IMG/VR virus record: IMGVR_UViG_3300046536_000256
Location: 62,001-126,000 of that record
DNA length: 64,000 nucleotides
Direction: 5' to 3' (one strand)
A program made the translations under genes and the position numbers. Shown one piece after another: positions 1-64,000 of the stretch; positions within the stretch are counted from its first letter, which is position 1; each line of letters starts with the position of its first letter. The notes under the pieces are model-generated. The model did not search any database. It had not been told where the DNA came from and saw nothing but the letters and a program-made list of their open reading frames with translations.

Positions 1-1
1 T

Positions 2-1732
2 GACAGCCTGATCTCCAACTTGAAGACTATTCAGGAAGGTAAAGACTGTGAGTTCGACATGTCTGAGTTTGCCGAGATGGCTAAAGCCAGTATTGTTCGT
101 CAATTCATGTCGGCTATTATTAGCGGTAAGGGTGACAACATCTCGATCAGCATCGACGAGGAAACCAACAAGATCTTCTTGGCGCGGATGTTTAAGCGTC
201 AGTCGGTCCGTTGCTTGTACGTTCCGGGTGAAAGTGTTACGTACATGGCGTTCAACTACAACCGTTTGGGTATTGGTCAATCCCTGACCCAAGCAGCCAA
301 GATGCACATTGCCCGTCTGGCAGCCTTTGACGTCGCTGACGCCATGGCTAACCTGGAAGCAGCCCAACCCCACAGCCTGATGTCGATTAACATCGCTAAG
401 GAGGATCCCGACCCCGCAGCCACCATCGCGATCGCTCGGTCTGTGTTCTTCGAGGCCAACCCTCGGATTCACAGCATTCTCTCAACGGCCCAACTCTCTA
501 TACCCCAGATTGTGGACTCCTTGCGGGAATCGTCCTTGACGGTGAAGATCAATGCGGGGGAAAACCCTCATATGCCTACACCGGATATCGACATCTCCCA
601 CATGGAAAAGCAGGTCTTCAAACCTGTTGACCAAGCCAGCCGTGAAGAGGTCCTTAACAAGATCTCCAACTACTTTGGTCTACCCCGCAGCTGGCTGGAC
701 ATTGTGGACGGTGGCGAGAACCAGTTCCAAATTGAAGCGTTGACTGAGCACCAGATGCTCCTGAACCAAGGGGCTAATTGGCAAGATCAGTGGTGCGACA
801 TGATCATGGACTTTGAGCGTAAGCACATGTCTGTGAACGGTCCTTTCCTAAATGACTTGGTTAAAGTCATTGTGGACAACAAACCTCTTTGGTCACCGGA
901 CAGTAAGGAGCCGTTGGAAGGCTCTGACGAAGAGAAGATCAAGTTGATCCTCACTGACTTCGTCAACAACATCTATTGCTGGTTGCCTACCCCGTCTAGT
1001 ACCGAGAGCCATGCAAAGCTCAAAGACAAGCTGGACGCGGTGGACGCACTGGTGCAAGCGTGGACCGACCTGTCGGGCTACGAGAAGATGTTGCCGGTGG
1101 TGGCTACGGCTCTGGGGTTGGAAGACGGCGATTACAACGCAGACACGATTAAGGAAGCTCTCAAGGCAGCCTATGTCACGGAAGCGTTTAAGCGATTCAA
1201 CTTGCCGATGCCGTTCGATGAGATTATCAGCGAAGGCAAAGGCGGTGGCATGGCGTCGCTGGTTAACGCGGTTGTGCATCAGCGGGTTAACTTGGCTGAG
1301 TTCTTGGCGAAGTTCACCATTGACGTGGCTGGCGCTGACAAGAAGTTGATCAAAGAGCACCAAGCGAAAATCGCTAAGGCCTTGGCTGCGCTCGAAGAGA
1401 CCGTGAACAAGGTAACCGGCGGCGGTGATGATCAACAACAAGTCGATGGCGACGGTAACCCTATCCCTGGCGGTGACGACCAAGGTAATTTGGGCGGAGC
1501 CGGTGGTGACGACAGTGGGTTGACTGGCGGTGACGATAACGACCTGGGTGGTGGAGGTGGTGACGATGATCTGACGGACGATACTCCTCCGGCGGATGAC
1601 AAACCAGCTGACACTGACGAACCTGCTCCAGATGACGACACTGCCAAGAAAGGCGATGACGACAACGCGGACGGACTCGATCCAGCGAAGAATGACCCTG
1701 AAGAAGACCCTTTCACCACAGGGAAAAAATAA
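2..1732 (+). CDS. Portal protein (phiKZ gp129-like), 5'-truncated by the window edge; Gly/Asp-rich acidic C-terminal tail
   Basis: The frame is open from position 2. Motifs such as YMAFNYNRLGIGQSL and a large helical body, plus position in the phiKZ-like gene order, support the call (inference). Confidence 0.7.
   Translation, partial: DSLISNLKTIQEGKDCEFDMSEFAEMAKASIVRQFMSAIISGKGDNISISIDEETNKIFLARMFKRQSVRCLYVPGESVTYMAFNYNRLGIGQSLTQAAKMHIARLAAFDVADAMANLEAAQPHSLMSINIAKEDPDPAATIAIARSVFFEANPRIHSILSTAQLSIPQIVDSLRESSLTVKINAGENPHMPTPDIDISHMEKQVFKPVDQASREEVLNKISNYFGLPRSWLDIVDGGENQFQIEALTEHQMLLNQGANWQDQWCDMIMDFERKHMSVNGPFLNDLVKVIVDNKPLWSPDSKEPLEGSDEEKIKLILTDFVNNIYCWLPTPSSTESHAKLKDKLDAVDALVQAWTDLSGYEKMLPVVATALGLEDGDYNADTIKEALKAAYVTEAFKRFNLPMPFDEIISEGKGGGMASLVNAVVHQRVNLAEFLAKFTIDVAGADKKLIKEHQAKIAKALAALEETVNKVTGGGDDQQQVDGDGNPIPGGDDQGNLGGAGGDDSGLTGGDDNDLGGGGGDDDLTDDTPPADDKPADTDEPAPDDDTAKKGDDDNADGLDPAKNDPEEDPFTTGKK
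1418..1670 (+). repeat. Coding GGDD-type repeats (ggyggtgaygay) in the portal tail
   Basis: GGGDD, PGGDD, AGGDD, TGGDD, GGGGGDDD, PPADD and PAPDDD are visible in the translation. Confidence 0.8.
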
Positions 1733-1746
1733 AAGATAGACCTTAA

Positions 1747-1780
1747 TACTACTCCTCTAGCCTAGGCTAGAGGAGTAGTA
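1747..1780. terminator. Perfect 34-bp palindrome between convergent genes (bidirectional terminator)
   Basis: tactactcctctagcct|aggctagaggagtagta, followed on + by cgtttatgtttg. Confidence 0.85.
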
Positions 1781-1793
1781 CGTTTATGTTTGG

Positions 1794-2534
1794 TTAGTTG
1801 TCATCCCAAGGATCAGACTGAATAATCCAGCCCGGGTATTGGCGGTCGATCTCTTTCATTTGCTCAGAGAACGACAACAGATATTCCCGATCCACATGCG
1901 GGATATGGTCGATCATGTTTTCTGGGTGGCCGATGACCAGCATGAGGTTCTTCCCGGACATCATCCCAGGGTTCTCATGCGCTCTACCCACCAGTTGCTG
2001 ATGGATAAGCCAATAGATGTGGTGTGCATCGTCCACATCCATTGGCCAAGTGCTGTGGTGGGTCAGGTAATTAAGGACAGCCCCGATGCCAGCCAACGCA
2101 CCATGGACAGGTTCGTTAACATCGGGTGGAAGGAAACGCTCAAGCGAGACAGTGATACAACCAATACGACGCTCGTCCCCACGCGCTTTATAGGTTTCCC
2201 AAGTTCCGCGGAGGAAGTCTTTAGGGAAACGGTATTCTTCGTAACCTTTAATAAAGTCACGACCAGGTTTATCGGGATTACCCTTAACCTCTTTGCGTAC
2301 CTGTGATGCCAGTTCCAGTTGCTGCTTACGCGATAAAACAATCTCGCCCTCCTCGTTAACTTCAGCAGCCTGAACCACTGGCTGCAACAACCGTTCCCTT
2401 ACTATTTCCATCAGTTGCTTAAGGGTTGGCAGGGAGCGTTCTTTAAAAGCAGGCGGGATGTTGGAGATCTGTGCGAATGTCATGCACCCCAAGAGTTCAG
2501 CTAACTCTTCATTGCTAAGTGGTTTCTCGTTCAT
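1794..2534 (-). CDS. Hypothetical protein; N-terminal helical module shared with two neighbours
   Basis: 246-aa ORF with an AAGGA SD; no recognisable family. Confidence 0.8.
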   Translation of the reverse strand: MNEKPLSNEELAELLGCMTFAQISNIPPAFKERSLPTLKQLMEIVRERLLQPVVQAAEVNEEGEIVLSRKQQLELASQVRKEVKGNPDKPGRDFIKGYEEYRFPKDFLRGTWETYKARGDERRIGCITVSLERFLPPDVNEPVHGALAGIGAVLNYLTHHSTWPMDVDDAHHIYWLIHQQLVGRAHENPGMMSGKNLMLVIGHPENMIDHIPHVDREYLLSFSEQMKEIDRQYPGWIIQSDPWDDN

Positions 2535-2602
2535 CTTTCAAATCCTTGTGTAGAAGACAGTGGAAACCGCGGGGCTAAACAACACCCCACGGAGTACAGT
2601 GT

Positions 2603-4390
2603 TTACCAGGTGGTGGCCGATCCACTGATCGGTGCTAACCAGAAACGATCGGGGATCAGTTCTTCGTTAGACAGGTCAGTGTAAATGATCCAACCTTTGA
2701 TTGCTGAATCAGGGAACGCAACTTGCAAGCCTTCAGGCATCGCCGCCACGAGACCGTAAGCGAAGTTCAGCACGGTGAACTCAGACGAGCTGATTGGTTT
2801 GCTGGCCAGTGCGGCTTTAACCTCGTCAGAGATCGTTTGATGTCCATTACGGGTAAACCTCAGTTCAGAGATACTGGTGATCAAGGTGTCGAAAGTATCT
2901 TCGATTGTGTCTGACACCTGGAACTTGAACGTTTGCAGCGGGTACTTCAAACTACCCAAGGTCTCGATCAAACCCGGGTATTGAACCCACTCGGCGCCTT
3001 CCGGGTATTCGAGCCGTTGGAGAAGGTTACCAATGCTAGTGCAGTTGTAAACGACCGAACCCTTTGTGTCTAGGTTAGTCGTGTGCTGGGCCACGTTCCC
3101 TGTATACGTGTCGATTGCCATACCCACAAACCGTTCATTACGCGGCAGTCCCAGAGGGGTTAGGTCATAACCACCAACTTTGCTCCCAGCGATTACTGCG
3201 TGGTAACGATTGTTGACATTTGTCATAGCACCCATGAAAGGACTGAACGGGAATTCAGCGTGCCCGAAACTGTTGTACCGCTCGTTGGCATAGTTCCCCG
3301 GCCCCGCTGGCATGCTGAACTCAGGGTTCTTCTGCCACGCACCCATGTGATCTTTAACGTATCGCGGACCAGCCAAACGTTCTTTCACCAACTCTAACAG
3401 TTCCAAACCAGCAGGGTTGTTAGCCCCACGCATCTGCGCCGGCATTGGGCGGATCTGAGTGAGTGAGTAGAGTTCCAGAAGACCCACGATGTCGTTATTG
3501 GTAACACGCCCGTACGGGTCCATCGGACCACCGGGCATCATGAACATGCGGTTAGGGCTGAAGCTGTTGAATGGGTTGAGTGGTGGGTTGGAGTTATTGA
3601 ACATCCCATATGGGTGCGGGGTTGGTTTGACCATGCTGTCAGTTACCCCGGCAACGAATCCATTGGATCCCAGTTCAATGGTGTAACGGTCGACACAGGT
3701 GAATTCCCAGCCTGGATGACCGATCTCTTTCCTTTCCCAGAGCTTGGCGGTGACAGTGTACCGATCAATGAGCTGGGTCAGCAGAGGCATGGACGGAACC
3801 ATCGTGTTAATGACGGCGGTTGCATCCAATTCGTCGATGAAGAAACCGGTGTTGACCAAGTGAGTTTTCAGGAAGTTCAGGTCAATTCCCTGTGGGGTCA
3901 TGAACTCGTTCAAAGTAACGGTCATGGTCAAAGGTTTCTGTGGTTGAGTTTGCATGGTGTCAGTACCCTTCTTTGGTGTAAGGTTAGAAATGAACAGTTG
4001 GGTTCGTTTGGTTTTGTTTCTGGTGCCTTTTACGCAGTATTCCAGGTGGTAATCGATCAGCTTCATTTTCGAGCCGAGTACCAAAGTTACTTGGTTTTTC
4101 TGCAACCCGCCAATGTCGCAAAGCAGCCCCGGTAGTCGCTCACTGAGATCTTGTCGAACTAGCTTGCGGCCGGTCTCACCCACCGGCCAGAGACCGTCGC
4201 GGTCGCAACCGTCCAGAACCTTACACAGGCTCTCCATGAACGAGTTGGGCGCTTGCGCCATCAGACTATTCAGATCGATCTGAATGAAGTCGTCTTTTAC
4301 AGTCAAGCTTGCGTGTCCAGTAGAACCTTTCCCCAAACCAATGAACAGGTCGAAAAATCTTCTACCAACTGATTGCCGTTGGTTCTCCAT
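2603..4390 (-). CDS. Hypothetical protein with a central M/N/P/F-rich low-complexity region; possible internal start at 3955
   Basis: Long ORF; the best start is ATG 4390, preceded by AAGGGGG. Confidence 0.75.
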   Translation of the reverse strand: MENQRQSVGRRFFDLFIGLGKGSTGHASLTVKDDFIQIDLNSLMAQAPNSFMESLCKVLDGCDRDGLWPVGETGRKLVRQDLSERLPGLLCDIGGLQKNQVTLVLGSKMKLIDYHLEYCVKGTRNKTKRTQLFISNLTPKKGTDTMQTQPQKPLTMTVTLNEFMTPQGIDLNFLKTHLVNTGFFIDELDATAVINTMVPSMPLLTQLIDRYTVTAKLWERKEIGHPGWEFTCVDRYTIELGSNGFVAGVTDSMVKPTPHPYGMFNNSNPPLNPFNSFSPNRMFMMPGGPMDPYGRVTNNDIVGLLELYSLTQIRPMPAQMRGANNPAGLELLELVKERLAGPRYVKDHMGAWQKNPEFSMPAGPGNYANERYNSFGHAEFPFSPFMGAMTNVNNRYHAVIAGSKVGGYDLTPLGLPRNERFVGMAIDTYTGNVAQHTTNLDTKGSVVYNCTSIGNLLQRLEYPEGAEWVQYPGLIETLGSLKYPLQTFKFQVSDTIEDTFDTLITSISELRFTRNGHQTISDEVKAALASKPISSSEFTVLNFAYGLVAAMPEGLQVAFPDSAIKGWIIYTDLSNEELIPDRFWLAPISGSATTW

Positions 4391-4478
4391 GTTGATCCCC
4401 CTTAGATTTCGATAGTGACGCCGTCGGTTGGTTTGACCACGTTTGCCATTAATAAAGTCCATCGATGTAGAAAAGAAA

Positions 4479-4528
4479 AACCCTCTAACTCTATTAGTGC
4501 TTGGGTGAGAAAATAGAGTTAGAGGGTT
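4479..4528 (-). terminator. 17-bp stem / 16-nt loop hairpin with a U-rich tail on the minus strand
   Basis: aaccctctaactctatt ... aatagagttagagggtt, preceded on + by aaaagaaa. Confidence 0.7.
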
Positions 4529-4532
4529 GATG

Positions 4533-5285
4533 TTAGAGAGCGTTTCTTACTTCCTGCGGGACCGCACCCGGTTCGTACCGATTCCGAACGTTGCCATCCA
4601 TATCGCAAACGTATATCCCCAGTGCTGCTGGGTTGCTCAGCGTATGGAAAGCATGGTAGATCGTCTTGGTATCGAAGTTAACGGTTACGTCGGTAAAGAC
4701 TTCTTGCGAGGTCCAGACAGGGAACAAGTTGTAAGCCACCGGGATGATCTCAGGGTCACGTGAGATGAACGTGATCGGGAATGCGTAATACTGGTGCCCG
4801 GTGATGTAGTGGCGGACCAATACCCCTTTGGTTTCAGGATGCGGAATGTCAACCAGAACACGCCAGCAGTTGAACTCCAGTTCTTGCTGGAGTTCAATGT
4901 ATACCTGAGCCTTCGAATAGCTTTCCGACCGGATGTGGGCTTCAAGCTGCCGGAGGATGTTGCCGTACACGTTGTCGCGTTGAACAGCCCCGCCTTCAGC
5001 TGCGTACACCATGTCCTTCACCATGTTCCTGACGTGGTCGTAGGGACTACTCTCGGCGTCTACAATTTTGGTGAGATCGATACCCCTTCTTACGGTATTG
5101 CTCTGTCGGGCCCCTGTGACTTTTTCCTCGCCTTCTTTCAGGGTAAGACGACGGGCTACAGCTGCGAGCAACTTAACCGTATCGGCCGTCATTGGCGCGT
5201 AGGTTACCAGGTTGTGGATTTCCTGGGACAGTTGTTCATTGTCCATCAGGCGGTAACGGTTACCGCGCGATTCAGTGATTGCCAT
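4533..5285 (-). CDS. Hypothetical protein
   Basis: 250-aa ORF with an AAGGG SD. Confidence 0.8.
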   Translation of the reverse strand: MAITESRGNRYRLMDNEQLSQEIHNLVTYAPMTADTVKLLAAVARRLTLKEGEEKVTGARQSNTVRRGIDLTKIVDAESSPYDHVRNMVKDMVYAAEGGAVQRDNVYGNILRQLEAHIRSESYSKAQVYIELQQELEFNCWRVLVDIPHPETKGVLVRHYITGHQYYAFPITFISRDPEIIPVAYNLFPVWTSQEVFTDVTVNFDTKTIYHAFHTLSNPAALGIYVCDMDGNVRNRYEPGAVPQEVRNAL

Positions 5286-5314
5286 GTTAGGTTACCCTTG
5301 TTTGAAATGAGACA

Positions 5315-5345
5315 AAAATAAAGGGGCGCGCAACGCCCCCCTTTT
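5315..5345 (-). terminator. Intrinsic terminator
   Basis: GC-rich hairpin ggggcg...cgcccc flanked by A and T runs. Confidence 0.7.
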
Positions 5346-5358
5346 ACCGCGTCGACCA

Positions 5359-5730
5359 TTACTGGCCGGCGAGGTTGCACAGTGAGTCAGTGATCGCAGC
5401 ACCCAGGCTAGCAACACTAACGCCGAAGCTTGCAGCGGTGATGCCGGTCAGAACTTTGGTGGTGGTGTTGATATTGCTGATAGGACCCATTACGGTACCC
5501 AGTGCATAACCACCCAGTGCGCCGATAGCCGCGCCAACCAGTGCTGCACCTTTAGAGCTACCGCCAGACAGTGCACAAACACCACCCAGGATACCACCGG
5601 CAACACCAGCGATTTCAGATACAGCCAGACCTTCGTTACGGATACCAGTGATAGCGGTGCGGTCGCGCAGGCCCAGTTCTTCTTTAACGGAAGCAGCGTC
5701 AGCAGCAAAAGAGGAAGAGAAAGAAGTCAT
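5359..5730 (-). CDS. Small glycine-zipper membrane protein, probably early
   Basis: GxxxG repeats (GVAGGILGGVCAL..., GAALVGAAIGALGGYALG); has its own early-type promoter and terminator. Confidence 0.75.
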   Translation of the reverse strand: MTSFSSSFAADAASVKEELGLRDRTAITGIRNEGLAVSEIAGVAGGILGGVCALSGGSSKGAALVGAAIGALGGYALGTVMGPISNINTTTKVLTGITAASFGVSVASLGAAITDSLCNLAGQ

Positions 5731-5786
5731 TGATCAAGTCCTTGTATAACGGGATAGGAAAGTTATTTGTGTTACTTATGTACCCT

Positions 5787-5806
5787 AGTTATATAGACCT
5801 GAAAAA
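5787..5806 (-). promoter_or_regulatory. Early (virion-RNAP)-type promoter
   Basis: Minus strand TTTTTCAGGTCTATATAACT resembles the phiKZ early consensus (T-run ... TATATTAC); related motifs occur at 11349 and 61463. Confidence 0.65.
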
Positions 5807-5824
5807 GAATATAAGTTAAATTTA

Positions 5825-6052
5825 TTACATGTAGAAGTGGGGGAAAGAAATCCAGTCGTAATAGCTGAGTACCGCCACAGTGACTATGCCGCCAACCGCC
5901 ATCAACAGAACTATATTAAACGCCATCCAGAGGAACTCACCCGTCCGCTCAAGGAACGAACGACGATCAGGTTGGTGAATACCGTAGGCAACACCGTCTT
6001 CGTAGTGGATGCGCCTTAGTTCTTTATCCAGTGCTTCTGCTTGTGGTGACAT
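5825..6052 (-). CDS. Small single-pass membrane protein
   Basis: Start MSPQAEA with a GAGG SD; hydrophobic segment FLWMAFNIVLLMAVGGIVTVAVLSYY. Confidence 0.7.
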   Translation of the reverse strand: MSPQAEALDKELRRIHYEDGVAYGIHQPDRRSFLERTGEFLWMAFNIVLLMAVGGIVTVAVLSYYDWISFPHFYM

Positions 6053-6106
6053 ATGGGGTGCCTCTAAATAAAGGGTGTTGTGTTGAAAAGAAAGGTCAAG
6101 CAAACA

Positions 6107-6137
6107 TAACTCAGGGGCTTTGGTGGCCCCTGAGTTA
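6107..6137 (-). terminator. Hairpin terminator with TATG tail
   Basis: taactcaggggc...gcccctgagtta; minus-strand tail TATGTTTGC. Confidence 0.75.
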
Positions 6138-6148
6138 ATGTCCGTTAC

Positions 6149-8491
6149 TTAGTCGAGCGCGAGGAGTACCAGCGGTTGCTTACGAGATACGTGACGAAGA
6201 GTCGCCATGTTCTTGTCAACGGCCGAGTAGCTCCACAGCCACAGATTGTCGCTGGTAGTGAAACACACCAGTTTATCAATGGTGTCAAACGAAGCTTCTT
6301 CGCCCATGGTCGGATCGAAAGCTTTCTCGATCAGATCGAAGTATTCCGGGAAGGTGCTGCGTTTCAATTGAATCGGTAGGTTTGTATCGGTGTAGATCGG
6401 GCCGCCACGGTTGTTAATGAACGTGATGTACAGTGGGCGTTCCAGAATCAATTCCTGCGCGTACTTGATCTGCTCGATAGCCGACAGTTCTGCTGCATCC
6501 GGTTTGGATGGATGAGCGTACGTGAAGATTTTCAGTTCTTCGAGCAGGTAGTGTTCTTGATCATTCGAGTTCAGGATGCGGAACATCACGGAGTCGGTTC
6601 GCTCCAAGATACCATCCAGTTCCTCGTAGTCCTTCACAATGCTGTCCACCGAAAGGTAGTGAGCTTCGTGAGGGTAACTGTCGTAACCAGCACAGTTAAT
6701 GAAGTAGTTATTGATTGCCGTTGTCAGTCGACTGTCAATGAACGACATCAGTTCTTTGTCGATGATGTTCTGACGGAAGTACGCCAGGGTTGCTTTCATC
6801 GCGGTGTAGAAGTTAGGACGCGTTGTCATCTCGCTGTCTTTAAACAGGAATGGCAGGTCCTGGAACAAACGGACTTTGTCTTCCGGTTTCGCGCACGCAA
6901 ACGTATCCCACACTTTGGTGTTGAAGCTCACCGCGTTGACTTTGGTGAAGTTCTGGCTTACACGCTGGTTGACATTGATCAGGGTCGATTCCAACTCTTT
7001 CGAGCTGGCAGCCAAGATCTGGTCTTTCAGGGTGATAACCGGGATTTTGTCTTTCTCCTCCAGCGTTTGGCAAGTCTCAATAGAGATTGTCAGTGCTGCG
7101 TCGCCTTTCAAGCCGGCAACATCTTCAACCGCAGAAGTTTCAACGGTCAAGAAATCTCCGCCATCATCGGACAGACGTGGTAGGAGTTTATGCGGGTCAC
7201 TCAAAACGGTAGGCATATCGTAGCCCTCGCAACGGACGATTCGACTGAACCATCCCGAGTCCGCATCAAGATCGATAATCACGATCCGGAAGCAGCCCTC
7301 TAGGACGGTTTCCTCTTTCTTCATTTCTGGGTGTTTAACAAACGCGTGCTTAATATTCTTCCAGTCGGTCTCGGTAACCAAGTAATGATTTGGTTTACCG
7401 ATGTTGTAGAAGAATCTGCTGAGCTGGAACTCTCCTTTGTTTTTGGGTGTAAGGTTGTTAAGGTCGTTACGGATTTTGTTCCAGTTGTGATCTGCGGCAA
7501 TGCTCGCTTCGACTGGGTCGTGACGGTCATTGTGCTGAACGTTCCCATGGTAATCACGGGCGTTCTTCTGAACGATGGAGAACAGATCACGGGCATCGCC
7601 GAAATCGGCCTGTCCGTGCATCGCCAGACCTTGGTTGCCGTACAGATACTCGGCACCCGATTCATAGCGGTTGTTCGTCAAGTCAGACCGAACAGCGGCT
7701 TTGATTTCCCACTTGATCCCAGCATACGGGTTGTTGATCCCGAACACCGCACACGCCGAGCTGATCACGTCGCTGTAGTTTTCCAGGTTTGGCATTTTGA
7801 TGGCCAAGTCCTTAGGCAACTGGCGAGCGTGGACGTTACCTTCCGGCGTCTTCATCAACCAGTTAACCATCTCCATAAAGAGGATGGAACGGATTGCGAC
7901 TTCAGCCGCACTCAGGTACTGGTTGGAGTTCAGCTCTTCCCGACCGGTCTCCTGACGGATATTGATCAAGCGCCAGCCGAACAACGGAGCTGCTGCAATC
8001 GCCACCGGGCGGTTAAATTCCTGGTGGCGAGAGAACATGGTGATAAACGCATCACGCACTGGACAAGGATGACCTTGCTCATTACGACGGAAACTCTCCA
8101 CCGTTTGTCGGTATACCTCATAAAACTTACCCGACCGCGAGATGAGGTGCTGCATGAAGATTACGTTGATCTGCACCACCTGGGAAGCGTGGTACTGCAT
8201 CGAGTCCTGATCAGGGCCTGAGGAATTTAGAATCTCCTGCATGCCCTGATCGAATACGCCACCCGAACCGTACGATTCCCATTTGATACCACCACCCATC
8301 GCAGCGGTACCGCCATCGACCATCTGACGAAACATCGCCATTGGGTCCATGGGTTGCCCCAGCATGGGGGTTGCACCTAACATGCCTGTGCGAGCACCAG
8401 CAATAGGAAGTTGACCCTGCAAGTTTGGGACTGATACACCGACTCCTCCACCTGGACGAATCATACCGCTTTGACCATTGTTCTGTTGCAT
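6149..8491 (-). CDS. Large hypothetical protein downstream of the nvRNAP beta gene; M/G/Q-rich N-terminus
   Basis: 780-aa ORF in an operon with the RNAP subunit. Confidence 0.75.
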   Translation of the reverse strand: MQQNNGQSGMIRPGGGVGVSVPNLQGQLPIAGARTGMLGATPMLGQPMDPMAMFRQMVDGGTAAMGGGIKWESYGSGGVFDQGMQEILNSSGPDQDSMQYHASQVVQINVIFMQHLISRSGKFYEVYRQTVESFRRNEQGHPCPVRDAFITMFSRHQEFNRPVAIAAAPLFGWRLINIRQETGREELNSNQYLSAAEVAIRSILFMEMVNWLMKTPEGNVHARQLPKDLAIKMPNLENYSDVISSACAVFGINNPYAGIKWEIKAAVRSDLTNNRYESGAEYLYGNQGLAMHGQADFGDARDLFSIVQKNARDYHGNVQHNDRHDPVEASIAADHNWNKIRNDLNNLTPKNKGEFQLSRFFYNIGKPNHYLVTETDWKNIKHAFVKHPEMKKEETVLEGCFRIVIIDLDADSGWFSRIVRCEGYDMPTVLSDPHKLLPRLSDDGGDFLTVETSAVEDVAGLKGDAALTISIETCQTLEEKDKIPVITLKDQILAASSKELESTLINVNQRVSQNFTKVNAVSFNTKVWDTFACAKPEDKVRLFQDLPFLFKDSEMTTRPNFYTAMKATLAYFRQNIIDKELMSFIDSRLTTAINNYFINCAGYDSYPHEAHYLSVDSIVKDYEELDGILERTDSVMFRILNSNDQEHYLLEELKIFTYAHPSKPDAAELSAIEQIKYAQELILERPLYITFINNRGGPIYTDTNLPIQLKRSTFPEYFDLIEKAFDPTMGEEASFDTIDKLVCFTTSDNLWLWSYSAVDKNMATLRHVSRKQPLVLLALD

Positions 8492-8505
8492 GGCTAGTTT
8501 ACTCT

Positions 8506-10158
8506 TTATTCGCGACGCTTCAGCCTGTTACTGGTCGACTCATATAACTCTTTGAACTCGGGAGCGAGTCCGGTTACTTTGTCGTTGATCAGATGGAGGC
8601 ATGGTGTCAGATACCCTCGTCCGTCTGGATACGGGTTAGTCACCCGCAGGTAACTGTTTACGAAAGGCAAGGAAGGGTGAGTGAAGCACGCGCTGTCAGT
8701 TGTATCAAAATCACCGCGCTTCTTCTTGTTGCCTACCCCGGTATAGACCTTGTGCTGTGGCATGCATCCCAACACATAATCGATGAACGGATTATCTGTC
8801 GGTGTCGGTTCCTGAATGAGATTGGTCGTTCGCGCATTGTCAATCTCCTTGATGTGAAAATTGTTATTAAGGAACCGGGACACTTTCTTCTGGCTGAGTT
8901 CCGAGTTGTTCTTGATGTCGTGTTTGAAACTGTTGGCGGCTGTGATCAGCTTGTCCAACGTGAATTCCAAACTCGCCAGCTCTTTGTAGAGCATGGAGGC
9001 ACGATCGGTTGTCTGAACGATCTCACTGCGGTTAGCAATGATGTAGTTAAACAAATCGAACATGTTCGACACCACGATGGACTGGGACGCGAATTTCTTA
9101 ATCGAGTCTTCGTCCAGGTACTCGTTGATCGAGTCAAAGTGCTCATACATTAAACGCATGATGTACTCGTTACTGTCTCCCGCTTTCACGGAGCAGCGAC
9201 CGATGATCAACTTCCAGTAGTCCGGGTTGTCAATGCTGTCAATATCAAAGTACGAGGAAAGGCAATCAATGACAAACAACAACGCCCCGGCATACTGCAA
9301 CGCCATAGAGCTCAGCTCTTTACGCTTATCGGACTTGTTCCGTACCGCCACGGCATAGTCGTGGCCTACGAAGTCACCCAAAGAACGCGAGTTAGGCGAA
9401 CTGGAACGGGTGATAATTTCCCAACGATCCCCTGGTTTGCATTCCGCAACCAAAGCATCGGTAGGTCCGATCTCAAAGTCACACTCGCCATACTGTTGCA
9501 TGGCTTTGGTGAACCCCATATCCGCAAAGATGTACCAGGCTAGTAAAGGCGTAGGGGTTTTGGTGTCCTTGATCTTCCTGGCTTCCGTCGGGCTATAAAA
9601 CCGATTGGCTGCCAAGTTGATGTCGGCGGTTCGCGTCATGTTGCTACCGGTCTCAGAGAACACTTGGTCGTACTTAAAGTGCTCCACACCGATCTTGAAC
9701 TTGAACCCCAAGACTTTGACGAACAGCGAGTTTTCCTTAGTGACGGGTAGTCCACGTTCGGCTAACACGAATTGCAAGCTGTAATGCACGCCTCGTAACC
9801 ACAGATCGCCATGCTTGTCGCAATACGGCAACATGACATACACTGGGTTCAACGCGATAATCTTGCCAGCCTTGTCCATGTACTCGAACATGATCTTGCA
9901 AGGGTACAGCGTCTCCTTGTGAATGTCGAAGATCTTAGCGCTCGACTTAATGAGATACTCGTTGTATTCCCGAGGCGATACCCGCTTCACGTCCCGGAAG
10001 AATACCCCGCGCTTTTCAATGCTCTTGAAAATCAATCGAAGTGAATGGTCGAAATAATGAAGACCTTTCTCAAATTCCTTTTGATGAAAACCGTCAACAA
10101 TTACCTGATTGAATTTCGGCATTGTTGCTTCAATAGGTCCTATTAGCCTTGGGTGCAT
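8506..10158 (-). CDS. Non-virion RNA polymerase beta-like subunit, N-terminal part (phiKZ gp123-like)
   Basis: N-terminal MPKFN..IVDGF, LWLRGVHY...VLAERG and C-terminal HPS...GRGYLTP motifs; lies two genes downstream of the major capsid gene. Confidence 0.8.
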   Translation of the reverse strand: MHPRLIGPIEATMPKFNQVIVDGFHQKEFEKGLHYFDHSLRLIFKSIEKRGVFFRDVKRVSPREYNEYLIKSSAKIFDIHKETLYPCKIMFEYMDKAGKIIALNPVYVMLPYCDKHGDLWLRGVHYSLQFVLAERGLPVTKENSLFVKVLGFKFKIGVEHFKYDQVFSETGSNMTRTADINLAANRFYSPTEARKIKDTKTPTPLLAWYIFADMGFTKAMQQYGECDFEIGPTDALVAECKPGDRWEIITRSSSPNSRSLGDFVGHDYAVAVRNKSDKRKELSSMALQYAGALLFVIDCLSSYFDIDSIDNPDYWKLIIGRCSVKAGDSNEYIMRLMYEHFDSINEYLDEDSIKKFASQSIVVSNMFDLFNYIIANRSEIVQTTDRASMLYKELASLEFTLDKLITAANSFKHDIKNNSELSQKKVSRFLNNNFHIKEIDNARTTNLIQEPTPTDNPFIDYVLGCMPQHKVYTGVGNKKKRGDFDTTDSACFTHPSLPFVNSYLRVTNPYPDGRGYLTPCLHLINDKVTGLAPEFKELYESTSNRLKRRE

Positions 10159-10170
10159 CTTAACTCCAAA

Positions 10171-11307
10171 CTACGAAGTAAATAGTTTATACCCTGTAAA
10201 CGCGACTCCGGCTATTGCTCCAACGGCCTTCGCGAATTCACCCCAGTTATTGGCCGATCCTTTCTGTTTAACCAGCTCCATGGATGCTTTATTCACCGTG
10301 TCTTTGATACGACTCTCGTACTTAAAGATGTCGCCTGACACTTTGGTGTGGTGTTTCAGCTGGCTCATTTCAAGGCGGTGCTCATGCTTAACCTGAGCGA
10401 CTTCTGTTTTGTGATCTTGTCGGGATTGCGTGAGGTCCTTGGCCAAACGACTATTAACGATCTCAGACTTGGACAGGAGGTCTTGCAGACCGTTGGAGTG
10501 ATCCTTCAGACGTCCCACCTCCTTGGAGAATTCTTTAACCTTGTTCTCGGCGGTCAGCATGCGTTCAGTGTTACCACCGTTTTCACACGCAGACTTGGTT
10601 GAGAACAAACCTAACGACTCCAGGATTTTTGCATCCAAACCTTCGAAAGTGTAATATAGTATTTGCGGTGATTCATTACCATACATGACTCCAGTGTACA
10701 GCCCAGGCTGCTTACTGTCGTCGTACACCACAGGAACCTCAACAGCTTTACCCATGACGTTGGTGTACATCGGGTTGCTTTCCCGACGTGGGTCGTTCAC
10801 ATAAACGAAGTGGTGTAATCCACCTTTAGGGAGCGGTTGGTCACCCAGGGTTGTTGTGCACAACTCTTTCAGGGTGAAGGTTGGGGTGTTCATGGAAGGC
10901 TGAGTAGCATTCTCCATCCCGTTATACAAAGTGATGCCGAGGATCTCGCTGTGGATCGCGTCGTTCTTTTCAACGAGTGAGCTGGTTAGTGCAATCACTA
11001 CGTTAATGTCCTGAGAGAACATGTCTGCGAAGTTACCTTCGGAGTCTTTCAAACGGTCGCGGTCTAAACGGATACCCTTAAGCAGTTGTTTGTCAAACAG
11101 GGTCAGTGCGGCGGATTCATCGATGAGCAGGTTAGCGATCACGATTTGTGGAATGTGTACGTGCACTTGGCGTTGGGACGAATAGCTCGGCTCCTTTGCC
11201 CGACGAATAATGTAACCCAGGCCACCTTTGGCCCTTACAACCATTTCTTGACTGGATCGATTAACGATCCGGTAATTCAGCTTGAAGCTACTGATCTCGG
11301 TTTCCAT
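10171..11307 (-). CDS. Conserved hypothetical protein (gp122-like) with a C-terminal coiled coil and a hydrophobic tail
   Basis: 378-aa ORF; heptad-rich region followed by AVGAIAGVAFTGYKLF. Confidence 0.7.
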   Translation of the reverse strand: METEISSFKLNYRIVNRSSQEMVVRAKGGLGYIIRRAKEPSYSSQRQVHVHIPQIVIANLLIDESAALTLFDKQLLKGIRLDRDRLKDSEGNFADMFSQDINVVIALTSSLVEKNDAIHSEILGITLYNGMENATQPSMNTPTFTLKELCTTTLGDQPLPKGGLHHFVYVNDPRRESNPMYTNVMGKAVEVPVVYDDSKQPGLYTGVMYGNESPQILYYTFEGLDAKILESLGLFSTKSACENGGNTERMLTAENKVKEFSKEVGRLKDHSNGLQDLLSKSEIVNSRLAKDLTQSRQDHKTEVAQVKHEHRLEMSQLKHHTKVSGDIFKYESRIKDTVNKASMELVKQKGSANNWGEFAKAVGAIAGVAFTGYKLFTS

Positions 11308-11348
11308 TTGGAGGCCTCCAGGGAAACATTAATATTAGGTTCTAACTC

Positions 11349-11367
11349 AATAATGTAGGTCTGAAAG
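11349..11367 (-). promoter_or_regulatory. Early-type promoter for the nvRNAP beta operon
   Basis: Minus strand CTTTCAGACCTACATTATT, about 40 nt upstream of 11307. Confidence 0.65.
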
Positions 11368-11404
11368 ATTCCAATGGAAAAAGTCACCAAGCAAACATAG
11401 ACCA

Positions 11405-11443
11405 CTGCCCTCCCTCACCCCTTTCGAGGTGAGGGAGGGAGCA
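11405..11443 (-). terminator. Terminator after the major capsid gene
   Basis: ctgccctccctcacc...ggtgagggagggagcag; minus-strand tail contains TATGTTTGC. Confidence 0.8.
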
Positions 11444-11539
11444 GACTCTGTTTCAACTCACTTCAACCACAGCCCAACTTGGCATCGGCTTCGTTGACAG
11501 ACAACATCTAAACTGTCAACTGACCGTAGTCAGTAGGGC

Positions 11540-13723
11540 TTAGGCGTTTGGGTCGGTGTCCGGTACGTTAGCACCGGCGTTGCCGATATTGTCAACAACA
11601 ACGCGCTGAGAAGCCAGCTTCGACAGCAGACCTTCGTCACCCAGGAAGTCATGGGCGTCGGTGATGGTCAGCGAGCCGATGATTGGGTTCAGAGCCCAGT
11701 GCTTGTAGATCGGGAGGGTCATGACCACACCGAAGTCCTGCTGGTCACGAGTGACGTTGCCTTGGACCAGGATGTTTTCCTTGGACACGTTCACGCCGAT
11801 ACCGCCCAGAGGGTTGATGGTGTCGTTGGTGGAGGTGTTCTTCGGAACGATCAGGATTTGACCGATCTGCGAGTCGAAGTTGGTTTCGACTACGTTCAGG
11901 CTTTGCTTCGGACCAGTGGTACGAGCGTCGCCGGAGCGCATTACGAAACGGCTGAGGTTCTGGTGAACAACAACGGTCCACTCGATGTTGCCGTCAGTGC
12001 CGCCGTATTCAGCGATCGCAGCCAGACCCGACTTGGTGTTCAGGGCAGCAGTGATGTCGCTGATTTCGTTGGTGATGGCTGCGCAGACAGCGTCGAAGAC
12101 ACCCGAGGAGTCGATCGACGAAACTACGTCCTTCAGAGTGATCGCACGGTTAACTGCGGACGCAGTAACGAAGTGCTGACCGGCCAAGGTGTTGGAACCT
12201 TGGTTGTTGCCCACGACTGGGGAACCGTCGATGGAGGTGATGTACTTCAGGTGATCTTGAGCCTTGTCGAACGCGTTACGCGAGCACTGGTTGTTGATCA
12301 CGATGGACATCTGCTGGATTGCGAAGTCCAGGGAAGCCTGGTTGACGTCGTCCTTGCTGATCGGGTATTTCACCGACACTGGGGAGCGGCGCTGTACCGA
12401 CAGATGCTTGCGGGCATCGAACACTTCGATGCGATAGCCGAAGTTGCCACGGCTGGTGTTGGAAACGTTGAAGGTAGGCTTCATCGCCACAACGGTGCCG
12501 AGGCTGAACGAACGGATCAGCGCTTTCTGAGTGTCATCAGCTTTGCCGATGGTGATCAGGCTGCCAGTGGTCAGGTCGCGCAGAGCGTGAACTTCGGCAG
12601 TACCGGCGTTCAGGCGCAGTTCGTTGCCTTGACGCTGGTAGTTACCAGAAGCCGAGACGTTCAACATTGGCTCGTAGCCAGCGGTTTTGAAGCTAGCGAA
12701 AATGGTTTCGCCGACTTTCACGCCGTCTTTGTCTTCAACCGAGAAGCCTGGCAGAATGCGCAGGTGCATGTTGAGCATGCGATCGTCGGACGATTGACCG
12801 TTGGCGGTTGGGCCGAAGGTGTTGTTCGACATCGACTTGGTGTCGATGAAGAAGGTAACGGCGTTGGCGCCGATTTTGCCACCCAGAGCCATGGTGCGGA
12901 TGCTGATGGAGTTCGATTCGATTTCGTCGGTCGAAGTCCAAGGGCGCTGGCCAGGAACTTGGGTCAGACCCAGAAGGTTCGGTACGGTAACCGGAACAGT
13001 CAGGAACTGAGTTTTGTGAGCGCTACGGCCGTAGGCGTCGCCTTCGGAGTAGGTGGCGTTGGTTGGAGCAACCAGGCCGGCATCAGCGAACAGGGAACGA
13101 GTGTCGTCACCAGCGTCAGCTGGGTACACTGGCCACAGAGCCAGCACTTCGTCTTTGAACATTTCGCCGGAACGCAGCAGACCGAAGATCGGACGCAGCT
13201 CGGAAGCCGACTGCCATGCACTGTTGCCGTAGGCATAAGTGCCCAGACCAGCGGCACGTACGACCATTTCAGCGCCTTCATCTTCGTACTTGACGGAGAT
13301 GGTGGTGAAAAGTGCCTCAGCCGCAGGCGTTTGCAGGTGAGACTGGGCGTTGAGGGTCATGTTCGCAGCTTTCAGGTCAGCCTGATCGCCTTTGAAGTTT
13401 TGCATCGAGAAGCCTTCCAGACCTTGGATAGACTTCAGGCCAGCTTCGGCCTCGCCGAACAGGGACAGCGCTTCGCCTGGAACGCCGCTACGGCCTTTGG
13501 CGCCCATGAAAGCGTCGTACGCGCCGGGAGTCAGGACTTTCAGGCTCTTGCCGAGGGTGGCGCCTTCAGTGCCAGCAACCCCCATCATTTGCGATTGGAA
13601 AGTGTCGAAGCTCTCGTTACCCGAGAAGGTAGCCAGCGCGTTGTTGTTCACCAGCGATTCGCGGATAGCGTGGAACAGGTTGTTCTCCGGCTTCAGCGCT
13701 GCCGTCAAAATTTTCTTAGCCAT
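11540..13723 (-). CDS. Major capsid protein (phiKZ gp120-like)
   Basis: 727 aa with strong codon bias; propeptide carries G-x-E sites (SGNE, AGTE, QGLE|GF); Q..AAEALF motif; lies beside gp119-like and DnaB genes. Confidence 0.9.
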   Translation of the reverse strand: MAKKILTAALKPENNLFHAIRESLVNNNALATFSGNESFDTFQSQMMGVAGTEGATLGKSLKVLTPGAYDAFMGAKGRSGVPGEALSLFGEAEAGLKSIQGLEGFSMQNFKGDQADLKAANMTLNAQSHLQTPAAEALFTTISVKYEDEGAEMVVRAAGLGTYAYGNSAWQSASELRPIFGLLRSGEMFKDEVLALWPVYPADAGDDTRSLFADAGLVAPTNATYSEGDAYGRSAHKTQFLTVPVTVPNLLGLTQVPGQRPWTSTDEIESNSISIRTMALGGKIGANAVTFFIDTKSMSNNTFGPTANGQSSDDRMLNMHLRILPGFSVEDKDGVKVGETIFASFKTAGYEPMLNVSASGNYQRQGNELRLNAGTAEVHALRDLTTGSLITIGKADDTQKALIRSFSLGTVVAMKPTFNVSNTSRGNFGYRIEVFDARKHLSVQRRSPVSVKYPISKDDVNQASLDFAIQQMSIVINNQCSRNAFDKAQDHLKYITSIDGSPVVGNNQGSNTLAGQHFVTASAVNRAITLKDVVSSIDSSGVFDAVCAAITNEISDITAALNTKSGLAAIAEYGGTDGNIEWTVVVHQNLSRFVMRSGDARTTGPKQSLNVVETNFDSQIGQILIVPKNTSTNDTINPLGGIGVNVSKENILVQGNVTRDQQDFGVVMTLPIYKHWALNPIIGSLTITDAHDFLGDEGLLSKLASQRVVVDNIGNAGANVPDTDPNA

Positions 13724-13787
13724 GGATTAAAGTCCTGTGAGTTGAACATTTGAAACAAATATATTTGTTTGCGCAAGTTGAGCTGCA

Positions 13788-13795
13788 CATAAAAT
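13788..13795 (-). promoter_or_regulatory. Candidate late promoter (TATG core) for the capsid gene
   Basis: Minus strand TTTTATG about 65 nt upstream of the capsid ATG. TATG is the established phiKZ late consensus, but it is short. Confidence 0.45.
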
Positions 13796-13806
13796 ATGTA
13801 AGAGTG

Positions 13807-14352
13807 TTAGGGATTTTCAATGCTGAGCAGTTTGAAAACCTCTGCCAGCGTGAATTCCCCGAGAGCAGGATGCGTGACTTGTCCGGAGTGAGACTCCAAA
13901 TAACCCACGCGACTATAAATCGTTTCCAGCAGGGCGGCTGCGAAAGTATTGCCATCTTGCTTGTGGAAGCTTGGGAGTAACTTGTCGGCATGATCCCCAG
14001 CAACCATAACAACAGTTTGCCCTATAACAAGGGATTGGAACTTAGTGGCCGCCTTGAACTGGCCGGCTAAAGCATCACTGCTAGACGAATTGAATGCATC
14101 TGCGAGCATGGCGGCATCGTACCCAGTGCCCATTTGCACCTTGGCATCAGTCAGAGGGATCCCCATAGTTTTCCCAACAACCAGTTGGTACTTGAGGATA
14201 TCCGCCATTTCTCCGTAAGTCAGGACACCATGGTATACTGCCAATTTGTCCAAGTCCTGCAACGGAACAGACGACCGGACTAGCGTGTCTACCATCCCGC
14301 TGGTCAGGAAAAAGAATTTAAACGGATTACCGTTAGGATAATTCAAAATCAT
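13807..14352 (-). CDS. Virion protein (gp119-like)
   Basis: 181-aa ORF between the capsid and DnaB genes (synteny). Confidence 0.65.
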   Translation of the reverse strand: MILNYPNGNPFKFFFLTSGMVDTLVRSSVPLQDLDKLAVYHGVLTYGEMADILKYQLVVGKTMGIPLTDAKVQMGTGYDAAMLADAFNSSSSDALAGQFKAATKFQSLVIGQTVVMVAGDHADKLLPSFHKQDGNTFAAALLETIYSRVGYLESHSGQVTHPALGEFTLAEVFKLLSIENP

Positions 14353-14375
14353 CTTTAGCTCCCGGGGAGTTTTGA

Positions 14376-15908
14376 ATGAACGATTTACTGGTGTTGGTTA
14401 AGATCCTTTCGGCACTTTATCAAGCGAAGAAGCTGAAAGATAACAACTTAATCAACGAATTAATAGAAACCTTGGAAGAACTCCCGAAACCTAACGCTGA
14501 CGTTTTCAGCCAGGATAAGGAAGTTCGCGAGAGCATAAAGGCGACAATTCAGTGGCTGCTCAAGCAACCTAACGATGAGCCTGTTATAAAATCATTGCTT
14601 ATGCAGCGTGTTGAGCTGTTTTGCAAGAATGATGACTCGCTGAAGAAGACCATTGAAGCAGGCTTGGAAGATTGTGCCGACGAAGAACTGACTCGTAAAC
14701 TGGTCTACAAGCACGTTACTGAAGTACGTCTGAACGGCGAGACTGAAGCGTTCCAGAAGAAGTTCAAGCAGGCACTGGCTCCTTTCTACTTCAAAGACAT
14801 CTCGGAGATGAAGAAGGAAGACTGGGGCAACCTGATCGACATGATTCAGGAACGGGTGAACAACACCTACGACGAACGCACGTCGGAGATTGTTTACACG
14901 GTCACTTCCGGTACGCCGGAATCCTTCTTCCAAATCATTGAGATGGCCAAGAAGGAAAACAGTAAGCAAGGTATCCTTAAGCTCGGTCTGCATGCATTGA
15001 ATCAAATGCTCGAGCCTGACGGCGGTTTGCGTCGCAGTAAGTTCTACCTGATCAACGCCCTGACTAACCGCGGTAAGTCGTTGACCATGGCCCACATCTT
15101 GGCGTCTGTGGGCTTGTACAACATTCCGATGTTGCGTAACAAGGCGAAGATCCCAACGCTGCTCATGGAGTCCTCTGAAGACACCATGGACCTGATCATC
15201 ATGCGGATGTACAAACTCGCATTGAGTGTTCAGAACAACCACAGTGGCGACTTCCAAGTGGATGCTGCTGAGGATATCGTTGAGACCATCGTTAAGTGCT
15301 TCAAGGAAAACGGTTGGTTCCTGATCATTAACCAGATCGAAGCGAACAAAGACAGCATGCAAGGCATGTTCGATCGCGTTCGTAACCTGGAAATGAAAGG
15401 CCACGAGATTATCTTCTACGGTTACGACTACTTGGGTCTGGTCCCTATCGACAAGATCCCAGGCGAAAGCAAGTCGGACAAGTTGCAGATTCTCTTCCGT
15501 CGTGTTCGTTCTTTCATGATTGCTCGTGGTATCTGCTTTGTTACTCCGCATCAACTTAGCCCAGAAGCCAAGAAGATGCTGAAAGAAACAGACGATGAGT
15601 CTGAAGTCTATTTTGCTCGTGAAGTTGCTGGTAAGTCCATGACTGAGACTTCCACCAAGATCACGAACGAAGTTGATGTCGAGTTAACCATCCATGTGGC
15701 CAAAACCCCAACCAAGAACTACTTCACAGCATGCGTGGGGAAATCGCGTGGGGAAGGTTGTGAGCCGAGCAAACGGTTTGCGATCTACGACCTTGATCCA
15801 ACACATGGGTTGAAACACGACATCAATGGTAAACCCGCCTTCCGTCGTAGCCTGCAACAGAAGATCACCGATGATGGTTCTCTGGTTGCTGACTGGGACT
15901 CGCTCTGA
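14376..15908 (+). CDS. dnaB: DnaB-like replicative helicase (gp118-like)
   Basis: Walker A ALTNRGKS, S-E-D motif, DYL Walker B, TPHQLS and KSRG arginine finger. Confidence 0.9.
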   Translation: MNDLLVLVKILSALYQAKKLKDNNLINELIETLEELPKPNADVFSQDKEVRESIKATIQWLLKQPNDEPVIKSLLMQRVELFCKNDDSLKKTIEAGLEDCADEELTRKLVYKHVTEVRLNGETEAFQKKFKQALAPFYFKDISEMKKEDWGNLIDMIQERVNNTYDERTSEIVYTVTSGTPESFFQIIEMAKKENSKQGILKLGLHALNQMLEPDGGLRRSKFYLINALTNRGKSLTMAHILASVGLYNIPMLRNKAKIPTLLMESSEDTMDLIIMRMYKLALSVQNNHSGDFQVDAAEDIVETIVKCFKENGWFLIINQIEANKDSMQGMFDRVRNLEMKGHEIIFYGYDYLGLVPIDKIPGESKSDKLQILFRRVRSFMIARGICFVTPHQLSPEAKKMLKETDDESEVYFAREVAGKSMTETSTKITNEVDVELTIHVAKTPTKNYFTACVGKSRGEGCEPSKRFAIYDLDPTHGLKHDINGKPAFRRSLQQKITDDGSLVADWDSL

Positions 15909-15964
15909 TAAAACAGTAACTTTTAATATCGCCATCTATCAGTATTAAATAGACCACCTAAATA

Positions 15965-15996
15965 CCTCCTCTCCGGGTCATTCCTGGGAGGAGGTT
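15965..15996 (+). terminator. Hairpin after dnaB
   Basis: acctcctctccggg...cctgggaggaggt. Confidence 0.65.
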
Positions 15997-16203
15997 AATG
16001 GGTTATATTTGCCTGCTTCTTATTTCCACATCGCCTTATTAGCGAATGCCGGCTACAAAGGGCTACAAAGCGATTACAGCCGTTTTAAGAATACTCCCTT
16101 CTCGTATTAGGGGTTATTCTCTTTAATAGGTTTAACGTGATTGTAGGGGTTACTCTTTTCCCTTCCTGTTAATGGGTTCCCTAGGGAACAGAGCAATAAG
16201 GCA

Positions 16204-16236
16204 TATACCTCTACTCCCAAAAGGAGTAGAGGTATA
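16204..16236 (-). terminator. Hairpin terminator for the minus-strand structural operon
   Basis: tatacctctactcc caaaa ggagtagaggtata; minus-strand tail TATGCC. Confidence 0.75.
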
Positions 16237-16338
16237 GCTTACTGTCAAAAGCAAAGATAGAAGGGGATTGCCCCCACTCGCTCCCGCGTCTTTCCATTAC
16301 TGGTGTATAGACATAAGCACCCAGACAGGAAAATATAT

Positions 16339-17679
16339 TCATTGATCCACAGGGATAACCGTGTTCGCCAAGAACAGTTCCAGTGTAGAGTGTTCCCTGA
16401 ACTTAGGTTGCCCTGCGTTCTGAGTATCCTGCTGGTATTCCGAGCGAACCGTTATGATGGTGCCTTCCCGGTACATCAACGCATCACTGCCGCTCATGAA
16501 GTAGAACCGACATGGCATGCCTGGGGTGATCTCGCTAGCCCGTGAGTTGTGCCAGGTCCTAGAGACCACTGAACCGTCGATGTAGGCGTTCTGAGAAAGC
16601 AGCTTACACAGGTTGTTGGTAGGGGTGGCGTGGAAAGGGATACTGTCTTCCCCACTACCCCGAGCCGTGGTCTTGTATTCCGACATGGAGTCTTCACGCG
16701 TAGTGAGCGCCTGTCCCTTAGCGTAGTAGCTACCTGTCTCCCCCATGATGGCGTCCGAGCTAACCACCCGTTTACCAGAACCGAAGTTCTGCTTCTGGAT
16801 GTCACTGCCGTCACTGTTGTGCCCTTCACCTGTCGACAGGATCGTCAGAACCTTATCATCAAGGAACCAACTGTTCTTCAGGGTCGGGAACACGTTAGAT
16901 GGCAAGGCGTAGATGTTGGCTACCTTGCGAGCAGCTTCATAACGTCCGATCTTTAGCGGAGGAAAGATGTACCACATCCCTTTACGGTAGTAGGACGCCA
17001 TACCCCGGCTGTAGAACCCAAACTGGTCATCTTGCTGAAGAAACTCAGCAAACTTGATCAACGGCATCGGTGGAATAACAATCTGCTTAAACACCCGTGT
17101 GTTGTCATATGGGTATTCGATGTCCACACCACGGAACTTATCCCCACCGGTCAATTGCAGCTGTTCGCCGTACTTGGTCAGTTGGTAATGCAGGGCGTTG
17201 TCCAAGGTGGTCATTAACAGGTGGTCAGAGATCGTGGTTGTCTTCAGTTGGGCGTAACCCACGTCCAACAGCTGGAACTCCACATCAACCATGTTCAGAT
17301 CGTCTTTGGTGGACAGATCCGCCAAGGCCGTGTTGTTGGCCGCCATCGGCGCACTGGAGTCATGCAGAGGGATCGCCCGGAATCGATACATCACTTGTGT
17401 GTAACCTTCCCGCTCAGTGATCTCGATAAACAGGTTGTCCTTCACCGGCAGCACACGGTTCTGGTATACCCCCGGTTGCAGCTGAGCTTTAATCCGGCAA
17501 TCATCCGAGTGGTTAACCCCGAACAACGCCAAACGAGCAAACCCCGTCGGAAGAATCAACGGGATCTGTTCATCAGGAGCGATGATCATCGCCGACATGG
17601 TGAAAATACGTTCGCTCTTGCCCTGGTCAATCGAGTTGGCGTAATTAACCAGGTTGGCTAACGGCTTTGGTACTTCCAT
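16339..17679 (-). CDS. Virion structural protein, probable baseplate hub/tail tip (gp101-like)
   Basis: 446 aa, beta-rich; W.NS....ITPGMP motif; synteny. Confidence 0.55.
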   Translation of the reverse strand: MEVPKPLANLVNYANSIDQGKSERIFTMSAMIIAPDEQIPLILPTGFARLALFGVNHSDDCRIKAQLQPGVYQNRVLPVKDNLFIEITEREGYTQVMYRFRAIPLHDSSAPMAANNTALADLSTKDDLNMVDVEFQLLDVGYAQLKTTTISDHLLMTTLDNALHYQLTKYGEQLQLTGGDKFRGVDIEYPYDNTRVFKQIVIPPMPLIKFAEFLQQDDQFGFYSRGMASYYRKGMWYIFPPLKIGRYEAARKVANIYALPSNVFPTLKNSWFLDDKVLTILSTGEGHNSDGSDIQKQNFGSGKRVVSSDAIMGETGSYYAKGQALTTREDSMSEYKTTARGSGEDSIPFHATPTNNLCKLLSQNAYIDGSVVSRTWHNSRASEITPGMPCRFYFMSGSDALMYREGTIITVRSEYQQDTQNAGQPKFREHSTLELFLANTVIPVDQ

Positions 17680-17682
17680 GAC

Positions 17683-18393
17683 TTACCCCTTAAAGATCCA
17701 TTCGGAATGAGAAGGAGCGGACTCCAGTTGTGACAGGCTATCCATCACAGCCGAAGGGGTCATGGTAGGACGTTCCGCCATGAATTCATCCACCGATACG
17801 AAGTCCGATTTATCCTGCAAGCCATCGAGGTGACTGACAAAGCTGATCTCGCCCTTCTGCTTACTGAAGCTGAACAGCATCGACAAGCCAGTAAGGCCCG
17901 ACTTGTTCAATGCCTTCTCAGTGGTCATCGCTTTCTCGACATCGTCGTCCAGTACAAACGGTTTGATCCGCCGGTACATGGGGAACAGATACCAAGCCAA
18001 GGATTCCAGCCAGCGCAGCTCCTGCATCGGTGGGGTAGGGAACTCTGGTGCGTTAGTGGTAATCTCGCACCAAAGCATCAAGTACTCCTGGATCGACTCG
18101 TAGATCTCCGGAACAACCTTGTTGGCATTGTTGAAGCCCAGATCATCAGCCCCTGTCAAGTTCGGCAGGATGTCGATAATCTGGGGGCAAGTCATCTTCC
18201 TGATTTGATGGTTATCAAAGTAACCCGCATCGTTGGCGTACCCTTCCTGTTTGGATTCGTACCGCTCACGTAACTGTTCAATATCCATCAACGTCTTCGG
18301 GGCAATCCACATCGGGAAAGCTCGGTTGTTGATGATGTTGTACAGGAAGAAGATCCGCTCTCGGATCTGGTTGTACCGGGTATGCGAAATCAT
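17683..18393 (-). CDS. Conserved hypothetical protein (gp100-like)
   Basis: 236-aa ORF translationally coupled to its neighbours. Confidence 0.6.
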   Translation of the reverse strand: MISHTRYNQIRERIFFLYNIINNRAFPMWIAPKTLMDIEQLRERYESKQEGYANDAGYFDNHQIRKMTCPQIIDILPNLTGADDLGFNNANKVVPEIYESIQEYLMLWCEITTNAPEFPTPPMQELRWLESLAWYLFPMYRRIKPFVLDDDVEKAMTTEKALNKSGLTGLSMLFSFSKQKGEISFVSHLDGLQDKSDFVSVDEFMAERPTMTPSAVMDSLSQLESAPSHSEWIFKG

Positions 18394-19679
18394 AGAGGGT
18401 CCCCTAGCTTACGGCTGACCTCCAGCAGGAGCATCAAAATGGCGCCGTGGTAAAGTTGTTGGTTCTTGTCGAGGTCGAAGTACCCCTCGCAATAAGCAAG
18501 CAGCTTCTTCTTGTCCACGACTTTGTCACGCAGGATCGCAAACACCAGTTGTTCGAACGGATCATCCGACACACCGGTAAAGAACGCGTCGGAGAATACG
18601 TAACCCGAGAAGTTCTTTTCTGTGGACGGCAACAGGATAGGGAAACCGTCCATGTTGAAGTATTCCTTGTACTCCTTGTAGTCCTCTGGGTTGGTGCAGA
18701 TGAACCACATGATCTTGCTGGAGCGCAAGTTACCGTAGAGCCGGGTGTTCGCCAACCGTGTGGTCTGGATCATGGCGGCTTTGTTGTCACAGATCTTCAG
18801 CAGGTTAAAGTCGCCCCGCAGCAAGACCTCCCAGATGTTGATGGTGCCGTGATAGCCCTTATCCAACCCGCCGTACTGCACCGAGAACTCGTTGATGAAT
18901 GGGTAGGTCGTCTGGAGCTCTGGGGGCAACACCGCCCGGATGAAACTAACCAGATACTGGTCATAGACCTTCTCATCGTTAGCAGCATCGTAGACGATAG
19001 TCTTTTCCGGGTTCCAGTAGAACTCCCGCATCACGTAGTTAGCGATGGTCGCTTTCCAGCGCGAAAGCTTCTGACCGATGTCGTAGGCTTCCGGACTGAT
19101 AACGTCGGCACCACTGTGCAACGCAGCATCCCGATCGTAGACCTTCTCCTCCACGACCCGGCCATTGAGGATATCGTAGATGTCCTTGGTCAGGATGCAG
19201 AGGAACTGGTAGGTGATGTAGAACATCTTGTTTGCGGTGATGTTGCGCGGTTCCGGTTGCTCGGTAACCGCAAACAACCCTGCCAGCCCATCGCCGATGT
19301 CGAAGATCACCACGTCGTGTCGCACCGGGGCTAACTTGCTGATCGCCCAGCCGTTGTATACCTTGGTGCTCTCGGCATTGTCCGGGTTGAAGTTAAACGC
19401 ACCGTCCCCTTCCTGCTTAATGACCGTGCGTTTGATGCGGGTGTAGCTTTGATACGTCCCGGTGTTATCCGGGGAAAACGGGGTAGGCTCTTCGTCAGCA
19501 CCCAGGAAGCAGCGGTAGTACTCGCCCAGACGGGGAGCACCGTCAACCATGCTCAGCAGGCTGGTTTCAGGCTGATAAGAAGAGTCGACGATGGAGTGCT
19601 TAAAAGCCTCGCTGTAAATCTTGGGGGCTTCCGATGCCGGGGGTATCTCTTTCCCCAGGGGAGTAATCGCGAAAGACAT
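18390..19679 (-). CDS. Virion structural protein (gp99-like)
   Basis: 429 aa; LLSMVDG...EYY and YQSY.RI motifs; synteny. Confidence 0.6.
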   Translation of the reverse strand: MSFAITPLGKEIPPASEAPKIYSEAFKHSIVDSSYQPETSLLSMVDGAPRLGEYYRCFLGADEEPTPFSPDNTGTYQSYTRIKRTVIKQEGDGAFNFNPDNAESTKVYNGWAISKLAPVRHDVVIFDIGDGLAGLFAVTEQPEPRNITANKMFYITYQFLCILTKDIYDILNGRVVEEKVYDRDAALHSGADVISPEAYDIGQKLSRWKATIANYVMREFYWNPEKTIVYDAANDEKVYDQYLVSFIRAVLPPELQTTYPFINEFSVQYGGLDKGYHGTINIWEVLLRGDFNLLKICDNKAAMIQTTRLANTRLYGNLRSSKIMWFICTNPEDYKEYKEYFNMDGFPILLPSTEKNFSGYVFSDAFFTGVSDDPFEQLVFAILRDKVVDKKKLLAYCEGYFDLDKNQQLYHGAILMLLLEVSRKLGDPL

Positions 19680-21202
19680 TATTTAATCTCCTCAATGAGG
19701 GTGAAGGCAGTCAGTCCCATGTTCATGGTGTAGGTGTTGATTGGACGTTCATGGAACTTCCCCCACCCTTTAGCGATGTCTTGACGGACTTCGTATAGAT
19801 GGTCAATCCACGGACCGTCGAACTGGTTCCAGTCGTAATCCGTGAAGAATGATTCGACAAGCACCCGGTCGGCAGGGTTATTGCGCATATCATCCCAGAA
19901 CGTGTCTGTGTAGTCACGGATGGCCCAATCGAGACAAACCACAACCCGATATGTGTTTTTCATCTCGGGAGCCGTAGAGAGCCACACAACCCCGTTCTCG
20001 TCCAAAGACAAGCGTGGAGGATGAACACGGCGGTCATTACTGAACACCTGGACAATGAACGGGGTCTGGTTAGGACTGAACGCCCAGTCCCGACGACGCA
20101 GCATGTAAGCCTTTACCTGCTCGTTCCACTGATAGCCTGGTAGATCGAAGATGTTCCCCAAGGCTTGGAGTTCGACATCTTGAACCACACAGCGGGCTTG
20201 AACAATCGGTTGTACCCACGCGCTGAACTGCCACGCCCATGGATCGTGTGCCGGCAGTTTCAAGTAGTACGGCGCTTGGATGAACTTATCCGGGAAGCCC
20301 AAGTCACGACCGAACGCAACTTCTGGGGCAACACGCTTGTTGTACTGCTCAACGTGCTTTACCTGAGGCGCCGGAATAAAGGCCTCGGGGATCTGCTGTT
20401 GGTAGACCATCAGCGGGTATTCCAACTCCCAACCCATGAACTCCTGGAAGAAGAAGTTGTAACCCAGCGTCACTTCGTATTTCCCGAACTGATCCGCCAG
20501 ACGAGATAACTTGGTTTCAGGGTCATCGAAGTACACCCCGATGTTATCCAGTCGCATTGGCGCGGCCATACGTTTCTGGTTACCCGCCACGTTGCTGATG
20601 GTGGTGACCGGGGTCTTACAACCAGCATCAAACCAATCCGGCAGTTCGGGGGTCAGGGGTTCAGCGTCAACCAGCATGCCATGAATAGTCTTCATGAACT
20701 CGATGATCTGCGGGTTGATGACCAAGTGCACTGTAGCGCTGATGTTAAACGCCGTGACCTGGTTAGCCTGCAAACGACTGATACGGTTGACAAAGACCTT
20801 AGCGCCCTGACGACTGTTGAAGTAAGCGGTTACACCCACTCGAATCCGACGCCCCTCAAAACAAGGGGTCAGTCGTAGAGGCAAAGCTCCCTCATCGGAC
20901 CAAGTGGTCAGTTCGGTTGCCATGCGTCGTTGGTTGCCGTACCCCGAGTTGAACTCATGGCGCTCGACTTCAGGGGTAATGAAAATCTTGTTACGGAATA
21001 CGCCATCCGTGTAACGACCAGCGCGATCATCGTCAGTGGCGTTGTTACCCACCAGCTTGGCGATCTCGTTCTCACCGTTGTAGTAGATCTGGGCTGTGCT
21101 GTCCAGTCCGTAGAACTTGAGTACTTGACGGATGGAATCCATGATAGCTGGTCTGAAGAAGGCGTTGTAGTCTTCCTCTGACTCAATAAAGGTGTTGAGC
21201 AT
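19679..21202 (-). CDS. Virion structural protein (gp98-like)
   Basis: 507-aa ORF; synteny. Confidence 0.6.
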   Translation of the reverse strand: MLNTFIESEEDYNAFFRPAIMDSIRQVLKFYGLDSTAQIYYNGENEIAKLVGNNATDDDRAGRYTDGVFRNKIFITPEVERHEFNSGYGNQRRMATELTTWSDEGALPLRLTPCFEGRRIRVGVTAYFNSRQGAKVFVNRISRLQANQVTAFNISATVHLVINPQIIEFMKTIHGMLVDAEPLTPELPDWFDAGCKTPVTTISNVAGNQKRMAAPMRLDNIGVYFDDPETKLSRLADQFGKYEVTLGYNFFFQEFMGWELEYPLMVYQQQIPEAFIPAPQVKHVEQYNKRVAPEVAFGRDLGFPDKFIQAPYYLKLPAHDPWAWQFSAWVQPIVQARCVVQDVELQALGNIFDLPGYQWNEQVKAYMLRRRDWAFSPNQTPFIVQVFSNDRRVHPPRLSLDENGVVWLSTAPEMKNTYRVVVCLDWAIRDYTDTFWDDMRNNPADRVLVESFFTDYDWNQFDGPWIDHLYEVRQDIAKGWGKFHERPINTYTMNMGLTAFTLIEEIK

Positions 21203-21231
21203 GTCGAATACCCGTTATACGAATGAACAAA

Positions 21232-21262
21232 TCCGGTATGGAAGGGGCTACCCTCCATACCG
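21232..21262. terminator. Intergenic hairpin
   Basis: ccggtatggaagg...ccctccataccgg; followed on + by cgttatgcc. Confidence 0.65.
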
Positions 21263-21275
21263 GCGTTATGCCTGC

Positions 21276-22004
21276 TTAACCGGCTTTCTCTTTATCGCTG
21301 GCATCCAGAAGGCGATACCGCACGAACCACAGATGGTTATCCTCGGTCCGGAAGATGGCGACGTCAGATACACCGTCATTGATCAGTTCCACCACCTCGG
21401 CTTCCAGCATCGACGCAACCGACGGAGAATGCTCGATCGAGACGTGTACGAGATCGGCCGCCAACGATTGAACGAAGCCCTTAGGTAGCCCGCCTGCGCC
21501 AATGACGATAACGTCGTAAGTCGGGAAAGCTTTACTGACCAAAGCCAGCTGAGCCTTCTGTTCTCCCAACGCACAGCACACGGCGATCTTTGGACGATCG
21601 AACTTGGTCTTGTCCTTCACTGTGAGCGGGAAACCGCCTGTGAGGTGAACGGAGTCGGGACTGATCACGATGCTGGCGACGATAGTACCGCTATCACCGA
21701 ACTCAACCGTATGGTCATCCACGCCGTAGTCCACACCCGGGGTCAGGTAAAGGCGGTACTTGGCCGAAATCGCCGCCATCACATCCGCCCACTTATCGCC
21801 TTCGTTGGCAAAGACTTCCGGACGCTGGCCGCCCAAGTAGGTAGTAACATCGAGCTTGGGCATGACCACCCGTTTGACTTCATCACCGATGCGCACGCTA
21901 AAAGCAGACTGAGTCAGTGATTCGACCGTAGCCGATTCGATTACCGAGCCGGACGGTAAACGACTGGTCAACAGGCTAAGAACGCGGGGATGCACGTTAT
22001 TCAT
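21276..22004 (-). CDS. Probable virion protein
   Basis: Start MNNVHPR overlaps the upstream stop codon; lies in a structural operon. Confidence 0.65.
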   Translation of the reverse strand: MNNVHPRVLSLLTSRLPSGSVIESATVESLTQSAFSVRIGDEVKRVVMPKLDVTTYLGGQRPEVFANEGDKWADVMAAISAKYRLYLTPGVDYGVDDHTVEFGDSGTIVASIVISPDSVHLTGGFPLTVKDKTKFDRPKIAVCCALGEQKAQLALVSKAFPTYDVIVIGAGGLPKGFVQSLAADLVHVSIEHSPSVASMLEAEVVELINDGVSDVAIFRTEDNHLWFVRYRLLDASDKEKAG

Positions 22005-23400
22005 CTTTCTTATCCTTGGTATCGTCGGCAACAAAGATCTTCGGGCTGATACCGGAGATTGCCTTCTGAATGCCTTGCATGAGTTTGGTGTGAGCCGCCA
22101 GTTCGAACTTGACGTTCTTCAACGCCTCCTTACCGGTTTTCACTTTGTCCTGGACCTTGGCCTTCTTCGCAGCAGCCACGTCCTTATTCGTTTCATCACC
22201 CGACGTATCGCTGGCCGCAGCCTTGATGTCACTTACCGCCTTCTGCGCGTCGGAGATCTCTTTATTCAGAGGACCGGCCGCAGTGGCTTCTTTGGACATG
22301 AACCCCATCAGAGCATCAATGACCTTAGGACCGTCGCTAGGAGTGCGCAACTGGCTGACCAGGTTCTTCAGTTTACCCGAAGGATCAACTTCAGCCATCA
22401 GGTTGGTGATGCCCTCCCGTGCCTTGTCATTGATGACAGCAGCGGTGGACTTCATGGACTGCAATGCCTTCTTGTTATTATCGGCCATTGTTTCAGCCGA
22501 CTTAACCTTTTCTTCAGGATTGCTGGTGGTGAAGAGATCCTTGATCGCGCTCAAGGACGCGGTCAGTGCATTCCAGGCTTTCTCACCCAGATCCTTGATC
22601 GCATCAAAGATAGGACCTTCCTGACCGGCGTAGCCCTCCAGACGAATGTTGTTGGCGCCCGCCACCCCGATGAAGTATTCACGGGCAGGAGACTCAACCC
22701 CATTGAGGAAGTCCTCCATCCCGTCGATTACCATCATCGGGTGATCCATTACGCAACCACAGGTACAGTCGGCGTCTTGCTTGCATTCCAGACCGTCCAC
22801 ATCAAAGTCGGGGTCAGGTGTCTCGCCCACTTCCTGCAATGCCGCCTCGGAGTATTCAGGGGCCCCGTAGACAGCACCCAGCTTGCAGGTCACAAAGACG
22901 TCAGTCAGCTCCAGCACCTTATCAAGGTATTCCAGCTTGTGGACATACGCTCGCAAGATATCGATGGGGAGATCATCCGTCCCCTCGTAGAACTGCATCA
23001 GCTTGCTCAGGATAAAGTGGGCTTCTTCAGAAATGGCATCAACGGATTCAGAGAACTCCATTGTACCGTTCTTATTCCCCATCCCGCAGATTGTCATGGC
23101 AAGGGTTTTGGAACGCTCGTAGATCCCGTTACGAAGATCTTTAAGGACGTCGCCCAGATACTGGTTCAAAGCGAAGTTAACCTTCATCTCAGAACCGTCG
23201 TAATAAGTGAAGCGATCTTCCAGACTGGCCAACGTGTTAAAGAAGCGTTTGGTGATCTCCTCCTTCGAGTTGGCGTCATCGCCGTAGAGCCCCATCGAGT
23301 CCAGCAACTTTTGCAGGATCGGGTGTTCAACTTTGGAAAAGGAAAACATCTTGGTGATCAACATCAACCCCAAGAGGTGTAACTGGAGATAAAGGCTCAT
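21997..23400 (-). CDS. Internal head protein with a long propeptide
   Basis: DGLE, DGME, NGVE and AGQE sites followed by an amphipathic helix (IFDAIKDLGEKAWNAL...) and a coiled-coil body. Confidence 0.7.
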   Translation of the reverse strand: MSLYLQLHLLGLMLITKMFSFSKVEHPILQKLLDSMGLYGDDANSKEEITKRFFNTLASLEDRFTYYDGSEMKVNFALNQYLGDVLKDLRNGIYERSKTLAMTICGMGNKNGTMEFSESVDAISEEAHFILSKLMQFYEGTDDLPIDILRAYVHKLEYLDKVLELTDVFVTCKLGAVYGAPEYSEAALQEVGETPDPDFDVDGLECKQDADCTCGCVMDHPMMVIDGMEDFLNGVESPAREYFIGVAGANNIRLEGYAGQEGPIFDAIKDLGEKAWNALTASLSAIKDLFTTSNPEEKVKSAETMADNNKKALQSMKSTAAVINDKAREGITNLMAEVDPSGKLKNLVSQLRTPSDGPKVIDALMGFMSKEATAAGPLNKEISDAQKAVSDIKAAASDTSGDETNKDVAAAKKAKVQDKVKTGKEALKNVKFELAAHTKLMQGIQKAISGISPKIFVADDTKDKKDE

Positions 23401-23410
23401 GCAGAGCTCC

Positions 23411-23899
23411 CTACTTGATTTTGACTTGTACCATGCCTTTAAACAGCAGGGCGTTACGGGCGTCGATGTTCATGTAGTCATCAGACGTGCTGAGCTCCAC
23501 TTCAGAGCGCGCCAAGCTGTCCAAGCCCACCACGCGCTTCCATTGAGTAAACAACACCCCCAGCGCGTCGTCAGGACCCAACTGCTCGGTGACCGGGGCC
23601 ACAACAGGATACTCTTGCGTTAAGAGATCGATGTTGAGGCTGGCTTGCAATTCGAATGGCGACTGTATCGAGTCTTGGAACGTAAAGCCGGTGATGTCTT
23701 GGGGAACCTTATCGAACAGTTCGGCCAGGTCGACACGTTCCACCAATACAGCGTTCAAGCCATCGCCAGTAGCGGCGTACTTAAACAGTTTATCGTTAAC
23801 AGCGACCGCGCTCCCGAAACGAGGACTTAGGTTAGACAGTCCAGCCTGAAGAACGGCGACCGACATAATGACGGTTTGGTTTAACAGATTGAGGCGCAT
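23411..23899 (-). CDS. Hypothetical, probable virion protein
   Basis: 162-aa ORF in a structural operon. Confidence 0.65.
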   Translation of the reverse strand: MRLNLLNQTVIMSVAVLQAGLSNLSPRFGSAVAVNDKLFKYAATGDGLNAVLVERVDLAELFDKVPQDITGFTFQDSIQSPFELQASLNIDLLTQEYPVVAPVTEQLGPDDALGVLFTQWKRVVGLDSLARSEVELSTSDDYMNIDARNALLFKGMVQVKIK

Positions 23900-23903
23900 G
23901 TGA

Positions 23904-24956
23904 TCAGCCTTTATTAATGGTGGCGTTCAGAACCGACTGAGCCGCGAAGATAGATTTGTAGACAGCGGTCTGCAACATCTTCAGGTTACCCATGACAACA
24001 CGCACGGTAGCCTGGACCTCATTGGCCGCCGCAGTGAACTGCTTGGTCCCGTTTACATCGATGTTCTTGTTGAAGTCCATCAACGAGTTAAGAGACTTCA
24101 ACGACACGCGTTCGATGTGCATGGATGTTTCCAGCATGCTGTCTGCTGCCTTTAACAGGGCCTTCTGCTTGGTGAGCAAGTGGAGTACCTGACTTTGATC
24201 CGTTTTGAATTTAGGGTTCTTGCCCTGAAGCGGAGGATCGGGAACTTCTTTCAACTTACCGTGGCCGTCCATCTGGAAGTCCACACGGCCGTAGAGCGTG
24301 CTTGGGGTATTCAGTTTCTCGATGGCCAGCGCATTCTGTGCCGCAACCAGCAAAGCGTCATGCTCTTTCTTAACAGCGCCAGCACCGTCATCGTTAACCT
24401 TCTGGAAACCAGCCTCGGTGATGGCCTGGCAGCCCTTCTTCATGACCTCGATGTAGTCCTCGATCTTCTTGACCGCTTTCTCACAGTCGCCCAGAGCACT
24501 GTCCATCCAACCCAGGTTGGCGGCCGGGATACCGGTTTTGTTGTAGATGTCGCCGAAGCCGAGAGGGTAAGGAATCTCATCGGTGTTCACACCATGCTTG
24601 TCGATGCTCAATTCCAAGCTTACCGACTTACGCCCGGCAATCTCTTTCTTACCAGTAAAGAAAGAGAACAGCCATTTAAAGAAATCTTTCACCGACTGTA
24701 TAACGGCACTCAGGCCTTTCTTGATGCTGTCCATGAAACCAGCTTCGTTACCCGAGACGACGTCAATACTGGGAAGCGAGATGTGAGAGAAGACAGCCTT
24801 GTAGAACTCTTCGTTCCCGCTGACCGTGTCGTACTCGCGGGAGAGGGCGATTACCGTGTCGTCGTCAACGGCCTGATCGTACCCTTTCTTATCCTCGTTG
24901 TATTCCTCCAACAGAGTTGGGGTATTGATGAAACGAGGACTATCGCTAATGGACAT
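23904..24956 (-). CDS. Internal head protein
   Basis: Two VSGNE sites followed by GFMDSIKKGLSAVIQSVKDFFKWLFSFF. Confidence 0.75.
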   Translation of the reverse strand: MSISDSPRFINTPTLLEEYNEDKKGYDQAVDDDTVIALSREYDTVSGNEEFYKAVFSHISLPSIDVVSGNEAGFMDSIKKGLSAVIQSVKDFFKWLFSFFTGKKEIAGRKSVSLELSIDKHGVNTDEIPYPLGFGDIYNKTGIPAANLGWMDSALGDCEKAVKKIEDYIEVMKKGCQAITEAGFQKVNDDGAGAVKKEHDALLVAAQNALAIEKLNTPSTLYGRVDFQMDGHGKLKEVPDPPLQGKNPKFKTDQSQVLHLLTKQKALLKAADSMLETSMHIERVSLKSLNSLMDFNKNIDVNGTKQFTAAANEVQATVRVVMGNLKMLQTAVYKSIFAAQSVLNATINKG

Positions 24957-25029
24957 AAGGAAACCCCTTGTCTGTGGTTAATAGAACATGCCTATAGCAT
25001 CCCCTAAATATCGAAATGCGGCATAAAGG

Positions 25030-25062
25030 CTAAACGCCCAGGGAAGAACCCAGGGCGTTTAG
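25030..25062 (-). terminator. Hairpin terminator with TTTATGCC tail
   Basis: ctaaacgccc...gggcgtttag. Confidence 0.7.
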
Positions 25063-25093
25063 TTTCTTTACGTCAGCAACCTAACCGCGAGGG

Positions 25094-26344
25094 TTAGATG
25101 TGTGCAGCAACAGCGTCCAGAGTCCAGCTGGCGCAACGCAGCATGTACTTGTGGGTCTGCTGAGTAACGGAAGCCGAAGTGGCGTAGATCGCACGAACCA
25201 GCGCAACCTGCTTGTTCACTTCGTCGGCTTTCTCTTTGTCGTCAGCTTTCACGACGTTGAGGGTGCCGATGACTTGGTCACGCTGAGCCTTGGAGAAGGC
25301 CTGTGCGGTTTTGTTGCCGCGGAACGCAGTGATGTCGGATTTGATCGACGTCAGGATGCGGGACAGCTCGCCTTTGTCAGCTTTAGGAGCCGACTCGCCG
25401 CTGGTCAGCTTCTTCACGTCGCCTTGGCCGAAGAAGATCTTGATGGAGCGAGCCATTTCGGCAGCTTCACCCAGGTCTTTCGCAGCGCCAGACTTCATCT
25501 CGGCGTGAACGCGCAGGCCGGCGTATTGACCGATCAGCACTTTCTTGTCGCCTTCCGATTTCTCGCCAGCTTCCAGGTCTTTCTTGGCGTCAGCAGCAAT
25601 TGCCGAAGTCAGAGCCGCGTAGGCAGTGTTGAACTTGCCCACTTCGATGCTGGTTGGCTTGCTGGCCACTTCAGCGAACTTGTCCAGCGCGGTACCAGTA
25701 GCGTCCCAGCCGTCCATGCCAGCTTTCAGGCCGTGCTTCTCGTAGTCGAACATGGCGTTCCAGCCGCCCAGCTTGACTTTCTCTTTCAGCTTGTCGGCGG
25801 CAGCCAGACGAGTGGAGAGTTGTTCCTGGCGACGGACCAGCTTTTCGATCTGCGAGAAGACGCCGACGAAGAAGTTGATCACGGTGTTGAAGATGTGCTT
25901 GATGACTTCGATGGCTTTCTTGGCGTAACCTTTGACGGTCTCCATGAAGCCTTCCATGCCATTGCGGGCCATGATCTGAGCGGTAGCCGCGTCGGACATG
26001 GATTCAACACCGCAGCGCTCGATGGACTGGCCGCCGAGTTTGGTGTTCAGCTTGGCCGCACGGTTGTACATGTTGGCGAAAGCGGTGGAGTTGAACGAGC
26101 CGGAATTGATCAGGGATTCCAGGCCTTCAACAACTTCCTGGATTTCTTCAACGGCTTCGTCCTGCTGCTTGACTTCTTCACGCAGCTCTTCGATTTCCTG
26201 GGAAACTTGTTCCAGGGTCACAGCGACTTCGGCGACTTCAGCGCGGACCGAATCTTCGGCGCCAACTTCAACAGCTTCAACAGGCAGCGTGCCGCCGTTC
26301 AGTTCCAGTTCTTCGAAACCGGCGTAGCGAGTCAGAATGCTCAT
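25094..26344 (-). CDS. Abundant internal head protein (phiKZ internal-protein family, gp93-like)
   Basis: Glu-rich propeptide with AGFE, EGLE, CGVE and NGME sites followed by an amphipathic helix; very strong codon bias. Confidence 0.8.
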   Translation of the reverse strand: MSILTRYAGFEELELNGGTLPVEAVEVGAEDSVRAEVAEVAVTLEQVSQEIEELREEVKQQDEAVEEIQEVVEGLESLINSGSFNSTAFANMYNRAAKLNTKLGGQSIERCGVESMSDAATAQIMARNGMEGFMETVKGYAKKAIEVIKHIFNTVINFFVGVFSQIEKLVRRQEQLSTRLAAADKLKEKVKLGGWNAMFDYEKHGLKAGMDGWDATGTALDKFAEVASKPTSIEVGKFNTAYAALTSAIAADAKKDLEAGEKSEGDKKVLIGQYAGLRVHAEMKSGAAKDLGEAAEMARSIKIFFGQGDVKKLTSGESAPKADKGELSRILTSIKSDITAFRGNKTAQAFSKAQRDQVIGTLNVVKADDKEKADEVNKQVALVRAIYATSASVTQQTHKYMLRCASWTLDAVAAHI

Positions 26345-26392
26345 GCTTTTGTATCCTTCGTTAACGAAATGATTTGGTTTGTTTATAAACAG

Positions 26393-27370
26393 TTAAGCGA
26401 AAACACCCAGTACACCATGAATGTACCGGTCGGTGTATCCGACCACACGCGGAGTGAATCCACTATAAAATGCAAGCGCCCCGCGGTTTCCTTCCAGAAG
26501 CTTTTCGGCTTCCTTCAACGCAGACTTGCTAACGCGGTATTCCAGCTTGGTCATGTTCTCATCGACGCCCTTAACCATTTCGGTCCAAGACTTGATGTAG
26601 GCCAGATAGCCGTCGTAGGCCGCCTTAACGCGCTGATGAAGACTGTTGACCTTGTCCAGCTTATTCAGCAGTTCAGCAGCGCTGGACTTGGATAACGAAA
26701 GGTCACCGCCTTCGCCCGCAGGAGTATCCCCCGACATAGAATATTTCGGAGTATCAGCGTCGCCACTGGTAAACGTCCATTCCTTGCCGCCTGGGAGAAC
26801 ATCGGATGCCGCCAAGACCGGGTACTTCAGCTTCTCGACCGCGTCAATAACCCCGAAGACGTCATCCGTGTGTTTGGCGTCTTTGAGTTTACGTACCGCG
26901 ATAAGCTGAGCATCAAGATGGTCCAAGACCGCCTTGTTGTGCTTGTCCAACGCTTCCAGGTTTCTGATCAGGATGTCCATATCGCGAGAGATATTGTCCG
27001 GATCGCCTTTGCAGGTGATCATCCCGACCTGAGTTGCCGAAAGCTTCAGAGTGTGGTCGTCCGCTTTGCCCACGTCACCCAACAAGCGCTTGATGTAAGA
27101 CTTGTTGTCATCGAAGGACTTAGAAAGCGCACTACCGGCCGTCTGAATGACGGAGGAGAAGGCGGTAAGAGCTTTACCACCTACCCACATAGTAACGCTT
27201 AGCAAGCCGTTACCCAGCTCCTTCATGCTGTCAGCGAAGGCTTCGTTCCCCGCTACAGAATGGGGATCGGTTGCCATCAACCGGCCTAAATCGATTACAT
27301 CGTTCCCAGCTTGGAGCAGCTTAATGTGCTGCTCCAGTGCCGAGGTCAGATCTCTTTGAATCTGAGACAT
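26393..27370 (-). CDS. Internal head protein paralog
   Basis: AGNE|AF site; S.VLPGGK motif of the internal-protein family. Confidence 0.7.
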   Translation of the reverse strand: MSQIQRDLTSALEQHIKLLQAGNDVIDLGRLMATDPHSVAGNEAFADSMKELGNGLLSVTMWVGGKALTAFSSVIQTAGSALSKSFDDNKSYIKRLLGDVGKADDHTLKLSATQVGMITCKGDPDNISRDMDILIRNLEALDKHNKAVLDHLDAQLIAVRKLKDAKHTDDVFGVIDAVEKLKYPVLAASDVLPGGKEWTFTSGDADTPKYSMSGDTPAGEGGDLSLSKSSAAELLNKLDKVNSLHQRVKAAYDGYLAYIKSWTEMVKGVDENMTKLEYRVSKSALKEAEKLLEGNRGALAFYSGFTPRVVGYTDRYIHGVLGVFA

Positions 27371-27388
27371 GTCCCACCTCGTCCTTGA

Positions 27389-28708
27389 TTAAGGAGTGTT
27401 GACCTTGATGGAAGTGTGGCAGAGTTCAACCAGACCGGCGATGATCAAGACCAGGTAGCTGTTCACCGCAACGCGGATGTTCAGCAGTTCCATTTGGTTC
27501 TTCCGCACCAAGGCAGAGAACGTAGTCAGGAGCTTGTCCTTCAGCTCATCGCTGATGTCGGATTCAAAGAACCCTTTGGTGATGTCGGAGTAATCCGATT
27601 CACCCAGCTTGAACTTCTCGCCGCCGTCGAAGACCTTACGCCATTCTTTCAGCACGTCACGCAGCAGCTTAATCACGGCCTTGATCTGTTGCGAAGACAG
27701 GGACTTGATTTCCAGGTCCAGCTTCGGGTAGATCATCGGAGCCGAGTTATCGAAGCCGGTCGTGTCGATGTCGAGGAAACGGGTCACGAAGTCTTCAACC
27801 TCACCGATCGATTTGGTAGCCCGACCGCTGTTGTTCTGACGAATGTCGACGAAGTAGGCGCCGCCCATCAACTCAACCGACTGCTTAGCCGTGGCTGCCG
27901 CCACCGAATGCTGAGGGCACGGGTAGGTGCACTCTTTGAAACGTTCCGACGGGATAGACACACCCAACAGCATGAAACGTTCTTCGGCTTCTGCCTGAGA
28001 CTTGCCTGCAAAGCCGCCAAAGTAGCTCAGGGTGGCGTTGAGGCTGTTACGGTTGTTCAGGTAGTAGTTCTGACTCAAACCCGACAGAGAGCGGCTCAGC
28101 TTGCTCAGGTCTTCAACCCAGTTCTCGCTGACCTTACCGTTTACCTTGAACAGGTTAAACAAACGGTTGCCCAGCAGAATCTTCTCACGGTCCTTTTCGA
28201 ACGGTGGAGAAGTGCTGATTGAGTTTTCCAACAAGTCCACCGACGCTTCCAGGGAGTCCTGGCTTTGGGTGAACAAGATGTAAGCCTCTTTGAAGCCTGT
28301 GCCCATCTGGGAGATGATCTGGCGTGACTTCTTGAAGAAGTCTTCCATGAAGCTCTCACAGCCTACCAGACGGGTGAGCAGGTAGTCCTTCGGCATCAGA
28401 GAACGACCCAGTGCCTCAAAGCCCTCCACCGAGTCAACACCTTCAACCGGAGGGATTTCAACTTCAGACCGCTCCAGTTGCGCATCCATGACTTCCGCCA
28501 AGGAGGGAGTGACTTCATGCGCCTTGAGGGCTTGCAGGGTGTCCTTCACGGACTGAACACGATCTTTCGAGTTGTCCAGTTCGTTCTGGTAACGGTTGAG
28601 GTCACCAGAGTTCGCGGCGCTAGCTACGATTTCCGCAGACGTCACCACGTTAATGGCGGCCATCTCAGCCGCCAGCTTTTCGTTTGCAAGTACCTCAGGA
28701 CTAGCCAT
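27389..28708 (-). CDS. Internal head protein (gp92-like)
   Basis: EGFE and VGCE sites; RLFNLFKVNG and SVELMGG motifs. Confidence 0.7.
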   Translation of the reverse strand: MASPEVLANEKLAAEMAAINVVTSAEIVASAANSGDLNRYQNELDNSKDRVQSVKDTLQALKAHEVTPSLAEVMDAQLERSEVEIPPVEGVDSVEGFEALGRSLMPKDYLLTRLVGCESFMEDFFKKSRQIISQMGTGFKEAYILFTQSQDSLEASVDLLENSISTSPPFEKDREKILLGNRLFNLFKVNGKVSENWVEDLSKLSRSLSGLSQNYYLNNRNSLNATLSYFGGFAGKSQAEAEERFMLLGVSIPSERFKECTYPCPQHSVAAATAKQSVELMGGAYFVDIRQNNSGRATKSIGEVEDFVTRFLDIDTTGFDNSAPMIYPKLDLEIKSLSSQQIKAVIKLLRDVLKEWRKVFDGGEKFKLGESDYSDITKGFFESDISDELKDKLLTTFSALVRKNQMELLNIRVAVNSYLVLIIAGLVELCHTSIKVNTP

Positions 28709-29213
28709 AGTAGTTTTCCCCGCCCAGGAGTAAGAAGATGCGTCCTACGGCGGCTGGACCGATACCCGCAGCAAGACGATAAAGGTCGTAGTCTTCGACA
28801 CTGTAACCGTCTTTGAGGAACGGTTCGCTCGAACCATGGCGGTAAGTCGCCTGGTAGGTCGCCGAGCGAGCGCGGGCAGAGGCTTCGAGAACGTGTTCGC
28901 ACATGCGGATCGACGTCAAGACCGTTTGGTGGCCTTGTTTACCGTTAAGGTAATGGACGATGTCGCGTACCAGGTTCGCCAACGGGCCGTTACCATTATC
29001 GAAGTTCAGCTTAAGGAACTGATCGAAATCGTTACCAGTCAAGCGCTTCGCTACTCGCAGGGTTTCTACGGCAACATAGCCTTTGATAACAATCTCGAAA
29101 TCGTTGTACGCATCCTGACGCAACATCCGCAGGTTGCGAAACAACACCGACAGTTCCTGATCTGACAACGACGCGTCCACGTAGCCGTTATTGATCAGTC
29201 TGTATTCAGGCAT
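28701..29213 (-). CDS. Conserved hypothetical/virion protein (gp91-like)
   Basis: Start MPEYRL overlaps the upstream stop codon. Confidence 0.6.
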   Translation of the reverse strand: MPEYRLINNGYVDASLSDQELSVLFRNLRMLRQDAYNDFEIVIKGYVAVETLRVAKRLTGNDFDQFLKLNFDNGNGPLANLVRDIVHYLNGKQGHQTVLTSIRMCEHVLEASARARSATYQATYRHGSSEPFLKDGYSVEDYDLYRLAAGIGPAAVGRIFLLLGGENYYG

Positions 29214-30087
29214 ATTTCTTCTCGATCGCTTCGATAGCGTGGGTGTTTTTGATGATCTCGTCTTGATAGATTTCGATCTCACGTTCGAGTTGTGGATCCT
29301 GGCCGCCACCTTTCTTGTTGATGGCCTGAGAGATCTTCATCGCGAACAGTTCGTTGTCGCGGCGCATTTGTTCGATGCGCATGATGTTGATCTTCGACCA
29401 CGCCAAGTGGAACCAGAAGATTGGGTTGACCATGTGCACGCCGAAGCCTTGCTTGAGCAGGTCGACCTTAGCGGTGCCTTCCATGCTTTCCAGCACGTCC
29501 AAGGAGTTCTTCGACACTTCCACATCGGCCAAGCTGTTCAGGCGCACCAGTATAGCGCGGGAACCCTTCATCAGTTCAACAGTCAGCTGGCGGAAGAACA
29601 GCTCGGTACCATTGACCCAGCGGGTGTCGTACTTGGTCAGGTACTGGTCCGAGTGAATGCCGCTGTTGTTCATGGTCAGCAGAACGTCGAAGACCATACG
29701 AACGTACTTGATCCAGAAGCTCAGGTGCTCGATCAGGTTCAGGATGTTTAGCTGTTTAAGTGTAACCAGCTTGCCGTCCCAGATCTTTTCGTTAAAGCCC
29801 TTGACCAACTTGATCACTTCAGGCACCAGCGATTGGATGCTGGCGACGCCGACCAGGATGGTGCCTGGGAAGTCGTTCATGAACAGACCTTGCGCACGCA
29901 GGAACTTTTCCAGGCCTTTCGAGATGATCCACTGCCCCGACGCCTCAGTCAGATCGACATCGCTGTTTTGAATGCGGTCTAGGTTGGCTTTCAGATCCGT
30001 GACCGCGACAGTGATGTTCAGCAGAGAGGAAATGATGTCTTCTTGCTTGAACGTCTGTACGCCAGCACTATATTCAATTGCGTCCAT
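29206..30087 (-). CDS. Inner-body/head protein (gp90-like)
   Basis: 293-aa helical protein with NPIF and a C-terminal DPQLE.EI; synteny. Confidence 0.7.
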   Translation of the reverse strand: MDAIEYSAGVQTFKQEDIISSLLNITVAVTDLKANLDRIQNSDVDLTEASGQWIISKGLEKFLRAQGLFMNDFPGTILVGVASIQSLVPEVIKLVKGFNEKIWDGKLVTLKQLNILNLIEHLSFWIKYVRMVFDVLLTMNNSGIHSDQYLTKYDTRWVNGTELFFRQLTVELMKGSRAILVRLNSLADVEVSKNSLDVLESMEGTAKVDLLKQGFGVHMVNPIFWFHLAWSKINIMRIEQMRRDNELFAMKISQAINKKGGGQDPQLEREIEIYQDEIIKNTHAIEAIEKKYA

Positions 30088-31203
30088 TTACGCGCCCCCG
30101 TTCAACAGTTTAACCAGATCAGCCAGCGTGTTGCTGCCCGCATCTTTCTTGGATTTGCCCGACAGGTCCTTACGAGTGTAAGTCTCTGCCATGTTCGAGC
30201 CGTGAGTGTAGAACGTGTAGATACCACGGTCTTCATTGCACACGACGATGGTGTTAGCCTTGACCGCTGCGAAGATCTTGTCGCGAGACTTCGGATCATC
30301 GAAACGCTTACCAATGGACAGCTCAAGCTGGTTGGCGGTGTCCTTGGTAAAGATGAAGCTGTTGGCCAAGCTGTTGAAGCTGACCAAGCCGGTACGGATC
30401 GCCGCCATGCGGTTACCAGTTTCACGGCTCAGGGCTTCTTTGTAGTAGCCGGACATGTCCTCGTTCTTGATGCGGAAGCGCTCTTTCACGAGGTCCAGAC
30501 CACTGATGAACTCAGGAGAGGTGATCTCGCCTGTTTTGACCATCAGCATGCGGGCGAAGAAACCGTCTTCACCTTTGGCCGCCGAGAAGACTTTGTCCAA
30601 GTCCTTTGGCTGGATCGGCACGGGGATTTGGCGGAAGGTCAGAGGGAACTCAACCTTAACGCCGTTGTCGCCGTAGATGGTGGCGTTAACCACTTTACCG
30701 ATGGCCAGCGGGGCGAACTCGTGCAGATCAGGGAAGGTCTTGCCGCCGACTTGAACGTAGTTGGCTTTACCCTCATCGTCATCTTTACCAGTACCGTCTT
30801 CCAGACCCTTGATGTTGTCATCAAGTGCTTCCGCACCCAGGACCGAGAGCATGCCGCCGCGGTTAGGGTTGATGGTGCCGATGATGTCGCGAACCTTGAC
30901 ACCCATGCCCGCAGAGTTCTGCAAAGCCAAGTGAGTCAGGGTTGCTACCACGTCACGCAACATGACGATTTGCATCAGGTCGCCCATGAACTCTTGGTGC
31001 AACAGAGACGCTTCCACAGCGACCATTGGGGCAATGATTGCTTGGTTCGCAGACTGTGTCACCGACGTGGTCGAAACCACATTGTATGAACGTTTTACTC
31101 GCTCCGCCGCATCAGCCGCCGAGCCAAGATCTTTGCTGTCTGGGTAGACTTTCGACGCGAAGTCGAGAAAGAAAGACCCCAGGTTAAGTACACTTCCGAT
31201 CAT
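30088..31203 (-). CDS. Inner-body/head protein (gp89-like)
   Basis: LGAE and KGLE cleavage-type sites; LAIGKVV and GEITS.EF...DL motifs; synteny. Confidence 0.7.
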   Translation of the reverse strand: MIGSVLNLGSFFLDFASKVYPDSKDLGSAADAAERVKRSYNVVSTTSVTQSANQAIIAPMVAVEASLLHQEFMGDLMQIVMLRDVVATLTHLALQNSAGMGVKVRDIIGTINPNRGGMLSVLGAEALDDNIKGLEDGTGKDDDEGKANYVQVGGKTFPDLHEFAPLAIGKVVNATIYGDNGVKVEFPLTFRQIPVPIQPKDLDKVFSAAKGEDGFFARMLMVKTGEITSPEFISGLDLVKERFRIKNEDMSGYYKEALSRETGNRMAAIRTGLVSFNSLANSFIFTKDTANQLELSIGKRFDDPKSRDKIFAAVKANTIVVCNEDRGIYTFYTHGSNMAETYTRKDLSGKSKKDAGSNTLADLVKLLNGGA

Positions 31204-31230
31204 GTTAACCTCTCCAAGAAGGAATAATTT

Positions 31231-32304
31231 ATGGCTGATAGCCCAAGTTCTAATGAGGGATGGTTTGAAGGGACACCAGGTAACGAGAAACCTACTGTCG
31301 CGCTTGATTCACAGAGCGTCCCTGAATACCTTGATTACGCGTTCAGAGAGAATGGTGGACCCGGTTACCAGAGTGCGTTGGTTAACATGCTCCGAGGTAT
31401 CAGAATTCTCGGCCCAGGGAACCAGCTAGCGCCCATCCCCGACGACACCATAGGATTAGCGTTTGTTAGCCGTCCCATGCTCAATTTGTCCGACGAAAAC
31501 GTCATCAAACACCCACAGCTCGCCCCTCTTTATAAGCCTCAGAAAAACACCCTGATGGCTTACCTCAAAGGGTTGCTGGATCCAACGTGGGGACGTGGTA
31601 ACGCTGGGCTCTCTGATATCCTCGATCCACTATGTCCTTGGATACCGCCGTGCACCAACCAATTGAAGGTCAGTTCGGGTTTCCCTGACCTTCAATTGCA
31701 AATGGGTAAATCCAACCCCGGGTTTCGTAAAGAGGTTTACCAGTACGTGAACAGCGTGCTTAAAGTGAACTACGACTACGACTTGCGACAGTCTTACACC
31801 ATCGCAAAGCCCAACGTGCTTCCTTATATGTTTGAAGCTTGGGTTCACTACATCGAAGCCGTGCGGTTAGGTGACGAAGGTCTGGAACCTTATCCTGAAG
31901 CGTTGATCGAGAACTACATCGATTACGACTGCCGGATCTACCACATGATCTTGAACAAAGACATGCGGAGTATCGAGTGGTTGTTCTGTAGCGGTAGCAG
32001 CATACCGACTACGTTCCCGTCGGGTGCGTTCAGTACCATCGACCGGACACAGAACTCGCTCCGCGGTCAAGGGCAGGACGAGATGGAGGTTAACTTCTCT
32101 TCCGTAGGTTTCCGGTTTGGTAACATTCAAATCGCCGACATGTTTAACCGCACCACTGTGAAGTTCAATCCGGGGATGCTGCCTTCTGTACGGGATCAGA
32201 AATACCGCCAGCTAACAATGGCTGAGTACTTTGGCGGTGGTTACGAGTCCTACCCGTGGATTAACATCGACTCAATGCAGATTGAATACTGGAGTAAGAT
32301 CTAA
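31231..32304 (+). CDS. Baseplate/tail-tube-like structural protein (gp88-like)
   Basis: F.SRPMLNLS, SSGFPD and WVHYI...DY.CRIY motifs; divergent from the gp89-like gene. Confidence 0.65.
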   Translation: MADSPSSNEGWFEGTPGNEKPTVALDSQSVPEYLDYAFRENGGPGYQSALVNMLRGIRILGPGNQLAPIPDDTIGLAFVSRPMLNLSDENVIKHPQLAPLYKPQKNTLMAYLKGLLDPTWGRGNAGLSDILDPLCPWIPPCTNQLKVSSGFPDLQLQMGKSNPGFRKEVYQYVNSVLKVNYDYDLRQSYTIAKPNVLPYMFEAWVHYIEAVRLGDEGLEPYPEALIENYIDYDCRIYHMILNKDMRSIEWLFCSGSSIPTTFPSGAFSTIDRTQNSLRGQGQDEMEVNFSSVGFRFGNIQIADMFNRTTVKFNPGMLPSVRDQKYRQLTMAEYFGGGYESYPWINIDSMQIEYWSKI

Positions 32305-35231
32305 TGGCTATGTCCCAAGACGATCTGGAACGATTGGCTAACAACCCACAGCGTGGGATCAACCTGATTGTCGATGAGATCGAAAAGAACTGGTTCAACG
32401 GCACCGTCAAGCTGAACAGTAAAGCGCACCCCGCCGTCCTCTGTATGGATTTGATCCTGGGCACCTCGCATGGTTTCCTGAACCGTCTGAGCGACGCCAA
32501 CAGCAAGGTAGCCCTGAAGCACGCGCGTAACGTCAGCGACCTCAGCCGCAACATGAGTGACGATGAGCGGTTCGGCCTGTTCGCTAACCCTGCCGATTCC
32601 ATGATGCAGTATGCGATTTCGGAAGATGCGTTTAAAGACATCGCCAAAGACGTCACTGTAACCCAAGGCAAAACCACTATGACCTACAAAGTCATATTGA
32701 TTCCAAAGGACACGGTATTCGACGTTAACGGCTATTCCTTCGCGGTGAACAACGGCATCGAACTGCGTTACAGCGAGAAGGCTGGCTGGCAAGCGGTGTA
32801 CGACGAACAAACCAACAACCCGTTCCAACCGATCGGCACTAACCTGATCGACAAGGACAAGAAGTTGGTGAACGGTACAATGTATCGCCTGTTCAACATC
32901 CCCGTTACGCAGTTGGCGATCAAGGCTACCGAGAACATCACTTCCAACGAAGGTTCGGGTTGCCGCGGGACAGTTGACTATCCGGACTACCTGTTCGGTG
33001 TGCGGGCATTCCTGGTGCAGAACGGTGTGTTGTCGGAGATCGCAGTGTCCTTTGACCAGGACGTGTTCGACCCACTGACCGTGACGCTGGCGTTGGACAT
33101 CGACACCGTGAATAACGTATTCAACTACGAGATCCCGGACGTCTACATCACCAACAAGCTAGGCGTGGGTTCCATCCGGATCTACACGTACACCACCAAA
33201 GGTGTATTGTCCAAGAACCTTACCCTGACCCCGTCGCAATCGATTACTCCTAACTACCAGGACTTCCGTTACGGCGCTGGTAAGCTGGGCGATACCTCGG
33301 TCATGCTGCGTAACGCCAAGGGTGCTGCGTGGGCAATGGTTGACGTGACTACCGGGGGTACTAACCCAGTACCGTTCAACGTCATGAAACAAGCGCTGAT
33401 TGACGGCCGTCGTCAACGCAATACCCCGATCACCGAAAGCAACCTGAAAGGCATGGTGGAGAACTACGGTTACGGTTCGGTTAAGACCATCGACTACCTA
33501 ACAGGCCGGGCTTACTCGCTCAGCAAGGAATTGCCTATCCAGGACAACAAGGGCTTCTACGCTCCGATGTCTTGCTACGTGGGCAGTCACTTAGCTTCGG
33601 CGAACGATTTGGTGGGCGCGGGGGTTGTGTTGGACAACGGTAAGCGGATCACCATTCCGCACAACGTGCTGTTCGATATCACCACGCCAACCTCTAAGCT
33701 GGTTAACGACCTGACGAAGAACCGTTACCTGGGCATGACCAGTGATCAGATTGTAGACCTCATGGGTGCAAATACCTTGGTGTACACTCCGTTCTACTAT
33801 GTCTTGGACATGACCAACAACCAAGCGGTACTGCGAACGTATCACCTAGATGCCCCGGTAGTGCGTAACCAGACCTTTGTTGCGGAGAACTCGACACTTG
33901 GGTTTGAACTGGGTGTGGGGTCGATTGCGATTGAGCATGTGGATACGGGTTACCTGATTACAATCGTGACCAAGTCTAACGACGCTTACAAGCAGCTGGA
34001 CAACAACCAGTTGGCGATGCAGCTCAGTATCAGCCCGCAAGACTCCAGCAGCTTGGCTAGCATTGCAGGGACTCTGATTGGGGTGACCGCGGACACCAAT
34101 GAGCGGATCTTCCAGTTTAATCTGGATACGAAGTTTGACGTTGATGTTAACGACATTCTTTACTTCACTAACCTGCATCAATTCGGGGCGGTACAACCAA
34201 GCACAGGTTCTACACTGGCAGTGGACATGACGTTCATCTTCTGCTTCGTGGGGGACATGGAGTTCTCGAAATCGGATTCTGATGCGAAGATCGATCAGAC
34301 ACTGTTCGCCGAGGACATGGTAGCGATCATCGAAACCGCCTACGGGATTACCTTTGGCAAGAAGATGGGGAACCTCTACAGTCGGATTCGTCCATTGGTC
34401 GGTGAAGCCCAGTACTTGCGTTATGCAGCGGATGTTCCTGAAACCTACACGACGAACGTGATGAAGCGTGTAAACGGCGAGCTGGTGTTCGATCCTGACA
34501 CTAACCTACCGATCATGGATCAGGTGGCGGGTCAGATCGTGTACAACGATGACGGCACTCCGCGCTTGCTGTACCGCGCGGGTATCGACGTGGTGTATCA
34601 GGATGGCGTCCCTGTCATGGTGGCTCCTCGAGACTTGAAGTACCATTGGGACTTCATTGCGTTCGACGGTAACTACTTCTTCAGTGACGACCAGTACGAC
34701 ATCCAGTTTGCGCTGGACACCAAGAACTACTTCGTTAACGTGATCAGTAAGGACCTGGAAGCCTTTACCTCGGAGTCGTTGGACCGTACCGAACTGTTCT
34801 ACCAGCCGCGCAGTAAGCTGGGGTATCAGAAGGTTGTGGTTAACAGCAACTACGAGTCGTTCCTCAAGCAAGACTTGGAGTTCACCATCACGTACTACCT
34901 GACGGGCGCTGGGTACAAGAACCAGAACCTGAAGGATGCGTTGTCGGCCAGTTCTCCTCGTGTGATCAACGAAGCGTTATACGGGGCTACCACCATCGGT
35001 ATCACTAACTTCGTAACCAGCTTGATGCAGGACGCTGGCGAACAAGTGGTGACGGTTAAACTCAGTGCAATCTCCGGTGACACAACCGTTGATGTAATCA
35101 GTAACGTGGACAACCTCACAGGCTTCAGTGTTCGTAAGAACTTGAAACTCTTGGGGGATGGCGGCGTAGGTGTTAAGGAAGCGATTGACATCATCTTCCT
35201 GCCGCACGACGCCAGCGTCGCTGGAGCATAG
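32304..35231 (+). CDS. Large baseplate (wedge-like) protein (gp87-like)
   Basis: 975 aa, beta-rich; TTGG.N...PITE and YTPFYYVLD motifs; synteny. Confidence 0.65.
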   Translation: MAMSQDDLERLANNPQRGINLIVDEIEKNWFNGTVKLNSKAHPAVLCMDLILGTSHGFLNRLSDANSKVALKHARNVSDLSRNMSDDERFGLFANPADSMMQYAISEDAFKDIAKDVTVTQGKTTMTYKVILIPKDTVFDVNGYSFAVNNGIELRYSEKAGWQAVYDEQTNNPFQPIGTNLIDKDKKLVNGTMYRLFNIPVTQLAIKATENITSNEGSGCRGTVDYPDYLFGVRAFLVQNGVLSEIAVSFDQDVFDPLTVTLALDIDTVNNVFNYEIPDVYITNKLGVGSIRIYTYTTKGVLSKNLTLTPSQSITPNYQDFRYGAGKLGDTSVMLRNAKGAAWAMVDVTTGGTNPVPFNVMKQALIDGRRQRNTPITESNLKGMVENYGYGSVKTIDYLTGRAYSLSKELPIQDNKGFYAPMSCYVGSHLASANDLVGAGVVLDNGKRITIPHNVLFDITTPTSKLVNDLTKNRYLGMTSDQIVDLMGANTLVYTPFYYVLDMTNNQAVLRTYHLDAPVVRNQTFVAENSTLGFELGVGSIAIEHVDTGYLITIVTKSNDAYKQLDNNQLAMQLSISPQDSSSLASIAGTLIGVTADTNERIFQFNLDTKFDVDVNDILYFTNLHQFGAVQPSTGSTLAVDMTFIFCFVGDMEFSKSDSDAKIDQTLFAEDMVAIIETAYGITFGKKMGNLYSRIRPLVGEAQYLRYAADVPETYTTNVMKRVNGELVFDPDTNLPIMDQVAGQIVYNDDGTPRLLYRAGIDVVYQDGVPVMVAPRDLKYHWDFIAFDGNYFFSDDQYDIQFALDTKNYFVNVISKDLEAFTSESLDRTELFYQPRSKLGYQKVVVNSNYESFLKQDLEFTITYYLTGAGYKNQNLKDALSASSPRVINEALYGATTIGITNFVTSLMQDAGEQVVTVKLSAISGDTTVDVISNVDNLTGFSVRKNLKLLGDGGVGVKEAIDIIFLPHDASVAGA

Positions 35232-35240
35232 TTGCAAACA

Positions 35241-35288
35241 TAACCCCCACCCATGCCTTCCTTAACGGGGGCATGGGTAGGGAGTTAC
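35241..35288. terminator. Bidirectional terminator between convergent genes
   Basis: acccatgcctt...ggggcatgggt; minus-strand tail TTATGTTTGC. Confidence 0.75.
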
Positions 35289-36026
35289 TTACATCGTTAC
35301 TTCACGGTTGTCCGTCATGTCAACGAAGTTTTCCAGGTACGCGGCAAACAACAGCGAGAGTTCCGTGACCGCACCCAATGTACTGGAGCGCCAATCAACA
35401 TCGCCCAAACTGAGGCTGTATTTGTACGGGAAGTTTTCTTCGATAAACTTAGCGTGAGCCTTGTCCACCAAGTTTGGGATGTTCTCCAGGAACAGGTAGT
35501 CACCGTTTTCAACGCTTTCCACGGAAGGGCTAAGGTCACCCCATTGCTTTGGGTCAGGATCCAGCAACTGCGTTTTGATCTCGTACACGCCCCAATTAAC
35601 AAAGCCCATGTAACGAGACACCTGAGCTTTGAGGGTGTTGAGAGTGAACGCCGCATCCTGACACGCCAGGTTCTTCGAGTTGATGTCATCCAGGATGGCC
35701 TGAACCTTCTCGGAGATGTACACCCCGGCAGCCTCAAAGTACTTCTGGGCTTGTTCCGTAGCGATGGTATCGCTGATGCGCTTGTCGAGACCTTTGTTCA
35801 GGATGACCTGACCGTTCTCTTTCGGGAAGCTGTCGAACAGTCGGAGTTTGATTTCCGACGCTTCGCGCACAGGCCAGAAACGGTTAGCGACTTCACAAGC
35901 TTCCTTGTAAGAGACGCCTTCCTGGAGCTGTTTAACCAGATCCTTCATCGCAGCGGTGGAGTTGGTCATCTCGGCGTGCGCCGCGTTACGCAGCTCAACG
36001 AGTTGAGTCAAGCAAATGTCGGTCAT
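35289..36026 (-). CDS. Hypothetical, probable virion protein
   Basis: 245-aa ORF coupled to an upstream head-protein gene. Confidence 0.65.
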   Translation of the reverse strand: MTDICLTQLVELRNAAHAEMTNSTAAMKDLVKQLQEGVSYKEACEVANRFWPVREASEIKLRLFDSFPKENGQVILNKGLDKRISDTIATEQAQKYFEAAGVYISEKVQAILDDINSKNLACQDAAFTLNTLKAQVSRYMGFVNWGVYEIKTQLLDPDPKQWGDLSPSVESVENGDYLFLENIPNLVDKAHAKFIEENFPYKYSLSLGDVDWRSSTLGAVTELSLLFAAYLENFVDMTDNREVTM

Positions 36027-37552
36027 ACCATTTTCCCCCAGCCAGTTTGTTTGGAGAAGTTATTCAGCGTGGTTTTAACACCACCGAAGTCGTTCTTGAT
36101 GATGGTCTCAACGACCGCGGCATTCTTCTCGCCGAAGGTCTTTGCGTCCGCTTCTTTGATGAACACCATGTCGCGAGCGTAGGCGTAACCTTCCGAGTCA
36201 CCGAAACCAGCATGACCTTTAGCCCGTGCCTGCATCACCAGGTTCGCCGCTGTCTCTACTTCGCCCAACAGGCCGTTGTAGTAGTAGGCGTGCGCGCGGT
36301 TGTACCAGTCCGCCAAGTTAGATGCCTGGCGTTCAACGATCAACAGCGATTGCGAGATGCTGTAACAGAACTGAGAGAAGTTCCGTACGTCCGCGGCCAT
36401 CACCTGATACATCTGAGCCAACGCCGGGTAATTGTAGAAGCCAGCAATCTCATTGATCTTGTCGGCCTCACCCTTGTCGATTACCGAAGCCAAGTCCTTA
36501 AAGTTGATCTTGGACAGGTCAGCGGTGTTCTCGGTGATTTCAATGTACCGCGTGTTGAGCGCCTGGATGCTGTGCAGGATAGTCGAGACATCCTGTTTTC
36601 TCACCTTAACCATCTCGGTGACCACAGTCTCCTGGATCTTCTTGCGGCAATTGCTGAAGCCGCTCTGAAGCTCGTCGTTGCTGAACTTGATGTTGTACAG
36701 TGTTTCATACAACTTGCTGACCAAGCTGGCCACAACGTCGACATCAAGGCCCAGCACCACTTCGTTAATCTCCTTGGTCAGGCGGTTAACTTCAGGGGAC
36801 ATACTCACCGAGGTCTGCAACGCAGGGTTACCGGCACGCACACGGGTCTTGGTGTATTCCTTGCTAATCAATGCCTTAAGCGATTGATTGTTCTTGGCCA
36901 CCTTGTCCGTGATCTGACCCAGCTTAGCCATCGCCTGTTGCAGCAGTGGCATGGCTTCGATCAGACTGTCAATGGCGCCTTGGTCCGTTTCGAACTTGCT
37001 CTTCAGCAGGGTCAGCTGCGCGATCCGGTCCTGGTTAGGCGGCAGGTTCATCAGGAAGTTTTCGAGGTTGTATTCACTGGCGGGGAAACCCAGGCCACTG
37101 AGTACAGTAACGAACTCTTGCTTCAGTTTACCCAGGTCGTCGTTGATCGCCTTGTTGATACGGGCGCTCTTACGGAAACCAAAGATCCCTTTCACCGTGT
37201 CGACCACCCAGTCCACCGCCATGCGGATGTACTTGATGATGTTCTCGATAAAAGCCTTGAAGCCATCCTTAATAGCGCTGAAGAAACCTTCCTGACCAGC
37301 ACGGGCATTACGCTCAGACGGGAACGGGTCGTAGTTCTCGTGGTTTGCCAGTTTGAAGTGAGCCGCTACACGCTTGGAGAACTTACCCAGTTGCATGCTT
37401 TCAATGCCGCTGACCATGACGGTTGCATCGTCTTGCTGGGTTTCTTTGTAGTACTCGGTCAAATCAACGCGTTGTTTGCTGGTGCCCGGCTCATACGAAT
37501 CGTCCGGGTGACCAGTGGCGATCTGTTTGTATGTGTCCAGGTAATCACTCAT
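36023..37552 (-). CDS. Internal head protein (long helical/coiled coil)
   Basis: Start MSDYLD; SGIE and AGQE sites followed by GFFSAIKDGFKAFIENIIKYI. Confidence 0.7.
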   Translation of the reverse strand: MSDYLDTYKQIATGHPDDSYEPGTSKQRVDLTEYYKETQQDDATVMVSGIESMQLGKFSKRVAAHFKLANHENYDPFPSERNARAGQEGFFSAIKDGFKAFIENIIKYIRMAVDWVVDTVKGIFGFRKSARINKAINDDLGKLKQEFVTVLSGLGFPASEYNLENFLMNLPPNQDRIAQLTLLKSKFETDQGAIDSLIEAMPLLQQAMAKLGQITDKVAKNNQSLKALISKEYTKTRVRAGNPALQTSVSMSPEVNRLTKEINEVVLGLDVDVVASLVSKLYETLYNIKFSNDELQSGFSNCRKKIQETVVTEMVKVRKQDVSTILHSIQALNTRYIEITENTADLSKINFKDLASVIDKGEADKINEIAGFYNYPALAQMYQVMAADVRNFSQFCYSISQSLLIVERQASNLADWYNRAHAYYYNGLLGEVETAANLVMQARAKGHAGFGDSEGYAYARDMVFIKEADAKTFGEKNAAVVETIIKNDFGGVKTTLNNFSKQTGWGKMV

Positions 37553-37958
37553 GGCGGCCCACCAGTTCGGCCAGCAGGAATTCAACCAGCACGCTGAACT
37601 CTTCGTTCTGAGTGATGTCCACGCCTTCGGTACCCTCGACCACGACCACAGTGGTGAAAGGTTCAGGCAGACGGCCCTTGGTGATCAGTGCAGCACGCAG
37701 GGAGGCCATGCGGTACTTGACGGTTTCGAAAACAAACGGACCGTTGATCGGCGAGATTTTGTTCCAGCGGTCCAGTTGTTCCCAGACAGCTTGTTCTTCG
37801 TCAATGCTCAGGCCGATGCTCGAGCTGAACTTGAAGTGCTTGCGGATGATGGCGGTGGCGTAAGGTTCCAGAGCAAACTTCGCCAGTTGTTCAGGGCAGG
37901 TGATCCCCAAGCTGATCAGTTTGTTCTTGTAGTCGGCAACATGCGGCAAATGAGACAT
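37545..37958 (-). CDS. Small hypothetical/virion protein
   Basis: Start MSHLPH with an AGGAG SD. Confidence 0.65.
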   Translation of the reverse strand: MSHLPHVADYKNKLISLGITCPEQLAKFALEPYATAIIRKHFKFSSSIGLSIDEEQAVWEQLDRWNKISPINGPFVFETVKYRMASLRAALITKGRLPEPFTTVVVVEGTEGVDITQNEEFSVLVEFLLAELVGRHE

Positions 37959-37986
37959 GGTAATGCTCCTAATTAGTGGGGGTGTT

Positions 37987-39390
37987 TTACGCTGGCAAAG
38001 CTTCTGGATCACGCCGTTCTTTCAGTGCCGCCAACTTGACGGCGAACACGTTCAGTTCGTGGTTCGACAGAACCTGGGTGTAGTGCTCGATTTCTTGCAG
38101 CTTGAAATCACCACCGTTGAACACCCAACCCATGGCACGCTGGATAACGGTGTTGTCGTACCACGGTTTGAATTTCTTGTTCAGCTCGAGCATCTGGTCA
38201 ACGGTTTTCACCAACTCAGCTTTCTCGGCCGAACCCACGCCCTTGTCTTCTTTGATCTTGGCAACCATTTGACGGAGGGCATCTTCAAAGCGACGGTGAT
38301 CGGCGTTGTACACGCTCGAGTAACCTTTGCTGAAGTATTCGCAGACGAACAAAGTCGTGAAGAGGCATCCGCTGAAGATAGTAAATGGCAGAATACCACC
38401 TCCAGCCGCGAGGGTCAGCGCGATGCCAGGGGTCATCAACATTTCGATAATGATGGTAAAGAGGGCTGCGGAGATCAGGCTGTTGACCACATGGGTAATT
38501 GCACCAATGTCGATGAAAGCCGAGATCACAGCAATGATACCTTTGTCACACCCCATACGAATGGCGTACATGTCAGCAACCACTTCCGACGACATACGCT
38601 CTACGCCTACGGACAGACTACGGCGGCTGTTGCGCTGCACAGTCAGTTTGTTCCAATAGAGGACAAACGCTTCCTCGTTAGGGTTCTGGGCAATGGCTTG
38701 TAGTTCGGCAATCTTGGCTGGATCGAGTTCCAAGATGGAGGCGGTATCTTTCAACACCATCACGCGGTCCTCTTCACGCTCAGCCTTCTTGTAGAACTGT
38801 AGGGCTGCTTTCGCTACCAGGTTGTCCGACGCAGCGGTGTAGATCATCATGCAGCCACCGAAAACGTGGCCGAGTTCATGTGCAATAGCACCGGCAATGA
38901 TACCGTGGATTGGGACACCGTACTTGGCGACCTTCTCTGGTTCAAAGGGGACGCTCAGGTTTACGTTGATGTGCAGGTTAACCGGGATCGTTGCGAAGCT
39001 ACCGCTGACTTTACCAGTACTGTAATCGATGGAGCCCTTGAACAGCTTGACCTTGTTCTCGGCGAACCAGCGATACAAAGTGGTCTTGGTGATGCCCATC
39101 AGCTGGTCCGTACCTTCGTTGTTGAAAACGTGGTGCGGAGAGAAGTACCCAGTGTCAACCGCTAGGTTACCCTTCTCTTCAAGCTTGACCGTAATGTTCT
39201 TGAAGCCGGTGAATTCTTCGATGATCGGGAGGATGTCTTTAGCAACGTCCTTACCCAACACCGATTTACCATTAACCAAGGTAATGTTCTTTTCGACGGC
39301 AGTGCTCAGGATATCGTAGAACCGAGTGGTCTGAAAGTCGATGAATTCGATACCAGCACGGCTGGATTTAAGAAAATCAATAGAGATCAT
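37987..39390 (-). CDS. Probable virion protein with a zinc-metalloprotease signature and membrane segments (gp84-like)
   Basis: HELGH (38866-38880), downstream EVVAD, a long hydrophobic stretch and an N-terminal AGIE site. Confidence 0.65.
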   Translation of the reverse strand: MISIDFLKSSRAGIEFIDFQTTRFYDILSTAVEKNITLVNGKSVLGKDVAKDILPIIEEFTGFKNITVKLEEKGNLAVDTGYFSPHHVFNNEGTDQLMGITKTTLYRWFAENKVKLFKGSIDYSTGKVSGSFATIPVNLHINVNLSVPFEPEKVAKYGVPIHGIIAGAIAHELGHVFGGCMMIYTAASDNLVAKAALQFYKKAEREEDRVMVLKDTASILELDPAKIAELQAIAQNPNEEAFVLYWNKLTVQRNSRRSLSVGVERMSSEVVADMYAIRMGCDKGIIAVISAFIDIGAITHVVNSLISAALFTIIIEMLMTPGIALTLAAGGGILPFTIFSGCLFTTLFVCEYFSKGYSSVYNADHRRFEDALRQMVAKIKEDKGVGSAEKAELVKTVDQMLELNKKFKPWYDNTVIQRAMGWVFNGGDFKLQEIEHYTQVLSNHELNVFAVKLAALKERRDPEALPA

Positions 39391-39468
39391 GCGCGGACGC
39401 TCCTTTAAGTTGATACACAGACCCTATTAATATAGTGTCAAAAGCAGGCATAAAATGCAGGGTACTCC

Positions 39469-41250
39469 ATGGAACCAAATAGCTCACCCATAATTGCTAA
39501 AGTGTGCAAACATGCCGCTCAGTCGATTAATCGTTTTGACAAAAGTAAAGATTTGCTGTGTGCCAAGATCACCAATATTCATGAAGATGGCTCACGCTCC
39601 AATTCGCTGATAGCCCTTGAGAATTACAAGACGCCTATCTGGATCGTTAAGGAAGATAAGCGTAAGTTCAAACAGCACAAAGATTACATCGAAGAAACCA
39701 TGTGCAAAGAGTACAAGGTACCTCGTTGTCAGTTGGCCGCCGCAATCAACAAGTTCTATTATGGCCGGGTTGATAGCTCTTATGACATTCGTCAGGCTAA
39801 GAACAACCCCCACGTATTCGGGTTAGACCAAACCCCTCCAGTTCACTTCAAACGCAAGTACTTTGAGCGTTACGGCGACCATCAGGAAACTGAGGCTTAC
39901 AGCTTAGCGGCTTACGACGTTGAAGGCGACATGTTCAAGAAGGGCGTGCCGGTCATGATGGCCTCGGTAACCTTCAAGACCAAAGCCTACTTCGCAGCCT
40001 GCCGTGGTTGGTATTCGGAGAAGGCTGGTAAACGCTTAACCGATGCCGAGATCCTCAATGGCTTGAAGGAAGCCGAATACGCTCACTTGTCGGGACACCT
40101 TAAACGTCGTAACTGTACTGTTGAGTATGAACTCTTCGATACAGCCGGTCAGGTAGTTAAAGCGTGCATTGACAAGATGCATACGTGGCAGCCAGATTGG
40201 GTAGCCGCTTGGAACGCAGCTTACGACATGCAGGCTAACGAAGATGCATTGTTGGCTGACGGTTACAACTTGGCCGACGTGTATTCCGATCCGAGCATTC
40301 CAAAAGAGTACCGGTCGTATAAGTTTCACCCGGGTCGCACACACAAGCATAAAGAAGATGGCACGAAGATGCCGTTGGAATGGCAAGAGCGTTTCCCAAC
40401 GATTCGCACCATGGCCACTTGGCAAATGGCGGACGCTGGTTCGTTCTACGCGATTAAGCGGCAGCCGGTTGAAGGTAAGCTTCAGGATACGTCGTTACAA
40501 GGCATTGCTACAAAAGAAGACGTGCCAGGCAAGCTGTACACCGCAGAAGGCGCTGAGCAAGGTGTAGGGTCGCCGCAGTGGCACCGTTACATGCAGAAGA
40601 ACTTCCCGTACATCTACTCCATGTACAACATCTGCGATAACTTTGTAATTGAAGAGATCAATGAGAAGACCAGTGACTTCAGTCTCTCGTTACCGATGCT
40701 GTTGAAATACTCGGAATACTTCAACTACGTCTCTCAGCCAAGCATGATCTCGGATACCCTGTCGTTCATGGCAAGAGAGCGTGGGTTTGTGTGGGGGTCG
40801 ACTCCAAGCAACCGGGATAAACAGTTCTCTGAGAAACTCCCAACTCTGGGCGATTGGATTGCGTTGCTCGATACTGAGAAGAACGCCTCGTTTGGTAAAC
40901 CGTTGTTTGCGGGTCTGGACGATGTGTTCAGTAACGGTCGAACAGATACGTCAGACATTGACGTGGAAGGTGCATACCCAACAGCTACACTGGCATTGAA
41001 TGCCGGGGGTAAGACGACCATGGCAGAGGTCTACGGGATTCAGGGCGCAGACCCCATGAAGTTCCGGGAGATCGCGGTGAACTATGCCAGTAGTACGCAG
41101 GCTAACGCATTCGGGTTGTGTCATGACCTGTTCCGTTTCCCTGCCCCTAAAGATCTGAAGAAGGTCTTTGAAGCGGCATTGATTGCACAAGGCAAAGAAG
41201 AAGAACTGAAGAAACTGCAAGAAAACGAAGCAATGAAAAGAGCCGCCTAG
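39469..41250 (+). CDS. Split family-B DNA polymerase, exonuclease-containing half (gp82-like)
   Basis: ExoI YDVE, ExoII WNAAYD, ExoIII YNICD and a motif-A-like DIDVEGAYP near the C-terminus. Confidence 0.85.
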   Translation: MEPNSSPIIAKVCKHAAQSINRFDKSKDLLCAKITNIHEDGSRSNSLIALENYKTPIWIVKEDKRKFKQHKDYIEETMCKEYKVPRCQLAAAINKFYYGRVDSSYDIRQAKNNPHVFGLDQTPPVHFKRKYFERYGDHQETEAYSLAAYDVEGDMFKKGVPVMMASVTFKTKAYFAACRGWYSEKAGKRLTDAEILNGLKEAEYAHLSGHLKRRNCTVEYELFDTAGQVVKACIDKMHTWQPDWVAAWNAAYDMQANEDALLADGYNLADVYSDPSIPKEYRSYKFHPGRTHKHKEDGTKMPLEWQERFPTIRTMATWQMADAGSFYAIKRQPVEGKLQDTSLQGIATKEDVPGKLYTAEGAEQGVGSPQWHRYMQKNFPYIYSMYNICDNFVIEEINEKTSDFSLSLPMLLKYSEYFNYVSQPSMISDTLSFMARERGFVWGSTPSNRDKQFSEKLPTLGDWIALLDTEKNASFGKPLFAGLDDVFSNGRTDTSDIDVEGAYPTATLALNAGGKTTMAEVYGIQGADPMKFREIAVNYASSTQANAFGLCHDLFRFPAPKDLKKVFEAALIAQGKEEELKKLQENEAMKRAA

Positions 41251-41257
41251 CAGCCAT

Positions 41258-41297
41258 ACCCTCACCCATTCCCCTTTGTCGGGGAATGGGTGAGGGT
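41258..41297. terminator. Bidirectional terminator
   Basis: accctcacccattcccc tttgtc ggggaatgggtgagggt. Confidence 0.85.
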
Positions 41298-41310
41298 TAT
41301 TCACGGTTGG

Positions 41311-42303
41311 TTACTTCACGTAGTTGGTTTTCAGCCAGTTACTGAATTTGACGCAGTCACTAATGGCGTCTTCCAGGTACTGGTTGAGTTTGACCAGTGC
41401 TTGCAGGAACTCTTTACCAGCGGCCAAATCGCTCTTAAGCTTAGGGAGTTCCTTGTCATTCTTCTTGGTAGCCTTGACACGTTTCTCCAGATCGCTGATC
41501 GCGCTTTGCAGGTTGCTTTTGATACGGTCCAGCGGAACACGCGCATCCTTCATACGACCTAGGTACTTCTTGACCTCGAACTGGCTCTCGAGTGCTTTAA
41601 CAAAGCCGTCAATCGAGATGGCCTTGCGGAGTACCTTGTCTCGATCAACGTGTTCCATTTTGCCCAAGGCGATGTGCAGCTCGTCGTGAAGATTTTCGAA
41701 AGTAGTGCCTTTATACTTCCCTTCTTCGGACGGGTCGGCGATGGCGGTCAGCTTCTGGCTGGTGCGCTCGGCTTTGTCGACCAAATCGCTAAGCTCAGCG
41801 CGGCGCTTACCATTCATAGCCTCCCATTCTTCTTCTTCCTTCTTCCACTTAGCGTCACGTTCCGCTTTCTTCTTGGCCGCTTCCTCGTCGTCAGCCTTGT
41901 TTTCAGCCTTATTCTTGGCGATTTGGTCATCAAGTTCTTGATGACGCTTCTTCATTTCCTCGGCGTTACTTTCAACGCGAGTAATGGCGGCGGTTTCTTT
42001 CTTGGCAATCGCATCGTCGCTGCTACCGAAGAAGAAGTTCCAGATTCCCTTGAAGAGCTTGGCGATGAAATCCCAAACAGCCTGAAGACCATTGCCGATC
42101 GCCCCGAAGAAGCTCTCGTTACCAGCAACTCGTTCAGCACGAGAGAGCGCGCCATCTGCTTCCAGGATGGAGTAAACGTAAACCTGAGCAGGCACCAGGG
42201 AATAACTTTCCGAACCGTTCAGCCGATCCAGAGAAGCTGTCAAAGCATCGAAAGCCATACCAACGTGGCCTGCGTCCGAAACACCGTAATCTTCATTGCT
42301 CAT
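41311..42303 (-). CDS. Internal head protein, tandem paralog 3
   Basis: Shared propeptide with NGSE and AGNE sites, followed by SFFGAIGNGLQAVWDFIAKLFKGIWNFFF. Confidence 0.75.
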   Translation of the reverse strand: MSNEDYGVSDAGHVGMAFDALTASLDRLNGSESYSLVPAQVYVYSILEADGALSRAERVAGNESFFGAIGNGLQAVWDFIAKLFKGIWNFFFGSSDDAIAKKETAAITRVESNAEEMKKRHQELDDQIAKNKAENKADDEEAAKKKAERDAKWKKEEEEWEAMNGKRRAELSDLVDKAERTSQKLTAIADPSEEGKYKGTTFENLHDELHIALGKMEHVDRDKVLRKAISIDGFVKALESQFEVKKYLGRMKDARVPLDRIKSNLQSAISDLEKRVKATKKNDKELPKLKSDLAAGKEFLQALVKLNQYLEDAISDCVKFSNWLKTNYVK

Positions 42304-42319
42304 GATGTAACCTCGTGAA

Positions 42320-43411
42320 TTAAGCGTGCGCCATACCGAACAGGCGCATGATGGTTGTACTGATCTGCTTCAGGCCTTCATCGCAGGTTTCAATCTGCTT
42401 GGCCAGGCGGGTGGTCAGACTCAGGAAGATCTTGCACGCGGTCAGGTCCTTACGGAACTGGGCTTCTTCGGCCGAGTTCCCTCGTTTACCAGCGATAGCG
42501 ACTTGCTTCTCGAGCAGCTTGACCTTGCTGATAATCGGACCCTTCTGCGCCACGATGAACAAACGCTGACCACCTAGGTCAGTGTGCAGCATACGCGTGA
42601 TGATAGTCTGCGCCGCGATTGCATCTTTGAGGTTGTGGATCCTCGAGAACTCAGCGATGTCGAGCCCATTGGAATCTTGCAGGTCGGTGTGGAAGCTGTG
42701 GTACATCGACTCGAATTCAGTACCCGCGAACTGAGCAGACTCGTCCTTCATCACCATGGTGTTGAAGTCTTCGGTGATCTTGTTCACCCGGGTTACCTGC
42801 TCAATCAGGTGTTGCTTCTGACGGCGGTTCAAACGACCAACTGCTTCGGCGACTTCCTTAACAGCGTGGGCTTTTTCGGCAGGTGTGGGGTGCTCGGGGA
42901 CCTTGTCGATAATAGCTTTCACCTGAGCGGCTTCGGCAGGCGTTGCGTCAGAGGACCCCATGAACTTATCCAGGGCCTCAACACTATCGATGTGTGCCAT
43001 CTTTGTCCAAGTGGCGTCGGTTGTCGGCGTAGGCTTGGCTACCAGCACGCTGGAGAGGGAATCCGCGTTGACCTTGACCTTGATCTCGGTCTTCTTGGTC
43101 TTCTGCTCAGCAGAGTTCTCCGAGGTGCCAAAGAAGAAAGAGGAGATGCCATTGAACATCTTCATGATGTAATTCCAGATGGCTTTCAAACCATCCCCAA
43201 TTGCACCAAAGAAACTTTCGTTACCATCCACCTTCTGCTGGTGGGTGAGGTCGTCGCCAGCGCCCAGTACTGCAAAGGCGTATTGCTGAGCCCGCGTCAA
43301 CCCAAAGCCTTCGCTGCCGGTAACACCGTCGAGGGTGTCGGTGATAGCTTCGAACATGAGTTCCAGGTGTTCAACACCAGCAACACCGTAATCTTCTTGT
43401 ACATCATCCAT
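42320..43411 (-). CDS. Internal head protein, tandem paralog 2
   Basis: TGSE and DGNE sites, followed by SFFGAIGDGLKAIWNYIMKMFNGISSFFF. Confidence 0.75.
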   Translation of the reverse strand: MDDVQEDYGVAGVEHLELMFEAITDTLDGVTGSEGFGLTRAQQYAFAVLGAGDDLTHQQKVDGNESFFGAIGDGLKAIWNYIMKMFNGISSFFFGTSENSAEQKTKKTEIKVKVNADSLSSVLVAKPTPTTDATWTKMAHIDSVEALDKFMGSSDATPAEAAQVKAIIDKVPEHPTPAEKAHAVKEVAEAVGRLNRRQKQHLIEQVTRVNKITEDFNTMVMKDESAQFAGTEFESMYHSFHTDLQDSNGLDIAEFSRIHNLKDAIAAQTIITRMLHTDLGGQRLFIVAQKGPIISKVKLLEKQVAIAGKRGNSAEEAQFRKDLTACKIFLSLTTRLAKQIETCDEGLKQISTTIMRLFGMAHA

Positions 43412-43447
43412 GGTGGATTCCCCAGTTAAGCAAATATAAAGGAATAG

Positions 43448-43477
43448 GCCGGGATAACCTTTTACAGTTATCCCGGC
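43448..43477 (-). terminator. Hairpin terminator
   Basis: gccgggataac...gttatcccggc. Confidence 0.7.
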
Positions 43478-43487
43478 TTAACGGTTG

Positions 43488-44555
43488 TTACAGGCAGAAC
43501 ACGCGCTTGGTGGCCTTTTTCAAGGTCAAGATGTCTTCGACGCTGGTTTTGACGTGGTGAGCGAAGCCGCTGCAATACGCCAGGATCACGCGCAGTTGAC
43601 CCAACAGAGTCGTTGCGGTTTTGTTTTCGGCGGTGGACTCTTTCAGCTGTTTCTCGCACTCGGCGATTTGCTTGGAGATGGTGTTCTTCTGATCGTTCAT
43701 CGCCTTGACCGCTTTCTTGGCCTCGTCGATGTCGTTGATCATCGCCTGAGCAACGCTCTTGGCTTTGTTCAGATCGCCCAGCTCTTTGATTTCTTCCAGC
43801 TGGTCCAGGAATTTCTTGCTGGCCGTGATGAACGGGTTCATCTTCTGGAACATTTCCCAAGCCAGACCGTGTTCAGCCCCGCCGACCATGGACTTCTTCT
43901 TGGAGTCTTCATGGAACGCCAGGAGTTTGGTCAGCTTGTCAACAATGCGCTGGACAGCCTTGACGAAAGCGGCTTGGCCATCTTTGTTGAACTTCGGCGC
44001 TTCATGGCCGATCATCAAGATGACTTCTTTCTGCTCGGCGGGAGTTTTGGCTTTCTTCTCGCGTTCCAGCAGGCTGTTGACGATGGTCAGTTCGGCGCCA
44101 GTGGCGGTTTGCGCGAGGGACTCGAGGCGACCTTTCATGGTGCTGATCTGGTCGGCGATTTCTTTCTCGCTACCCTTGCCGATCTCGTCGAGCTCTTTCT
44201 TGAACTCGGTGACGTCTTCTTTGGCTTTGTCGAGCAGAGCCGGGGCGTCACGGTTGAAGAAGAAACCCCACAGGCCTTTGAACATCTTGACGATGTATTC
44301 GTAGACCGATTTAGCGCCGGTGGCGATCGAACCGAAGAACGATTCGTTACCGCCGACCGAGCTGGCTTTGATAGCACCGCTGGCCATCAGAACGCCTTCA
44401 GCATAACGCTGAGCTTCGGTCAGACCAAAGCCTTCACTGCCGGTAACACCGTTGACAGTGTCGTCCAGTGCATCGAACATGATCTCGATGTGGGGACGGT
44501 CACTGACGTCAAAGCCTTCGTTTTCATCACCTGGAGCAATATCAAGAGGATCCAT
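43488..44555 (-). CDS. Internal head protein, tandem paralog 1
   Basis: TGSE and GGNE sites, followed by SFFGSIATGAKSVYEYIVKMFKGLWGFFF. Confidence 0.75.
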   Translation of the reverse strand: MDPLDIAPGDENEGFDVSDRPHIEIMFDALDDTVNGVTGSEGFGLTEAQRYAEGVLMASGAIKASSVGGNESFFGSIATGAKSVYEYIVKMFKGLWGFFFNRDAPALLDKAKEDVTEFKKELDEIGKGSEKEIADQISTMKGRLESLAQTATGAELTIVNSLLEREKKAKTPAEQKEVILMIGHEAPKFNKDGQAAFVKAVQRIVDKLTKLLAFHEDSKKKSMVGGAEHGLAWEMFQKMNPFITASKKFLDQLEEIKELGDLNKAKSVAQAMINDIDEAKKAVKAMNDQKNTISKQIAECEKQLKESTAENKTATTLLGQLRVILAYCSGFAHHVKTSVEDILTLKKATKRVFCL

Positions 44556-44615
44556 GGTACTTTCCTTTATTCTAATCTGGAGAAGTTGGGAGTGGGAGTA
44601 CTAAACCCCGCCGGC

Positions 44616-45272
44616 TTAAACGCTGGCGAGTTTGTTGAAGTACTGGGTGAGGTTGCGCTTGGCCTGAGGTTGCAGGCTGTTCGCCGCGTAGGTGATGTCG
44701 ATCAGCTTCTTCAGCTTGAAACGAACATTCCAGTTGATCGCGATTTTGGTCAGCACCTGCATGTACGACTGGTAGCTCTTGACGATGTCGTAGTACGGAC
44801 CTTTGTCCAGACCCACGGTAAAGCGGAACGCCAGACCATCGGTGAAGACCTGTTGGTTCGCACGGATCTGCTCCAGCAGGTAATCGGTAACGACCACGTA
44901 GCCTTCGAAATCCTGCTTCATCGAGTTACCGATCGTTTCAATGAAACTGATCTGCTCGGCGTTGCGCTCTTCAACGTTGTTGAAGCCTTCTTCGCCAGTC
45001 AAGTACTTCATGTGGCGATTGATGCGCGCGATCATGTCAGCAGTGACCAGGTTGCCTTTAGCGTTGAGCATTTTGCCCACGCCAATGACATCAGGGATCG
45101 GAGCCAGAGTAGGCTCTGCTGCTTTAACTTCAACCGCTGGAACTGGAGTCTTAATAACCGACGCCAGTGTTTGCACAGGGGCTTGTTTCGTTGGGGCGGG
45201 AACGACAGGCGCTTCAACAGCAGCACTCGTATCCTCTGTTTCTGGTTTAACGTATTCTTTATCGGTGCTCAT
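44616..45272 (-). CDS. Conserved hypothetical protein with a P/A/V-rich N-terminus
   Basis: Likely start MSTDKEY; helical C-terminal domain. Confidence 0.65.
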   Translation of the reverse strand: MSTDKEYVKPETEDTSAAVEAPVVPAPTKQAPVQTLASVIKTPVPAVEVKAAEPTLAPIPDVIGVGKMLNAKGNLVTADMIARINRHMKYLTGEEGFNNVEERNAEQISFIETIGNSMKQDFEGYVVVTDYLLEQIRANQQVFTDGLAFRFTVGLDKGPYYDIVKSYQSYMQVLTKIAINWNVRFKLKKLIDITYAANSLQPQAKRNLTQYFNKLASV

Positions 45273-45323
45273 TGAAAGGGCCCTTTCGTATGAGTAATAG
45301 GCAATATAGGACGTGATGTCATA

Positions 45324-45360
45324 GAATATCCCCAAGGAGCAAGGCCCCTTGGAGATATTC
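45324..45360 (-). terminator. Hairpin with TATG tail
   Basis: gaatatccccaagg...ccttggagatattc; minus-strand tail TATGAC. Confidence 0.65.
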
Positions 45361-45371
45361 GTAGACGTTTA

Positions 45372-45896
45372 TTACAGTTTCCCCATCCCTGCCTTTCTTG
45401 CCAACTCCAGAATTTCCTTCTCCTCTTTAGAGAGTCCAGCTTCCGGAGGTGTTGCATCGGCATCGGCTTTGGAACGTTGTGCTTCGCCCTCACTGATCGC
45501 CAGCACCAAGTCGTCCACTAAGAAAGCTGGTAGGTTCAGGTAGTCATGAAGGGGAATCACATCTTTCAACTTAGCCCGTCCGTAGTACTTACCAATGGCA
45601 TTAATCGACCACGGGTGTACAAACTCATTCTCCTTTTTAATGAAGGCAACTGAAGAATGCGGGTTAAGCTGAGATCGGTCGTAATACCCCATGTTGAAGT
45701 CATGCAGTATCCCCTCTTGGAAGTCCAACGACTCTGGTCGGTCCAGGTGTGTCGGAAGTCCAAGAAGGTTGTTGTTTACTACATGAAACTCATCGCTGAA
45801 GTGTCTCTCGAAATCTATTCCGAGATGGCTTCTTTGGTCGCGGCTGCCGCTTCGGCCGCTTGAGTCATCAGCTTCAACTGGGTAAGGGTAAAAAAA
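45372..45896 (-). CDS. Tail/baseplate assembly chaperone 'T'-like segment, probably reached by -1 frameshift from 45815..47557
   Basis: The frame is open from the T7 run at 45896-45890 to the stop at 45372; the annotated TTG start has no clear SD; contains YLNLPAFLVDDL. Confidence 0.7.
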   Translation of the reverse strand, partial: FFYPYPVEADDSSGRSGSRDQRSHLGIDFERHFSDEFHVVNNNLLGLPTHLDRPESLDFQEGILHDFNMGYYDRSQLNPHSSVAFIKKENEFVHPWSINAIGKYYGRAKLKDVIPLHDYLNLPAFLVDDLVLAISEGEAQRSKADADATPPEAGLSKEEKEILELARKAGMGKL

Positions 45897-47557
45897 GCCA
45901 TGAACGGGTCGATCGGGGTGTAGCCAAAACGACGGTCAGGGTCCTGGAACTCTTCGGTCCGCTTCTTGCACACCGGGCAGTGGTAGTTAGCCACAGCAAC
46001 GAAGGTGTGCGCCATCTGCGGCGATTTGTTCAGGATGAAGGCAGAGAGGGTCTTGTTCAGCTCACGGCTATCCAAGATCACGTCCATACAACCCTTGTTG
46101 AATTCGGACGCTTCACATTCCGAACGCTTCAACACCAGGTCTTCTTCGTCAGTACCCGGCGCGCCCACCGACACGTAGGTCTTGATCCAGTGCAGGAACT
46201 CAGTCGCACCCAGGGTAGTCAACAGCAGAGCGACCTGAGTCTTGAACTCTTTCTCGTCGATAACCTTGGAGCGAATTTCCTGGAGCTGTGGGTTGATACG
46301 ACCGGCGTAGTAGTCGTAGGTTTCGAACGCTTCAGCCATCGACGAAGGACCGACTTCGAAGTAGATCGACTTGTCAACGTTGTAGACCCGATTGCTTTCC
46401 AGGCCGTAGGTCGACTTCTCGATCATTTCCAGCGTCTGCTCAACGGTGTACTTCGCATTACCGTTGTACAGGTTGGCGTAGATCGCCGACTCTTCCGGAG
46501 TTTCGATGCTGTGACGCACACGCACCAGCTTGTCCGGATCACTGACCTGGAAGTCAGACCAGTCGCACTTGTCGTTCAGGCAACGCAGCTGGAGGTTGAC
46601 CCCGTGACTGTGGGTCGAGCGCAGCAGTGCCATGCAGATGGTGCCGAAGTCGCTGAACCGCACAACCTGAGACAGGTCCTTGAAGTCAACGATACCAGTG
46701 ACCGAACTGTTGACGATACGTGCCGCCAAGAAGTCCCAGACCACACGCATGCCAGCCATGACCGACAGAGTGACACTGTTACCGCCCACGGTACGCACGT
46801 AGCCTTTAACGGTACGGTTGATGTCGTTGACCAGCGCTGCCAGTTCCAGCTTGCTTGGACGGGTGAAGGTCAGCATGCAGTACGAATCACGCAGCAACAC
46901 GTCGAACTGGAATTCACCGTTCTCAGCACGCATCGAAGAACGACGCATTACTTCAGAAACAGAGAACCCTTTCGACGCACGACTTGGCTTCTTGCCCAGG
47001 ATGTCCGTGGTAACAATGTTGCTGCCACGGTCACTGACGTTGGAGATACCGTCTTCGTTCATGACCTTGGAACGGATCTTGATGCTGTCGACGTACTCTT
47101 CCATGAAACGGTAGAGGTCGCCGCAGATCTGCTCCATTTCTTCAGCAGTCTTGTCGGCGTGGCTCGCTTCCAAGTACTGAGCCCATTCGTTCTTGGTCGA
47201 CGCCAGCATGCCATCCGACGCTTGGCCTTGTTCGTGCAACGACTTCATTGCAGTCGTTTGCAGCCACTTGGACAGCAGGATGTTGGCACGCTCGTTGCAG
47301 TCACGAGAGTTACCCAAGAAGATCGGAAGGTAGCCGAGTTGTTTGTCCTCTTCAGTACCAGGACGAATCAACTCAGAGACCGAAGGCAGGATCTTCTTCA
47401 TCGGGGTGTTTTCAGCGGTGTGGGTTTCGCCGAAGCTGGCTTCTGCCACCGGAGCGGCTGGGGCCACTGGGACCACCGGCACTGGGGAGGCTTCAGCTGG
47501 ATCTTCCGCAACCCCGGCTTGCGTGGTGTTCGCCGGGTTGTTCTCTTGTTCACTCAT
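45815..47557 (-). CDS. Tail/baseplate hub assembly protein (T4 gp26-like chaperone)
   Basis: D...I..ALLRS...G......C....C and CPVC motifs; C-terminal ...DPFMAFF lies on a slippery run. Confidence 0.55.
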   Translation of the reverse strand: MSEQENNPANTTQAGVAEDPAEASPVPVVPVAPAAPVAEASFGETHTAENTPMKKILPSVSELIRPGTEEDKQLGYLPIFLGNSRDCNERANILLSKWLQTTAMKSLHEQGQASDGMLASTKNEWAQYLEASHADKTAEEMEQICGDLYRFMEEYVDSIKIRSKVMNEDGISNVSDRGSNIVTTDILGKKPSRASKGFSVSEVMRRSSMRAENGEFQFDVLLRDSYCMLTFTRPSKLELAALVNDINRTVKGYVRTVGGNSVTLSVMAGMRVVWDFLAARIVNSSVTGIVDFKDLSQVVRFSDFGTICMALLRSTHSHGVNLQLRCLNDKCDWSDFQVSDPDKLVRVRHSIETPEESAIYANLYNGNAKYTVEQTLEMIEKSTYGLESNRVYNVDKSIYFEVGPSSMAEAFETYDYYAGRINPQLQEIRSKVIDEKEFKTQVALLLTTLGATEFLHWIKTYVSVGAPGTDEEDLVLKRSECEASEFNKGCMDVILDSRELNKTLSAFILNKSPQMAHTFVAVANYHCPVCKKRTEEFQDPDRRFGYTPIDPFMAFFTLTQLKLMTQAAEAAAATKEAISE

Positions 47558-47583
47558 GTTCTAGCTTTCCTTAACAGGGGTGC

Positions 47584-48453
47584 TTAAGCGGTGGGTTGTT
47601 CTTGCGCCGCCAGATCCTTTTCAAGATCGGGAGTTTCCAGCAGCACGGCGTCGGAGATGTCTTCGTCGATGGTTGGATCCGACGGCATTGGGTTGGCCGG
47701 GGTGTAGGTGTGCAGCAGTTCAGCCGCGTCGCCGGCTTCGGAAACCTGGGTGTGGTAAAGCGGGAAGACCTTTTCCATGCGCTCGCAGTGCAGACCCTGC
47801 ATGTACAGGAACACACCGGCTTCTTTATTGCTGTTGTGTTCTTTGGCGTAGGTGTCGATCAGTTCCTGACGCGGAGTGAGCATGGCCATGACACTTGGAA
47901 CCGTCTGGTCGAAAAGACGCGCCAGCAGTTCGGTGTAGTTCATGAAGATCCCCATGTAGTCTTCTGGGGTCTTGCCGCTGTCCACGAACGCCACGATGGC
48001 GTTGATGTCTTCCGTCACCTTGGTGATCAGTTCATCAGTGGTGTTGATCAGGGTCTGCTCTTCAGCAGTGATCTCGAAACGCTTTTCGTCAGCCAGACGG
48101 CAGAACAGTTCGACGCCGGAGTGAACACGAATGACCGCCGGGATCACATCGTTAATGCTCTGCATCACGACGGTGTTGGTGATCTCTTCTTCGATGGCCG
48201 TTTGTTTGTCGTACTCGGCTTGGGTCATCTTGCCTTGGCGTACGCGCTTCTTCATGCTCTTCAGGCGTCGCTTGGCTTGATCAGCAATGCTTTCGTTGCT
48301 ACCGGTCTCAGCCATCAACTTGGCCATCTCACGACGACCGATGAGCTTCTTGCCGAGAGCCTCTTCTTTACGTGCGCCCACTTGTTTTTGCTTGGAGCGT
48401 TTCTGACGTTTAGCTTGTTTGTTCGCACGCAGTGAAGTTTGTTTGGTAGCCAT
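47584..48453 (-). CDS. Hypothetical protein with a very basic N-terminus and an acidic C-terminus
   Basis: 289-aa ORF with good codon bias. Confidence 0.75.
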   Translation of the reverse strand: MATKQTSLRANKQAKRQKRSKQKQVGARKEEALGKKLIGRREMAKLMAETGSNESIADQAKRRLKSMKKRVRQGKMTQAEYDKQTAIEEEITNTVVMQSINDVIPAVIRVHSGVELFCRLADEKRFEITAEEQTLINTTDELITKVTEDINAIVAFVDSGKTPEDYMGIFMNYTELLARLFDQTVPSVMAMLTPRQELIDTYAKEHNSNKEAGVFLYMQGLHCERMEKVFPLYHTQVSEAGDAAELLHTYTPANPMPSDPTIDEDISDAVLLETPDLEKDLAAQEQPTA

Positions 48454-48494
48454 ATGCTATGTTCCTTTTAATTAACAGCCATGGTAAAGCCCCA

Positions 48495-49454
48495 ATGATT
48501 ATTGAGACCCAAGATGTGGTAGTGATGAATGAGGATGAAGATCTTGCCGCCACCCTCATGGGCGGAATCTGGACTGACTTTAAGGCCTCTATTCCCGAGC
48601 CTCAAGCTAAAATATTGACCGAGGGGTTCAATTTAATTCTCCTCAGCAATCCTAGCGAGTCCGATCAAGAAGACCTTTCCGATCCAGACTTCAATTCGGG
48701 ACGTCAGGACACTCTGCTACCCAACGTGATCACCGGCTTGTTGGTAGATGAAAATACCCACACGCCAGAAAAGAAAAATGCGGTCTTTCAGCTCATAACC
48801 GGCAATATAATCGAAACGCTGGTGAAGTTAGGCTTTACGCTCAACGAAGACGAAGTTAACCCAGATCGTCTGACCCAACTGAACCAACTGGTGTCTTTGT
48901 TCTACGACCTGAATAACTACCAAGACCTGATCGGCTTGGCAGACGTGCTGGACTCTGCGGACATCCCACCGAAAGACCGTTACCTAATGGTCATGCAGAA
49001 GTACCTGGGTGAGAACTTCGACATCGACGTCTACGAGCTCATGGTGGACGATGTGAGCGAGGTTACACTCAAAGCCATCCGTGACTCGCTGATGCAGGAA
49101 GACATGACCGAGATGCCCGCACAGAGCATCATAAAGCGTATCGTCCAGAACAAAGCAGAACTGGACGGCACTCTGGTCTATACTCACATCCGTAATAACG
49201 GTCAAGTCGGTGGGTCGGTACAAAGCTTCCTGAACTTCTACCGTCGTGAACTGGATGCCCTCACCGACGAGCCTACTCCAGAGAACCTGTTCAAGTACGG
49301 TAAAGAAGTGATCGCGATCTTCCTGGCCAGTGAATTGAATACGCCGGTCATTAAGGACAGGCTGATGCGGTTCCTTGCTGACGTCGTGACCGACTACCAG
49401 GCTTTGATCCAAATCGAAAACCTTATTAACCGGTTGGTACTCACCGATGAATAA
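48495..49454 (+). CDS. Virion/head-associated protein (gp79-like)
   Basis: Acidic helical protein immediately upstream of the vRNAP subunit; start uncertain (48459 or 48495). Confidence 0.6.
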   Translation: MIIETQDVVVMNEDEDLAATLMGGIWTDFKASIPEPQAKILTEGFNLILLSNPSESDQEDLSDPDFNSGRQDTLLPNVITGLLVDENTHTPEKKNAVFQLITGNIIETLVKLGFTLNEDEVNPDRLTQLNQLVSLFYDLNNYQDLIGLADVLDSADIPPKDRYLMVMQKYLGENFDIDVYELMVDDVSEVTLKAIRDSLMQEDMTEMPAQSIIKRIVQNKAELDGTLVYTHIRNNGQVGGSVQSFLNFYRRELDALTDEPTPENLFKYGKEVIAIFLASELNTPVIKDRLMRFLADVVTDYQALIQIENLINRLVLTDE

Positions 49455-50742
49455 AATCGAATTCCTCAAGCACTGCTTTGACAATAAGGGTTACGGGTTA
49501 AAGGCAGCGCTGCAATCCATGATCACCATTCAGTTTGAAGATGAAGACTCGTCTGGGGCTTTTAAGAAGATCCCTTACGCGGTCTTCGTGGAGGGTGGCA
49601 AGTATCACACCCTGATCGACGGAGAGTCGGTGGTTGTAGAAGGTGACGCTAAATCCCCTCTGCTGTACATGGACCTTCCCTTGGATCTCCCTGGTGACTT
49701 CCACCCCTGCTTGAAGGGTAAGCCGGTTCAAACCACCTTCGGCTTGTTCCTGTTCAACGTGATCCTGTTCTGGGAACCTTTCCAGGGTAAGGTGGACTAC
49801 GTTAACAAAGAGTTCACCAAACCGCTGATCGAGGACTTACTAAACCGGTTGATGGTCGATAACCCACAGCCAGGCGAAACTGTGCCGGACGATAAGGCCA
49901 GTGTTGACGACTGTCTGAAGCTCAGTGAGAACTTCAACTTCCTGGAAGGCCTGGGTACTCACTTCGTTAAGCCCGGTGGCGTAGACGTGATGCAGGTGAG
50001 TCCTGCGGTCATGAAGCGCAAGGCCGAGCTCATGGAGATCCACAAGCATGAGCTGAACGATCCGGTGGTGTTTACTGCCATGATCGACGAGCTGGTTAAA
50101 CTGGACGAAGCCGAGCAGCGGAAAGGGCCGAGTAAGAACTTCTTCATTAACAAGAAGTTCATCCACACTGCTCGTAAACGGATGTTCATTGCTTTCGGTA
50201 TTGAACCGGATGCTAACGGCGGTTGGAGAGCATTGCCTCAGTCGTTGGACCAAGGTATCGATCCGAAGTACATCGTCGACTACATCAACACCTCGGTAGT
50301 CGGTTCGTACTCGCGTTCGATGGCTACCGGCGACGGGGGCGCTCAAGTAAAAGAAGCCTTGCGTTTGGTGGGTCGTTCTTCTGTTGAAGCGGAGGACTGC
50401 GGCAGTCCTGTCGGTGAGAAGATCATCATCGACGCCAAGAACAAGCGCGGCTGGATTGGTAGTTACCAGGTTGTGGACAAGAAGGCGGTGGAGTTGACCG
50501 CGGAAAGTCTTGACAAGCTGGTGGGCAAGACTATCTTCATTCGTGTCACCGAGTACTGCACCCAGCCGGACGGCAACTACTGCAAAGTCTGCTGTGGTGA
50601 AAGTCTTGGTAAGTACGGCACACGTATCTCCGCCGAGGTGGTGTTGATTCCTACCACGTCCATGTTGACGCGGATGAAGGCGGCCCACACTGCGGGCGGC
50701 ACCGTAGTGCGGTTGGACTTGAGCACGGCCATTCGTAAATAA
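49447..50742 (+). CDS. Virion RNA polymerase beta'-like subunit, C-terminal part (gp80-like)
   Basis: Bridge-helix-like GSYSRSMATGDGG, EDCGS, zinc-binding C...YCKVCCG and trigger-loop MKAAH. Confidence 0.85.
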   Translation: MNKIEFLKHCFDNKGYGLKAALQSMITIQFEDEDSSGAFKKIPYAVFVEGGKYHTLIDGESVVVEGDAKSPLLYMDLPLDLPGDFHPCLKGKPVQTTFGLFLFNVILFWEPFQGKVDYVNKEFTKPLIEDLLNRLMVDNPQPGETVPDDKASVDDCLKLSENFNFLEGLGTHFVKPGGVDVMQVSPAVMKRKAELMEIHKHELNDPVVFTAMIDELVKLDEAEQRKGPSKNFFINKKFIHTARKRMFIAFGIEPDANGGWRALPQSLDQGIDPKYIVDYINTSVVGSYSRSMATGDGGAQVKEALRLVGRSSVEAEDCGSPVGEKIIIDAKNKRGWIGSYQVVDKKAVELTAESLDKLVGKTIFIRVTEYCTQPDGNYCKVCCGESLGKYGTRISAEVVLIPTTSMLTRMKAAHTAGGTVVRLDLSTAIRK

Positions 50743-50763
50743 GACAAAAAAAGCACAGGCCGC

Positions 50764-50794
50764 ACCCTACCAACCCGTAATGGGTTGGTAGGGT
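50764..50794. terminator. Bidirectional terminator
   Basis: accctaccaaccc gtaat gggttggtagggt, followed immediately by tatg. Confidence 0.8.
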
Positions 50795-50802
50795 TATGGT
50801 CG

Positions 50803-51324
50803 CTATTCAGGAGTTTCGGTTTCTGGTTCTTTCGGTTCGGCGTAGTAGAACACGTAGGTGTCCCATTCCTTTTCCTCACGCACATTCAAGATGAGCTTTC
50901 CTGGATTAGGGTTTGGGAAGTTGGTAGGGAGGTCCAGTTTGTCTCTGGCCACGTACAGGGCCGACACGATGGACGCATGAGGAACGACCTCTTCTTTGTG
51001 GTGAGTCAAGATGCGGGCTTTCCACATTACCCACTCTTTGCGAACCACGTTGTTGCTGAACGGCATGGTGAACTCTGGCTCTGGTGGTACTTCCTCAGAC
51101 GCCAGATCTTCGTTGGATTCGAAGTCCTCTTTCAGTGTCAACAGGGTTTCGTCCGCAGCCGCCTCGATGACCTCACGGAAGCTCTCGAATTCTTTACCCG
51201 TTTCCGGATGACACTTAGGCGCCGACATACCGTGTTTGCAGGCAACCTTTGCCCAACGCGGTAAAGCCAAGAAGCTGCGGTCTAGACGATCAATCAACTT
51301 ACTACGTTCTTCAGGGGACATCAT
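50803..51324 (-). CDS. Hypothetical protein
   Basis: 173-aa ORF coupled to the upstream gene. Confidence 0.7.
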   Translation of the reverse strand: MMSPEERSKLIDRLDRSFLALPRWAKVACKHGMSAPKCHPETGKEFESFREVIEAAADETLLTLKEDFESNEDLASEEVPPEPEFTMPFSNNVVRKEWVMWKARILTHHKEEVVPHASIVSALYVARDKLDLPTNFPNPNPGKLILNVREEKEWDTYVFYYAEPKEPETETPE

Positions 51325-51830
51325 GCGGCTCCGTTTAGTTTCTCAGGTGGCAAAGACCACACGAGGTTGTCGGTCTCGAAGTGGGCCTTGTTGTTGTCTT
51401 TGTGGGTCACGATCAAGTCTTTAGGGTGACTCCCCTTCAGGCTCTCAGGGATCGGCACAAAGCCACAAGCAATTGCGCGGTGGATGGTCAGTGGTTCAGG
51501 CTTTCGTTGGATGTTCACCACGATGTGGGGGTACCCGCTGGAATCAAGACTCCACTCAACAAATTTTGGGTCAGTGGTATTGCGCATATTTACCACTCGG
51601 CCTTTGTTACTGATGAAGTAAAGGTAAGGGGCTACCTTCACAGCCGCTCCAGGTACTGTCAGAGCCGCTTCATGTCGCCAGTAGACCAAGGGGAGGAACA
51701 TCTCAAACGTATCGTCCTTAGCAAGCTTAGCCGCTAACCGATCGGCAATAATACCGACGTTGAAAGGGTACTCGAGTTCACGGTACGCTTTCATGTCATG
51801 AGTAGTCAGTGCAGTTTCTAGAAATTCCAT
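51321..51830 (-). CDS. Truncated/degenerate HNH endonuclease homolog (paralog of 55980..56921)
   Basis: Shares LEYPFN, FIS.KGRV, HRA.AC.FVP and HPKDL.V.H.D..K..F...NL.W, then ends. Confidence 0.75.
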   Translation of the reverse strand: MEFLETALTTHDMKAYRELEYPFNVGIIADRLAAKLAKDDTFEMFLPLVYWRHEAALTVPGAAVKVAPYLYFISNKGRVVNMRNTTDPKFVEWSLDSSGYPHIVVNIQRKPEPLTIHRAIACGFVPIPESLKGSHPKDLIVTHKDNNKAHFETDNLVWSLPPEKLNGAA

Positions 51831-51866
51831 AATGCGAATACCTCTGAGTGTAGGGAATCAAACATA

Positions 51867-51897
51867 TTCCTAACGAATCCGTGAGGACCGTTAGGAA
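51867..51897 (-). terminator. Hairpin with TATGTTTG tail
   Basis: ttcctaacg...cgttaggaa. Confidence 0.65.
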
Positions 51898-51915
51898 CAT
51901 AGGTTTATTGGGTAA

Positions 51916-52398
51916 TTACAGATCGATCAGTCCAGACAACATGAACATGACCTTATTACCCATGTGGGTCGTGGAAAAGTTCAGTTTAGCCGTGTACTCC
52001 GGCGTACGCAACATGTCCCCCAGGACCATGAGTGTCGCCATGTCATTGAATTGCGAGATGGTCTCTACTGCGAGACACAGTTTCATCGTAACAAAGGAAA
52101 CGAACTCCGGCAGGTTGGCCAGGTATTCCGGGGTAGTAATGTCGGTCCCGGTTTTCTCATCCATCTCTTTCATTACTTCCATGAGGAACTCGATCGACGC
52201 CATCAGGTTACTGTCTGGGTCGTCGGCGTAGGTTTCCGGATCATCGACCACCGGCATGTACAGCGACATGGCGCTGGGGATGTCTTTCACTACGTTGTAC
52301 AGCGCTTCAATAAGAATGAAGGCCAAGAAGTCTTCATGGATATCGGAGTAGAGCTCACCTCGGGTTGCGGGGTTCAGATTGATGGTTAGGCTTTTCAT
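51916..52398 (-). CDS. Hypothetical protein
   Basis: 160-aa ORF with overlapping start/stop. Confidence 0.7.
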   Translation of the reverse strand: MKSLTINLNPATRGELYSDIHEDFLAFILIEALYNVVKDIPSAMSLYMPVVDDPETYADDPDSNLMASIEFLMEVMKEMDEKTGTDITTPEYLANLPEFVSFVTMKLCLAVETISQFNDMATLMVLGDMLRTPEYTAKLNFSTTHMGNKVMFMLSGLIDL

Positions 52399-52769
52399 GC
52401 CGCCACCGGTTCTGGAACCTCGATCAACACAACCAGTCCACTTGCGGTGACGTTGGTGATTTCGAACTTGTTGTGCGCGTACGGCTTGAGGTTCTTGAGC
52501 GCTTCAGCGTACATCGGCGTCTTCTCGAACTCGTGGAAAGCTTGCAGGATAATCTTGCCTTCCGACTTGCAGTACTTCTGGATGTCTTCCTGCCGCACCA
52601 GCTTCGGTGGGATTTCCAGGTAACGCTCAACCAACGAACCGCTGATGTCGTTGAAGTGATCGCCTTCCATGATGCAACGGACGCGCTCTTTCGCCAGCAA
52701 CTGGACCAGGTAGTAGTTGGTGTACTTCTCAACGTCTGGGGTTGGGACAAACAAAGATCTGACGCTCAT
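52395..52769 (-). CDS. Hypothetical protein
   Basis: 124-aa ORF with a GGAG SD. Confidence 0.7.
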   Translation of the reverse strand: MSVRSLFVPTPDVEKYTNYYLVQLLAKERVRCIMEGDHFNDISGSLVERYLEIPPKLVRQEDIQKYCKSEGKIILQAFHEFEKTPMYAEALKNLKPYAHNKFEITNVTASGLVVLIEVPEPVAA

Positions 52770-53203
52770 AACTTAACTCCCTCGGCCATCAGCAGCCATT
52801 GATTACGGAAGGCACGAATTACCTTGATGGTTTTGATTTCGTAGCCGTTATACATCGCATTGATCTTGTCTTCATTGTGACGATGAAAAGACGTGATCAG
52901 TTCCTCGATCTGGGCGCTGAGGCGTATAAAGCCTCCCTCCGGATCCAGCATGAAGTCCCAGAGTTCTTCCCCATGGGCCGCGTAGGTGATATTCCCGACG
53001 CTGTCGTACAAGCGGTCCTTGAGGTGACCGTAGAACCATCCCTCATCAAACCAGTCGTCGCGCCCGCCTGTGTCCATCAGTAACTCGATGAGGCCTTCTT
53101 CTACAACCGCCGTAACTACAGTGGTTGCATTATGAATACCCGGGCACTTCAGTAGGAGTGGTATAGACTTGACTTGGCGATCTTTCTCCGCTAACGGAGC
53201 CAT
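52766..53203 (-). CDS. Hypothetical protein, paralog of 53205..53621
   Basis: Aligns by eye with its neighbour over the full length. Confidence 0.7.
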   Translation of the reverse strand: MAPLAEKDRQVKSIPLLLKCPGIHNATTVVTAVVEEGLIELLMDTGGRDDWFDEGWFYGHLKDRLYDSVGNITYAAHGEELWDFMLDPEGGFIRLSAQIEELITSFHRHNEDKINAMYNGYEIKTIKVIRAFRNQWLLMAEGVKL

Positions 53204-53204
53204 G

Positions 53205-53621
53205 TCAACCTCCTTTCTTTACAGCGATTATCCAATGATTGGGTAGCGTCTTGATCAGATCCAGTTCGCATTTCCAATAAGCACGTTGGGTCAGATCAAT
53301 TACCGATTTATTACACTCTGCGAAAGACGCCAGTGTTTTGTAAAACTCATCCAGGTACATCTGAAAACAAGAATGAGGATCACGCATATAACTTATCCGT
53401 TCTTCTTCGCTACCAGAAAAGGTAACGTATCCGTCGAACTCGTAGAACTGGTCTTCCAAATGCCGCCTGAAAGATCCCAGATGCAGACCCTCATCAATAT
53501 TCTCACCGAACGATAACACCGACAACAACGCATCTTGCAGTGCATTTTCTACAACCTGACTCGTCCGGCATACCCTAGGGCATTCCAGCTTCAACATCAG
53601 GAACTTGTCTTTATCGCCCAT
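53205..53621 (-). CDS. Hypothetical protein, paralog of 52766..53203
   Basis: 138-aa ORF. Confidence 0.7.
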   Translation of the reverse strand: MGDKDKFLMLKLECPRVCRTSQVVENALQDALLSVLSFGENIDEGLHLGSFRRHLEDQFYEFDGYVTFSGSEEERISYMRDPHSCFQMYLDEFYKTLASFAECNKSVIDLTQRAYWKCELDLIKTLPNHWIIAVKKGG

Positions 53622-53648
53622 AACGGTAACTCTTAAGGGTACTGCGCA

Positions 53649-55961
53649 CTACTGGAGTGCGCAGTTAGAGTCAATCACTTTGAAGGTCTTCTTCTTGGGT
53701 TCGAAGGCGACCTCGCGTTTGCGGAAGTACTCTTTATGTTTCGGCTGGCTTATGCAAACGCCAAACACAAACCGCGGTGTAATCCGACCCCCGAATTCAT
53801 TCCGGTTAGCCAAATCACGTAAGCGGCCAATCATCTGCTTATTACGTTGAGTAGACCCCACCGTATGGAAACAAATGGTTGTTACCAGTCCAGGAATGTC
53901 CTTACCGGTACCGCAGCTGCCTGGCGTGGTTATAACGTGTTCGTGCCGTAGATATTTAGTTTTTCCTTCCTTATCCTTTGACTTGGTATCGTCGCCGGTA
54001 AAGGTCACGAAGTCACCCCCTGGATATTCCTTCTGGAACATCTCAAGCATCACCTCGCACATGCTGACCCTGGAGAAGAAGAAGAGGCACTTAGTGCCAG
54101 GCTCCCGGATGTCGAGGTAATAATCCTCGTACGCCTTCTTAGCCACGTCAAAGTAGAACTGCGTGACGGCACGGTTCCCCAGAATGCTCTGCTCCCAGGT
54201 TAGGTCATTGTAACTACCGAACTGCTGGGTCTTCAGGTTATACCGACGCGGGTTAATGTCGTAAAGGTACGCGACGATGTCGATATAGTTCTCAGGCTCC
54301 GGTTCCTTAAGCCGGATGTGGTATGGGAACATGACCTTGTAGATCTTGTTAATGAACGGGTCATCGGCAGCCAGTGTGGCGGACAGCACCAACACTTTGG
54401 CAAAGTTACCGTACATCAGCGAGATGCACACCTGGTGGATCGCCTCGTGCCCTTCGTCAATGATCCTGAGACCACACTCAAGGCTTTCGAAGATCTTGTC
54501 CAACCCAGGAGTCGACGGATCCTTCTTCTCGTTGCGCAGGTGTACGTCAATGCGCGTCATCGGCACAATGATTACTTTAGGGTCAACCGTCCCCTTCAGC
54601 ATCAACTCCTGCAACTTCTCGAGATCCTGTTCCCACACCAACACATCAGACGGTTGCAAGTCGATGATGTTACCCAACGCAGTGATCCAGGTGGTGATGT
54701 ACCGTGGCTGGATGGTGATCAGGGTTCGCTTGCCCATCAACAACATCGTCCGAAGACCCATGTAGGTGTTGTGCGTAACGAGGTAGTCCTTGATCACAAA
54801 GCAACGACTGTCATGCTCTACGGCAATGCAGGTGGTCTCAACCGGCCGGTCAATCTCAATGCGGTTAATCCGCAATGCCAGATCACGGTTCTCCTTATCC
54901 CATAATGCTTCCACCTTCTCTTGGACGGTGAACAAGACATCTGGGGTTCGGTGCGTGATAACAACCCAGTTATCGCTATCGGAGTAGTGGGCCTTTGCAA
55001 CACCCCCTATGCTCCACACCAGATCGCGAACCATCTTGGCGCTGGTGCCGTAGTCCGACTGATACAGAATCGACCCATCACCCTGTGGTTCACCTGTAGC
55101 GTCCAACAAACCACGCAGCAAGCCCATCCGCTGAGAGTGTGAGCCCTCAAGGTATTTCTCGCCGAGGAACCGATCTGTTTGACCGATCAGGTAGGGGTCG
55201 ACTATATCTGCGCGTTCCGGATTGCGTTCACTGGCGGTTAAAGGAATGCGCCAGACTTTATCCGCCGGACTGTCCACCAACTCCTGTGTAGTCATGACCT
55301 CCCAATCAGTTTGGCCATCTTGCCGAACTTCCCACTGGTGTTCAGGGCAAGCCACAGCTGTTCTGCCGTCCTCGAAGGTCAGCTTATATGTCGGTGTCAC
55401 CCCTTGAGGGAAAACCCCTGTGACGTACGTGTGGGAGCCGTCAGGAGCCATCACAAGGTCATTAACCTTGATCTGCCCGATTGGCTTCCAACCTTTAGCT
55501 GTTCTGACCGGTGTATCGTTGGCCAGTGCCTTACCAAACCCCGTTGATGCGTTGTTGACCTTAATGGGACCGGGGGCTAGTTGGTACTTGACCCATTCAT
55601 CCTGACCAGGGCGGGTGTTCTCGTAACCTTTGTTGAACTTAAAGGGTACGTTCTTACCGACCAACTCAGGTTCTTCAAGGAGGTCCACTCGGCTCTGGTT
55701 GTAACCCCGATACTGGGCGAACTCCAGAAACTCCTTCAAGAGACTCGAAGGGATACGGTACTCACTCTTATCGAAGTTAGACCGTGCGAATACATGGGTG
55801 ACCTTGTACGCTGTTCGGTTGGTGCCGGGTACAACTACTTTCCCTGTTTTGTACAGGTTAGCCCGACAGAAAGGCATAATGACTTGCGCGTAAAACTCTC
55901 CGTAGAACCCAAAGATTCGTAGGTAGTTATGGGCACGACTGATGGTCGCCACGTGTCTCAT
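53649..55961 (-). CDS. SF2 DEAH-box helicase (gp75-like) containing an intein; 516 aa after splicing
   Basis: Walker A STGFGK|T split by the intein; DEGH, LSAT, GTGKDIPGL and QMIGRLR motifs. Confidence 0.9.
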   Translation of the reverse strand: MRHVATISRAHNYLRIFGFYGEFYAQVIMPFCRANLYKTGKVVVPGTNRTAYKVTHVFARSNFDKSEYRIPSSLLKEFLEFAQYRGYNQSRVDLLEEPELVGKNVPFKFNKGYENTRPGQDEWVKYQLAPGPIKVNNASTGFGKALANDTPVRTAKGWKPIGQIKVNDLVMAPDGSHTYVTGVFPQGVTPTYKLTFEDGRTAVACPEHQWEVRQDGQTDWEVMTTQELVDSPADKVWRIPLTASERNPERADIVDPYLIGQTDRFLGEKYLEGSHSQRMGLLRGLLDATGEPQGDGSILYQSDYGTSAKMVRDLVWSIGGVAKAHYSDSDNWVVITHRTPDVLFTVQEKVEALWDKENRDLALRINRIEIDRPVETTCIAVEHDSRCFVIKDYLVTHNTYMGLRTMLLMGKRTLITIQPRYITTWITALGNIIDLQPSDVLVWEQDLEKLQELMLKGTVDPKVIIVPMTRIDVHLRNEKKDPSTPGLDKIFESLECGLRIIDEGHEAIHQVCISLMYGNFAKVLVLSATLAADDPFINKIYKVMFPYHIRLKEPEPENYIDIVAYLYDINPRRYNLKTQQFGSYNDLTWEQSILGNRAVTQFYFDVAKKAYEDYYLDIREPGTKCLFFFSRVSMCEVMLEMFQKEYPGGDFVTFTGDDTKSKDKEGKTKYLRHEHVITTPGSCGTGKDIPGLVTTICFHTVGSTQRNKQMIGRLRDLANRNEFGGRITPRFVFGVCISQPKHKEYFRKREVAFEPKKKTFKVIDSNCALQ
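54768..55529 (-). mobile_element. Class-3 intein (254 aa) with a degenerate LAGLIDADG remnant
   Basis: Starts ALANDTPV (Ala1) and ends YLVTHN|T; WCT triad (PEHQW, TTCIAV, VTHN); a single LLRGLLDATG motif. Confidence 0.9.
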
Positions 55962-55979
55962 GGTAACCCCCTAAATTTT

Positions 55980-56921
55980 TCAAAGCGGTATCCTTTCGAA
56001 GGTATACCCCTTATAGCTGGATCTCTTTTGAGCGATAACATCGGCCACTAACCTTCTGTGAAAGTTCATATTCTTTAATTCTTTTCGCCCAACTATAACT
56101 ATTTGCTCTCCAGTTTCTATATGTGTCGCAAGTAGCTTCGTTGTGACGTAAGGATTTATTGAAAAGAGGTTATTCTTGACCTCGTCATTTAAGCCATGGG
56201 GAAGGGTCTTTAGATCTTCCGGAGTCGCCATCGAGAACTGACAACTCTTATGTTTTCTAAAGCCGGATCCGACTGATCCAAATATTCTTGTGGCGTCGAA
56301 ACCGGAAGCTTCCGCCTCCTTCTTCCCACATATAACAAAGGAATAACCCTTAAACTCTCCAGCCACTACAACACCCTTAACAGGCTTCACTGCGTAATGG
56401 TCGATTCCTACCGGAGATATGAGTAGTCCTGTTTCTCTGGCGTGCCGCACGTTACCTTGTCCAGTAGTCCACTCTAGGTTGAACAAATCGAAATTACTTT
56501 TGACGCCGTCCATGTGGTTGACTTGGAGGTCTTTAGGATGACCTGGTATCTCGAGCGGGACAAATGAGCAGGCTAAGGCCCTATGGAGAGGAACCTTATT
56601 TCTCTGCTTCCCGTTATCTACCATCAGCCTAGGGTATTCCTCCATCATCCACGGTATCAAACGCCCGGTATGTTTATTCTTCTTAAAGGACCAGACTCTC
56701 CCCTTGCTGCTAATAAACATTTTGTACGGTTTAAGAACCTGTTTATCGATGTAGCCATAATAAACAAACGGGACCCACACTTCGTACTCTGGATCCAGTT
56801 CCAGCTTTGCTTTCAAAGCCTTATGCAAAATAGAAAGGTTAAACGGGTATTCAAGTGAGTAATATAGGTTTAAGTCTTGCTCACTTAGTAAATCCTCGGG
56901 TTTATTTGAACTTTCATTCAT
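55980..56921 (-). CDS. Free-standing HNH homing endonuclease
   Basis: LHRALA..F...VNHMDGVKSN...NLEW.T...NVRHA; AT-richer than its neighbours; ATG 56921 has an AAGGA SD (alternative ATG 56939). Confidence 0.9.
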   Translation of the reverse strand: MNESSNKPEDLLSEQDLNLYYSLEYPFNLSILHKALKAKLELDPEYEVWVPFVYYGYIDKQVLKPYKMFISSKGRVWSFKKNKHTGRLIPWMMEEYPRLMVDNGKQRNKVPLHRALACSFVPLEIPGHPKDLQVNHMDGVKSNFDLFNLEWTTGQGNVRHARETGLLISPVGIDHYAVKPVKGVVVAGEFKGYSFVICGKKEAEASGFDATRIFGSVGSGFRKHKSCQFSMATPEDLKTLPHGLNDEVKNNLFSINPYVTTKLLATHIETGEQIVIVGRKELKNMNFHRRLVADVIAQKRSSYKGYTFERIPL

Positions 56922-56932
56922 AACGGTATCCT

Positions 56933-56959
56933 TAACCATCTCGATTGTCGAGATGGTTA
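56933..56959 (-). promoter_or_regulatory. Perfect 12-bp hairpin over the HNH translation-initiation region
   Basis: taaccatctcga ttg tcgagatggtta. Confidence 0.8.
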
Positions 56960-56968
56960 TTTAGGGAG

Positions 56969-56995
56969 TTAGTAGATTCTGGCAACGTGGCGCAT
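56969..56995 (-). pseudogene. Relic 5' end of the SF2 helicase gene / uORF MRHVARIY*
   Basis: AGAGG-8nt-ATG CGC CAC GTT GCC AGA ATC TAC TAA; matches the helicase start MRHVATI at 6 of 7 residues. Confidence 0.8.
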
Positions 56996-57009
56996 TGTAG
57001 CAGCCTCTT

Positions 57010-57041
57010 AACAAAATAAACGAGAACCCCGAAGGGTTCCC
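57010..57041 (-). terminator. Terminator after the nvRNAP beta' gene
   Basis: gaaccc cgaa gggttc with minus-strand tail TTTATTTTG. Confidence 0.7.
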
Positions 57042-57054
57042 GCCATCGGGTGTG

Positions 57055-59070
57055 TTAAGACGCCCCCAACGCCCAAAACGCTTCGAGTACCGAACCTTGA
57101 CGGTCAGTGGTCATGAAGGTGCGCGGGTCGTTAAGAACGTTCTGTTGTTTCTCAAAGATCAACAACCCGCCTCCGCCCCGGCTGGTGATGCAGTTAATGA
57201 AGCTGGCGAAATACTTATCACCAGAACCATTCGCTAGGGCGTAGTTCAGATTGTTTGGATCTCTGGCCAAGCAGCAGTACAGCAAGGATTCGATGTGAAC
57301 CGCGTTGATACCCTTGATCTCTTGGTTAATGAGCGTCCAGAATTCTGATTGCACTTCGCCAAAGACTTTAGGAGTCACCACTTGGTTACGCCATGCGGTA
57401 TTGCGCTTGTTAAAGGTCATGAAGTTTTCCACACGAGCCCGGTGCATATCCAAATCTTCCCGAGTATAAGGAAGAGCGAACATCGGAGCCAATGTGTTCC
57501 AATCCGACAGGTCGATGGAGATGAAGCGTTTGTCCACCGTGTTCCAACCCTTGTCCAACACAAACTTCAAGAAGTCCAAGGAGAAACGAGCATTACGCGA
57601 CGACACCGAGGTGGTAGCCGAATGCTGCTGCGTAGTTTTGCCACCCATCATGATGTCTTCCACTTGGTAGCGGAAGGTAACGTCGGAGAAGTACGGGAGT
57701 TTATCCAGCCCAACGTCGTCCAATACATCGAGCGACTTCAGGTCGGACAGATCCTTAACAATAGACGACTTCAGAATCAACTCTGAACCCGGAACGCAGA
57801 TCTCAGCCTTCAGGAAGATTTCGTCCCCGTTGGTGTAGATGATATCCTTGTCCCGCATGTGAGGCACGAACTTCCGCGAGGTTGCGTTGCGGATGTAGTG
57901 CTTAGTACTGAGCATTTTCTGCCCCATCGGGTTACATAAGGTAGTGCCCGAGTACATTCCCACGTTTGCGTCTTTCATCATCATGACGTTAAACGGGATG
58001 GTCGACTTCATTTTCCCATAGCAACGGCCGCACGGCTGGCCTGGGTTGTGAGAGTTACAGAACGCTATGCTGCGGAAGGTGATGACGTCACCCGCCTTGA
58101 TCGTGTTCACGTTGCGTTGGTCAATCAGCACCGAGGACCCGTCAGCCATGATCATGTATTTGCCCATCAAGGACAAAGCCATTTCCATGTTCAGGATCTT
58201 CATTGGAACGCCTACAGTAGTGCCGCAGTCGTTCATGTGCAGGATGCTGGACAACGGCGCCGACAGCAAGTGAATCTTGCGGTGGAACCACTCAGCGTCC
58301 TTCAGACCTTTACCGTTGTTGATCAGCGATTTCCCCGAGGAGTTACGTTCCCCCAAGGAATCCGCTAAGTTGGTGATACCGTGTGCATACGGCACGTTAA
58401 CCGCATTCGGGAAGATGGTGTTGTTCAAGTCAAACACCGAACCACGAATGATCGTCGTCTGGAATGCTTGGTTGACGCTCACGCCACCGGTACGCGCCAG
58501 CAGAGCCATGGTGTTAGTGCTCAGACTTTCCGCTTCACGCAGGTAGGTGCTGAACTCTTTCTCGCCATCGTCAATGCTGACTTCATGCTTCAGGATCCGG
58601 TCACGGATATCCATGATCCCGATGTCTTCCATCAGCTCCGCCACCGACTCAGCCGTAGCTGAAATCACCGACGCCTCACTCATCACCACAATCATGTTGT
58701 TGAGTTTGGTTTGCCAGATGTGCACCTGACGCTTGATGCTGTCGGTTTCTACCGGGTCATCGATCTCCGGCATGACCTTTTCCAACACCCAGTTAACCGG
58801 GATCGCTAGAGTGTCATCATTGTAAACAACCTCCTTATGCTCCGGGTTGGTGTTGGATGGGATCAGTTCATCAATCGAGTACGGTACATCGTTGTACTTG
58901 CGGTGAACGATTAAGCCTTGCCAGGTCAACATCATGGCGAACAGGCAAGACAGTGTCTTCTTGCCTTCGTCGTCCACCACTTCCACTTGATGTCGGAAAC
59001 CACGACAGCGGATGATGTCTTCCTCAGGGAGGTTGGCCCACTCACGCAGGCTAATTTGCATGCAGCCCAT
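57055..59070 (-). CDS. Non-virion RNA polymerase beta'-like subunit, C-terminal part (gp74-like)
   Basis: NQ..Q..IIRG, bridge-helix-like L.DAEWFHRK, DCGT, C.....PCGRCYG and trigger-loop Q.MLSTKH. Confidence 0.9.
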   Translation of the reverse strand: MGCMQISLREWANLPEEDIIRCRGFRHQVEVVDDEGKKTLSCLFAMMLTWQGLIVHRKYNDVPYSIDELIPSNTNPEHKEVVYNDDTLAIPVNWVLEKVMPEIDDPVETDSIKRQVHIWQTKLNNMIVVMSEASVISATAESVAELMEDIGIMDIRDRILKHEVSIDDGEKEFSTYLREAESLSTNTMALLARTGGVSVNQAFQTTIIRGSVFDLNNTIFPNAVNVPYAHGITNLADSLGERNSSGKSLINNGKGLKDAEWFHRKIHLLSAPLSSILHMNDCGTTVGVPMKILNMEMALSLMGKYMIMADGSSVLIDQRNVNTIKAGDVITFRSIAFCNSHNPGQPCGRCYGKMKSTIPFNVMMMKDANVGMYSGTTLCNPMGQKMLSTKHYIRNATSRKFVPHMRDKDIIYTNGDEIFLKAEICVPGSELILKSSIVKDLSDLKSLDVLDDVGLDKLPYFSDVTFRYQVEDIMMGGKTTQQHSATTSVSSRNARFSLDFLKFVLDKGWNTVDKRFISIDLSDWNTLAPMFALPYTREDLDMHRARVENFMTFNKRNTAWRNQVVTPKVFGEVQSEFWTLINQEIKGINAVHIESLLYCCLARDPNNLNYALANGSGDKYFASFINCITSRGGGGLLIFEKQQNVLNDPRTFMTTDRQGSVLEAFWALGAS

Positions 59071-61406
59071 TACACACCCCCGTAAATGTTGTCAGTACCG
59101 CCTGTTACTCCGTGCATTTCAAAATCCTCAGGAATTGCCGCCGGGTTAAAACCGCGCTTACCCGCATAACGCGGTTCGGCTGGTGGGCTTGGCGCCGGTG
59201 GCTCTGGGACCAGGAACTCTGGAACAGGACCCGCTTCTTTGATGTAGTTGTTAAACATCGCATCAAGTGGTTCAATCGTGCGGTCACTCGGCAGCTCACT
59301 GCGAATGGTGTAGCCCGAGTCAGACAACATACTCGACGCCATCTTCACTGCACGGTTGTTCTTGTACTCATCTGGCTTGACGATCTGATCGATATCAAAC
59401 GGATCGTTAGCCCGGATGGCCCGACGCACCATGACCTTACGCAGATCAGGAGAATACGCCATCGCCAATTGCTTAGCCGTTTCCTGACCACCGTGCTGGC
59501 TGGTACGCAGACGACCTTCAGTTTCACCCGTGTTCCGGTTACCCTGATCGCGCAGCCAGCTGGAGTACTTGCTGCTGTCATTCAGCTTCGCCGGCATACC
59601 GAACAAGTTAGACTTAGGCAATGCCTGAGCCGACATATCCGTACCGAACTTATCCAGCATCATGAAGTGCTGGTTACTGATGAGGATTGGGTTCACGGTC
59701 TCCACGTACTCACCCAACGAGTTCATGAAGGTAGCCTTCTGCGGTTTGAAGGGGTACTTCGCGCGCAGCGCGTTAATGATCCCCACGCCGTACAAACGGG
59801 TGTTACTGCGAACATGGATGGAGATCATGTGGTCACAGCAGTGGTCGACGTAATCCTTAATGTCTTCCGCGGTCTGGTAGGTTGCCCGAACGATCTCGCC
59901 AAACTCCGGGAAACCGGTCTCACAGAACTCCAGGATCATTGCATAGGCTTCAGCGTACTGACCCAGGTTACGCAACAGAGTTGCTTCTTTCTGGATGTTC
60001 ACGTTGATGTAGTTAATACTCAGCTCCATCAACATGGAGTAGATCTGACGACGGAACGCTGGTGTGTTGTTGATCACGACTTCCGCACGAGTACCGTCCG
60101 CGTAGGTCGGCGCCATGTGGTCTTCGATGATGCTTACCGCTACACCTTTGTCGCCGTTCAAACCTGCGAACTTGAACTTGATCCGACCAGGCACGATTTC
60201 GCGCAGCAGGATTGTAATGTTCCAGTCCTTCAGTTTAACGCGCTTGATCCCCCGGCTGAGTGGGTTGATCCGCCCGCTCTGGCTGTGGCGGGTATAGTTG
60301 CCGTACGCCAAGTTAATAAAGGTATCGAGTTCCACGGTGATTGGAATGTCGTTACCGCGGTTAGCCGCGATGCGACGCTCGTACCAGCGCAAGATGTTGT
60401 TGTGCATCTCGTTCTGGCGTTTCTCATACCGCTCCAGCAAATCGGTGTGAGGTTGTGGGATGTAATCAGTACCCCGGTTGTTCGCACGGTTCTTCATGCG
60501 GTCGCTTAACACTTCGACCGACATGACTTCCGAGTTAATCGGAGCGTAGAACAGTTGGTCGTAGGTCAAGTCCGGAATGGTCAGTGCTTTCCGGGTCAGG
60601 GACACCAAGGAGTTCTCGGCAACGCGGCGACGGAAGCCCATGACAATGCCGTCAGGACGAATACGATCACCCGACTGTGGAAACGGGCATGGGTTGCCTT
60701 CTTTATCCTTGTACAGCATCAGAGGAACCCACTCGTCCTCATTCCACTGGAACCCACGATCGTGTTTAAACATGCAGCGCAGGCGTTCTTCAGCGTACGA
60801 CCGAGTCAGCTGAATTGCATCCTCCTCGGTAACGTGGCTGGAGATAGCGGCGACGCGGGTGTTCATACCGAAGCACCATTCACCGCTTTCGCTGATACGT
60901 GGGGATTGTGCGAACACGGTACCCTTGGCAAAGGTAGCGTTCGGTTTCCCCAGACGGCGCATGACATCTTTGTCATAGACGTACTCGAATCCCACGTAGG
61001 TGTTCTGCGTGTTATATCGAGGAAGTTCCAGAACGTCGTACATGCCTTTTTCGTCGTTCTTAAACACCACCCAGATTTTGTTCCAAGCGTCAGTCTGGCC
61101 AATCTCCCCAGTGGCCGAGACGTAGAAAACTTCTTCAACCACCATGTTGGCGGGCGCTACGATCTTGCGGGCAGTTTGCGCGTAACCTTGCTGCCATTCG
61201 AAACCGGTCACCATCATGCGCTCATCGGCGCCCGAGGTTACTACCGATTTCGGAATCATGTTACCGGCCATGTACAAACGACCAGCGGAAGCAGACCATG
61301 GAAACAGAATCAGGTTATTACTAACGCCTACTAGTGCTGGGTGAATCTGATTCGGTCCGCAAATGTACTTGTACTTCACATCTTGTGCGGTCTCTTTGTC
61401 ACTCAT
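59070..61406 (-). CDS. Non-virion RNA polymerase beta-like subunit, C-terminal part (gp71/73-like), uninterrupted
   Basis: SAGRLYM..NM, TEEDA, KFAGLNGDKGV, RRQI and R.TGETEGR motifs. Confidence 0.9.
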   Translation of the reverse strand: MSDKETAQDVKYKYICGPNQIHPALVGVSNNLILFPWSASAGRLYMAGNMIPKSVVTSGADERMMVTGFEWQQGYAQTARKIVAPANMVVEEVFYVSATGEIGQTDAWNKIWVVFKNDEKGMYDVLELPRYNTQNTYVGFEYVYDKDVMRRLGKPNATFAKGTVFAQSPRISESGEWCFGMNTRVAAISSHVTEEDAIQLTRSYAEERLRCMFKHDRGFQWNEDEWVPLMLYKDKEGNPCPFPQSGDRIRPDGIVMGFRRRVAENSLVSLTRKALTIPDLTYDQLFYAPINSEVMSVEVLSDRMKNRANNRGTDYIPQPHTDLLERYEKRQNEMHNNILRWYERRIAANRGNDIPITVELDTFINLAYGNYTRHSQSGRINPLSRGIKRVKLKDWNITILLREIVPGRIKFKFAGLNGDKGVAVSIIEDHMAPTYADGTRAEVVINNTPAFRRQIYSMLMELSINYINVNIQKEATLLRNLGQYAEAYAMILEFCETGFPEFGEIVRATYQTAEDIKDYVDHCCDHMISIHVRSNTRLYGVGIINALRAKYPFKPQKATFMNSLGEYVETVNPILISNQHFMMLDKFGTDMSAQALPKSNLFGMPAKLNDSSKYSSWLRDQGNRNTGETEGRLRTSQHGGQETAKQLAMAYSPDLRKVMVRRAIRANDPFDIDQIVKPDEYKNNRAVKMASSMLSDSGYTIRSELPSDRTIEPLDAMFNNYIKEAGPVPEFLVPEPPAPSPPAEPRYAGKRGFNPAAIPEDFEMHGVTGGTDNIYGGV

Positions 61407-61462
61407 TACAATCTCCTACCCACTAATGCTCTGTTACAAAAAGAAATTGTTACCATATCTAA

Positions 61463-61485
61463 CCTAATGATATAGGTTTAAAATC
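61463..61485 (-). promoter_or_regulatory. Early-type promoter for the nvRNAP operon
   Basis: Minus strand GATTTTAAACCTATATCATTAGG, closely resembling the phiKZ early consensus. Confidence 0.75.
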
Positions 61486-61513
61486 GGTTAACCCCATCTT
61501 TGCAGGTAGCTTT

Positions 61514-61843
61514 ATGCCAATTCCTAACAACGAGATCAATAGCGACAAGGACGTGTTCTTTACCGAAAGCTTCAAGACCCTTGTTCGTTCTGAAAAGGAG
61601 CTACTTAAGCGTTCGGCTCATAGCAAGCCTATCGTTGAAAAGAACGTGCTCTACGCCTACCGTAATGACATCTACCGATTGCTGCGGAGTTTTGAGATTC
61701 CGTCTTATATGTGGTGGGCTACTGCGTACATCAATGGCTTCGAAGACCCCACATCGGACATCACGAACTTGTCAGAGATTTTCATCATCGATGAGTCCGT
61801 GTTGGCTGGAGCCATCTCCCGAAGTAATACAGTTCAGGGATAA
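61514..61843 (+). CDS. Small conserved protein (gp70-like), LysM-like/T4 gp53-type baseplate-wedge pattern
   Basis: Y..D.Y.LL....P.Y.WW.....NG..DP. Confidence 0.6.
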   Translation: MPIPNNEINSDKDVFFTESFKTLVRSEKELLKRSAHSKPIVEKNVLYAYRNDIYRLLRSFEIPSYMWWATAYINGFEDPTSDITNLSEIFIIDESVLAGAISRSNTVQG

Positions 61844-61867
61844 AAAATAAATGAGCCTTAAGAAATG

Positions 61868-61892
61868 GGTAGGGGAGCTCAGCTCCCCTACC
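61868..61892. terminator. Bidirectional terminator
   Basis: ggtaggggagct c agctcccctacc, followed immediately by tatg. Confidence 0.8.
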
Positions 61893-61912
61893 TATGACTT
61901 ATAGCCGCTTAC

Positions 61913-63343
61913 TTACCAGGAAGCTGGTTGCGCACCGCCACCGTTATCCGGATAAACCGATGGCGCTACGCCGCCCGCGGTAACCGGTTGGTTCATCATC
62001 ATCATCGGATTCATCATCATGCCAGGCTGCATCATCATCAAGGGATTGAACCCCATCATGTTCTGGTTGCCCATCATGTTGTTCATCATCGCCTGATTCT
62101 GCATCTGCATGGCATTCATCTCCACGCGTTGCAGGAAGTTACCGCGACGGGTGCAGTGGTAAACCACTGGGCTGCCCGACATGGTGTTAACAGCATGGTG
62201 CAGGACGCGTCCGCTGTTCTGATCGATTTCAGTACGGACGTAACGATCGCCCGCTTGCATTGGTGGAGGAGTGAGATCGTAATCACCCACCATCATGTTT
62301 TGCGGTTGGTTCGGGTTCTGCTGCTGATTGATCTGCTGGTTCTGCTGGTTGCTGGTTGACGAGACAGACAACAGGCCGGCCATGTCATTGCGACCCATGG
62401 CTTGGTTGACCGTTTCGTCTTGGGTGTTGTGACTGTTGTAGTCCATGATTGGAACTTGGCGGTAGGTCTCTGGCAACTCCTCCAGATATTCCACCCAGCC
62501 CATGTCGATCATGTACACGCCGGCTTTGTCGAAATCACCGCGGAACGTATTCTGGATCTTGTTCAGCTGATCCGCGATATTGCCGTAGCAGCCCAAGTAC
62601 GAGATCAAACGTGCAGCCACCGGAGTGGTCGACTCGAACTCGAACTCACCAGGGTTGTTCACCGCCGGGATGATCGACTGGAACAAGTGACGCGCCAGTT
62701 TCAGTGCACCAATCGAAATGCTGTGGTTGTTGAGTTCCACAGTTTGGTTATCGGAGACACCTTCCGAACGCGCCAGCTTCTTGACGATCTCGTTGTAGAA
62801 CGGGAACGACGGTTTGGTCTTGTAGTACACACGCTCGCCAGTTGCCTGGCTACGCCCACCGCCTTTAACAACCGTGAAGTGAATGAAGCGGTTGTCGGTG
62901 CCGTCTTCTTCCAGTTCAATGTGCATCCGGGCAAACAACTGATTCAGCTCATCACGCACAGAGCGCTTGGCTTCTTTCAGCGGTTCCATCATGTCGATGA
63001 TGTCCTGACGCCATGCTTTCTTTGGTCGAGCAGCAGCGGCAATGCCGAACAGCACGATTGGGTAAGCACGGAATACCGACAGCAGTTTCATGCAGGTCAT
63101 CTTGCGGATGATCTTGAACACCTCGGTTTCTTTCGAGGTGATGTTCTCGCACGCTGGGTGGAAGAACACCTTGTTCATGACGTTGCCGTCGAGGATGTTG
63201 GACAGTGGCAGGTACATGTCCATTTCATCGATCCGGATCGGGAATTCCTCACCATTGATGACGAACATGATGCGGCCGTCTTCCTTGACAGCACAGCTCC
63301 ACGATTTAACCATTGCCGCGTACAGTTTGTTCAATTCGTTCAT
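61913..63343 (-). CDS. Phage-nucleus import protein PicA/Imp1-like (gp69-like) with Q/N/M-rich C-terminal regions
   Basis: LYLP-like and FFHPACE motifs; lies between gp68-like and gp70-like genes (synteny inference). Confidence 0.7.
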   Translation of the reverse strand: MNELNKLYAAMVKSWSCAVKEDGRIMFVINGEEFPIRIDEMDMYLPLSNILDGNVMNKVFFHPACENITSKETEVFKIIRKMTCMKLLSVFRAYPIVLFGIAAAARPKKAWRQDIIDMMEPLKEAKRSVRDELNQLFARMHIELEEDGTDNRFIHFTVVKGGGRSQATGERVYYKTKPSFPFYNEIVKKLARSEGVSDNQTVELNNHSISIGALKLARHLFQSIIPAVNNPGEFEFESTTPVAARLISYLGCYGNIADQLNKIQNTFRGDFDKAGVYMIDMGWVEYLEELPETYRQVPIMDYNSHNTQDETVNQAMGRNDMAGLLSVSSTSNQQNQQINQQQNPNQPQNMMVGDYDLTPPPMQAGDRYVRTEIDQNSGRVLHHAVNTMSGSPVVYHCTRRGNFLQRVEMNAMQMQNQAMMNNMMGNQNMMGFNPLMMMQPGMMMNPMMMMNQPVTAGGVAPSVYPDNGGGAQPASW

Positions 63344-63355
63344 GATCGGGTTCCT

Positions 63356-64000
63356 TTACTGGCCGAAGTGTTCTTTAATATTGCGGAGGTAGTTCTTGGA
63401 GGTGCTCAGACCAATGTCAGAACCGGCGATGTTGGTGCTGGTCCGGTTGATCATGTAGGTGGCGTTGGTGAACTGCTTGATGAACGCCATTTCGCCGTTG
63501 AAGCAGATGGCGACGGTGGTTTCACCAAACATGTGCGAATCTACCTCCACGTTCATGATGGTCTTCTGGTGAGCGTAAACCGAAGTGTACTTCGCGAAGA
63601 AGTGTGTCTTCAGGGACTCACAGAACTGTTCCACACGGTTGATCACGTGATCGTCGTGGTTGAGCACCGACATGGCTTCGCCGGGGATTACCACAACACC
63701 CTCATCGGAACCCACCAGACCGTTGAAGTCCATCGGGTTGTTGGTGGCGCTGAAGTGGAAGCTTGCCAGGCCACTGCTCAGCAGCAGGTGAACGGTCAGC
63801 ATGGCCAGTTCGGTTGCCATCAGTTCGTGCGGGTTAGCACTGCCGTAGGCTTCGCTGGTAGCCAGGTTAGTGTCAGCCCCGAAGTTGTTTGCTTCCAGCA
63901 TGGTCAGGTTCAGCACATCGCTGAAGTTCATAAACACGCTGTTGATCTCACCCACCGAGAAACCCTGGAACCCAGCCATGCTGTAGCCACCGGTGCTGAA
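63356..64000 (-). CDS. nvRNAP promoter-specificity subunit (gp68-like), 5'-truncated by the window edge
   Basis: The frame is open to the window edge; F.F.ATNN and MFGET.V.I.FNG motifs; synteny. Confidence 0.7.
   Translation of the reverse strand, partial: FSTGGYSMAGFQGFSVGEINSVFMNFSDVLNLTMLEANNFGADTNLATSEAYGSANPHELMATELAMLTVHLLLSSGLASFHFSATNNPMDFNGLVGSDEGVVVIPGEAMSVLNHDDHVINRVEQFCESLKTHFFAKYTSVYAHQKTIMNVEVDSHMFGETTVAICFNGEMAFIKQFTNATYMINRTSTNIAGSDIGLSTSKNYLRNIKEHFGQ

What the first reader, a model, noticed from the sequence alone, without database searches (positions are those of the whole stretch)
1747..61896. Terminator-like hairpins are followed by TATG rather than poly-T: hairpin/late-promoter modules?
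Seen: TATG lies at or within a few nt of the hairpin base. On + it occurs at 1785, 21267, 50795 and 61893. On - (cata on +) it occurs at 6105, 11396, 16202, 25022, 35239, 41255, 45320 and 51863, often as TATGTTTG or TATGCC. Exceptions with ordinary tails are at 4479, 5320, 43448 and 57022. Established: TATG is the phiKZ nvRNAP late-promoter core. Inference: this is either a sequence-specific termination or processing signal for the phage RNAPs, or a terminator/re-initiation module. Several copies point into convergent genes and would then produce antisense RNA.
Basis: partly seen in the sequence, partly recalled or inferred. Interest (0 to 1): 0.65.

Follow-up and report, generated by a model that had tools for sequence, protein, structure and literature searches.

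The report
Phage terminator hairpins with TTATG box
The hairpins after genes in this giant phiKZ-like phage are transcription stop signals that carry a conserved TTAT(G/T) box instead of a poly-U tail; this terminator type has already been mapped in phiKZ, and the TATG belongs to the stop signal rather than being a general restart promoter.

Summary
All 12 hairpins exist (dG -21 to -39 kcal/mol) with TATG at or near the 3' base. Across the 233-kb genome, 30 of 83 post-gene hairpins carry TATG, against 2.5-5% of background windows and 11.8 +/- 2.9 in dinucleotide shuffles.

De novo motif search gives TTAT[G/T]TYTG. This is the terminator tail published for phiKZ (hairpin + YTTATKYYGT) and 201phi2-1, so TATG is the G form of a known box.

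The box follows the upstream transcript, not a downstream gene:
- It is more frequent at convergent gene ends (74/160) than at co-directional junctions (60/210).
- It is kept at orthologous terminators whose stems have diverged (G stays G in 44/60 pairs), equally in both contexts.

TATG is probably also the late-promoter core in this phage. A hairpin-free TATG upstream of the capsid gene is conserved across genera, TATG is depleted in coding sequence on both strands, and part of the nvRNAP TATG pocket is invariant.

Verdict: a sequence-specific terminator box, a new member of a known kind. A general re-initiation module is not supported; dual use at a few co-directional sites stays open. No RNA data could be obtained.

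The parts
1747..1793 (+). Terminator of the + gene ending at 1732: 15-bp hairpin 1747-1780, then the box TTTATGTTTGG (TATG at 1785-1788). It lies at a convergent junction; the same hairpin serves the - gene 1794-2534, whose tail is TCTATCTTTTATTTTTT.
   Evidence: dG -26.7, z -6.3
6097..6144 (-). Terminator after gene 6149-8365: hairpin 6109-6137 (extended 6101-6144), box TTATGTTTGCTTG (6097-6109, TATG = 6105-6108). Co-directional junction. In the close relative G001 the stem is entirely different but the box is identical. G002 and G003 have TATT / TTTATTTTTTT at this site.
11388..11444 (-). Terminator about 100 nt after the major capsid gene: hairpin 11402-11444, box CTATGTTTGCTTG (TATG 11396-11399). 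An early-type promoter motif follows at 11351-11358.
   Evidence: dG -38.6
16196..16240 (-). Terminator after gene 16339-17679: hairpin 16204-16236, box TATATGCCTTATTGC (TATG 16202-16205). Convergent junction.
21233..21277 (+). Hairpin 21233-21263. On the - strand it terminates gene 21276-22004, with tail ATTTGTTC. On the + strand it is followed by GTTATGCCTGCTT (TATG 21267-21270), which is antisense to both neighbours. This may be a backstop against antisense transcripts, or chance.
25016..25062 (-). Terminator after gene 25094-26344: hairpin 25030-25062, box CCTTTATGCCGC (TATG 25022-25025). Co-directional. TTATG is kept in all three relatives while the stems co-vary. It lies 69 nt before the next start codon, so it is a candidate for dual use.
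35231..35287 (-). Bidirectional hairpin 35241-35287 between convergent genes. The - strand box is TTATGTTTGCAAC (TATG 35239-35242).
   Evidence: (dG -35.7)
41250..41301 (-). Bidirectional 17-bp hairpin 41258-41297 between convergent genes. The - strand tail is (GGG)TATGGCTGC (TATG 41255-41258); the + strand tail is TATTCACGG.
   Evidence: dG -38
45314..45360 (-). Terminator after gene 45372-45728: hairpin 45324-45360, box TCTATGACATC (TATG 45320-45323). Co-directional. (C/T)TATG is kept in all three relatives. It lies 51 nt before the next start codon, so it is a candidate for dual use.
   Evidence: z -9.1
50764..50802 (+). Bidirectional hairpin 50764-50794 between convergent genes. The + strand tail is TTATGGTCGC (TATG 50795-50798). 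TATG is kept in G001 and G002 with different following bases.
51858..51901 (-). Terminator after gene 51916-52398: hairpin 51867-51901, box ATATGTTTGATT (TATG 51863-51866). The downstream gene is an HNH endonuclease.
61865..61900 (+). Bidirectional hairpin 61868-61892 between convergent genes. The + strand tail is CTATGACTTATAGCCGC (TATG 61893-61896).
5300..5350 (-).
43430..43477 (-).
57005..57044 (-). The orthologous sites in G002 and G003 read CTTATGCCC and CTTATGAG.
15964..16015 (+). Terminator of the helicase gene: hairpin 15964-15995 followed by TAATGGGTTATATTTGCCTGCTT. The three relatives have T(T)TATGTTTG at the same place.
13788..13791 (-). Stand-alone TATG with no hairpin, 68 nt upstream of the major capsid gene start. 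It is conserved in G001-G003, RisingSun, phiKp_32 and ZPAH34 and is the likely late-promoter core. Included as the comparator for the hairpin-adjacent copies.
8506..10122 (-). Gene for the nvRNAP beta-like subunit, the homologue of phiKZ gp123, which binds TATG in phiKZ.

Best explanation
These are factor-independent terminators of a phiKZ-like (chimallivirus) phage. They consist of a GC-rich hairpin placed a few to about 100 nt after a stop codon, followed on the transcript side by a conserved box, TTAT[G/T]-TYTG-(CTT), in place of a uninterrupted U tract.

Shown:
- its enrichment;
- its conservation while the stems diverge;
- its independence from any downstream gene;
- its identity with the tail of terminators whose RNA 3' ends were mapped in phiKZ and 201phi2-1.

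Inferred: as the phage multisubunit RNA polymerase leaves the hairpin-coding DNA, the nascent hairpin together with the box ends the transcript within or just after the box, where the TYTG stretch provides a weak hybrid. The fixed A and G/T in the box point to a sequence-specific contribution and not mere U-richness. Whether the box is read as RNA or as DNA is not known.
For: - Placement. Strong hairpins concentrate in the 8% of the genome that is intergenic (113 of 219 with dG <= -16), mostly 1-25 nt after same-strand stop codons.
- Motif. An unbiased EM search on 82 sense flanks gives T-T-A-T-[G .48 / T .32]-T-Y-T-[G/C]. The anchored logo reads GGG-T-TATG-TTTG-CTT.
- Match to phiKZ. The published phiKZ terminator motif is BCCYCCCCHWWDGGGRRGGBYTTATKYYGT, derived from ONT-cappable-seq 3' ends, and 201phi2-1 motif A resembles it (PMC10914365, PMC11512511). 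My own scan of phiKZ 100-200 kb gives GGGRGGG-yT-TATG-TCGTTT, with TATG after 26 hairpins and TATT after 11.
- Enrichment. See the observation check.
- Context. TATG occurs at 74/160 convergent and 60/210 co-directional junctions.
- Conservation. At orthologous terminators the type is kept (G stays G in 44/60 pairs, G becomes T in 4), although half of the stems are under 0.7 similar. Retention is 23/29 co-directional and 23/31 convergent.
- Polymerases. The genome encodes homologues of both the virion and non-virion multisubunit RNAPs.
Against: - No RNA 3' ends exist for this phage or its near relatives: no RNA run was listed. Termination is inferred from position, conservation and analogy.
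- About half of the TATG-type tails have 4 or fewer T in the first 10 nt. A classical weak-hybrid mechanism is doubtful for tails such as TATGGCTGC, TATGACATC or TATGGTCGC.
- TATG is probably also the late-promoter core here, so some copies could fire as promoters.
- The G and T forms are not freely interchanged in evolution, which a simple 'U-rich tail' view does not explain.
- The lower-GC relatives RisingSun, phiKp_32 and ZPAH34 use mostly the T form.
Confidence: 0.72

Rival explanations
1. Terminator plus re-initiation module. The hairpin stops the upstream transcript, and the adjacent TATG is an nvRNAP late promoter (G = +1) that restarts transcription for the next gene. At convergent ends it would produce antisense RNA.
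For: - TATG with G as +1 is necessary for phiKZ nvRNAP initiation (PMC4666361, PMC12809450).
- TATG behaves as a functional word in this clade: a conserved hairpin-free copy sits upstream of the capsid gene across genera; other conserved stand-alone copies lie 43-94 nt before start codons; and it is depleted in coding sequence on both strands.
- Five of 14 pocket residues of gp123 are invariant, including the Phe that stacks on G+1.
- The hairpin-adjacent TATGs at 25022 and 45320 lie 69 and 51 nt before the next start codon, and that spacing is conserved in three relatives.
Against: - As a general rule it fails. TATG is more frequent where there is no gene to restart (convergent 46% against co-directional 29%), and selection on it is the same in both contexts.
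- The sequence upstream of hairpin-adjacent TATGs is a GC-rich stem. Upstream of P119L and of the capsid-gene TATG it is AT-rich. The structural work proposes that ease of melting supplies the missing promoter specificity.
- The box has its own downstream consensus, TTTG-CTT or GCYG-CTT, which stand-alone TATGs lack.
- The T form, TATT, occupies the same place in as many terminators, yet substitutions at any of the four TATG positions sharply reduce promoter activity in phiKZ.
Confidence: 0.1
2. DNA-level reading. The hairpin-adjacent TATG in the non-template strand is caught by the same beta-lobe pocket of the nvRNAP that recognises the late promoter. This pauses or destabilises the elongating enzyme so that the hairpin can release the transcript. 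One tetranucleotide would then serve as both start and stop signal, and G-type terminators would be specific for nvRNAP units.
For: - The pocket lies in a core subunit and binds single-stranded non-template TATG, and part of it is invariant in this clade.
- The G form is evolutionarily maintained and not swapped with T, even where the following bases are not U-rich.
- G-type tails are rarer on units headed by the early-type (virion RNAP) promoter motif: 15/73 against 96/249, p = 0.005.
Against: - After stratifying by junction type, the early/other difference is no longer significant (p = 0.21 and 0.056).
- The T form is equally common and sits at the same position.
- The published structure describes the pocket as incomplete in the transcribing complex.
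- With G at the active site, only about 3-8 nt would separate the hairpin from the RNA 3' end, which is shorter than in classical terminators (inference).
- No biochemical data exist.
Confidence: 0.12
3. RNA processing or stability element. The transcript is cut at or near UAUG by a nuclease, and the hairpin protects the new 3' end (or 5' end), so the ends reflect processing and not termination.
For: Hairpin plus an adjacent single-stranded AU-containing motif is a common layout for endonuclease sites and 3'-end protection (general knowledge). Sequence alone cannot separate processing from termination.
Against: - In phiKZ these sites were classed as intrinsic terminators from long-read 3' ends.
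- The box is strictly on the 3' side in the direction of transcription and is equally used at convergent ends.
- Nothing in this work points to a nuclease.
- From memory, not checked here: phiKZ inhibits the host RNA degradosome.
Confidence: 0.05
4. Chance co-occurrence in T-rich intergenic DNA.
For: The flanks are 40% T, so TAT-containing words are expected more often there than in the genome at large.
Against: - 0 of 1000 dinucleotide-preserving shuffles of the flanks reach the observed count, in each of five genomes.
- The box is conserved at orthologous sites whose stems differ.
- There is a strand asymmetry: 30/83 sense against 5/36 antisense flanks.
Confidence: 0.01

Closest known systems
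Conserved intrinsic terminator motif of phage phiKZ (Putzeys et al. 2024, Microlife, PMC10914365), with the similar motif A of phage 201phi2-1 (PMC11512511)
   Same: - A GC-rich stem-loop directly followed by YTTATKYYGT.
- It sits after genes, sometimes as a bidirectional terminator between convergent genes.
- The phage has its own virion and non-virion multisubunit RNAPs.
- My re-analysis of 100 kb of phiKZ gives the same anchored logo, with K = G in 26 of 37 cases.
   Different: - Here the consensus is TTATG-TTTG-CTT, with the G one position later.
- The stems are less uniformly C-rich in the 5' arm (43 C-rich against 25 G-rich).
- The genome is 52% GC and belongs to an uncultivated EL/RisingSun-like lineage.
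- No 3' ends have been mapped.
- The two papers do not contain the word TATG and do not link the box to the late promoter.
phiKZ nvRNAP late promoter, 5'-TATG-3' with G = +1 (Yakunina 2015, PMC4666361; Chen 2026, PMC12809450; Ceyssens 2014, cited there)
   Same: The same tetranucleotide. A homologous nvRNAP beta-like subunit is encoded in the window, with a partly invariant TATG pocket. A conserved hairpin-free TATG sits upstream of the capsid gene.
   Different: The hairpin-adjacent copies follow the upstream gene, not a downstream one. They are preceded by GC-rich stems, have their own downstream consensus, and alternate with TATT. P119L has no upstream hairpin.
Classical bacterial intrinsic terminator (GC hairpin plus a 7-9 nt U tract)
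   Same: A stable GC-rich hairpin just after the stop codon. The TATGTTTG subtype is U-rich (6 of 9). Bidirectional use occurs at convergent genes.
   Different: There is no uninterrupted U run (4 or more T in only 3/30 G-type tails). A fixed A and a fixed G/T sit inside the tail. Many tails are not U-rich at all.
Sequence-specific pause/termination signals of phage RNAPs (T7 class II signal ATCTGTT) and promoter-like pauses read in the non-template strand (sigma70-dependent pausing; the core recognition element). Cited from memory, not checked here.
   Same: A short conserved DNA word contributes to stopping a polymerase. These are precedents for a promoter-type non-template-strand contact acting during elongation.
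   Different: The T7 class II signal works without a hairpin and on a single-subunit RNAP. No evidence here shows that the box is read as DNA.

Membership tests
phiKZ-type conserved intrinsic terminator (hairpin + TTATK box) | A stable GC-rich stem-loop placed just downstream of a gene, in the direction of its transcription | tested here: met
   83 sense hairpins with dG <= -14 lie within 150 nt of a same-strand stop codon, most within 1-25 nt. The 12 listed sites fold at -21 to -39 kcal/mol.
phiKZ-type conserved intrinsic terminator (hairpin + TTATK box) | A 3' box YTTATKYYGT immediately after the stem | tested here: met
   The de novo EM motif is TTAT[G/T]TYT[G/C]. TTAT occurs in 45/83 sense flanks against 9% background, p = 1e-24. 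Anchored logos of this clade and of phiKZ are compared.
phiKZ-type conserved intrinsic terminator (hairpin + TTATK box) | C-rich 5' arm and G-rich 3' arm (CCYCCCC...GGGRRGG) | tested here: inconclusive
   43 hairpins have a C-rich 5' arm and 25 a G-rich one in G000. In phiKZ the counts are 32 and 11. This is a tendency, not a rule.
phiKZ-type conserved intrinsic terminator (hairpin + TTATK box) | The host phage is a chimallivirus that transcribes with its own vRNAP and nvRNAP | tested here: met
   tblastn hits to phiKZ gp123, gp178, gp180 and gp149; PhiKZ_MCP Pfam hit at 1e-135 and polymerase phrog_2943; nearest named relatives are RisingSun and EL-type phages.
phiKZ-type conserved intrinsic terminator (hairpin + TTATK box) | RNA 3' ends map to the motif | not testable with these tools
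   No RNA run was listed for this phage. The supplementary tables of the phiKZ and 201phi2-1 studies are not held.
nvRNAP late promoter (TATG, G = +1) | The TATG tetranucleotide | tested here: met
nvRNAP late promoter (TATG, G = +1) | Lies upstream of, and points into, a co-directional gene that it serves | tested here: not met
   6 of the 12 sites in the window and 74/160 convergent terminators in five genomes carry TATG, against 60/210 co-directional ones. Retention is equal in both contexts.
nvRNAP late promoter (TATG, G = +1) | Primary transcripts start at the G | not testable with these tools
   No RNA data.
nvRNAP late promoter (TATG, G = +1) | The polymerase has the TATG-binding pocket of gp123 | tested here: inconclusive
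   5 of 14 pocket side chains (F151, K158, H331, S334, Q466) are invariant in 8 chimalliviruses, including the window protein (p = 5e-5). H185, N186, K190, Y399 and Y406, among others, differ in this clade.
Classical intrinsic terminator (hairpin + U tract) | A run of U directly after the stem | tested here: not met
   A T run of 4 or more occurs in only 3/30 G-type and 8/28 T-type tails. 10/30 G-type tails have 4 or fewer T in the first 10 nt.

The most novel reading that the evidence does not exclude
In chimalliviruses one tetranucleotide would be both the start and the stop signal of the non-virion RNA polymerase. The non-template-strand TATG pocket of the beta-like subunit, known from the late promoter, would also catch the TATG that follows terminator hairpins and trigger pausing and release. 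G-type (TATG) terminators would then be specific for nvRNAP units and T-type ones for virion-RNAP units. This would explain four results: why the G form is conserved without a U tract, why it is favoured at convergent ends, why it is rarer on units headed by the early-type motif, and why TATG is purged from coding sequence on both strands.
Probability: 0.12. Interest if true: 0.75.

Novelty: new member of a known kind. Interest (0 to 1): 0.4.

Why it matters
Chimalliviruses transcribe inside a protein 'nucleus' with two non-canonical polymerases and no host factors, so their stop signals must be self-sufficient. How such enzymes terminate is unstudied biochemically.

This work shows that the phiKZ-type hairpin + TTATK terminator extends to an uncultivated, GC-richer EL/RisingSun-like lineage. 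The box is under sequence-specific selection independent of the stem and of U-richness. Its G form equals the late-promoter core.

Practical uses:
- a rule for annotating transcription units in jumbo-phage metagenome contigs;
- compact terminator parts for engineering these phages;
- a testable question: is TATG read by the same polymerase pocket at initiation and at termination?

Tried and rejected
- RNA evidence. The look-up of sequencing runs listed no RNA run.
- Literature tables. The supplementary TSS/TTS tables of the phiKZ and 201phi2-1 ONT-cappable-seq papers are not held, and Ceyssens 2014 is not held. Late TSSs and terminators in phiKZ could therefore not be cross-referenced.
- Hairpin calling. 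RNALfold-style genome-wide calling gave thousands of weak multi-loop structures and unstable hairpin borders. I replaced it with an explicit stem finder plus energy evaluation.
- Rfam. No family matched in the window.
- Megablast against phage records found nothing; only distant blastn and protein searches placed the phage.
- Early-unit idea. G-type tails looked under-represented on early units (p = 0.005), but the effect weakens after stratifying by junction type. I report it only as suggestive.
- Considered and dropped without a formal test:
  - ATG of the box as the start of a mini-ORF (ATGTTTGCTTGA and similar). There is no ribosome-binding site, the hairpin occupies that place, and the T form has no ATG.
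  - TTA of the box pairing with the TAA stop codon. The stop codon is usually 5-25 nt from the stem.
- The large protein searches, structure prediction and complex prediction were not needed and were not run.

Full report
**What the window is.** The window is bases 62001-126000 of a 233,283-bp IMG/VR virus record with direct terminal repeats, 52% GC. It has no near-identical phage record. At 64-69% nucleotide identity and about 71% protein identity, its nearest named relatives are Pseudomonas phage EL-type phages and Erwinia phage RisingSun. It encodes:
- a phiKZ-type major capsid protein (11540-13723, -; Pfam PhiKZ_MCP, 1e-135);
- a divergent DnaB helicase (14376-15908, +);
- the nvRNAP beta-like subunit, the homologue of phiKZ gp123 (8506-10122, -);
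- virion-RNAP homologues elsewhere in the genome.

It is therefore a chimallivirus that should transcribe with its own two multisubunit RNA polymerases. This is an inference from homology.

**Check of the observation.** All twelve TATG/CATA positions exist next to a strong hairpin. The hairpins fold at -20.9 to -38.6 kcal/mol, with z-scores of -3.8 to -9.1. With my gene calls, eleven of the twelve lie after the stop codon of a gene on the same strand. Six of these are at convergent gene ends. The copy at 21267 (+) is antisense to both neighbours.

Genome-wide, I called hairpins with an explicit stem finder and energy evaluation.
- Hairpins with dG <= -16 are strongly concentrated in the 8% of the genome that is intergenic (113 of 219).
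- They usually sit 1-25 nt after a stop codon.
- Of 83 such 'sense' hairpins (dG <= -14), 30 have TATG within -6..+14 of the 3' end.
- The comparisons are 5 of 36 antisense flanks, 2.5% of random 20-nt windows and about 5% of intergenic windows away from hairpins (binomial p = 3e-18).

The strictest control shuffles each flank while keeping its dinucleotides. It gives 11.8 +/- 2.9, and none of 1000 shuffles reaches 30. The same holds in three related genomes and in phiKZ. TATG-type tails almost never contain a T run (4 or more T in 3 of 30).

**What the motif really is.** An unbiased EM search on the 3' flanks returns T-T-A-T-[G 0.48 / T 0.32]-T-Y-T-[G/C]. Anchored logos read GGG-T-TATG-TTTG-CTT. 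Frequent variants are TATG-GCYG-CTT and TATG-CCGC.

TATT occupies the same place in as many terminators (36 of 83).

This is the tail of the conserved phiKZ terminator motif, BCCYCCCCHWWDGGGRRGGBYTTATKYYGT. That motif was derived from RNA 3' ends mapped by ONT-cappable-seq, and 201phi2-1 motif A resembles it (PMC10914365, PMC11512511). My own scan of phiKZ 100-200 kb reproduces it and shows K = G after 26 hairpins and K = T after 11.

**Terminator box or restart promoter?** Five lines of evidence bear on this.
1. *Context.* Pooled over five genomes, TATG follows 74 of 160 terminators at convergent ends and 60 of 210 at co-directional junctions (p = 7e-4). This is the opposite of what a promoter for the next gene predicts.
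2. *Evolution.* At orthologous junctions in three relatives (about 80%, 61% and 60% identity of the neighbouring protein), the stems are replaced or co-vary while the box stays. G-type stays G-type in 44 of 60 pairs and becomes T-type in 4. Retention is 23/29 at co-directional and 23/31 at convergent junctions. Selection on the TATG therefore follows the upstream transcript end.
3. *Other promoters.* At 11396 an early-type promoter motif lies between the box and the next gene.
4. *Sequence context.* phiKZ P119L and the TATG upstream of the capsid gene here have AT-rich upstream sequence and no hairpin. The hairpin-adjacent copies are preceded by GC-rich stems and have their own downstream consensus.
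5. *The T form.* Substitutions at any of the four TATG positions sharply reduce promoter activity in phiKZ.

**TATG is nevertheless a meaningful word in this phage.**
- A hairpin-free ATTT-TATG-TGC, followed by the perfect palindrome CAAACAAATATATTTGTTT, sits 55-75 nt upstream of the capsid gene in this phage, RisingSun, phiKp_32 and ZPAH34.
- A dozen other stand-alone TATGs lie 43-94 nt before start codons and are conserved in all three relatives.
- Against synonymous-codon shuffles, TATG is depleted in coding sequence on the sense strand (354 against 609, z = -14.5, rank 5 of 256) and on the antisense strand (132 against 228).
- Five of the fourteen gp123 side chains that hold TATG in the phiKZ nvRNAP structure are invariant in eight chimalliviruses, including this one. 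They include Phe151, which stacks on G+1, and His331. They make up 5 of only 19 invariant columns (p = 5e-5). The other nine differ in this clade.

The late-promoter meaning of TATG probably applies here as well. Promoter use of some co-directional boxes cannot be excluded, for example 25022 and 45320, which lie 69 and 51 nt before the next start with conserved spacing.

**What remains unexplained.**
- The G and T forms are evolutionarily kept apart.
- The G form is favoured at convergent ends.
- The G form is rarer on units headed by the early-type motif (15/73 against 96/249). This weakens after stratification.
- Many G-type tails are not U-rich.

A speculative reading is that the nvRNAP pocket also reads the non-template TATG during elongation. 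The structure paper, however, says the pocket is incomplete in the transcribing complex, and the geometry looks tight. I give this reading about 12%.

**Limits.**
- No RNA run was listed for this phage.
- The published TSS/TTS tables are not held, and Ceyssens 2014 is not held.
- Gene calls are my own simple caller. It missed one HNH gene, which I added by hand.
- Hairpin borders are blurred by A-U pairs at the stem base, so offsets carry an uncertainty of a few nt.

**Verdict.** The structure is a chimallivirus intrinsic terminator with a conserved TTAT(G/T) box, a new member of a kind already described for phiKZ and 201phi2-1. The identity between the box and the late-promoter core is real and, within the papers I could search, not discussed. 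Its mechanistic meaning is open.

Noticed in passing
window 61468-61475, 56860-56867, about 39435, 11351-11358 and 5789-5796 (all - strand); about 22 copies in the whole genome: A strongly conserved promoter-like motif, TTTCA(A/G)ACCTATATTACT. It lies on one strand only in each of four related genomes, mostly 40-120 nt upstream of start codons. About 10% of terminators are followed by it within 90 nt. It resembles the AT-rich early (virion RNAP) promoter type of phiKZ; that resemblance is from memory and was not tested.
   Followed up: partly
window 13753-13791, - strand (leader of the major capsid gene 11540-13723): A stand-alone TATG (13788-13791) followed by the perfect 19-nt palindrome CAAACAAATATATTTGTTT (13753-13771). 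Both are conserved in Erwinia phage RisingSun, Klebsiella phage phiKp_32 and Aeromonas phage ZPAH34. They may be the late promoter plus an operator or leader hairpin of the capsid transcript.
   Followed up: partly
window about 45275-45292, - strand: The palindrome GAAAGGGCCCTTTC lies directly before the start codon of gene 44616-45272 and is kept in all three IMG/VR relatives. It is a possible translational control hairpin or protein-binding site.
   Followed up: no
whole genome (coding regions): TATG is among the most depleted tetranucleotides in coding sequence relative to synonymous-codon shuffles, on both strands (about 0.58 of expectation). The same is seen in a close relative and, on the sense strand, in phiKZ.
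   Followed up: yes
window 55980-56939 (-) and 51321-51830 (-): Two HNH homing-endonuclease genes (Pfam HNH_3/NUMOD4, PHROG 59/17657). The first has atypical codon usage, was missed by my gene caller, sits between two terminators, and has the best-scoring early-type promoter motif in the window. It looks like a mobile insertion.
   Followed up: partly
window 15909-16338: A 430-nt non-coding gap lies between the convergent helicase gene and gene 16339-17679. It has two separate terminators (15964-15995 on +, 16204-16236 on -) and about 200 nt of unassigned sequence between them. No ORF and no Rfam hit.
   Followed up: no
window 11445-11539, - strand: The capsid gene has a 3' untranslated stretch of about 100 nt before its terminator. 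It contains a second inverted repeat (GTTGACAG...CTGTCAAC) and is partly conserved in the closest relative.
   Followed up: no
L047 (RisingSun), L048 (phiKp_32), L049 (ZPAH34): In these lower-GC relatives (37-48% GC) the post-hairpin box is mostly the T form (TTATT, TTTATT). The G form occurs in only 1-2 of 8-10 terminators per 25 kb, so the share of TATG-type terminators differs between lineages.
   Followed up: partly

What the first reader, a model, noticed from the sequence alone, without database searches (positions are those of the whole stretch)
2370..5250. A ~45-aa helical module shared by three adjacent accessory genes
Seen: LSNEELAELLGCMTFAQISNIPPAFKERSLPTLKQLMEIVRERLLQP (N-terminus of 1794..2534); VTNNDIVGLLELYSLTQIRPMPAQMRGANNPAGLELLELVKERLAGP (about 3505-3366, embedded between low-complexity arms); and, more weakly, MDNEQLSQEIHNLVTYAPMTADTVKLLAAVARRL (about 5246-5145). 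The proteins otherwise look unrelated. Inference: a shuffled oligomerisation or localisation tag linking different payloads into one complex.
Basis: partly seen in the sequence, partly recalled or inferred. Interest (0 to 1): 0.6.

Follow-up and report, generated by a model that had tools for sequence, protein, structure and literature searches.

The report
New helical domain in jumbo-phage cassette
Two neighbouring genes of an EL-like giant phage, not three, share a real and previously undescribed helix-loop-helix domain of about 48 residues; it marks a small family of fast-changing accessory proteins encoded beside a large virion-protein gene in related phages, and it probably helps these proteins dock to each other or to a common partner, which is untested.

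Summary
The window is part of a 233-kb jumbo phage distantly related to Pseudomonas phage EL. The module shared by gene A (1794-2534, -) and gene B (2603-4390/4462, -) is real. It gives pairwise E 1e-4. Reciprocal family-only profiles each find the other gene genome-wide (E 9e-7 and 2e-7), and profile-profile comparison gives 98.8%, E 1e-16. The third copy, the N-terminus of gene C, never reaches significance (best E 0.005). C is instead tied to B by a different beta-rich segment (82%, E 1e-5).

A profile search of 1.84 billion proteins found 27 true carriers. All come from metagenomes and none has a Pfam or PHROG match. The module sits at the N-terminus, internally between P/M/N/F/G-rich arms, at the C-terminus, or alone (74-81 aa, including EL gp72).

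In three related phage genomes exactly three adjacent genes carry it, in the same variable slot. A and B also share a C-terminal 'YxGWxI' unit, so they are not otherwise unrelated.

Function is inferred: a docking or hetero-oligomerisation domain. The complex prediction gives only weak support (0.38 against 0.00 for controls). It is a new small domain family of moderate interest.

The parts
1794..2534 (-). Gene A, 246 aa: N-terminal module, a variable linker, then a conserved alpha/beta C-terminal region
   Evidence: ORF. An ACAAGGA ribosome-binding-like site lies before the ATG. Six metagenomic homologues at 52-68% identity. No Pfam, PHROG or phage tblastn match.
2379..2525 (-). Module copy 1 (A residues 4-52): helix, Pro-rich loop, helix
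   Evidence: Alignment A5. Profile tests. The AF2 model of A has helices at 8-16, 28-31 and 38-50, with pLDDT about 55-66.
1806..1949 (-). C-terminal beta-alpha-beta 'VIG...YPGWIIQSD' unit of A (about residues 196-243)
   Evidence: The motif recurs in groups A, B, E and F. hhalign of the B-like against the A-like C-terminal units gives 76%, E 2.3e-5 over 36 columns.
2603..4390 (-). Gene B, 595 aa from the MENQ start; the ORF stays open up to an ATG at 4462 (619 aa)
   Evidence: ORF. The gene-caller product P0007 is 595 aa. AAGGGGGA lies 6 nt before the ATG at 4390. Relatives are P0008, P0009, P0012 and 11 further B-like representatives.
3365..3511 (-). Module copy 2 (P0007 residues 294-342, which are residues 318-366 of the 619-aa ORF)
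   Evidence: It is the most conserved island of the B-like proteins, with mean pairwise identity 0.51-0.55 against 0.17-0.42 elsewhere. Helices at 298-308 and 328-339 in the low-confidence AF2 model.
3512..3643 (-). Low-complexity arm 1 of B (P 23%, M 14%, N 14%, F 9%)
   Evidence: Composition. pLDDT is below 50 across 236-397 in the model.
3206..3364 (-). Low-complexity arm 2 of B (rich in N, G, A, P, F and M)
3008..3208 (-). Beta-rich segment of B (P0007 395-461) that is shared with gene C
   Evidence: hhalign of A3 against A4 gives 83%, E 8.5e-6. With six B-like sequences it gives 82%, E 1.1e-5 over 69 columns.
2666..2773 (-). C-terminal 'LNFxxG...EGL...GWIIYTD' unit of B; the protein ends in Trp
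4533..5285 (-). Gene C, 250 aa: a conserved member of the cassette.
   Evidence: ORF. Homologues are P0011 and P0013 plus those in L020-L022. The module tests are negative.
4569..4772 (-). Segment of C (residues 172-239) homologous to the beta-rich segment of B
4480..4527 (-). 17-bp hairpin followed by a U-run between C and B; terminator-like
   Evidence: strand folding gives -24.6 kcal/mol, z -9.96, and 0 of 200 shuffles fold as well.
1747..1780 (.). 15-bp palindromic hairpin between the convergent ends of the large virion-protein gene and gene A; probably a two-way terminator
5320..5342 (-). Terminator-like hairpin upstream of gene C, after the 123-aa gene

Best explanation
Shown:
- A and B carry one copy each of a real, previously undescribed domain of about 48 residues. 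Its consensus is: aromatic-Pro/Gly, then [ST]-N-x-x-L-x-E-L-L-x-x-Y-x-L-T-Q-x-x-x-L-P, then about 8 residues, then P-x-G-x-[DE]-L-[LI]-x-L-[IV]-x-x-R-L. It is predicted to be a helix, a Pro-rich loop and a helix.
- It defines a small family of accessory proteins of phages related to Pseudomonas phage EL.
- The family is encoded as a cassette of adjacent genes: a C-like gene, a small module protein, a B-like gene and an A-like gene. The cassette lies in a variable slot between the conserved major-capsid / RNA-polymerase-subunit / 780-aa block and the convergently transcribed large virion-protein gene.
- This genome has only the B and A copies. The small module protein is absent, and C is linked to B by a different shared segment.

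Inferred:
- The domain folds on its own and acts as a protein-protein docking element.
- It holds the cassette's proteins together, module to module, or attaches each of them to one common partner.
- The surrounding domains diversify quickly.
For: The homology is real.

It is a family, not a pair. The profile search of 1.84e9 representatives returned 31 hits, of which 27 are true carriers covering nearly the full module. With the module masked they fall into at least four BLAST-unlinked groups plus a module-only protein.

The module behaves as an autonomous unit:
- It occurs N-terminally, internally, C-terminally (187-aa protein of L018) and alone (P0039 79 aa, P0014 74 aa, EL gp72 81 aa).
- A short variant matches the canonical one at 96.4%, E 1.1e-9.
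- It lies between low-complexity arms and is the conservation peak of the B-like proteins.

The carriers form a cassette. Exactly three adjacent module ORFs occur in each of three IMG/VR relatives. The same order is seen in L004, L011 and L018. The slot holds 0 to 21 genes in cultured relatives.

The module has no basic character (mean net charge -0.7), which favours protein binding over nucleic-acid binding.

Complex prediction of the A-module with the B-module gave weak support: ipSAE 0.38 against a best control of 0.00 (3 controls). That mark was reached by 58/80 solved complexes and 2/110 mismatches, but passes at 0.60 or under are more often wrong than right. The runs agree in at least 88% of contacts, and the partner's pLDDT is at least 63.
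Against: - There is no experimental or structural evidence of binding, and the complex score is in the weak band.
- The AF2 models are poor (A pLDDT 60, B 47), so even the fold is only a secondary-structure statement.
- A and B also share a C-terminal unit, so part of the pattern is plain paralogy rather than a mobile tag.
- This genome has only two carriers, and phage EL has one (gp72). A hetero-oligomer of cassette proteins therefore cannot be obligatory.
- Nothing is known of expression time or location.
Confidence: 0.45

Rival explanations
1. Plain paralogy. A, B and their kin descend by tandem duplication from one ancestral protein made of the helical module plus the C-terminal 'YxGWxI' unit. 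The two parts pack together inside each protein. The 'module' is only the best-preserved piece and has no tag or docking role.
For: - A and B share the C-terminal unit in the same order (76%, E 2.3e-5).
- B-like and group E proteins share about 63-100 C-terminal columns (70-82%).
- The Trp of the GW motif is nearly invariant in a forced alignment of 33 proteins.
- The genes are adjacent and co-oriented.
Against: - The module exists without any GW unit in proteins of 74-81 aa.
- It lies after, not before, a GW-containing domain in the 187-aa protein of L018.
- In B-like proteins, 40-50 residues of low-complexity sequence separate it from folded parts on both sides.
- Group D has a different body.
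Confidence: 0.25
2. Head-incorporation signal. The module works like the helix-loop-helix coat-binding end of the phage P22 scaffolding protein, or like the capsid-targeting sequences of T4 internal proteins. It would bring variable cargo proteins into the prohead next to the portal or scaffold, for later ejection.
For: - The cassette sits among head genes, downstream of the major-capsid-protein block and convergent with a phrog_3004 'head and packaging' virion protein.
- The module is a small helix-loop-helix on flexible linkers.
- The comparison with the P22 and T4 signals is from my own knowledge, not a test.
Against: - EL gp72, the only carrier in a cultured phage found here, is annotated as a hypothetical protein in the record, while neighbours are annotated as virion structural proteins.
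- The [SAG]-x-E protease motif of phiKZ-type head proteins (motif recalled from my own knowledge) follows the module in only 3 of 11 A-like proteins.
- The module is not basic.
Confidence: 0.15
3. Nucleic-acid-binding motif of the SAP/HeH (helix-extension-helix) or helix-turn-helix kind. It would anchor the proteins to phage or host DNA.
For: - The leucine-rich helix, extended loop with conserved Gly/Pro, and second helix ending in R-L recall the SAP/HeH pattern (from my own knowledge).
- One member has a sub-threshold HTH_3 hit (E 0.069, 13.6 bits against a cut-off of 23).
- The module part of the A model aligns weakly to TetR, MarR, Myb and Tc3 DNA-binding domains (Z 2.8-3.2).
Against: - No SAP, HeH, Rho_N or LEM match in any of 11 modules, even at E up to 10.
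- No PDB sequence match (best E 0.71).
- Z below 4 is noise for this aligner.
- Mean net charge is -0.7, and only 1 of 35 modules exceeds +2.
Confidence: 0.08
4. Chance resemblance of two leucine-rich helical stretches, so no real feature.
For: Only 30% identity over 47 residues in the window itself. The profile also picks up leucine-rich-repeat proteins as false hits (P0021, P0029, P0033, P0040).
Against: The reciprocal family-only profile hits are genome-wide significant. Group-level hhalign gives E 1.2e-16. Twenty-seven full-length module hits were found in 1.84e9 proteins, and the examined ones lie in the same gene slot.
Confidence: 0.01

Closest known systems
Pseudomonas phage EL gp72 (YP_418105.1, hypothetical protein, 81 aa)
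   Same: It carries a short variant of the module at its N-terminus (HLSNRQLADLLAGYHLY...GPVMLKLIRKRL). The short-variant family matches the canonical module at 96.4%, E 1.1e-9. The profile hit in the EL genome has E 2.4e-9. It is the only carrier found in a cultured phage.
   Different: Its loop is about 7 residues shorter. It has no A-like or B-like body. In EL it lies near the helicase gene, not in the slot next to the large virion-protein gene. This window's genome has no gp72 homologue. Its function is unknown.
SAP / HeH (helix-extension-helix) motifs
   Same: Both are small two-helix units with leucine-rich helices and a conserved Gly/Pro loop, often set between disordered linkers at either end of or inside modular proteins. 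This is a resemblance from my own knowledge.
   Different: The module is longer (about 44-48 residues against about 35), is not basic and has no Pfam match at any threshold tried. There is no evidence of DNA binding.
Coat-binding helix-loop-helix of the phage P22 scaffolding protein, and capsid-targeting sequences of T4 internal proteins
   Same: Both are short helical elements that attach otherwise unrelated proteins to a common assembly, encoded among head genes (from my own knowledge).
   Different: Those act through basic residues or are cut off by the prohead protease. Here there is no basic patch and no conserved cleavage motif. No virion data exist for these proteins.
Docking domains of modular assemblies (dockerin-cohesin, polyketide-synthase docking helices)
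   Same: The proposed working principle is the same: a small autonomous domain on a flexible linker brings variable catalytic or binding bodies together.
   Different: There is no sequence or fold relation. The partner here is unknown, and module-to-module binding has only weak computational support.
Paralogous inner-body / head protein families of phiKZ-like phages
   Same: Both are lineage-specific, fast-evolving paralogue families of jumbo phages, clustered near head genes.
   Different: No sequence match to any PHROG or deposited phage protein. The processing motif is not conserved.

Membership tests
The new module family itself (operational definition: significant match to the module profile A5/A6) | Full-length profile match covering [ST]-N..L.ELL..Y.LTQ...LP...P.G..L..L[IV]..RL | tested here: met
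   A scores 73.9 bits and B 78.7 bits in the genome-wide search. The independent reciprocal profiles give E 9.3e-7 and 1.9e-7.
   hmmsearch scores are -0.5 to 1.8 bits even with a search space of one sequence. hhalign gives 0.4-7.5%, best E 0.0047.
SAP / HeH domain | Match to the Pfam SAP, HeH, Rho_N or LEM models | tested here: not met
   The 11 module segments were scanned at E up to 10 and none of these families was listed. HMMER's filters drop many weak hits, so this is not proof of absence.
SAP / HeH domain | Basic surface for nucleic-acid binding | tested here: not met
   Net charge of 35 modules: mean -0.7, range -4 to +3.
SAP / HeH domain | Helix-extension-helix fold | tested here: inconclusive
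   Two helices with a long loop are predicted in both the A and B models, but at pLDDT 35-66. The fold search gave Z below 4 only.
Helix-turn-helix DNA-binding domains (HTH_3, TetR-type) | Pfam match at the gathering threshold | tested here: not met
   The best hit is HTH_3 at 13.6 bits against a cut-off of 23, in 1 of 11 members.
phiKZ-type processed head / inner-body proteins | Conserved [S/A/G]-x-E prohead-protease site after an N-terminal propeptide | tested here: not met
   The motif lies within 40 residues after the module in 3 of 11 A-like proteins, and at different places.
phiKZ-type processed head / inner-body proteins | Presence in the virion | not testable with these tools
   The carriers come from metagenomes. 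EL gp72 is annotated only as a hypothetical protein.
Leucine-rich repeats | Tandem repeats of the LxxLxLxxN motif | tested here: not met
   A, B and the 27 true carriers have a single module copy. The LRR proteins hit by the profile (P0021, P0029, P0033, P0040) match in 6-13 short pieces each.

The most novel reading that the evidence does not exclude
The module is a lineage-specific assembly code. The two to four adjacent cassette proteins (small module protein, B-like, A-like, perhaps C through a degenerate copy) would join through their modules into one complex on flexible P/M/N/F/G-rich tethers. That complex would be attached to a conserved phage structure such as the neighbouring large virion protein. 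Variable effector domains could then be swapped in and out during arms races with hosts.
Probability: 0.2. Interest if true: 0.65.

Novelty: new member of a known kind. Interest (0 to 1): 0.4.

Why it matters
Most genes of jumbo phages have no known function, and their variable slots are thought to hold host-interaction and counter-defence genes. A domain that is shared by several otherwise dissimilar proteins of one cassette gives a handle on such genes:
- It groups about 30 orphan protein clusters into one family.
- It predicts that they act together or on one partner.
- It offers a short, well-defined piece for pull-downs, two-hybrid tests and localisation.
- Phage EL (gp72) is a cultured entry point.

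If the module proves to be a docking code, it would be an example of how giant phages exchange effector domains on a fixed scaffold. If not, this remains one more conserved domain of unknown function.

Tried and rejected
- Pfam and PHROG scans of A, B, C and neighbours found nothing for A, B or C. Scans of 33 family members also found nothing.
- megablast and tblastn of A and B against 50,697 phage records gave no match.
- Single-protein scans of IMG/VR gave no relatives. The alignment-based scan found three. The module-only alignment was too variable for that tool.
- The PDB sequence profile search gave a best E of 0.71.
- The wide fold search with the A model gave a best Z of 3.8, which is noise.
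- ESM Atlas look-ups of whole A and of its module gave no usable hit.
- AF2 of A and B with shallow alignments gave poor models (pLDDT 60 and 47).
- C as a third module copy was rejected as unproven.
- A gp72-like gene was sought in this genome and none was found.
- The module is absent from Erwinia phage RisingSun and Shewanella phage FishSpeaker. Klebsiella phage Miami gave only a marginal hit, E 0.04.
- The EL-type promoter motif was sought near A, B and C and is not there, so nothing can be said about timing.
- No Rfam family or tRNA was found in the window.
- Paper searches found no description of the module or of EL gp72.
- Complex prediction was busy five times before it ran. Its result is weak support only.
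Full report
**Setting**

The window is bases 62001-126000 of a 233,283-bp viral record with direct terminal repeats. Its 780-aa ORF (6149-8491, -) is 40% identical to gp81 of Pseudomonas phage EL and 28% identical to gp86 of Erwinia phage RisingSun. The surrounding order matches EL, RisingSun, Klebsiella phage Miami and Shewanella phage FishSpeaker. That order is major capsid protein, gp79-like gene, RNA-polymerase subunit, 780-aa gene, then a convergent large virion-protein gene (phrog_3004, E 2e-125).

The stretch between the 780-aa gene and the large virion-protein gene is a variable slot. It holds 0 genes in FishSpeaker, 1 in RisingSun, 4 in Miami, 21 in EL and 5 here. All five are on the minus strand:
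- a 92-aa ORF (5825-6103);
- a 123-aa glycine-rich protein (5359-5730);
- C (4533-5285, 250 aa);
- B (2603-4390, 595 aa; the frame is open up to 4462);
- A (1794-2534, 246 aa).

Strong hairpins follow the 780-aa gene, the 123-aa gene, C and A.

For A and B the answer is yes.
- BLASTP gives 30% identity over 47 ungapped residues, E 1e-4.
- The A module finds only B in the whole genome.
- A has six metagenomic homologues and B has three; a fourth B homologue was read from a syntenic contig.
- In both families the module is conserved.
- Profiles built from one family alone find the other gene as the only non-self hit among 2557 six-frame ORFs of the genome (E 9.3e-7 and 1.9e-7).
- hhalign of the full-length families aligns exactly the 48 module columns (92.6%, E 4.6e-7).
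- Module against module gives 97.4%, E 1.4e-11. At group level it gives 98.8%, E 1.2e-16.

For C the answer is no.
- BLASTP finds nothing.
- HMMs of the module score C near zero bits.
- hhalign gives at best 7.5%, E 0.0047, even with six C-like sequences.
- The weak alignments do cover the whole module in one register.
- A 188-aa protein of relative L020 links weakly to both sides: to C at 70%, E 3.9e-5, and to the short module variant at 18%, E 1.4e-3.

A degenerate copy in C is therefore possible but unproven.

**What the module is**

A profile of 11 module segments (A5) was scored against 1.84 billion representative proteins. It returned 31 hits at E up to 1e-3.
- Four are leucine-rich-repeat proteins matched in many short pieces, and are false.
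- Twenty-seven match once over nearly the whole module.

With the module masked, BLASTP links the carriers (the 27 representatives plus the closer A and B homologues) into these groups:
- a B-like group of 15;
- an A-like group of 11;
- group D with 4 members;
- group E with 3 members;
- a singleton of 438 aa;
- a 79-aa protein that is little more than the module.

A shorter-loop variant occurs in small proteins: EL gp72, P0045, P0014 and two partial ORFs. It matches the canonical module at 96.4%, E 1.1e-9. In L018 a 187-aa protein carries the module at its C-terminal end.

So the module occurs N-terminally, internally, C-terminally and alone. In B-like proteins it is the conservation peak (0.51-0.55 mean pairwise identity against 0.17-0.42 elsewhere). 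It lies between arms rich in Pro, Met, Asn, Phe and Gly, which the model leaves disordered.

The predicted secondary structure is the same in A (helices 8-16, 28-31 and 38-50) and in B (298-308 and 328-339), though at low confidence.

None of 33 family members matches Pfam or PHROGs. The module matches no Pfam model even at E up to 10 and no PDB sequence. Fold and Atlas searches are at noise level.

**The cassette**

The carriers are neighbours. The table shows the module-bearing genes found next to each other.

| Source | Adjacent module-bearing genes (aa) |
|---|---|
| L004 | 74, 561, 247 |
| L018 | 187, 433, 220 |
| L011 | 342, 244 |
| IMG/VR relatives G001-G003 (58-100% complete) | exactly three adjacent module ORFs each |

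In L004, L018 and the three IMG/VR relatives these genes lie in the same slot, ending against the large virion-protein gene. L011 is too short to show the flanks. A C-like gene precedes them in L004 and L020-L022.

The window's genome has the C, B and A genes but lacks the small module protein. It also has no gp72 homologue. EL has only gp72, and RisingSun and FishSpeaker have none.

**Other links among the three genes**

The proteins are not otherwise unrelated.
- A and B share a C-terminal beta-alpha-beta unit ending in Y-x-G-W-x-I (76%, E 2.3e-5). The same unit links the B-like group and group E (70-82%).
- B and C share a beta-rich segment of about 68 residues (82-83%, E about 1e-5).

The three genes are thus a mosaic built from a small set of lineage-specific pieces.

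**How it most likely works**

Shown: there is a conserved, separable helix-loop-helix domain. It is carried once per protein, by two to three adjacent, co-oriented genes, in a conserved cassette.

Inferred: it is a docking domain that joins these proteins to each other or to one partner.

In favour:
- It exists as a stand-alone protein.
- It is placed on flexible arms.
- Its charge is neutral to acidic (mean -0.7).
- Several single-copy carriers occur together in each genome.
- The complex prediction gave a weak pass. The A-module with the B-module scored ipSAE 0.38 against a best of 0.00 in three controls. That mark was reached by 58 of 80 solved complexes and 2 of 110 mismatches, but passes at 0.60 or under are more often wrong than right. 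The runs agree in at least 88% of contacts, and the partner's pLDDT is at least 63.

Against:
- There is no experiment and no confident structure.
- Genomes with one or two carriers exist.
- Part of the pattern is plain paralogy.

I put the docking reading at about 0.45. The rivals are:
- an intramolecular remnant of paralogy, 0.25;
- a head-incorporation signal, which is a special case of docking, 0.15;
- nucleic-acid binding, 0.08;
- chance, 0.01.

**Comparison with known things**

The nearest named protein is EL gp72, which is uncharacterised. The layout recalls SAP/HeH motifs, scaffolding-protein helix-loop-helix ends and docking domains. These are resemblances from my own knowledge, not tests. 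The membership tests that could be run (Pfam match, basic charge, protease motif) were not met.

**Novelty and verdict**

The module is an undescribed small domain family restricted to relatives of phage EL, almost all from metagenomes. Domain sharing among phage accessory genes is a known kind of thing, so I rate it a new member of a known kind, with interest 0.4. Its interpretation is partly supported.

**Limits**

Noticed in passing
window 3008-3208 (B) and 4569-4772 (C), both on the - strand: B and C share a beta-rich segment of about 68 residues (...Y-[DN]-x-x-P-P...V-[DN]-x-x-T...G-x-Y-x-C-x-x-x-G-N...R-x-E). hhalign gives 82-83%, E about 1e-5.
   Followed up: yes
window 2603-2611 (last codons of B), and the relatives P0008-P0043: All 15 B-like proteins, and the 187-aa module protein of L018, end in an aromatic residue (W, F or Y), often as ...P-R-x-W or ...T-T-W. 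This might be a conserved C-terminal docking tip. It is unexplained.
   Followed up: partly
window 1733-6148, compared with L003, L015, L016 and L017: The slot between the 780-aa gene and the convergent large virion-protein gene holds 0 genes (FishSpeaker), 1 (RisingSun), 4 (Miami), 5 (here) and 21 (EL). It is a hot spot of gene turnover in this phage group.
   Followed up: yes
window 4480-4527 (-): A 17-bp perfect hairpin with a 16-nt loop and a U-run lies between C and B (-24.6 kcal/mol, z -10). The consensus terminator scan missed it because of the long loop. Similar hairpins follow the 780-aa gene (6107-6137), the 123-aa gene (5320-5342) and A (1747-1780).
   Followed up: partly
window 15909-16338: A 430-nt stretch has no ORF over 43 aa. 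It lies between the DnaB-like helicase gene and the gp71-like gene, where phage EL has four small genes (gp72-gp75), including the module-bearing gp72. No Rfam family or tRNA was found there.
   Followed up: partly
window 11350-11360 (-): ACCTACATTAT matches the core of the two promoters annotated in phage EL (TATTTTAAACCTA[CG]ATTAT). It sits at the same place as in EL, between the major capsid gene and the gp79-like gene. No such motif lies near A, B or C.
   Followed up: partly
window 5359-5730 (-): A 123-aa glycine-rich protein (GGILGGVCALSGG..., glycine-zipper-like, probably membrane-embedded) is conserved at this position in L004, L018 and L020-L022. RisingSun gp87 has the same size and place but is not significantly similar (E 0.14).
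   Followed up: partly
window 11540-13753, 36023-37597, 45815-47587, 47584-48453: Very long ORFs lie on the strand opposite to real genes, for example 700 aa opposite the 727-aa major capsid gene. These genes contain no TTA, CTA or TCA codons at all, which leaves the codon-aligned antisense frame free of stops. The antisense ORFs are shadows, not genes. A and B do use a few such codons, so their codon bias is weaker.
   Followed up: yes
window 3955 (internal ATG of B): Short B-like relatives (P0008, P0009, P0017) begin at the position of the internal Met (MQTQPQ...) of B, which is preceded by AAGAAGGG. Other relatives (P0016, P0018, P0022, P0025) have the N-terminal domain of about 145 residues. 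Domain gain and loss, or an internal start, is possible.
   Followed up: partly
L018 3677-4240, and B residues about 151-235 of P0007: A second 'GW' motif (HPGWEF in B, YEGWYF in the 187-aa protein of L018) lies before the module. The N-terminal half of B therefore resembles the small C-terminal-module proteins, and its C-terminal half resembles A. B may be a fusion of the two types.
   Followed up: no

Follow-up and report, generated by a model that had tools for sequence, protein, structure and literature searches.

A tandem array of probable internal head protein precursors with a conserved leader, exchanged as a unit between near-identical EL-like jumbo phages

The window, a stretch of 64,000 nucleotides, belongs to a 233-kb jumbo phage genome of the EL/phiKZ type, a distant relative of Pseudomonas phage EL. 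At 41311-44555 its minus strand carries three tandem paralogs, A, B and C (Table 1). We propose, with a probability of roughly two in three, that the array of this EL-like chimallivirus encodes precursors of ejection-type internal head proteins, packaged through their leader, cleaved, diversified in their payloads and exchanged as whole arrays. By sequence comparison, the array is placed among the known internal head (ejection) proteins as a branch that is new and lies outside the Pfam family PF12699 (phiKZ_IP).

The paralogy is clear. A search of the genome with copy A recovers both other copies far above chance (E 4e-29 for B, 1e-26 for C), and the three proteins belong to phrog_21850 by PHROG profile match (E 4e-38, 4.6e-24 and 4.9e-23 for A, B and C). 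A falls in the A-type clade of the family tree and is about 30% identical to EL gp50 across 99% of the gp50 length. Megablast of the array against named phages gave zero matches. The sequence-only reading had described three paralogs with a common N-terminus of about 95 residues, and the MAFFT alignment returns the same consensus. The leaders (first 92-100 residues) are 47-54% identical among A, B and C versus 19-25% for the remainder, so that the C-terminal halves are indeed the less conserved. Invariant residues include H22, G39-S-E41, L45, A48-Q49, Y51, G69-N-E71-S-F-F-G75, K90, F92, G94 and F98-F-F100.

The DNA polymerase gene, correctly named as a neighbour by that reading, is convergent with the array and flanks it in every complete related locus examined. 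The tail-chaperone genes placed on the other side lack support: PDB sequence searches with 44616-45335 and 45815-47557 matched nothing and the latter proved unrelated to phiKZ gp81, so there is no basis for that assignment. Nor is the array away from the head genes, since a block of internal head protein genes (21997-39390) sits just beyond the polymerase gene. The true start of the gp49-like gene is probably downstream of the listed TTG, because its relatives measure about 204-226 aa; the gene also contains a G-E-E-G-F motif. B and C are spaced by 16 nt, and the terminator-like hairpin between A and B points to partly separate transcription of A and of B-C. The hairpin beyond C, probably a bidirectional terminator to judge from its sequence, marks the right edge of the swappable segment, and the swap boundary of the relatives lies in the same spacer. 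phiKZ gp83, which is convergent with the phiKZ polymerase, has no similarity to the array and is therefore not a relative.

Table 1. Features of the array and of related genes in the window
Feature	Position	Strand	Remarks
Major capsid protein	11540..13723	-	N-terminal GNE/SF (35-39) and GLE/GF (101-105)
Head-block protein with G-N-E and amphipathic-helix module	23904..24956	-	module HMM E 8.6e-8
Genuine PF12699 protein (comparator)	25094..26344	-	Pfam 132 bits; invariant G129-M-E131/GFMETVKG
Second genuine PF12699 protein	27389..28708	-	Pfam 116 bits
EL gp54-like virion protein (phrog_14541)	36023..37585	-	module at residues 93-118; module HMM E 3e-7
DNA polymerase part	39469..41250	+	phrog_3011, E 1.6e-182; conserved right flank
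Perfect hairpin in the spacer between C and the DNA polymerase gene	41259..41296	.	16 bp; read from sequence
Paralog C	41311..42303	-	330 aa; long-branch copy, otherwise found only in L012/L013
Predicted propeptide of C, residues 1-63	42115..42303	-	ends in GNE
Paralog B	42320..43411	-	363 aa; in a B-type clade with the second gene of other, related arrays
Predicted propeptide of B, residues 1-65	43217..43411	-	ends in GNE
Terminator-like hairpin between A and B	43448..43477	-	12-bp stem, T-rich tail; consensus scan only
Paralog A	43488..44555	-	355 aa; adjoins the gp49-like gene; positional ortholog of EL gp50
Conserved SFFG...FFF block of A, residues 72-101	44253..44342	-	hydrophobic, amphipathic
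Predicted propeptide of A, residues 1-71	44343..44555	-	aligns with PF12699 propeptide
EL gp49-like gene	44616..45335	-	phrog_14374, E 1.4e-45; conserved left flank

In the AlphaFold model of A the propeptide starts with a disordered tip and a helix, passes through the G39-S-E41 loop into a second helix and ends in the disordered G69-N-E71 site, with residues 1-19 and 65-74 at pLDDT <50; the second G-x-E site is thereby located in a low-confidence loop and a helix begins directly after it. At each site the glycine and the glutamate are invariant among 39 homologs and reach at least 90% conservation across 143 cluster representatives. A search with the leader profile recovers 197 clusters, defined at 50% identity. 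The SFFG...FFF block, the top hydrophobic window in each of the three proteins, is predicted to become the new N-terminus after cleavage, at the start of helix 77-123. In A this block is homologous to GFMETVKG...FFVG of the PF12699 proteins and also to GWKETLKDLF, the mature N-terminus of gp53 of Salmonella phage SPN3US mapped by mass spectrometry. The part removed is likely, on this layout, to be about 63-71 residues and not the whole conserved 95. The modular cassette proposed earlier survives as a common N-terminal module on differing bodies, but not in the extent given to its leader.

A cut at GNE/SFFG had been predicted from the letters, and the comparison with mapped sites favours it. 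The site shares its column with the prohead-protease cleavage sites determined by mass spectrometry in SPN3US gp53, where the maturation cut falls between AQE125 and GWKETLKDLFER, and in gp54 (PMC10052503). A matching enzyme is present: the genome encodes a phiKZ gp175-like prohead protease (33% identity, E 2e-24), which surfaced only with phiKZ gp175 as query, the search of the genome with Pfam Peptidase_S77 yielding no match. The motif G.E[SG]F is enriched, with 13 occurrences versus 2.9 +/- 1.6 in shuffles, and its carriers are the capsid protein, the C-terminus of the protease, the PF12699 proteins and the array genes. The GLE/GF site of the capsid protein lies near the position aligning with E163, where the phiKZ capsid protein is cut (PMC11297242).

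The leader connects the array with the phiKZ-type internal head proteins that constitute PF12699, namely phiKZ gp92-97, gp162 and gp163, SPN3US gp53 and gp54 ('paralog family A') and Goslar gp53-58. The leader and the PF12699 propeptide align with an hhalign probability of 89.8% (E 1.8e-6), below 95% and over 66 columns only, with both G-x-E sites in register. An HMM of the module recovers both families and finds the module on at least seven proteins of the head block; the EL gp54-like protein among them gives in addition a weak PF12699 N-terminal match of 23 bits. Both groups consist of tandem paralogs in chimallivirus head-gene regions, vary in copy number between phages and have a homologous N-terminal propeptide in which S/A/G-x-E sites are followed by an amphipathic helix. 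However, the array proteins stand outside PF12699 by score (curated cut-off, 27 bits), as neither A, B nor C matched it at E <= 0.1 and 0 of 39 family members did so at E <= 1; weak matches occur in 7 of the 143 cluster representatives (best E 2.8e-5). They also lack the C-terminal domain and fold of that family, their propeptide measures about 65-71 residues against about 125-137, and their locus is separate from the PF12699 genes, adjoining the DNA polymerase. They evolve much faster than the PF12699 proteins of the same genome: identity to the counterpart is 38% for paralog A (P0005) and 75% for the window's PF12699 protein (P0035), and the two counterparts probably come from one relative.

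Packaging of the array proteins would be consistent with proteomic data from relatives. In Erwinia phage RisingSun, LC-MS/MS detected 31 phage proteins (PMC6034870); these contain six of the nine module-bearing proteins (P 1.7e-4), in a sample that was a crude lysate. The array relatives take the next places in the retrieval order after the capsid and main internal head proteins; gp8, the closest full-length match to the array, was undetected in this crude-lysate experiment. According to the same authors, the EL homologs of RisingSun gp5, gp189 and gp73 are present in the EL virion proteome (PMC6034870). The literature yielded no direct data on EL gp50, which RefSeq lists as 'hypothetical protein' with its neighbours gp53 and gp54 labelled virion proteins.

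Strong divergence beyond the leader was described correctly, but the bodies share more than the C-terminal helix pattern granted to them. Payload-only profiles align A with B at an hhalign probability of 96% over 233 columns and B with C at 90%; between C and A homology is no longer detectable by this comparison. From profiles and models, the three payloads are best described as diverged homologs of one all-alpha domain of constant size, and unrelated swapped domains are rejected for A, B and C. This domain replaces the diversified effectors of the sequence-only reading. Unrelated bodies hold only between the array family, the distal fourth copy in this genome, whose own relatives match EL gp165 only over the leader, and PF12699. 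Profiles of the array payloads against those of PF12699 reach probabilities of 0.2-4.3%, that is, no similarity. The array model is all-alpha while that of a genuine PF12699 protein combines helices with a beta-sheet at residues 260-307; in BFVD they retrieve 5 and 110 matches, respectively, and on shared targets the TM-scores are 0.25-0.29 for the former and 0.57-0.75 for the latter. Structural searches with the array model gave a best E of 0.12 with Foldseek against the PDB, generic four-helix bundles at Z <= 12.1 with VIA-align against the PDB, which is below the meaningful level for helical proteins, and TM <= 0.36 in the ESM Atlas shape search; the PDB sequence-profile search matched only designed or coiled helical proteins. 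Homology to apolipophorin or apolipoprotein was rejected, the likeness being taken as compositional or helical only.

The diversification claimed for the locus is borne out by copy number, divergence and swapped arrays. Relatives have between one and three copies at this locus, and entire arrays are swapped between near-identical phages; both observations are new. Loci L012 and L014 have flanking proteins that are 98-100% identical and arrays of three and two genes, respectively; their A paralogs share 82% identity in the leader and 30% in the payload. In the swapped arrays the leaders are the sole alignable DNA (75-87% nucleotide identity), and the boundaries of the swap fall outside the array, within intergenic spacers and not within the leaders. 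In close, unsaturated pairs dN/dS is 0.06-0.19 for the leader, with dS of 0.7-1.5, and 0.23-0.26 for the payload. Synonymous leader sites are therefore free to change while the protein is kept, and the payload value, well below 1, implies that its sequence matters. Fast payload divergence together with array exchange is typical of host-facing genes.

Taking these observations together, we propose the following model. The propeptide, about 63-71 N-terminal residues with the order helix, G-x-E loop, helix and G-N-E, would bring the protein into the assembling prohead. There it may attach to the core or to the inside of the shell, in analogy to phiKZ gp93 and gp162, whose cleaved N-terminal parts remain bound inside the shell while the helical parts are injected (PMC11297242; bioRxiv 2024.03.24.586471). 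The gp175-like protease would cleave on the C-terminal side of the invariant glutamates, which are E41 and E71 in copy A. The products would be all-alpha proteins of about 270-300 residues that now begin with the hydrophobic SFFG...FFF helix. The mature proteins would be stored with the DNA and probably exit the head alongside it at infection. Tandem duplication would expand the locus to its 1-3 copies, payloads would diverge very fast under persisting protein-level constraint, and recombination in the flanking spacers would exchange whole arrays.

The most serious competitor, which we hold to be clearly the less probable account, accepts packaging and processing and regards the mature proteins as filler within the head, serving as inner body, spacer or DNA organiser under weak constraint and with no task in the host. 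The tightly constrained protein length (median 344 aa, 5-95% range 273-378), the single all-alpha fold and the failure to find an enzymatic domain in 143 representatives would suit such filler, and the role of PF12699 proteins after injection is itself open (bioRxiv 2026.04.21.720040). However, the payload dN/dS is hardly that of weak constraint, and different payload types are maintained and move as units from one otherwise identical phage to another, a behaviour better known from host-facing accessory genes like T4 Ip1-3 (PMC12373910).

That the proteins never enter the virion, their N-terminus being a membrane- or compartment-targeting element in the infected cell and the G-x-E conservation structural, appears very unlikely. 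The hydrophobicity of residues 72-101 and the want of direct virion evidence for EL gp50 would agree with it, yet the module is also found on high-copy PF12699 internal head proteins at a mapped cleavage site, its motif is common to the capsid protein propeptide and the protease tail, and the RisingSun relatives stand high in the retrieval order. Least credible of all is conservation of the leader as DNA, either a recombination anchor or a regulatory element, instead of as a protein module: it would account for the leaders being what still aligns in swapped arrays, but neither their substitution pattern nor the position of the swap boundaries agrees with it.

For the internal head protein precursors favoured here, a possible host task can be put forward as a long shot: the SFFG...FFF helix, unmasked by proteolysis on an apolipoprotein-like amphipathic bundle, might let the ejected protein open onto host inner-membrane lipid and help to build or coat the early vesicle or act on membrane-associated defences, the arrays representing host-matched 'serotypes'. 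If this were so, the conserved leader would double as a ready-made tag for bringing foreign cargo into chimallivirus heads; a leader of about 70 residues might suffice for such loading. What the many proteins injected by chimalliviruses do in the first minutes of infection, vesicle formation and protection of the incoming DNA included, is an open question. The array adds a family outside PF12699 using the same propeptide and cleavage module, with precise predicted cleavage sites that would leave mature N-termini at S72, S66 and S64, and an exchangeable hot spot between near-identical phages, the pattern expected of host-facing genes. Were the proteins mere filler, it would be an ordinary extension of a known theme.

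Among known systems, EL gp50 (YP_418083), EL gp165 and phrog_21850 are direct family members, the two EL proteins being annotated as hypothetical only. In EL, gp50 is the only copy at its locus and occupies, between gp49 and the DNA polymerase gp51, the place that three genes fill in this phage; gp165 shares the leader, as does the distal fourth copy. The Dar system of phage P1 offers an analogy of head-packaged proteins delivered with the DNA, as would apply to the array, but no homology. In EL the second leader-bearing gene adjoins a DarB-like gene; such a neighbour of leader-bearing genes is absent in this genome, and the Dar link is a lead only. To our knowledge, no anti-restriction activity has been described for array proteins. 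T4 injects its internal proteins, and these block GmrSD restriction enzymes, a different one each (PMC12373910; PMC5694885). T4 Ip1-Ip3 have no sequence relationship with the array; they are small and otherwise divergent, whereas the array payloads have about 270-300 residues and are mutually homologous. Their capsid-targeting sequence has about 10-20 residues and is cut by gp21, while the array leader of 63-71 residues has two G-x-E sites and the protease here is of the phiKZ gp175 type. The comparison with T4 capsid targeting made by the sequence-only reading is nevertheless apt as a working analogy to the polymorphic T-even Ip loci (PMC12373910): in both, a conserved N-terminal signal, for packaging in T4 and putatively so here, precedes bodies that diverge between close relatives, at a polymorphic locus with several copies per phage.

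At 41311-44555 exactly three minus-strand ORFs were found (A, B and C; see the table), in agreement with the sequence-only reading, and aligning them recovered the leader consensus it had proposed, with H22, G39-S-E41, A48-Q49, Y51, G69-N-E71-S-F-F-G75, K90 and F98-F-F100 among the invariant residues. The source is a viral record of 233,283 bp with direct terminal repeats, of which the window covers bases 62001-126000. Among named phages, the closest to it are Pseudomonas phage EL and other jumbo phages of that kind (about 30% protein identity). A, B and C match phrog_21850 (unknown function) in a PHROG profile search; a Pfam search of the three proteins matched no family. Strong hairpins follow genes A and C, and just 16 nt separate B from C; A may therefore be expressed at a level different from that of B-C. 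A fourth paralog outside the window has only the leader in common with A, B and C: its payload opens with a K/E/A/S-rich low-complexity linker, payload comparison detected no homology to A, B or C, and every match in named phages spans residues 3-104 only.

Features of the array, its surroundings and related genes (window coordinates unless own genome is stated)
Feature	Position	Strand	Remarks
Paralog A	43488-44555	-	ORF, 355 aa
Paralog B	42320-43411	-	ORF, 363 aa
Paralog C	41311-42303	-	ORF, 330 aa
Fourth paralog	own genome 23150-24343	-	397 aa
Hairpin after gene A	43448-43477		
Hairpin after gene C	41259-41296		
DNA polymerase part	39469-41250		right neighbour of array; phrog_3011
Internal-head-protein block	21997-39390		directly beyond polymerase gene from array
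phrog_27616 family protein	21997-23400	-	same family as RisingSun gp73
Genuine PF12699 protein	25094-26344		inside block
Genuine PF12699 protein	27389-28708		inside block
EL gp52-like protein	37987-39390	-	467 aa
Protein with G-E-E-G-F motif	44616-45335	-	listed TTG start, 239 aa
Capsid protein	11540-13723	-	N-terminus with GNE/SF and GLE/GF
Prohead protease	own genome 174428-175276	-	phiKZ gp175-like

The origin of the leader was approached by aligning the profile of the array-protein family (39 sequences) with that of the orthologs of the window's PF12699 protein, a phiKZ-type internal head protein (21 sequences). The match (probability 89.8%, E 1.8e-6) is limited to columns 36-101 and 75-166, respectively, and within it the two invariant G-x-E pairs line up: G39-x-E41 with G74-x-E76, and G69-x-E71 with G129-x-E131. 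Maturation cuts of SPN3US mapped by mass spectrometry (gp53 AQE125/GWKETLKDLFER, gp54 ARE137/SLWDDIK; PMC10052503; slashes mark cut positions) fall, once both proteins are added to the PF12699 alignment, in the column of G-x-E131/GFMETVKG and by extension would correspond to GNE/SFFG of the array proteins. Judged from these alignments, the array leader is the PF12699 propeptide module. Searching the genome with an HMM of this module gave at least seven proteins that carry it. In the phrog_27616 family the leader-like module is internal (residues ~200-300) rather than N-terminal, which suggests a much longer propeptide or else internal cleavage.

The AlphaFold2 model of an array protein, built with the family alignment (pLDDT 81.9, pTM 0.77), shows disorder at residues 1-19 and 65-74, a short helix on each side of the first G-x-E loop, and a long helix that runs from residue 77 into an all-alpha bundle reaching residue 352. 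From this layout the removable part is predicted to be about 63-71 residues; hence only that portion of the ~95 conserved residues formerly taken as leader would be removed. In the model, the mature protein opens with the SFFG...FFF block, a hydrophobic helix. Fold matches are uncharacterised chimallivirus proteins only (Klebsiella phage Miami, TM 0.74; Erwinia phage Joad, TM 0.73), and searches of the PDB and ESM Atlas gave no specific match. Two or three of the family representatives P0110-P0252 match apolipophorin-III or apolipoprotein Pfam models (best E 1.2e-8), and apolipophorin-III (1eq1) aligns to model residues 88-355 (Z 9.1), which hints weakly at amphipathic bundles that bind lipid.

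The payloads had been viewed as assorted effectors with only a helix pattern in common. Payload-only profiles show diverged homologs instead: A-B probability is 96% (233 columns), B-C 90%, and A against a further clade, pE, 98%. Among 1.84 billion representatives the leader profile found 197 clusters at 50% identity, with the leader N-terminal in nearly all and protein length narrow (median 344 aa). The expected conserved leader and variable payload were borne out, BLAST detecting 96% of leader pairs and only 6% of payload pairs; still, chained matches link 113 of the 150 payloads into a single group. Family representatives contain no enzymatic Pfam domain, the commonest weak match being PF12699. 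The dN/dS comparison across relatives that had been proposed gave, for close pairs, 0.23-0.26 in the payload, above the 0.06-0.19 of the leader, and thus protein-level constraint on both parts.

In every complete related locus examined, the array genes lie between a gp49-like gene and the convergent polymerase gene, as one copy (EL, L016, L017, L029, L031-L033), two (L014/L015, L018/L027/L028, L019, L030, L034-L037) or three (this window, L012/L013). In the tree they cluster by position, C being a long-branch sister of B. The clearest result on locus dynamics comes from four independent assemblies: L012/L013 and L014/L015 have flanks that are 98-100% identical, as are the flanking proteins, but wholly different arrays (three genes versus two), with break points in the spacers at both array ends. 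Within the arrays only leaders align (75-87% nucleotide identity); protein identity falls to 82% in the A leader and 30% in the A payload.

The supposed position between DNA polymerase and tail-chaperone genes holds for the polymerase; the left neighbours belong to PHROG families of unknown function, no relatives with solved structure were found for them, and the tail-chaperone assignment is therefore unsupported. The internal-head-protein block holds, besides the PF12699 proteins, an EL gp54-like virion protein and a homolog of SPN3US gp45. Gene order agrees with EL gp46-gp56, the lone EL gp50 sitting where the array is. The EL gp52-like protein, homologous to SPN3US head protein gp45 (BLASTP E 1e-10), carries an HExxH motif (AIAHELGHVFGG; ILHEVGHVY in gp45) and a long hydrophobic stretch around residues 300-350; a membrane-embedded head or ejection protein resembling a metallopeptidase is one possibility. 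The 44616-45335 protein, whose true start is probably internal since relatives have 200-226 aa, has its G-E-E-G-F motif at residue 114; the protease may cut this protein as well. In EL, the second leader-bearing gene, gp165, is directly downstream of gp166, annotated 'DarB-like antirestriction' (L026, EL 166529-170424); no such neighbour lies beside the distal fourth copy in the window's genome.

The genome encodes a prohead protease like phiKZ gp175 (E 2e-24), whose tail contains plausible self-cleavage sites, GLE/SY near residue 204 and GSE/SF near residue 247. The genome's ORFs contain G.E[SG]F 13 times, almost exclusively in head proteins, whereas shuffling the ORFs gives 2.9 ± 1.6 occurrences; five G-x-E motifs lie within the first 105 residues of the capsid protein. 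Indirect evidence for presence in virions comes from Erwinia phage RisingSun: of its nine module-bearing ORFs, LC-MS/MS of lysate detected six (gp5, gp68, gp71, gp72, gp73 and gp189) in a total of 31 phage proteins (hypergeometric P 1.7e-4). According to the authors of that study, the EL virion proteome included the EL homologs of gp5, gp189 and gp73; for gp5, the EL proteins that match best are gp165 and gp50.

Taken together, the results make it very probable that A, B and C are internal head proteins processed by a protease, that they share a conserved module for packaging and cleavage, and that their array is exchanged rapidly. The first interpretation is thus partly right: the conserved leader, here a PF12699-type propeptide module, and the diversified locus stand, while the assorted effectors and tail-chaperone context are not supported. 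In phiKZ, N-terminal pieces of gp93 and gp162 remain on the inner capsid surface after cleavage and their helical parts are thought to make the inner body (PMC11297242), gp93 entering the cell together with DNA (bioRxiv 2024.03.24.586471). The array proteins have the propeptide module in common with PF12699 but differ in Pfam score and fold: the genuine PF12699 model includes a beta-sheet and retrieved 110 BFVD relatives, those PF12699-type proteins that also appear on the array model's match list reach TM just 0.25-0.29 there, and the payload profiles show no relationship between the two families. By score and by fold, the array proteins therefore fall outside PF12699. The array is a new variation on the chimallivirus internal-head-protein theme, and would work in like manner to the polymorphic ip loci of T-even phages (PMC12373910).
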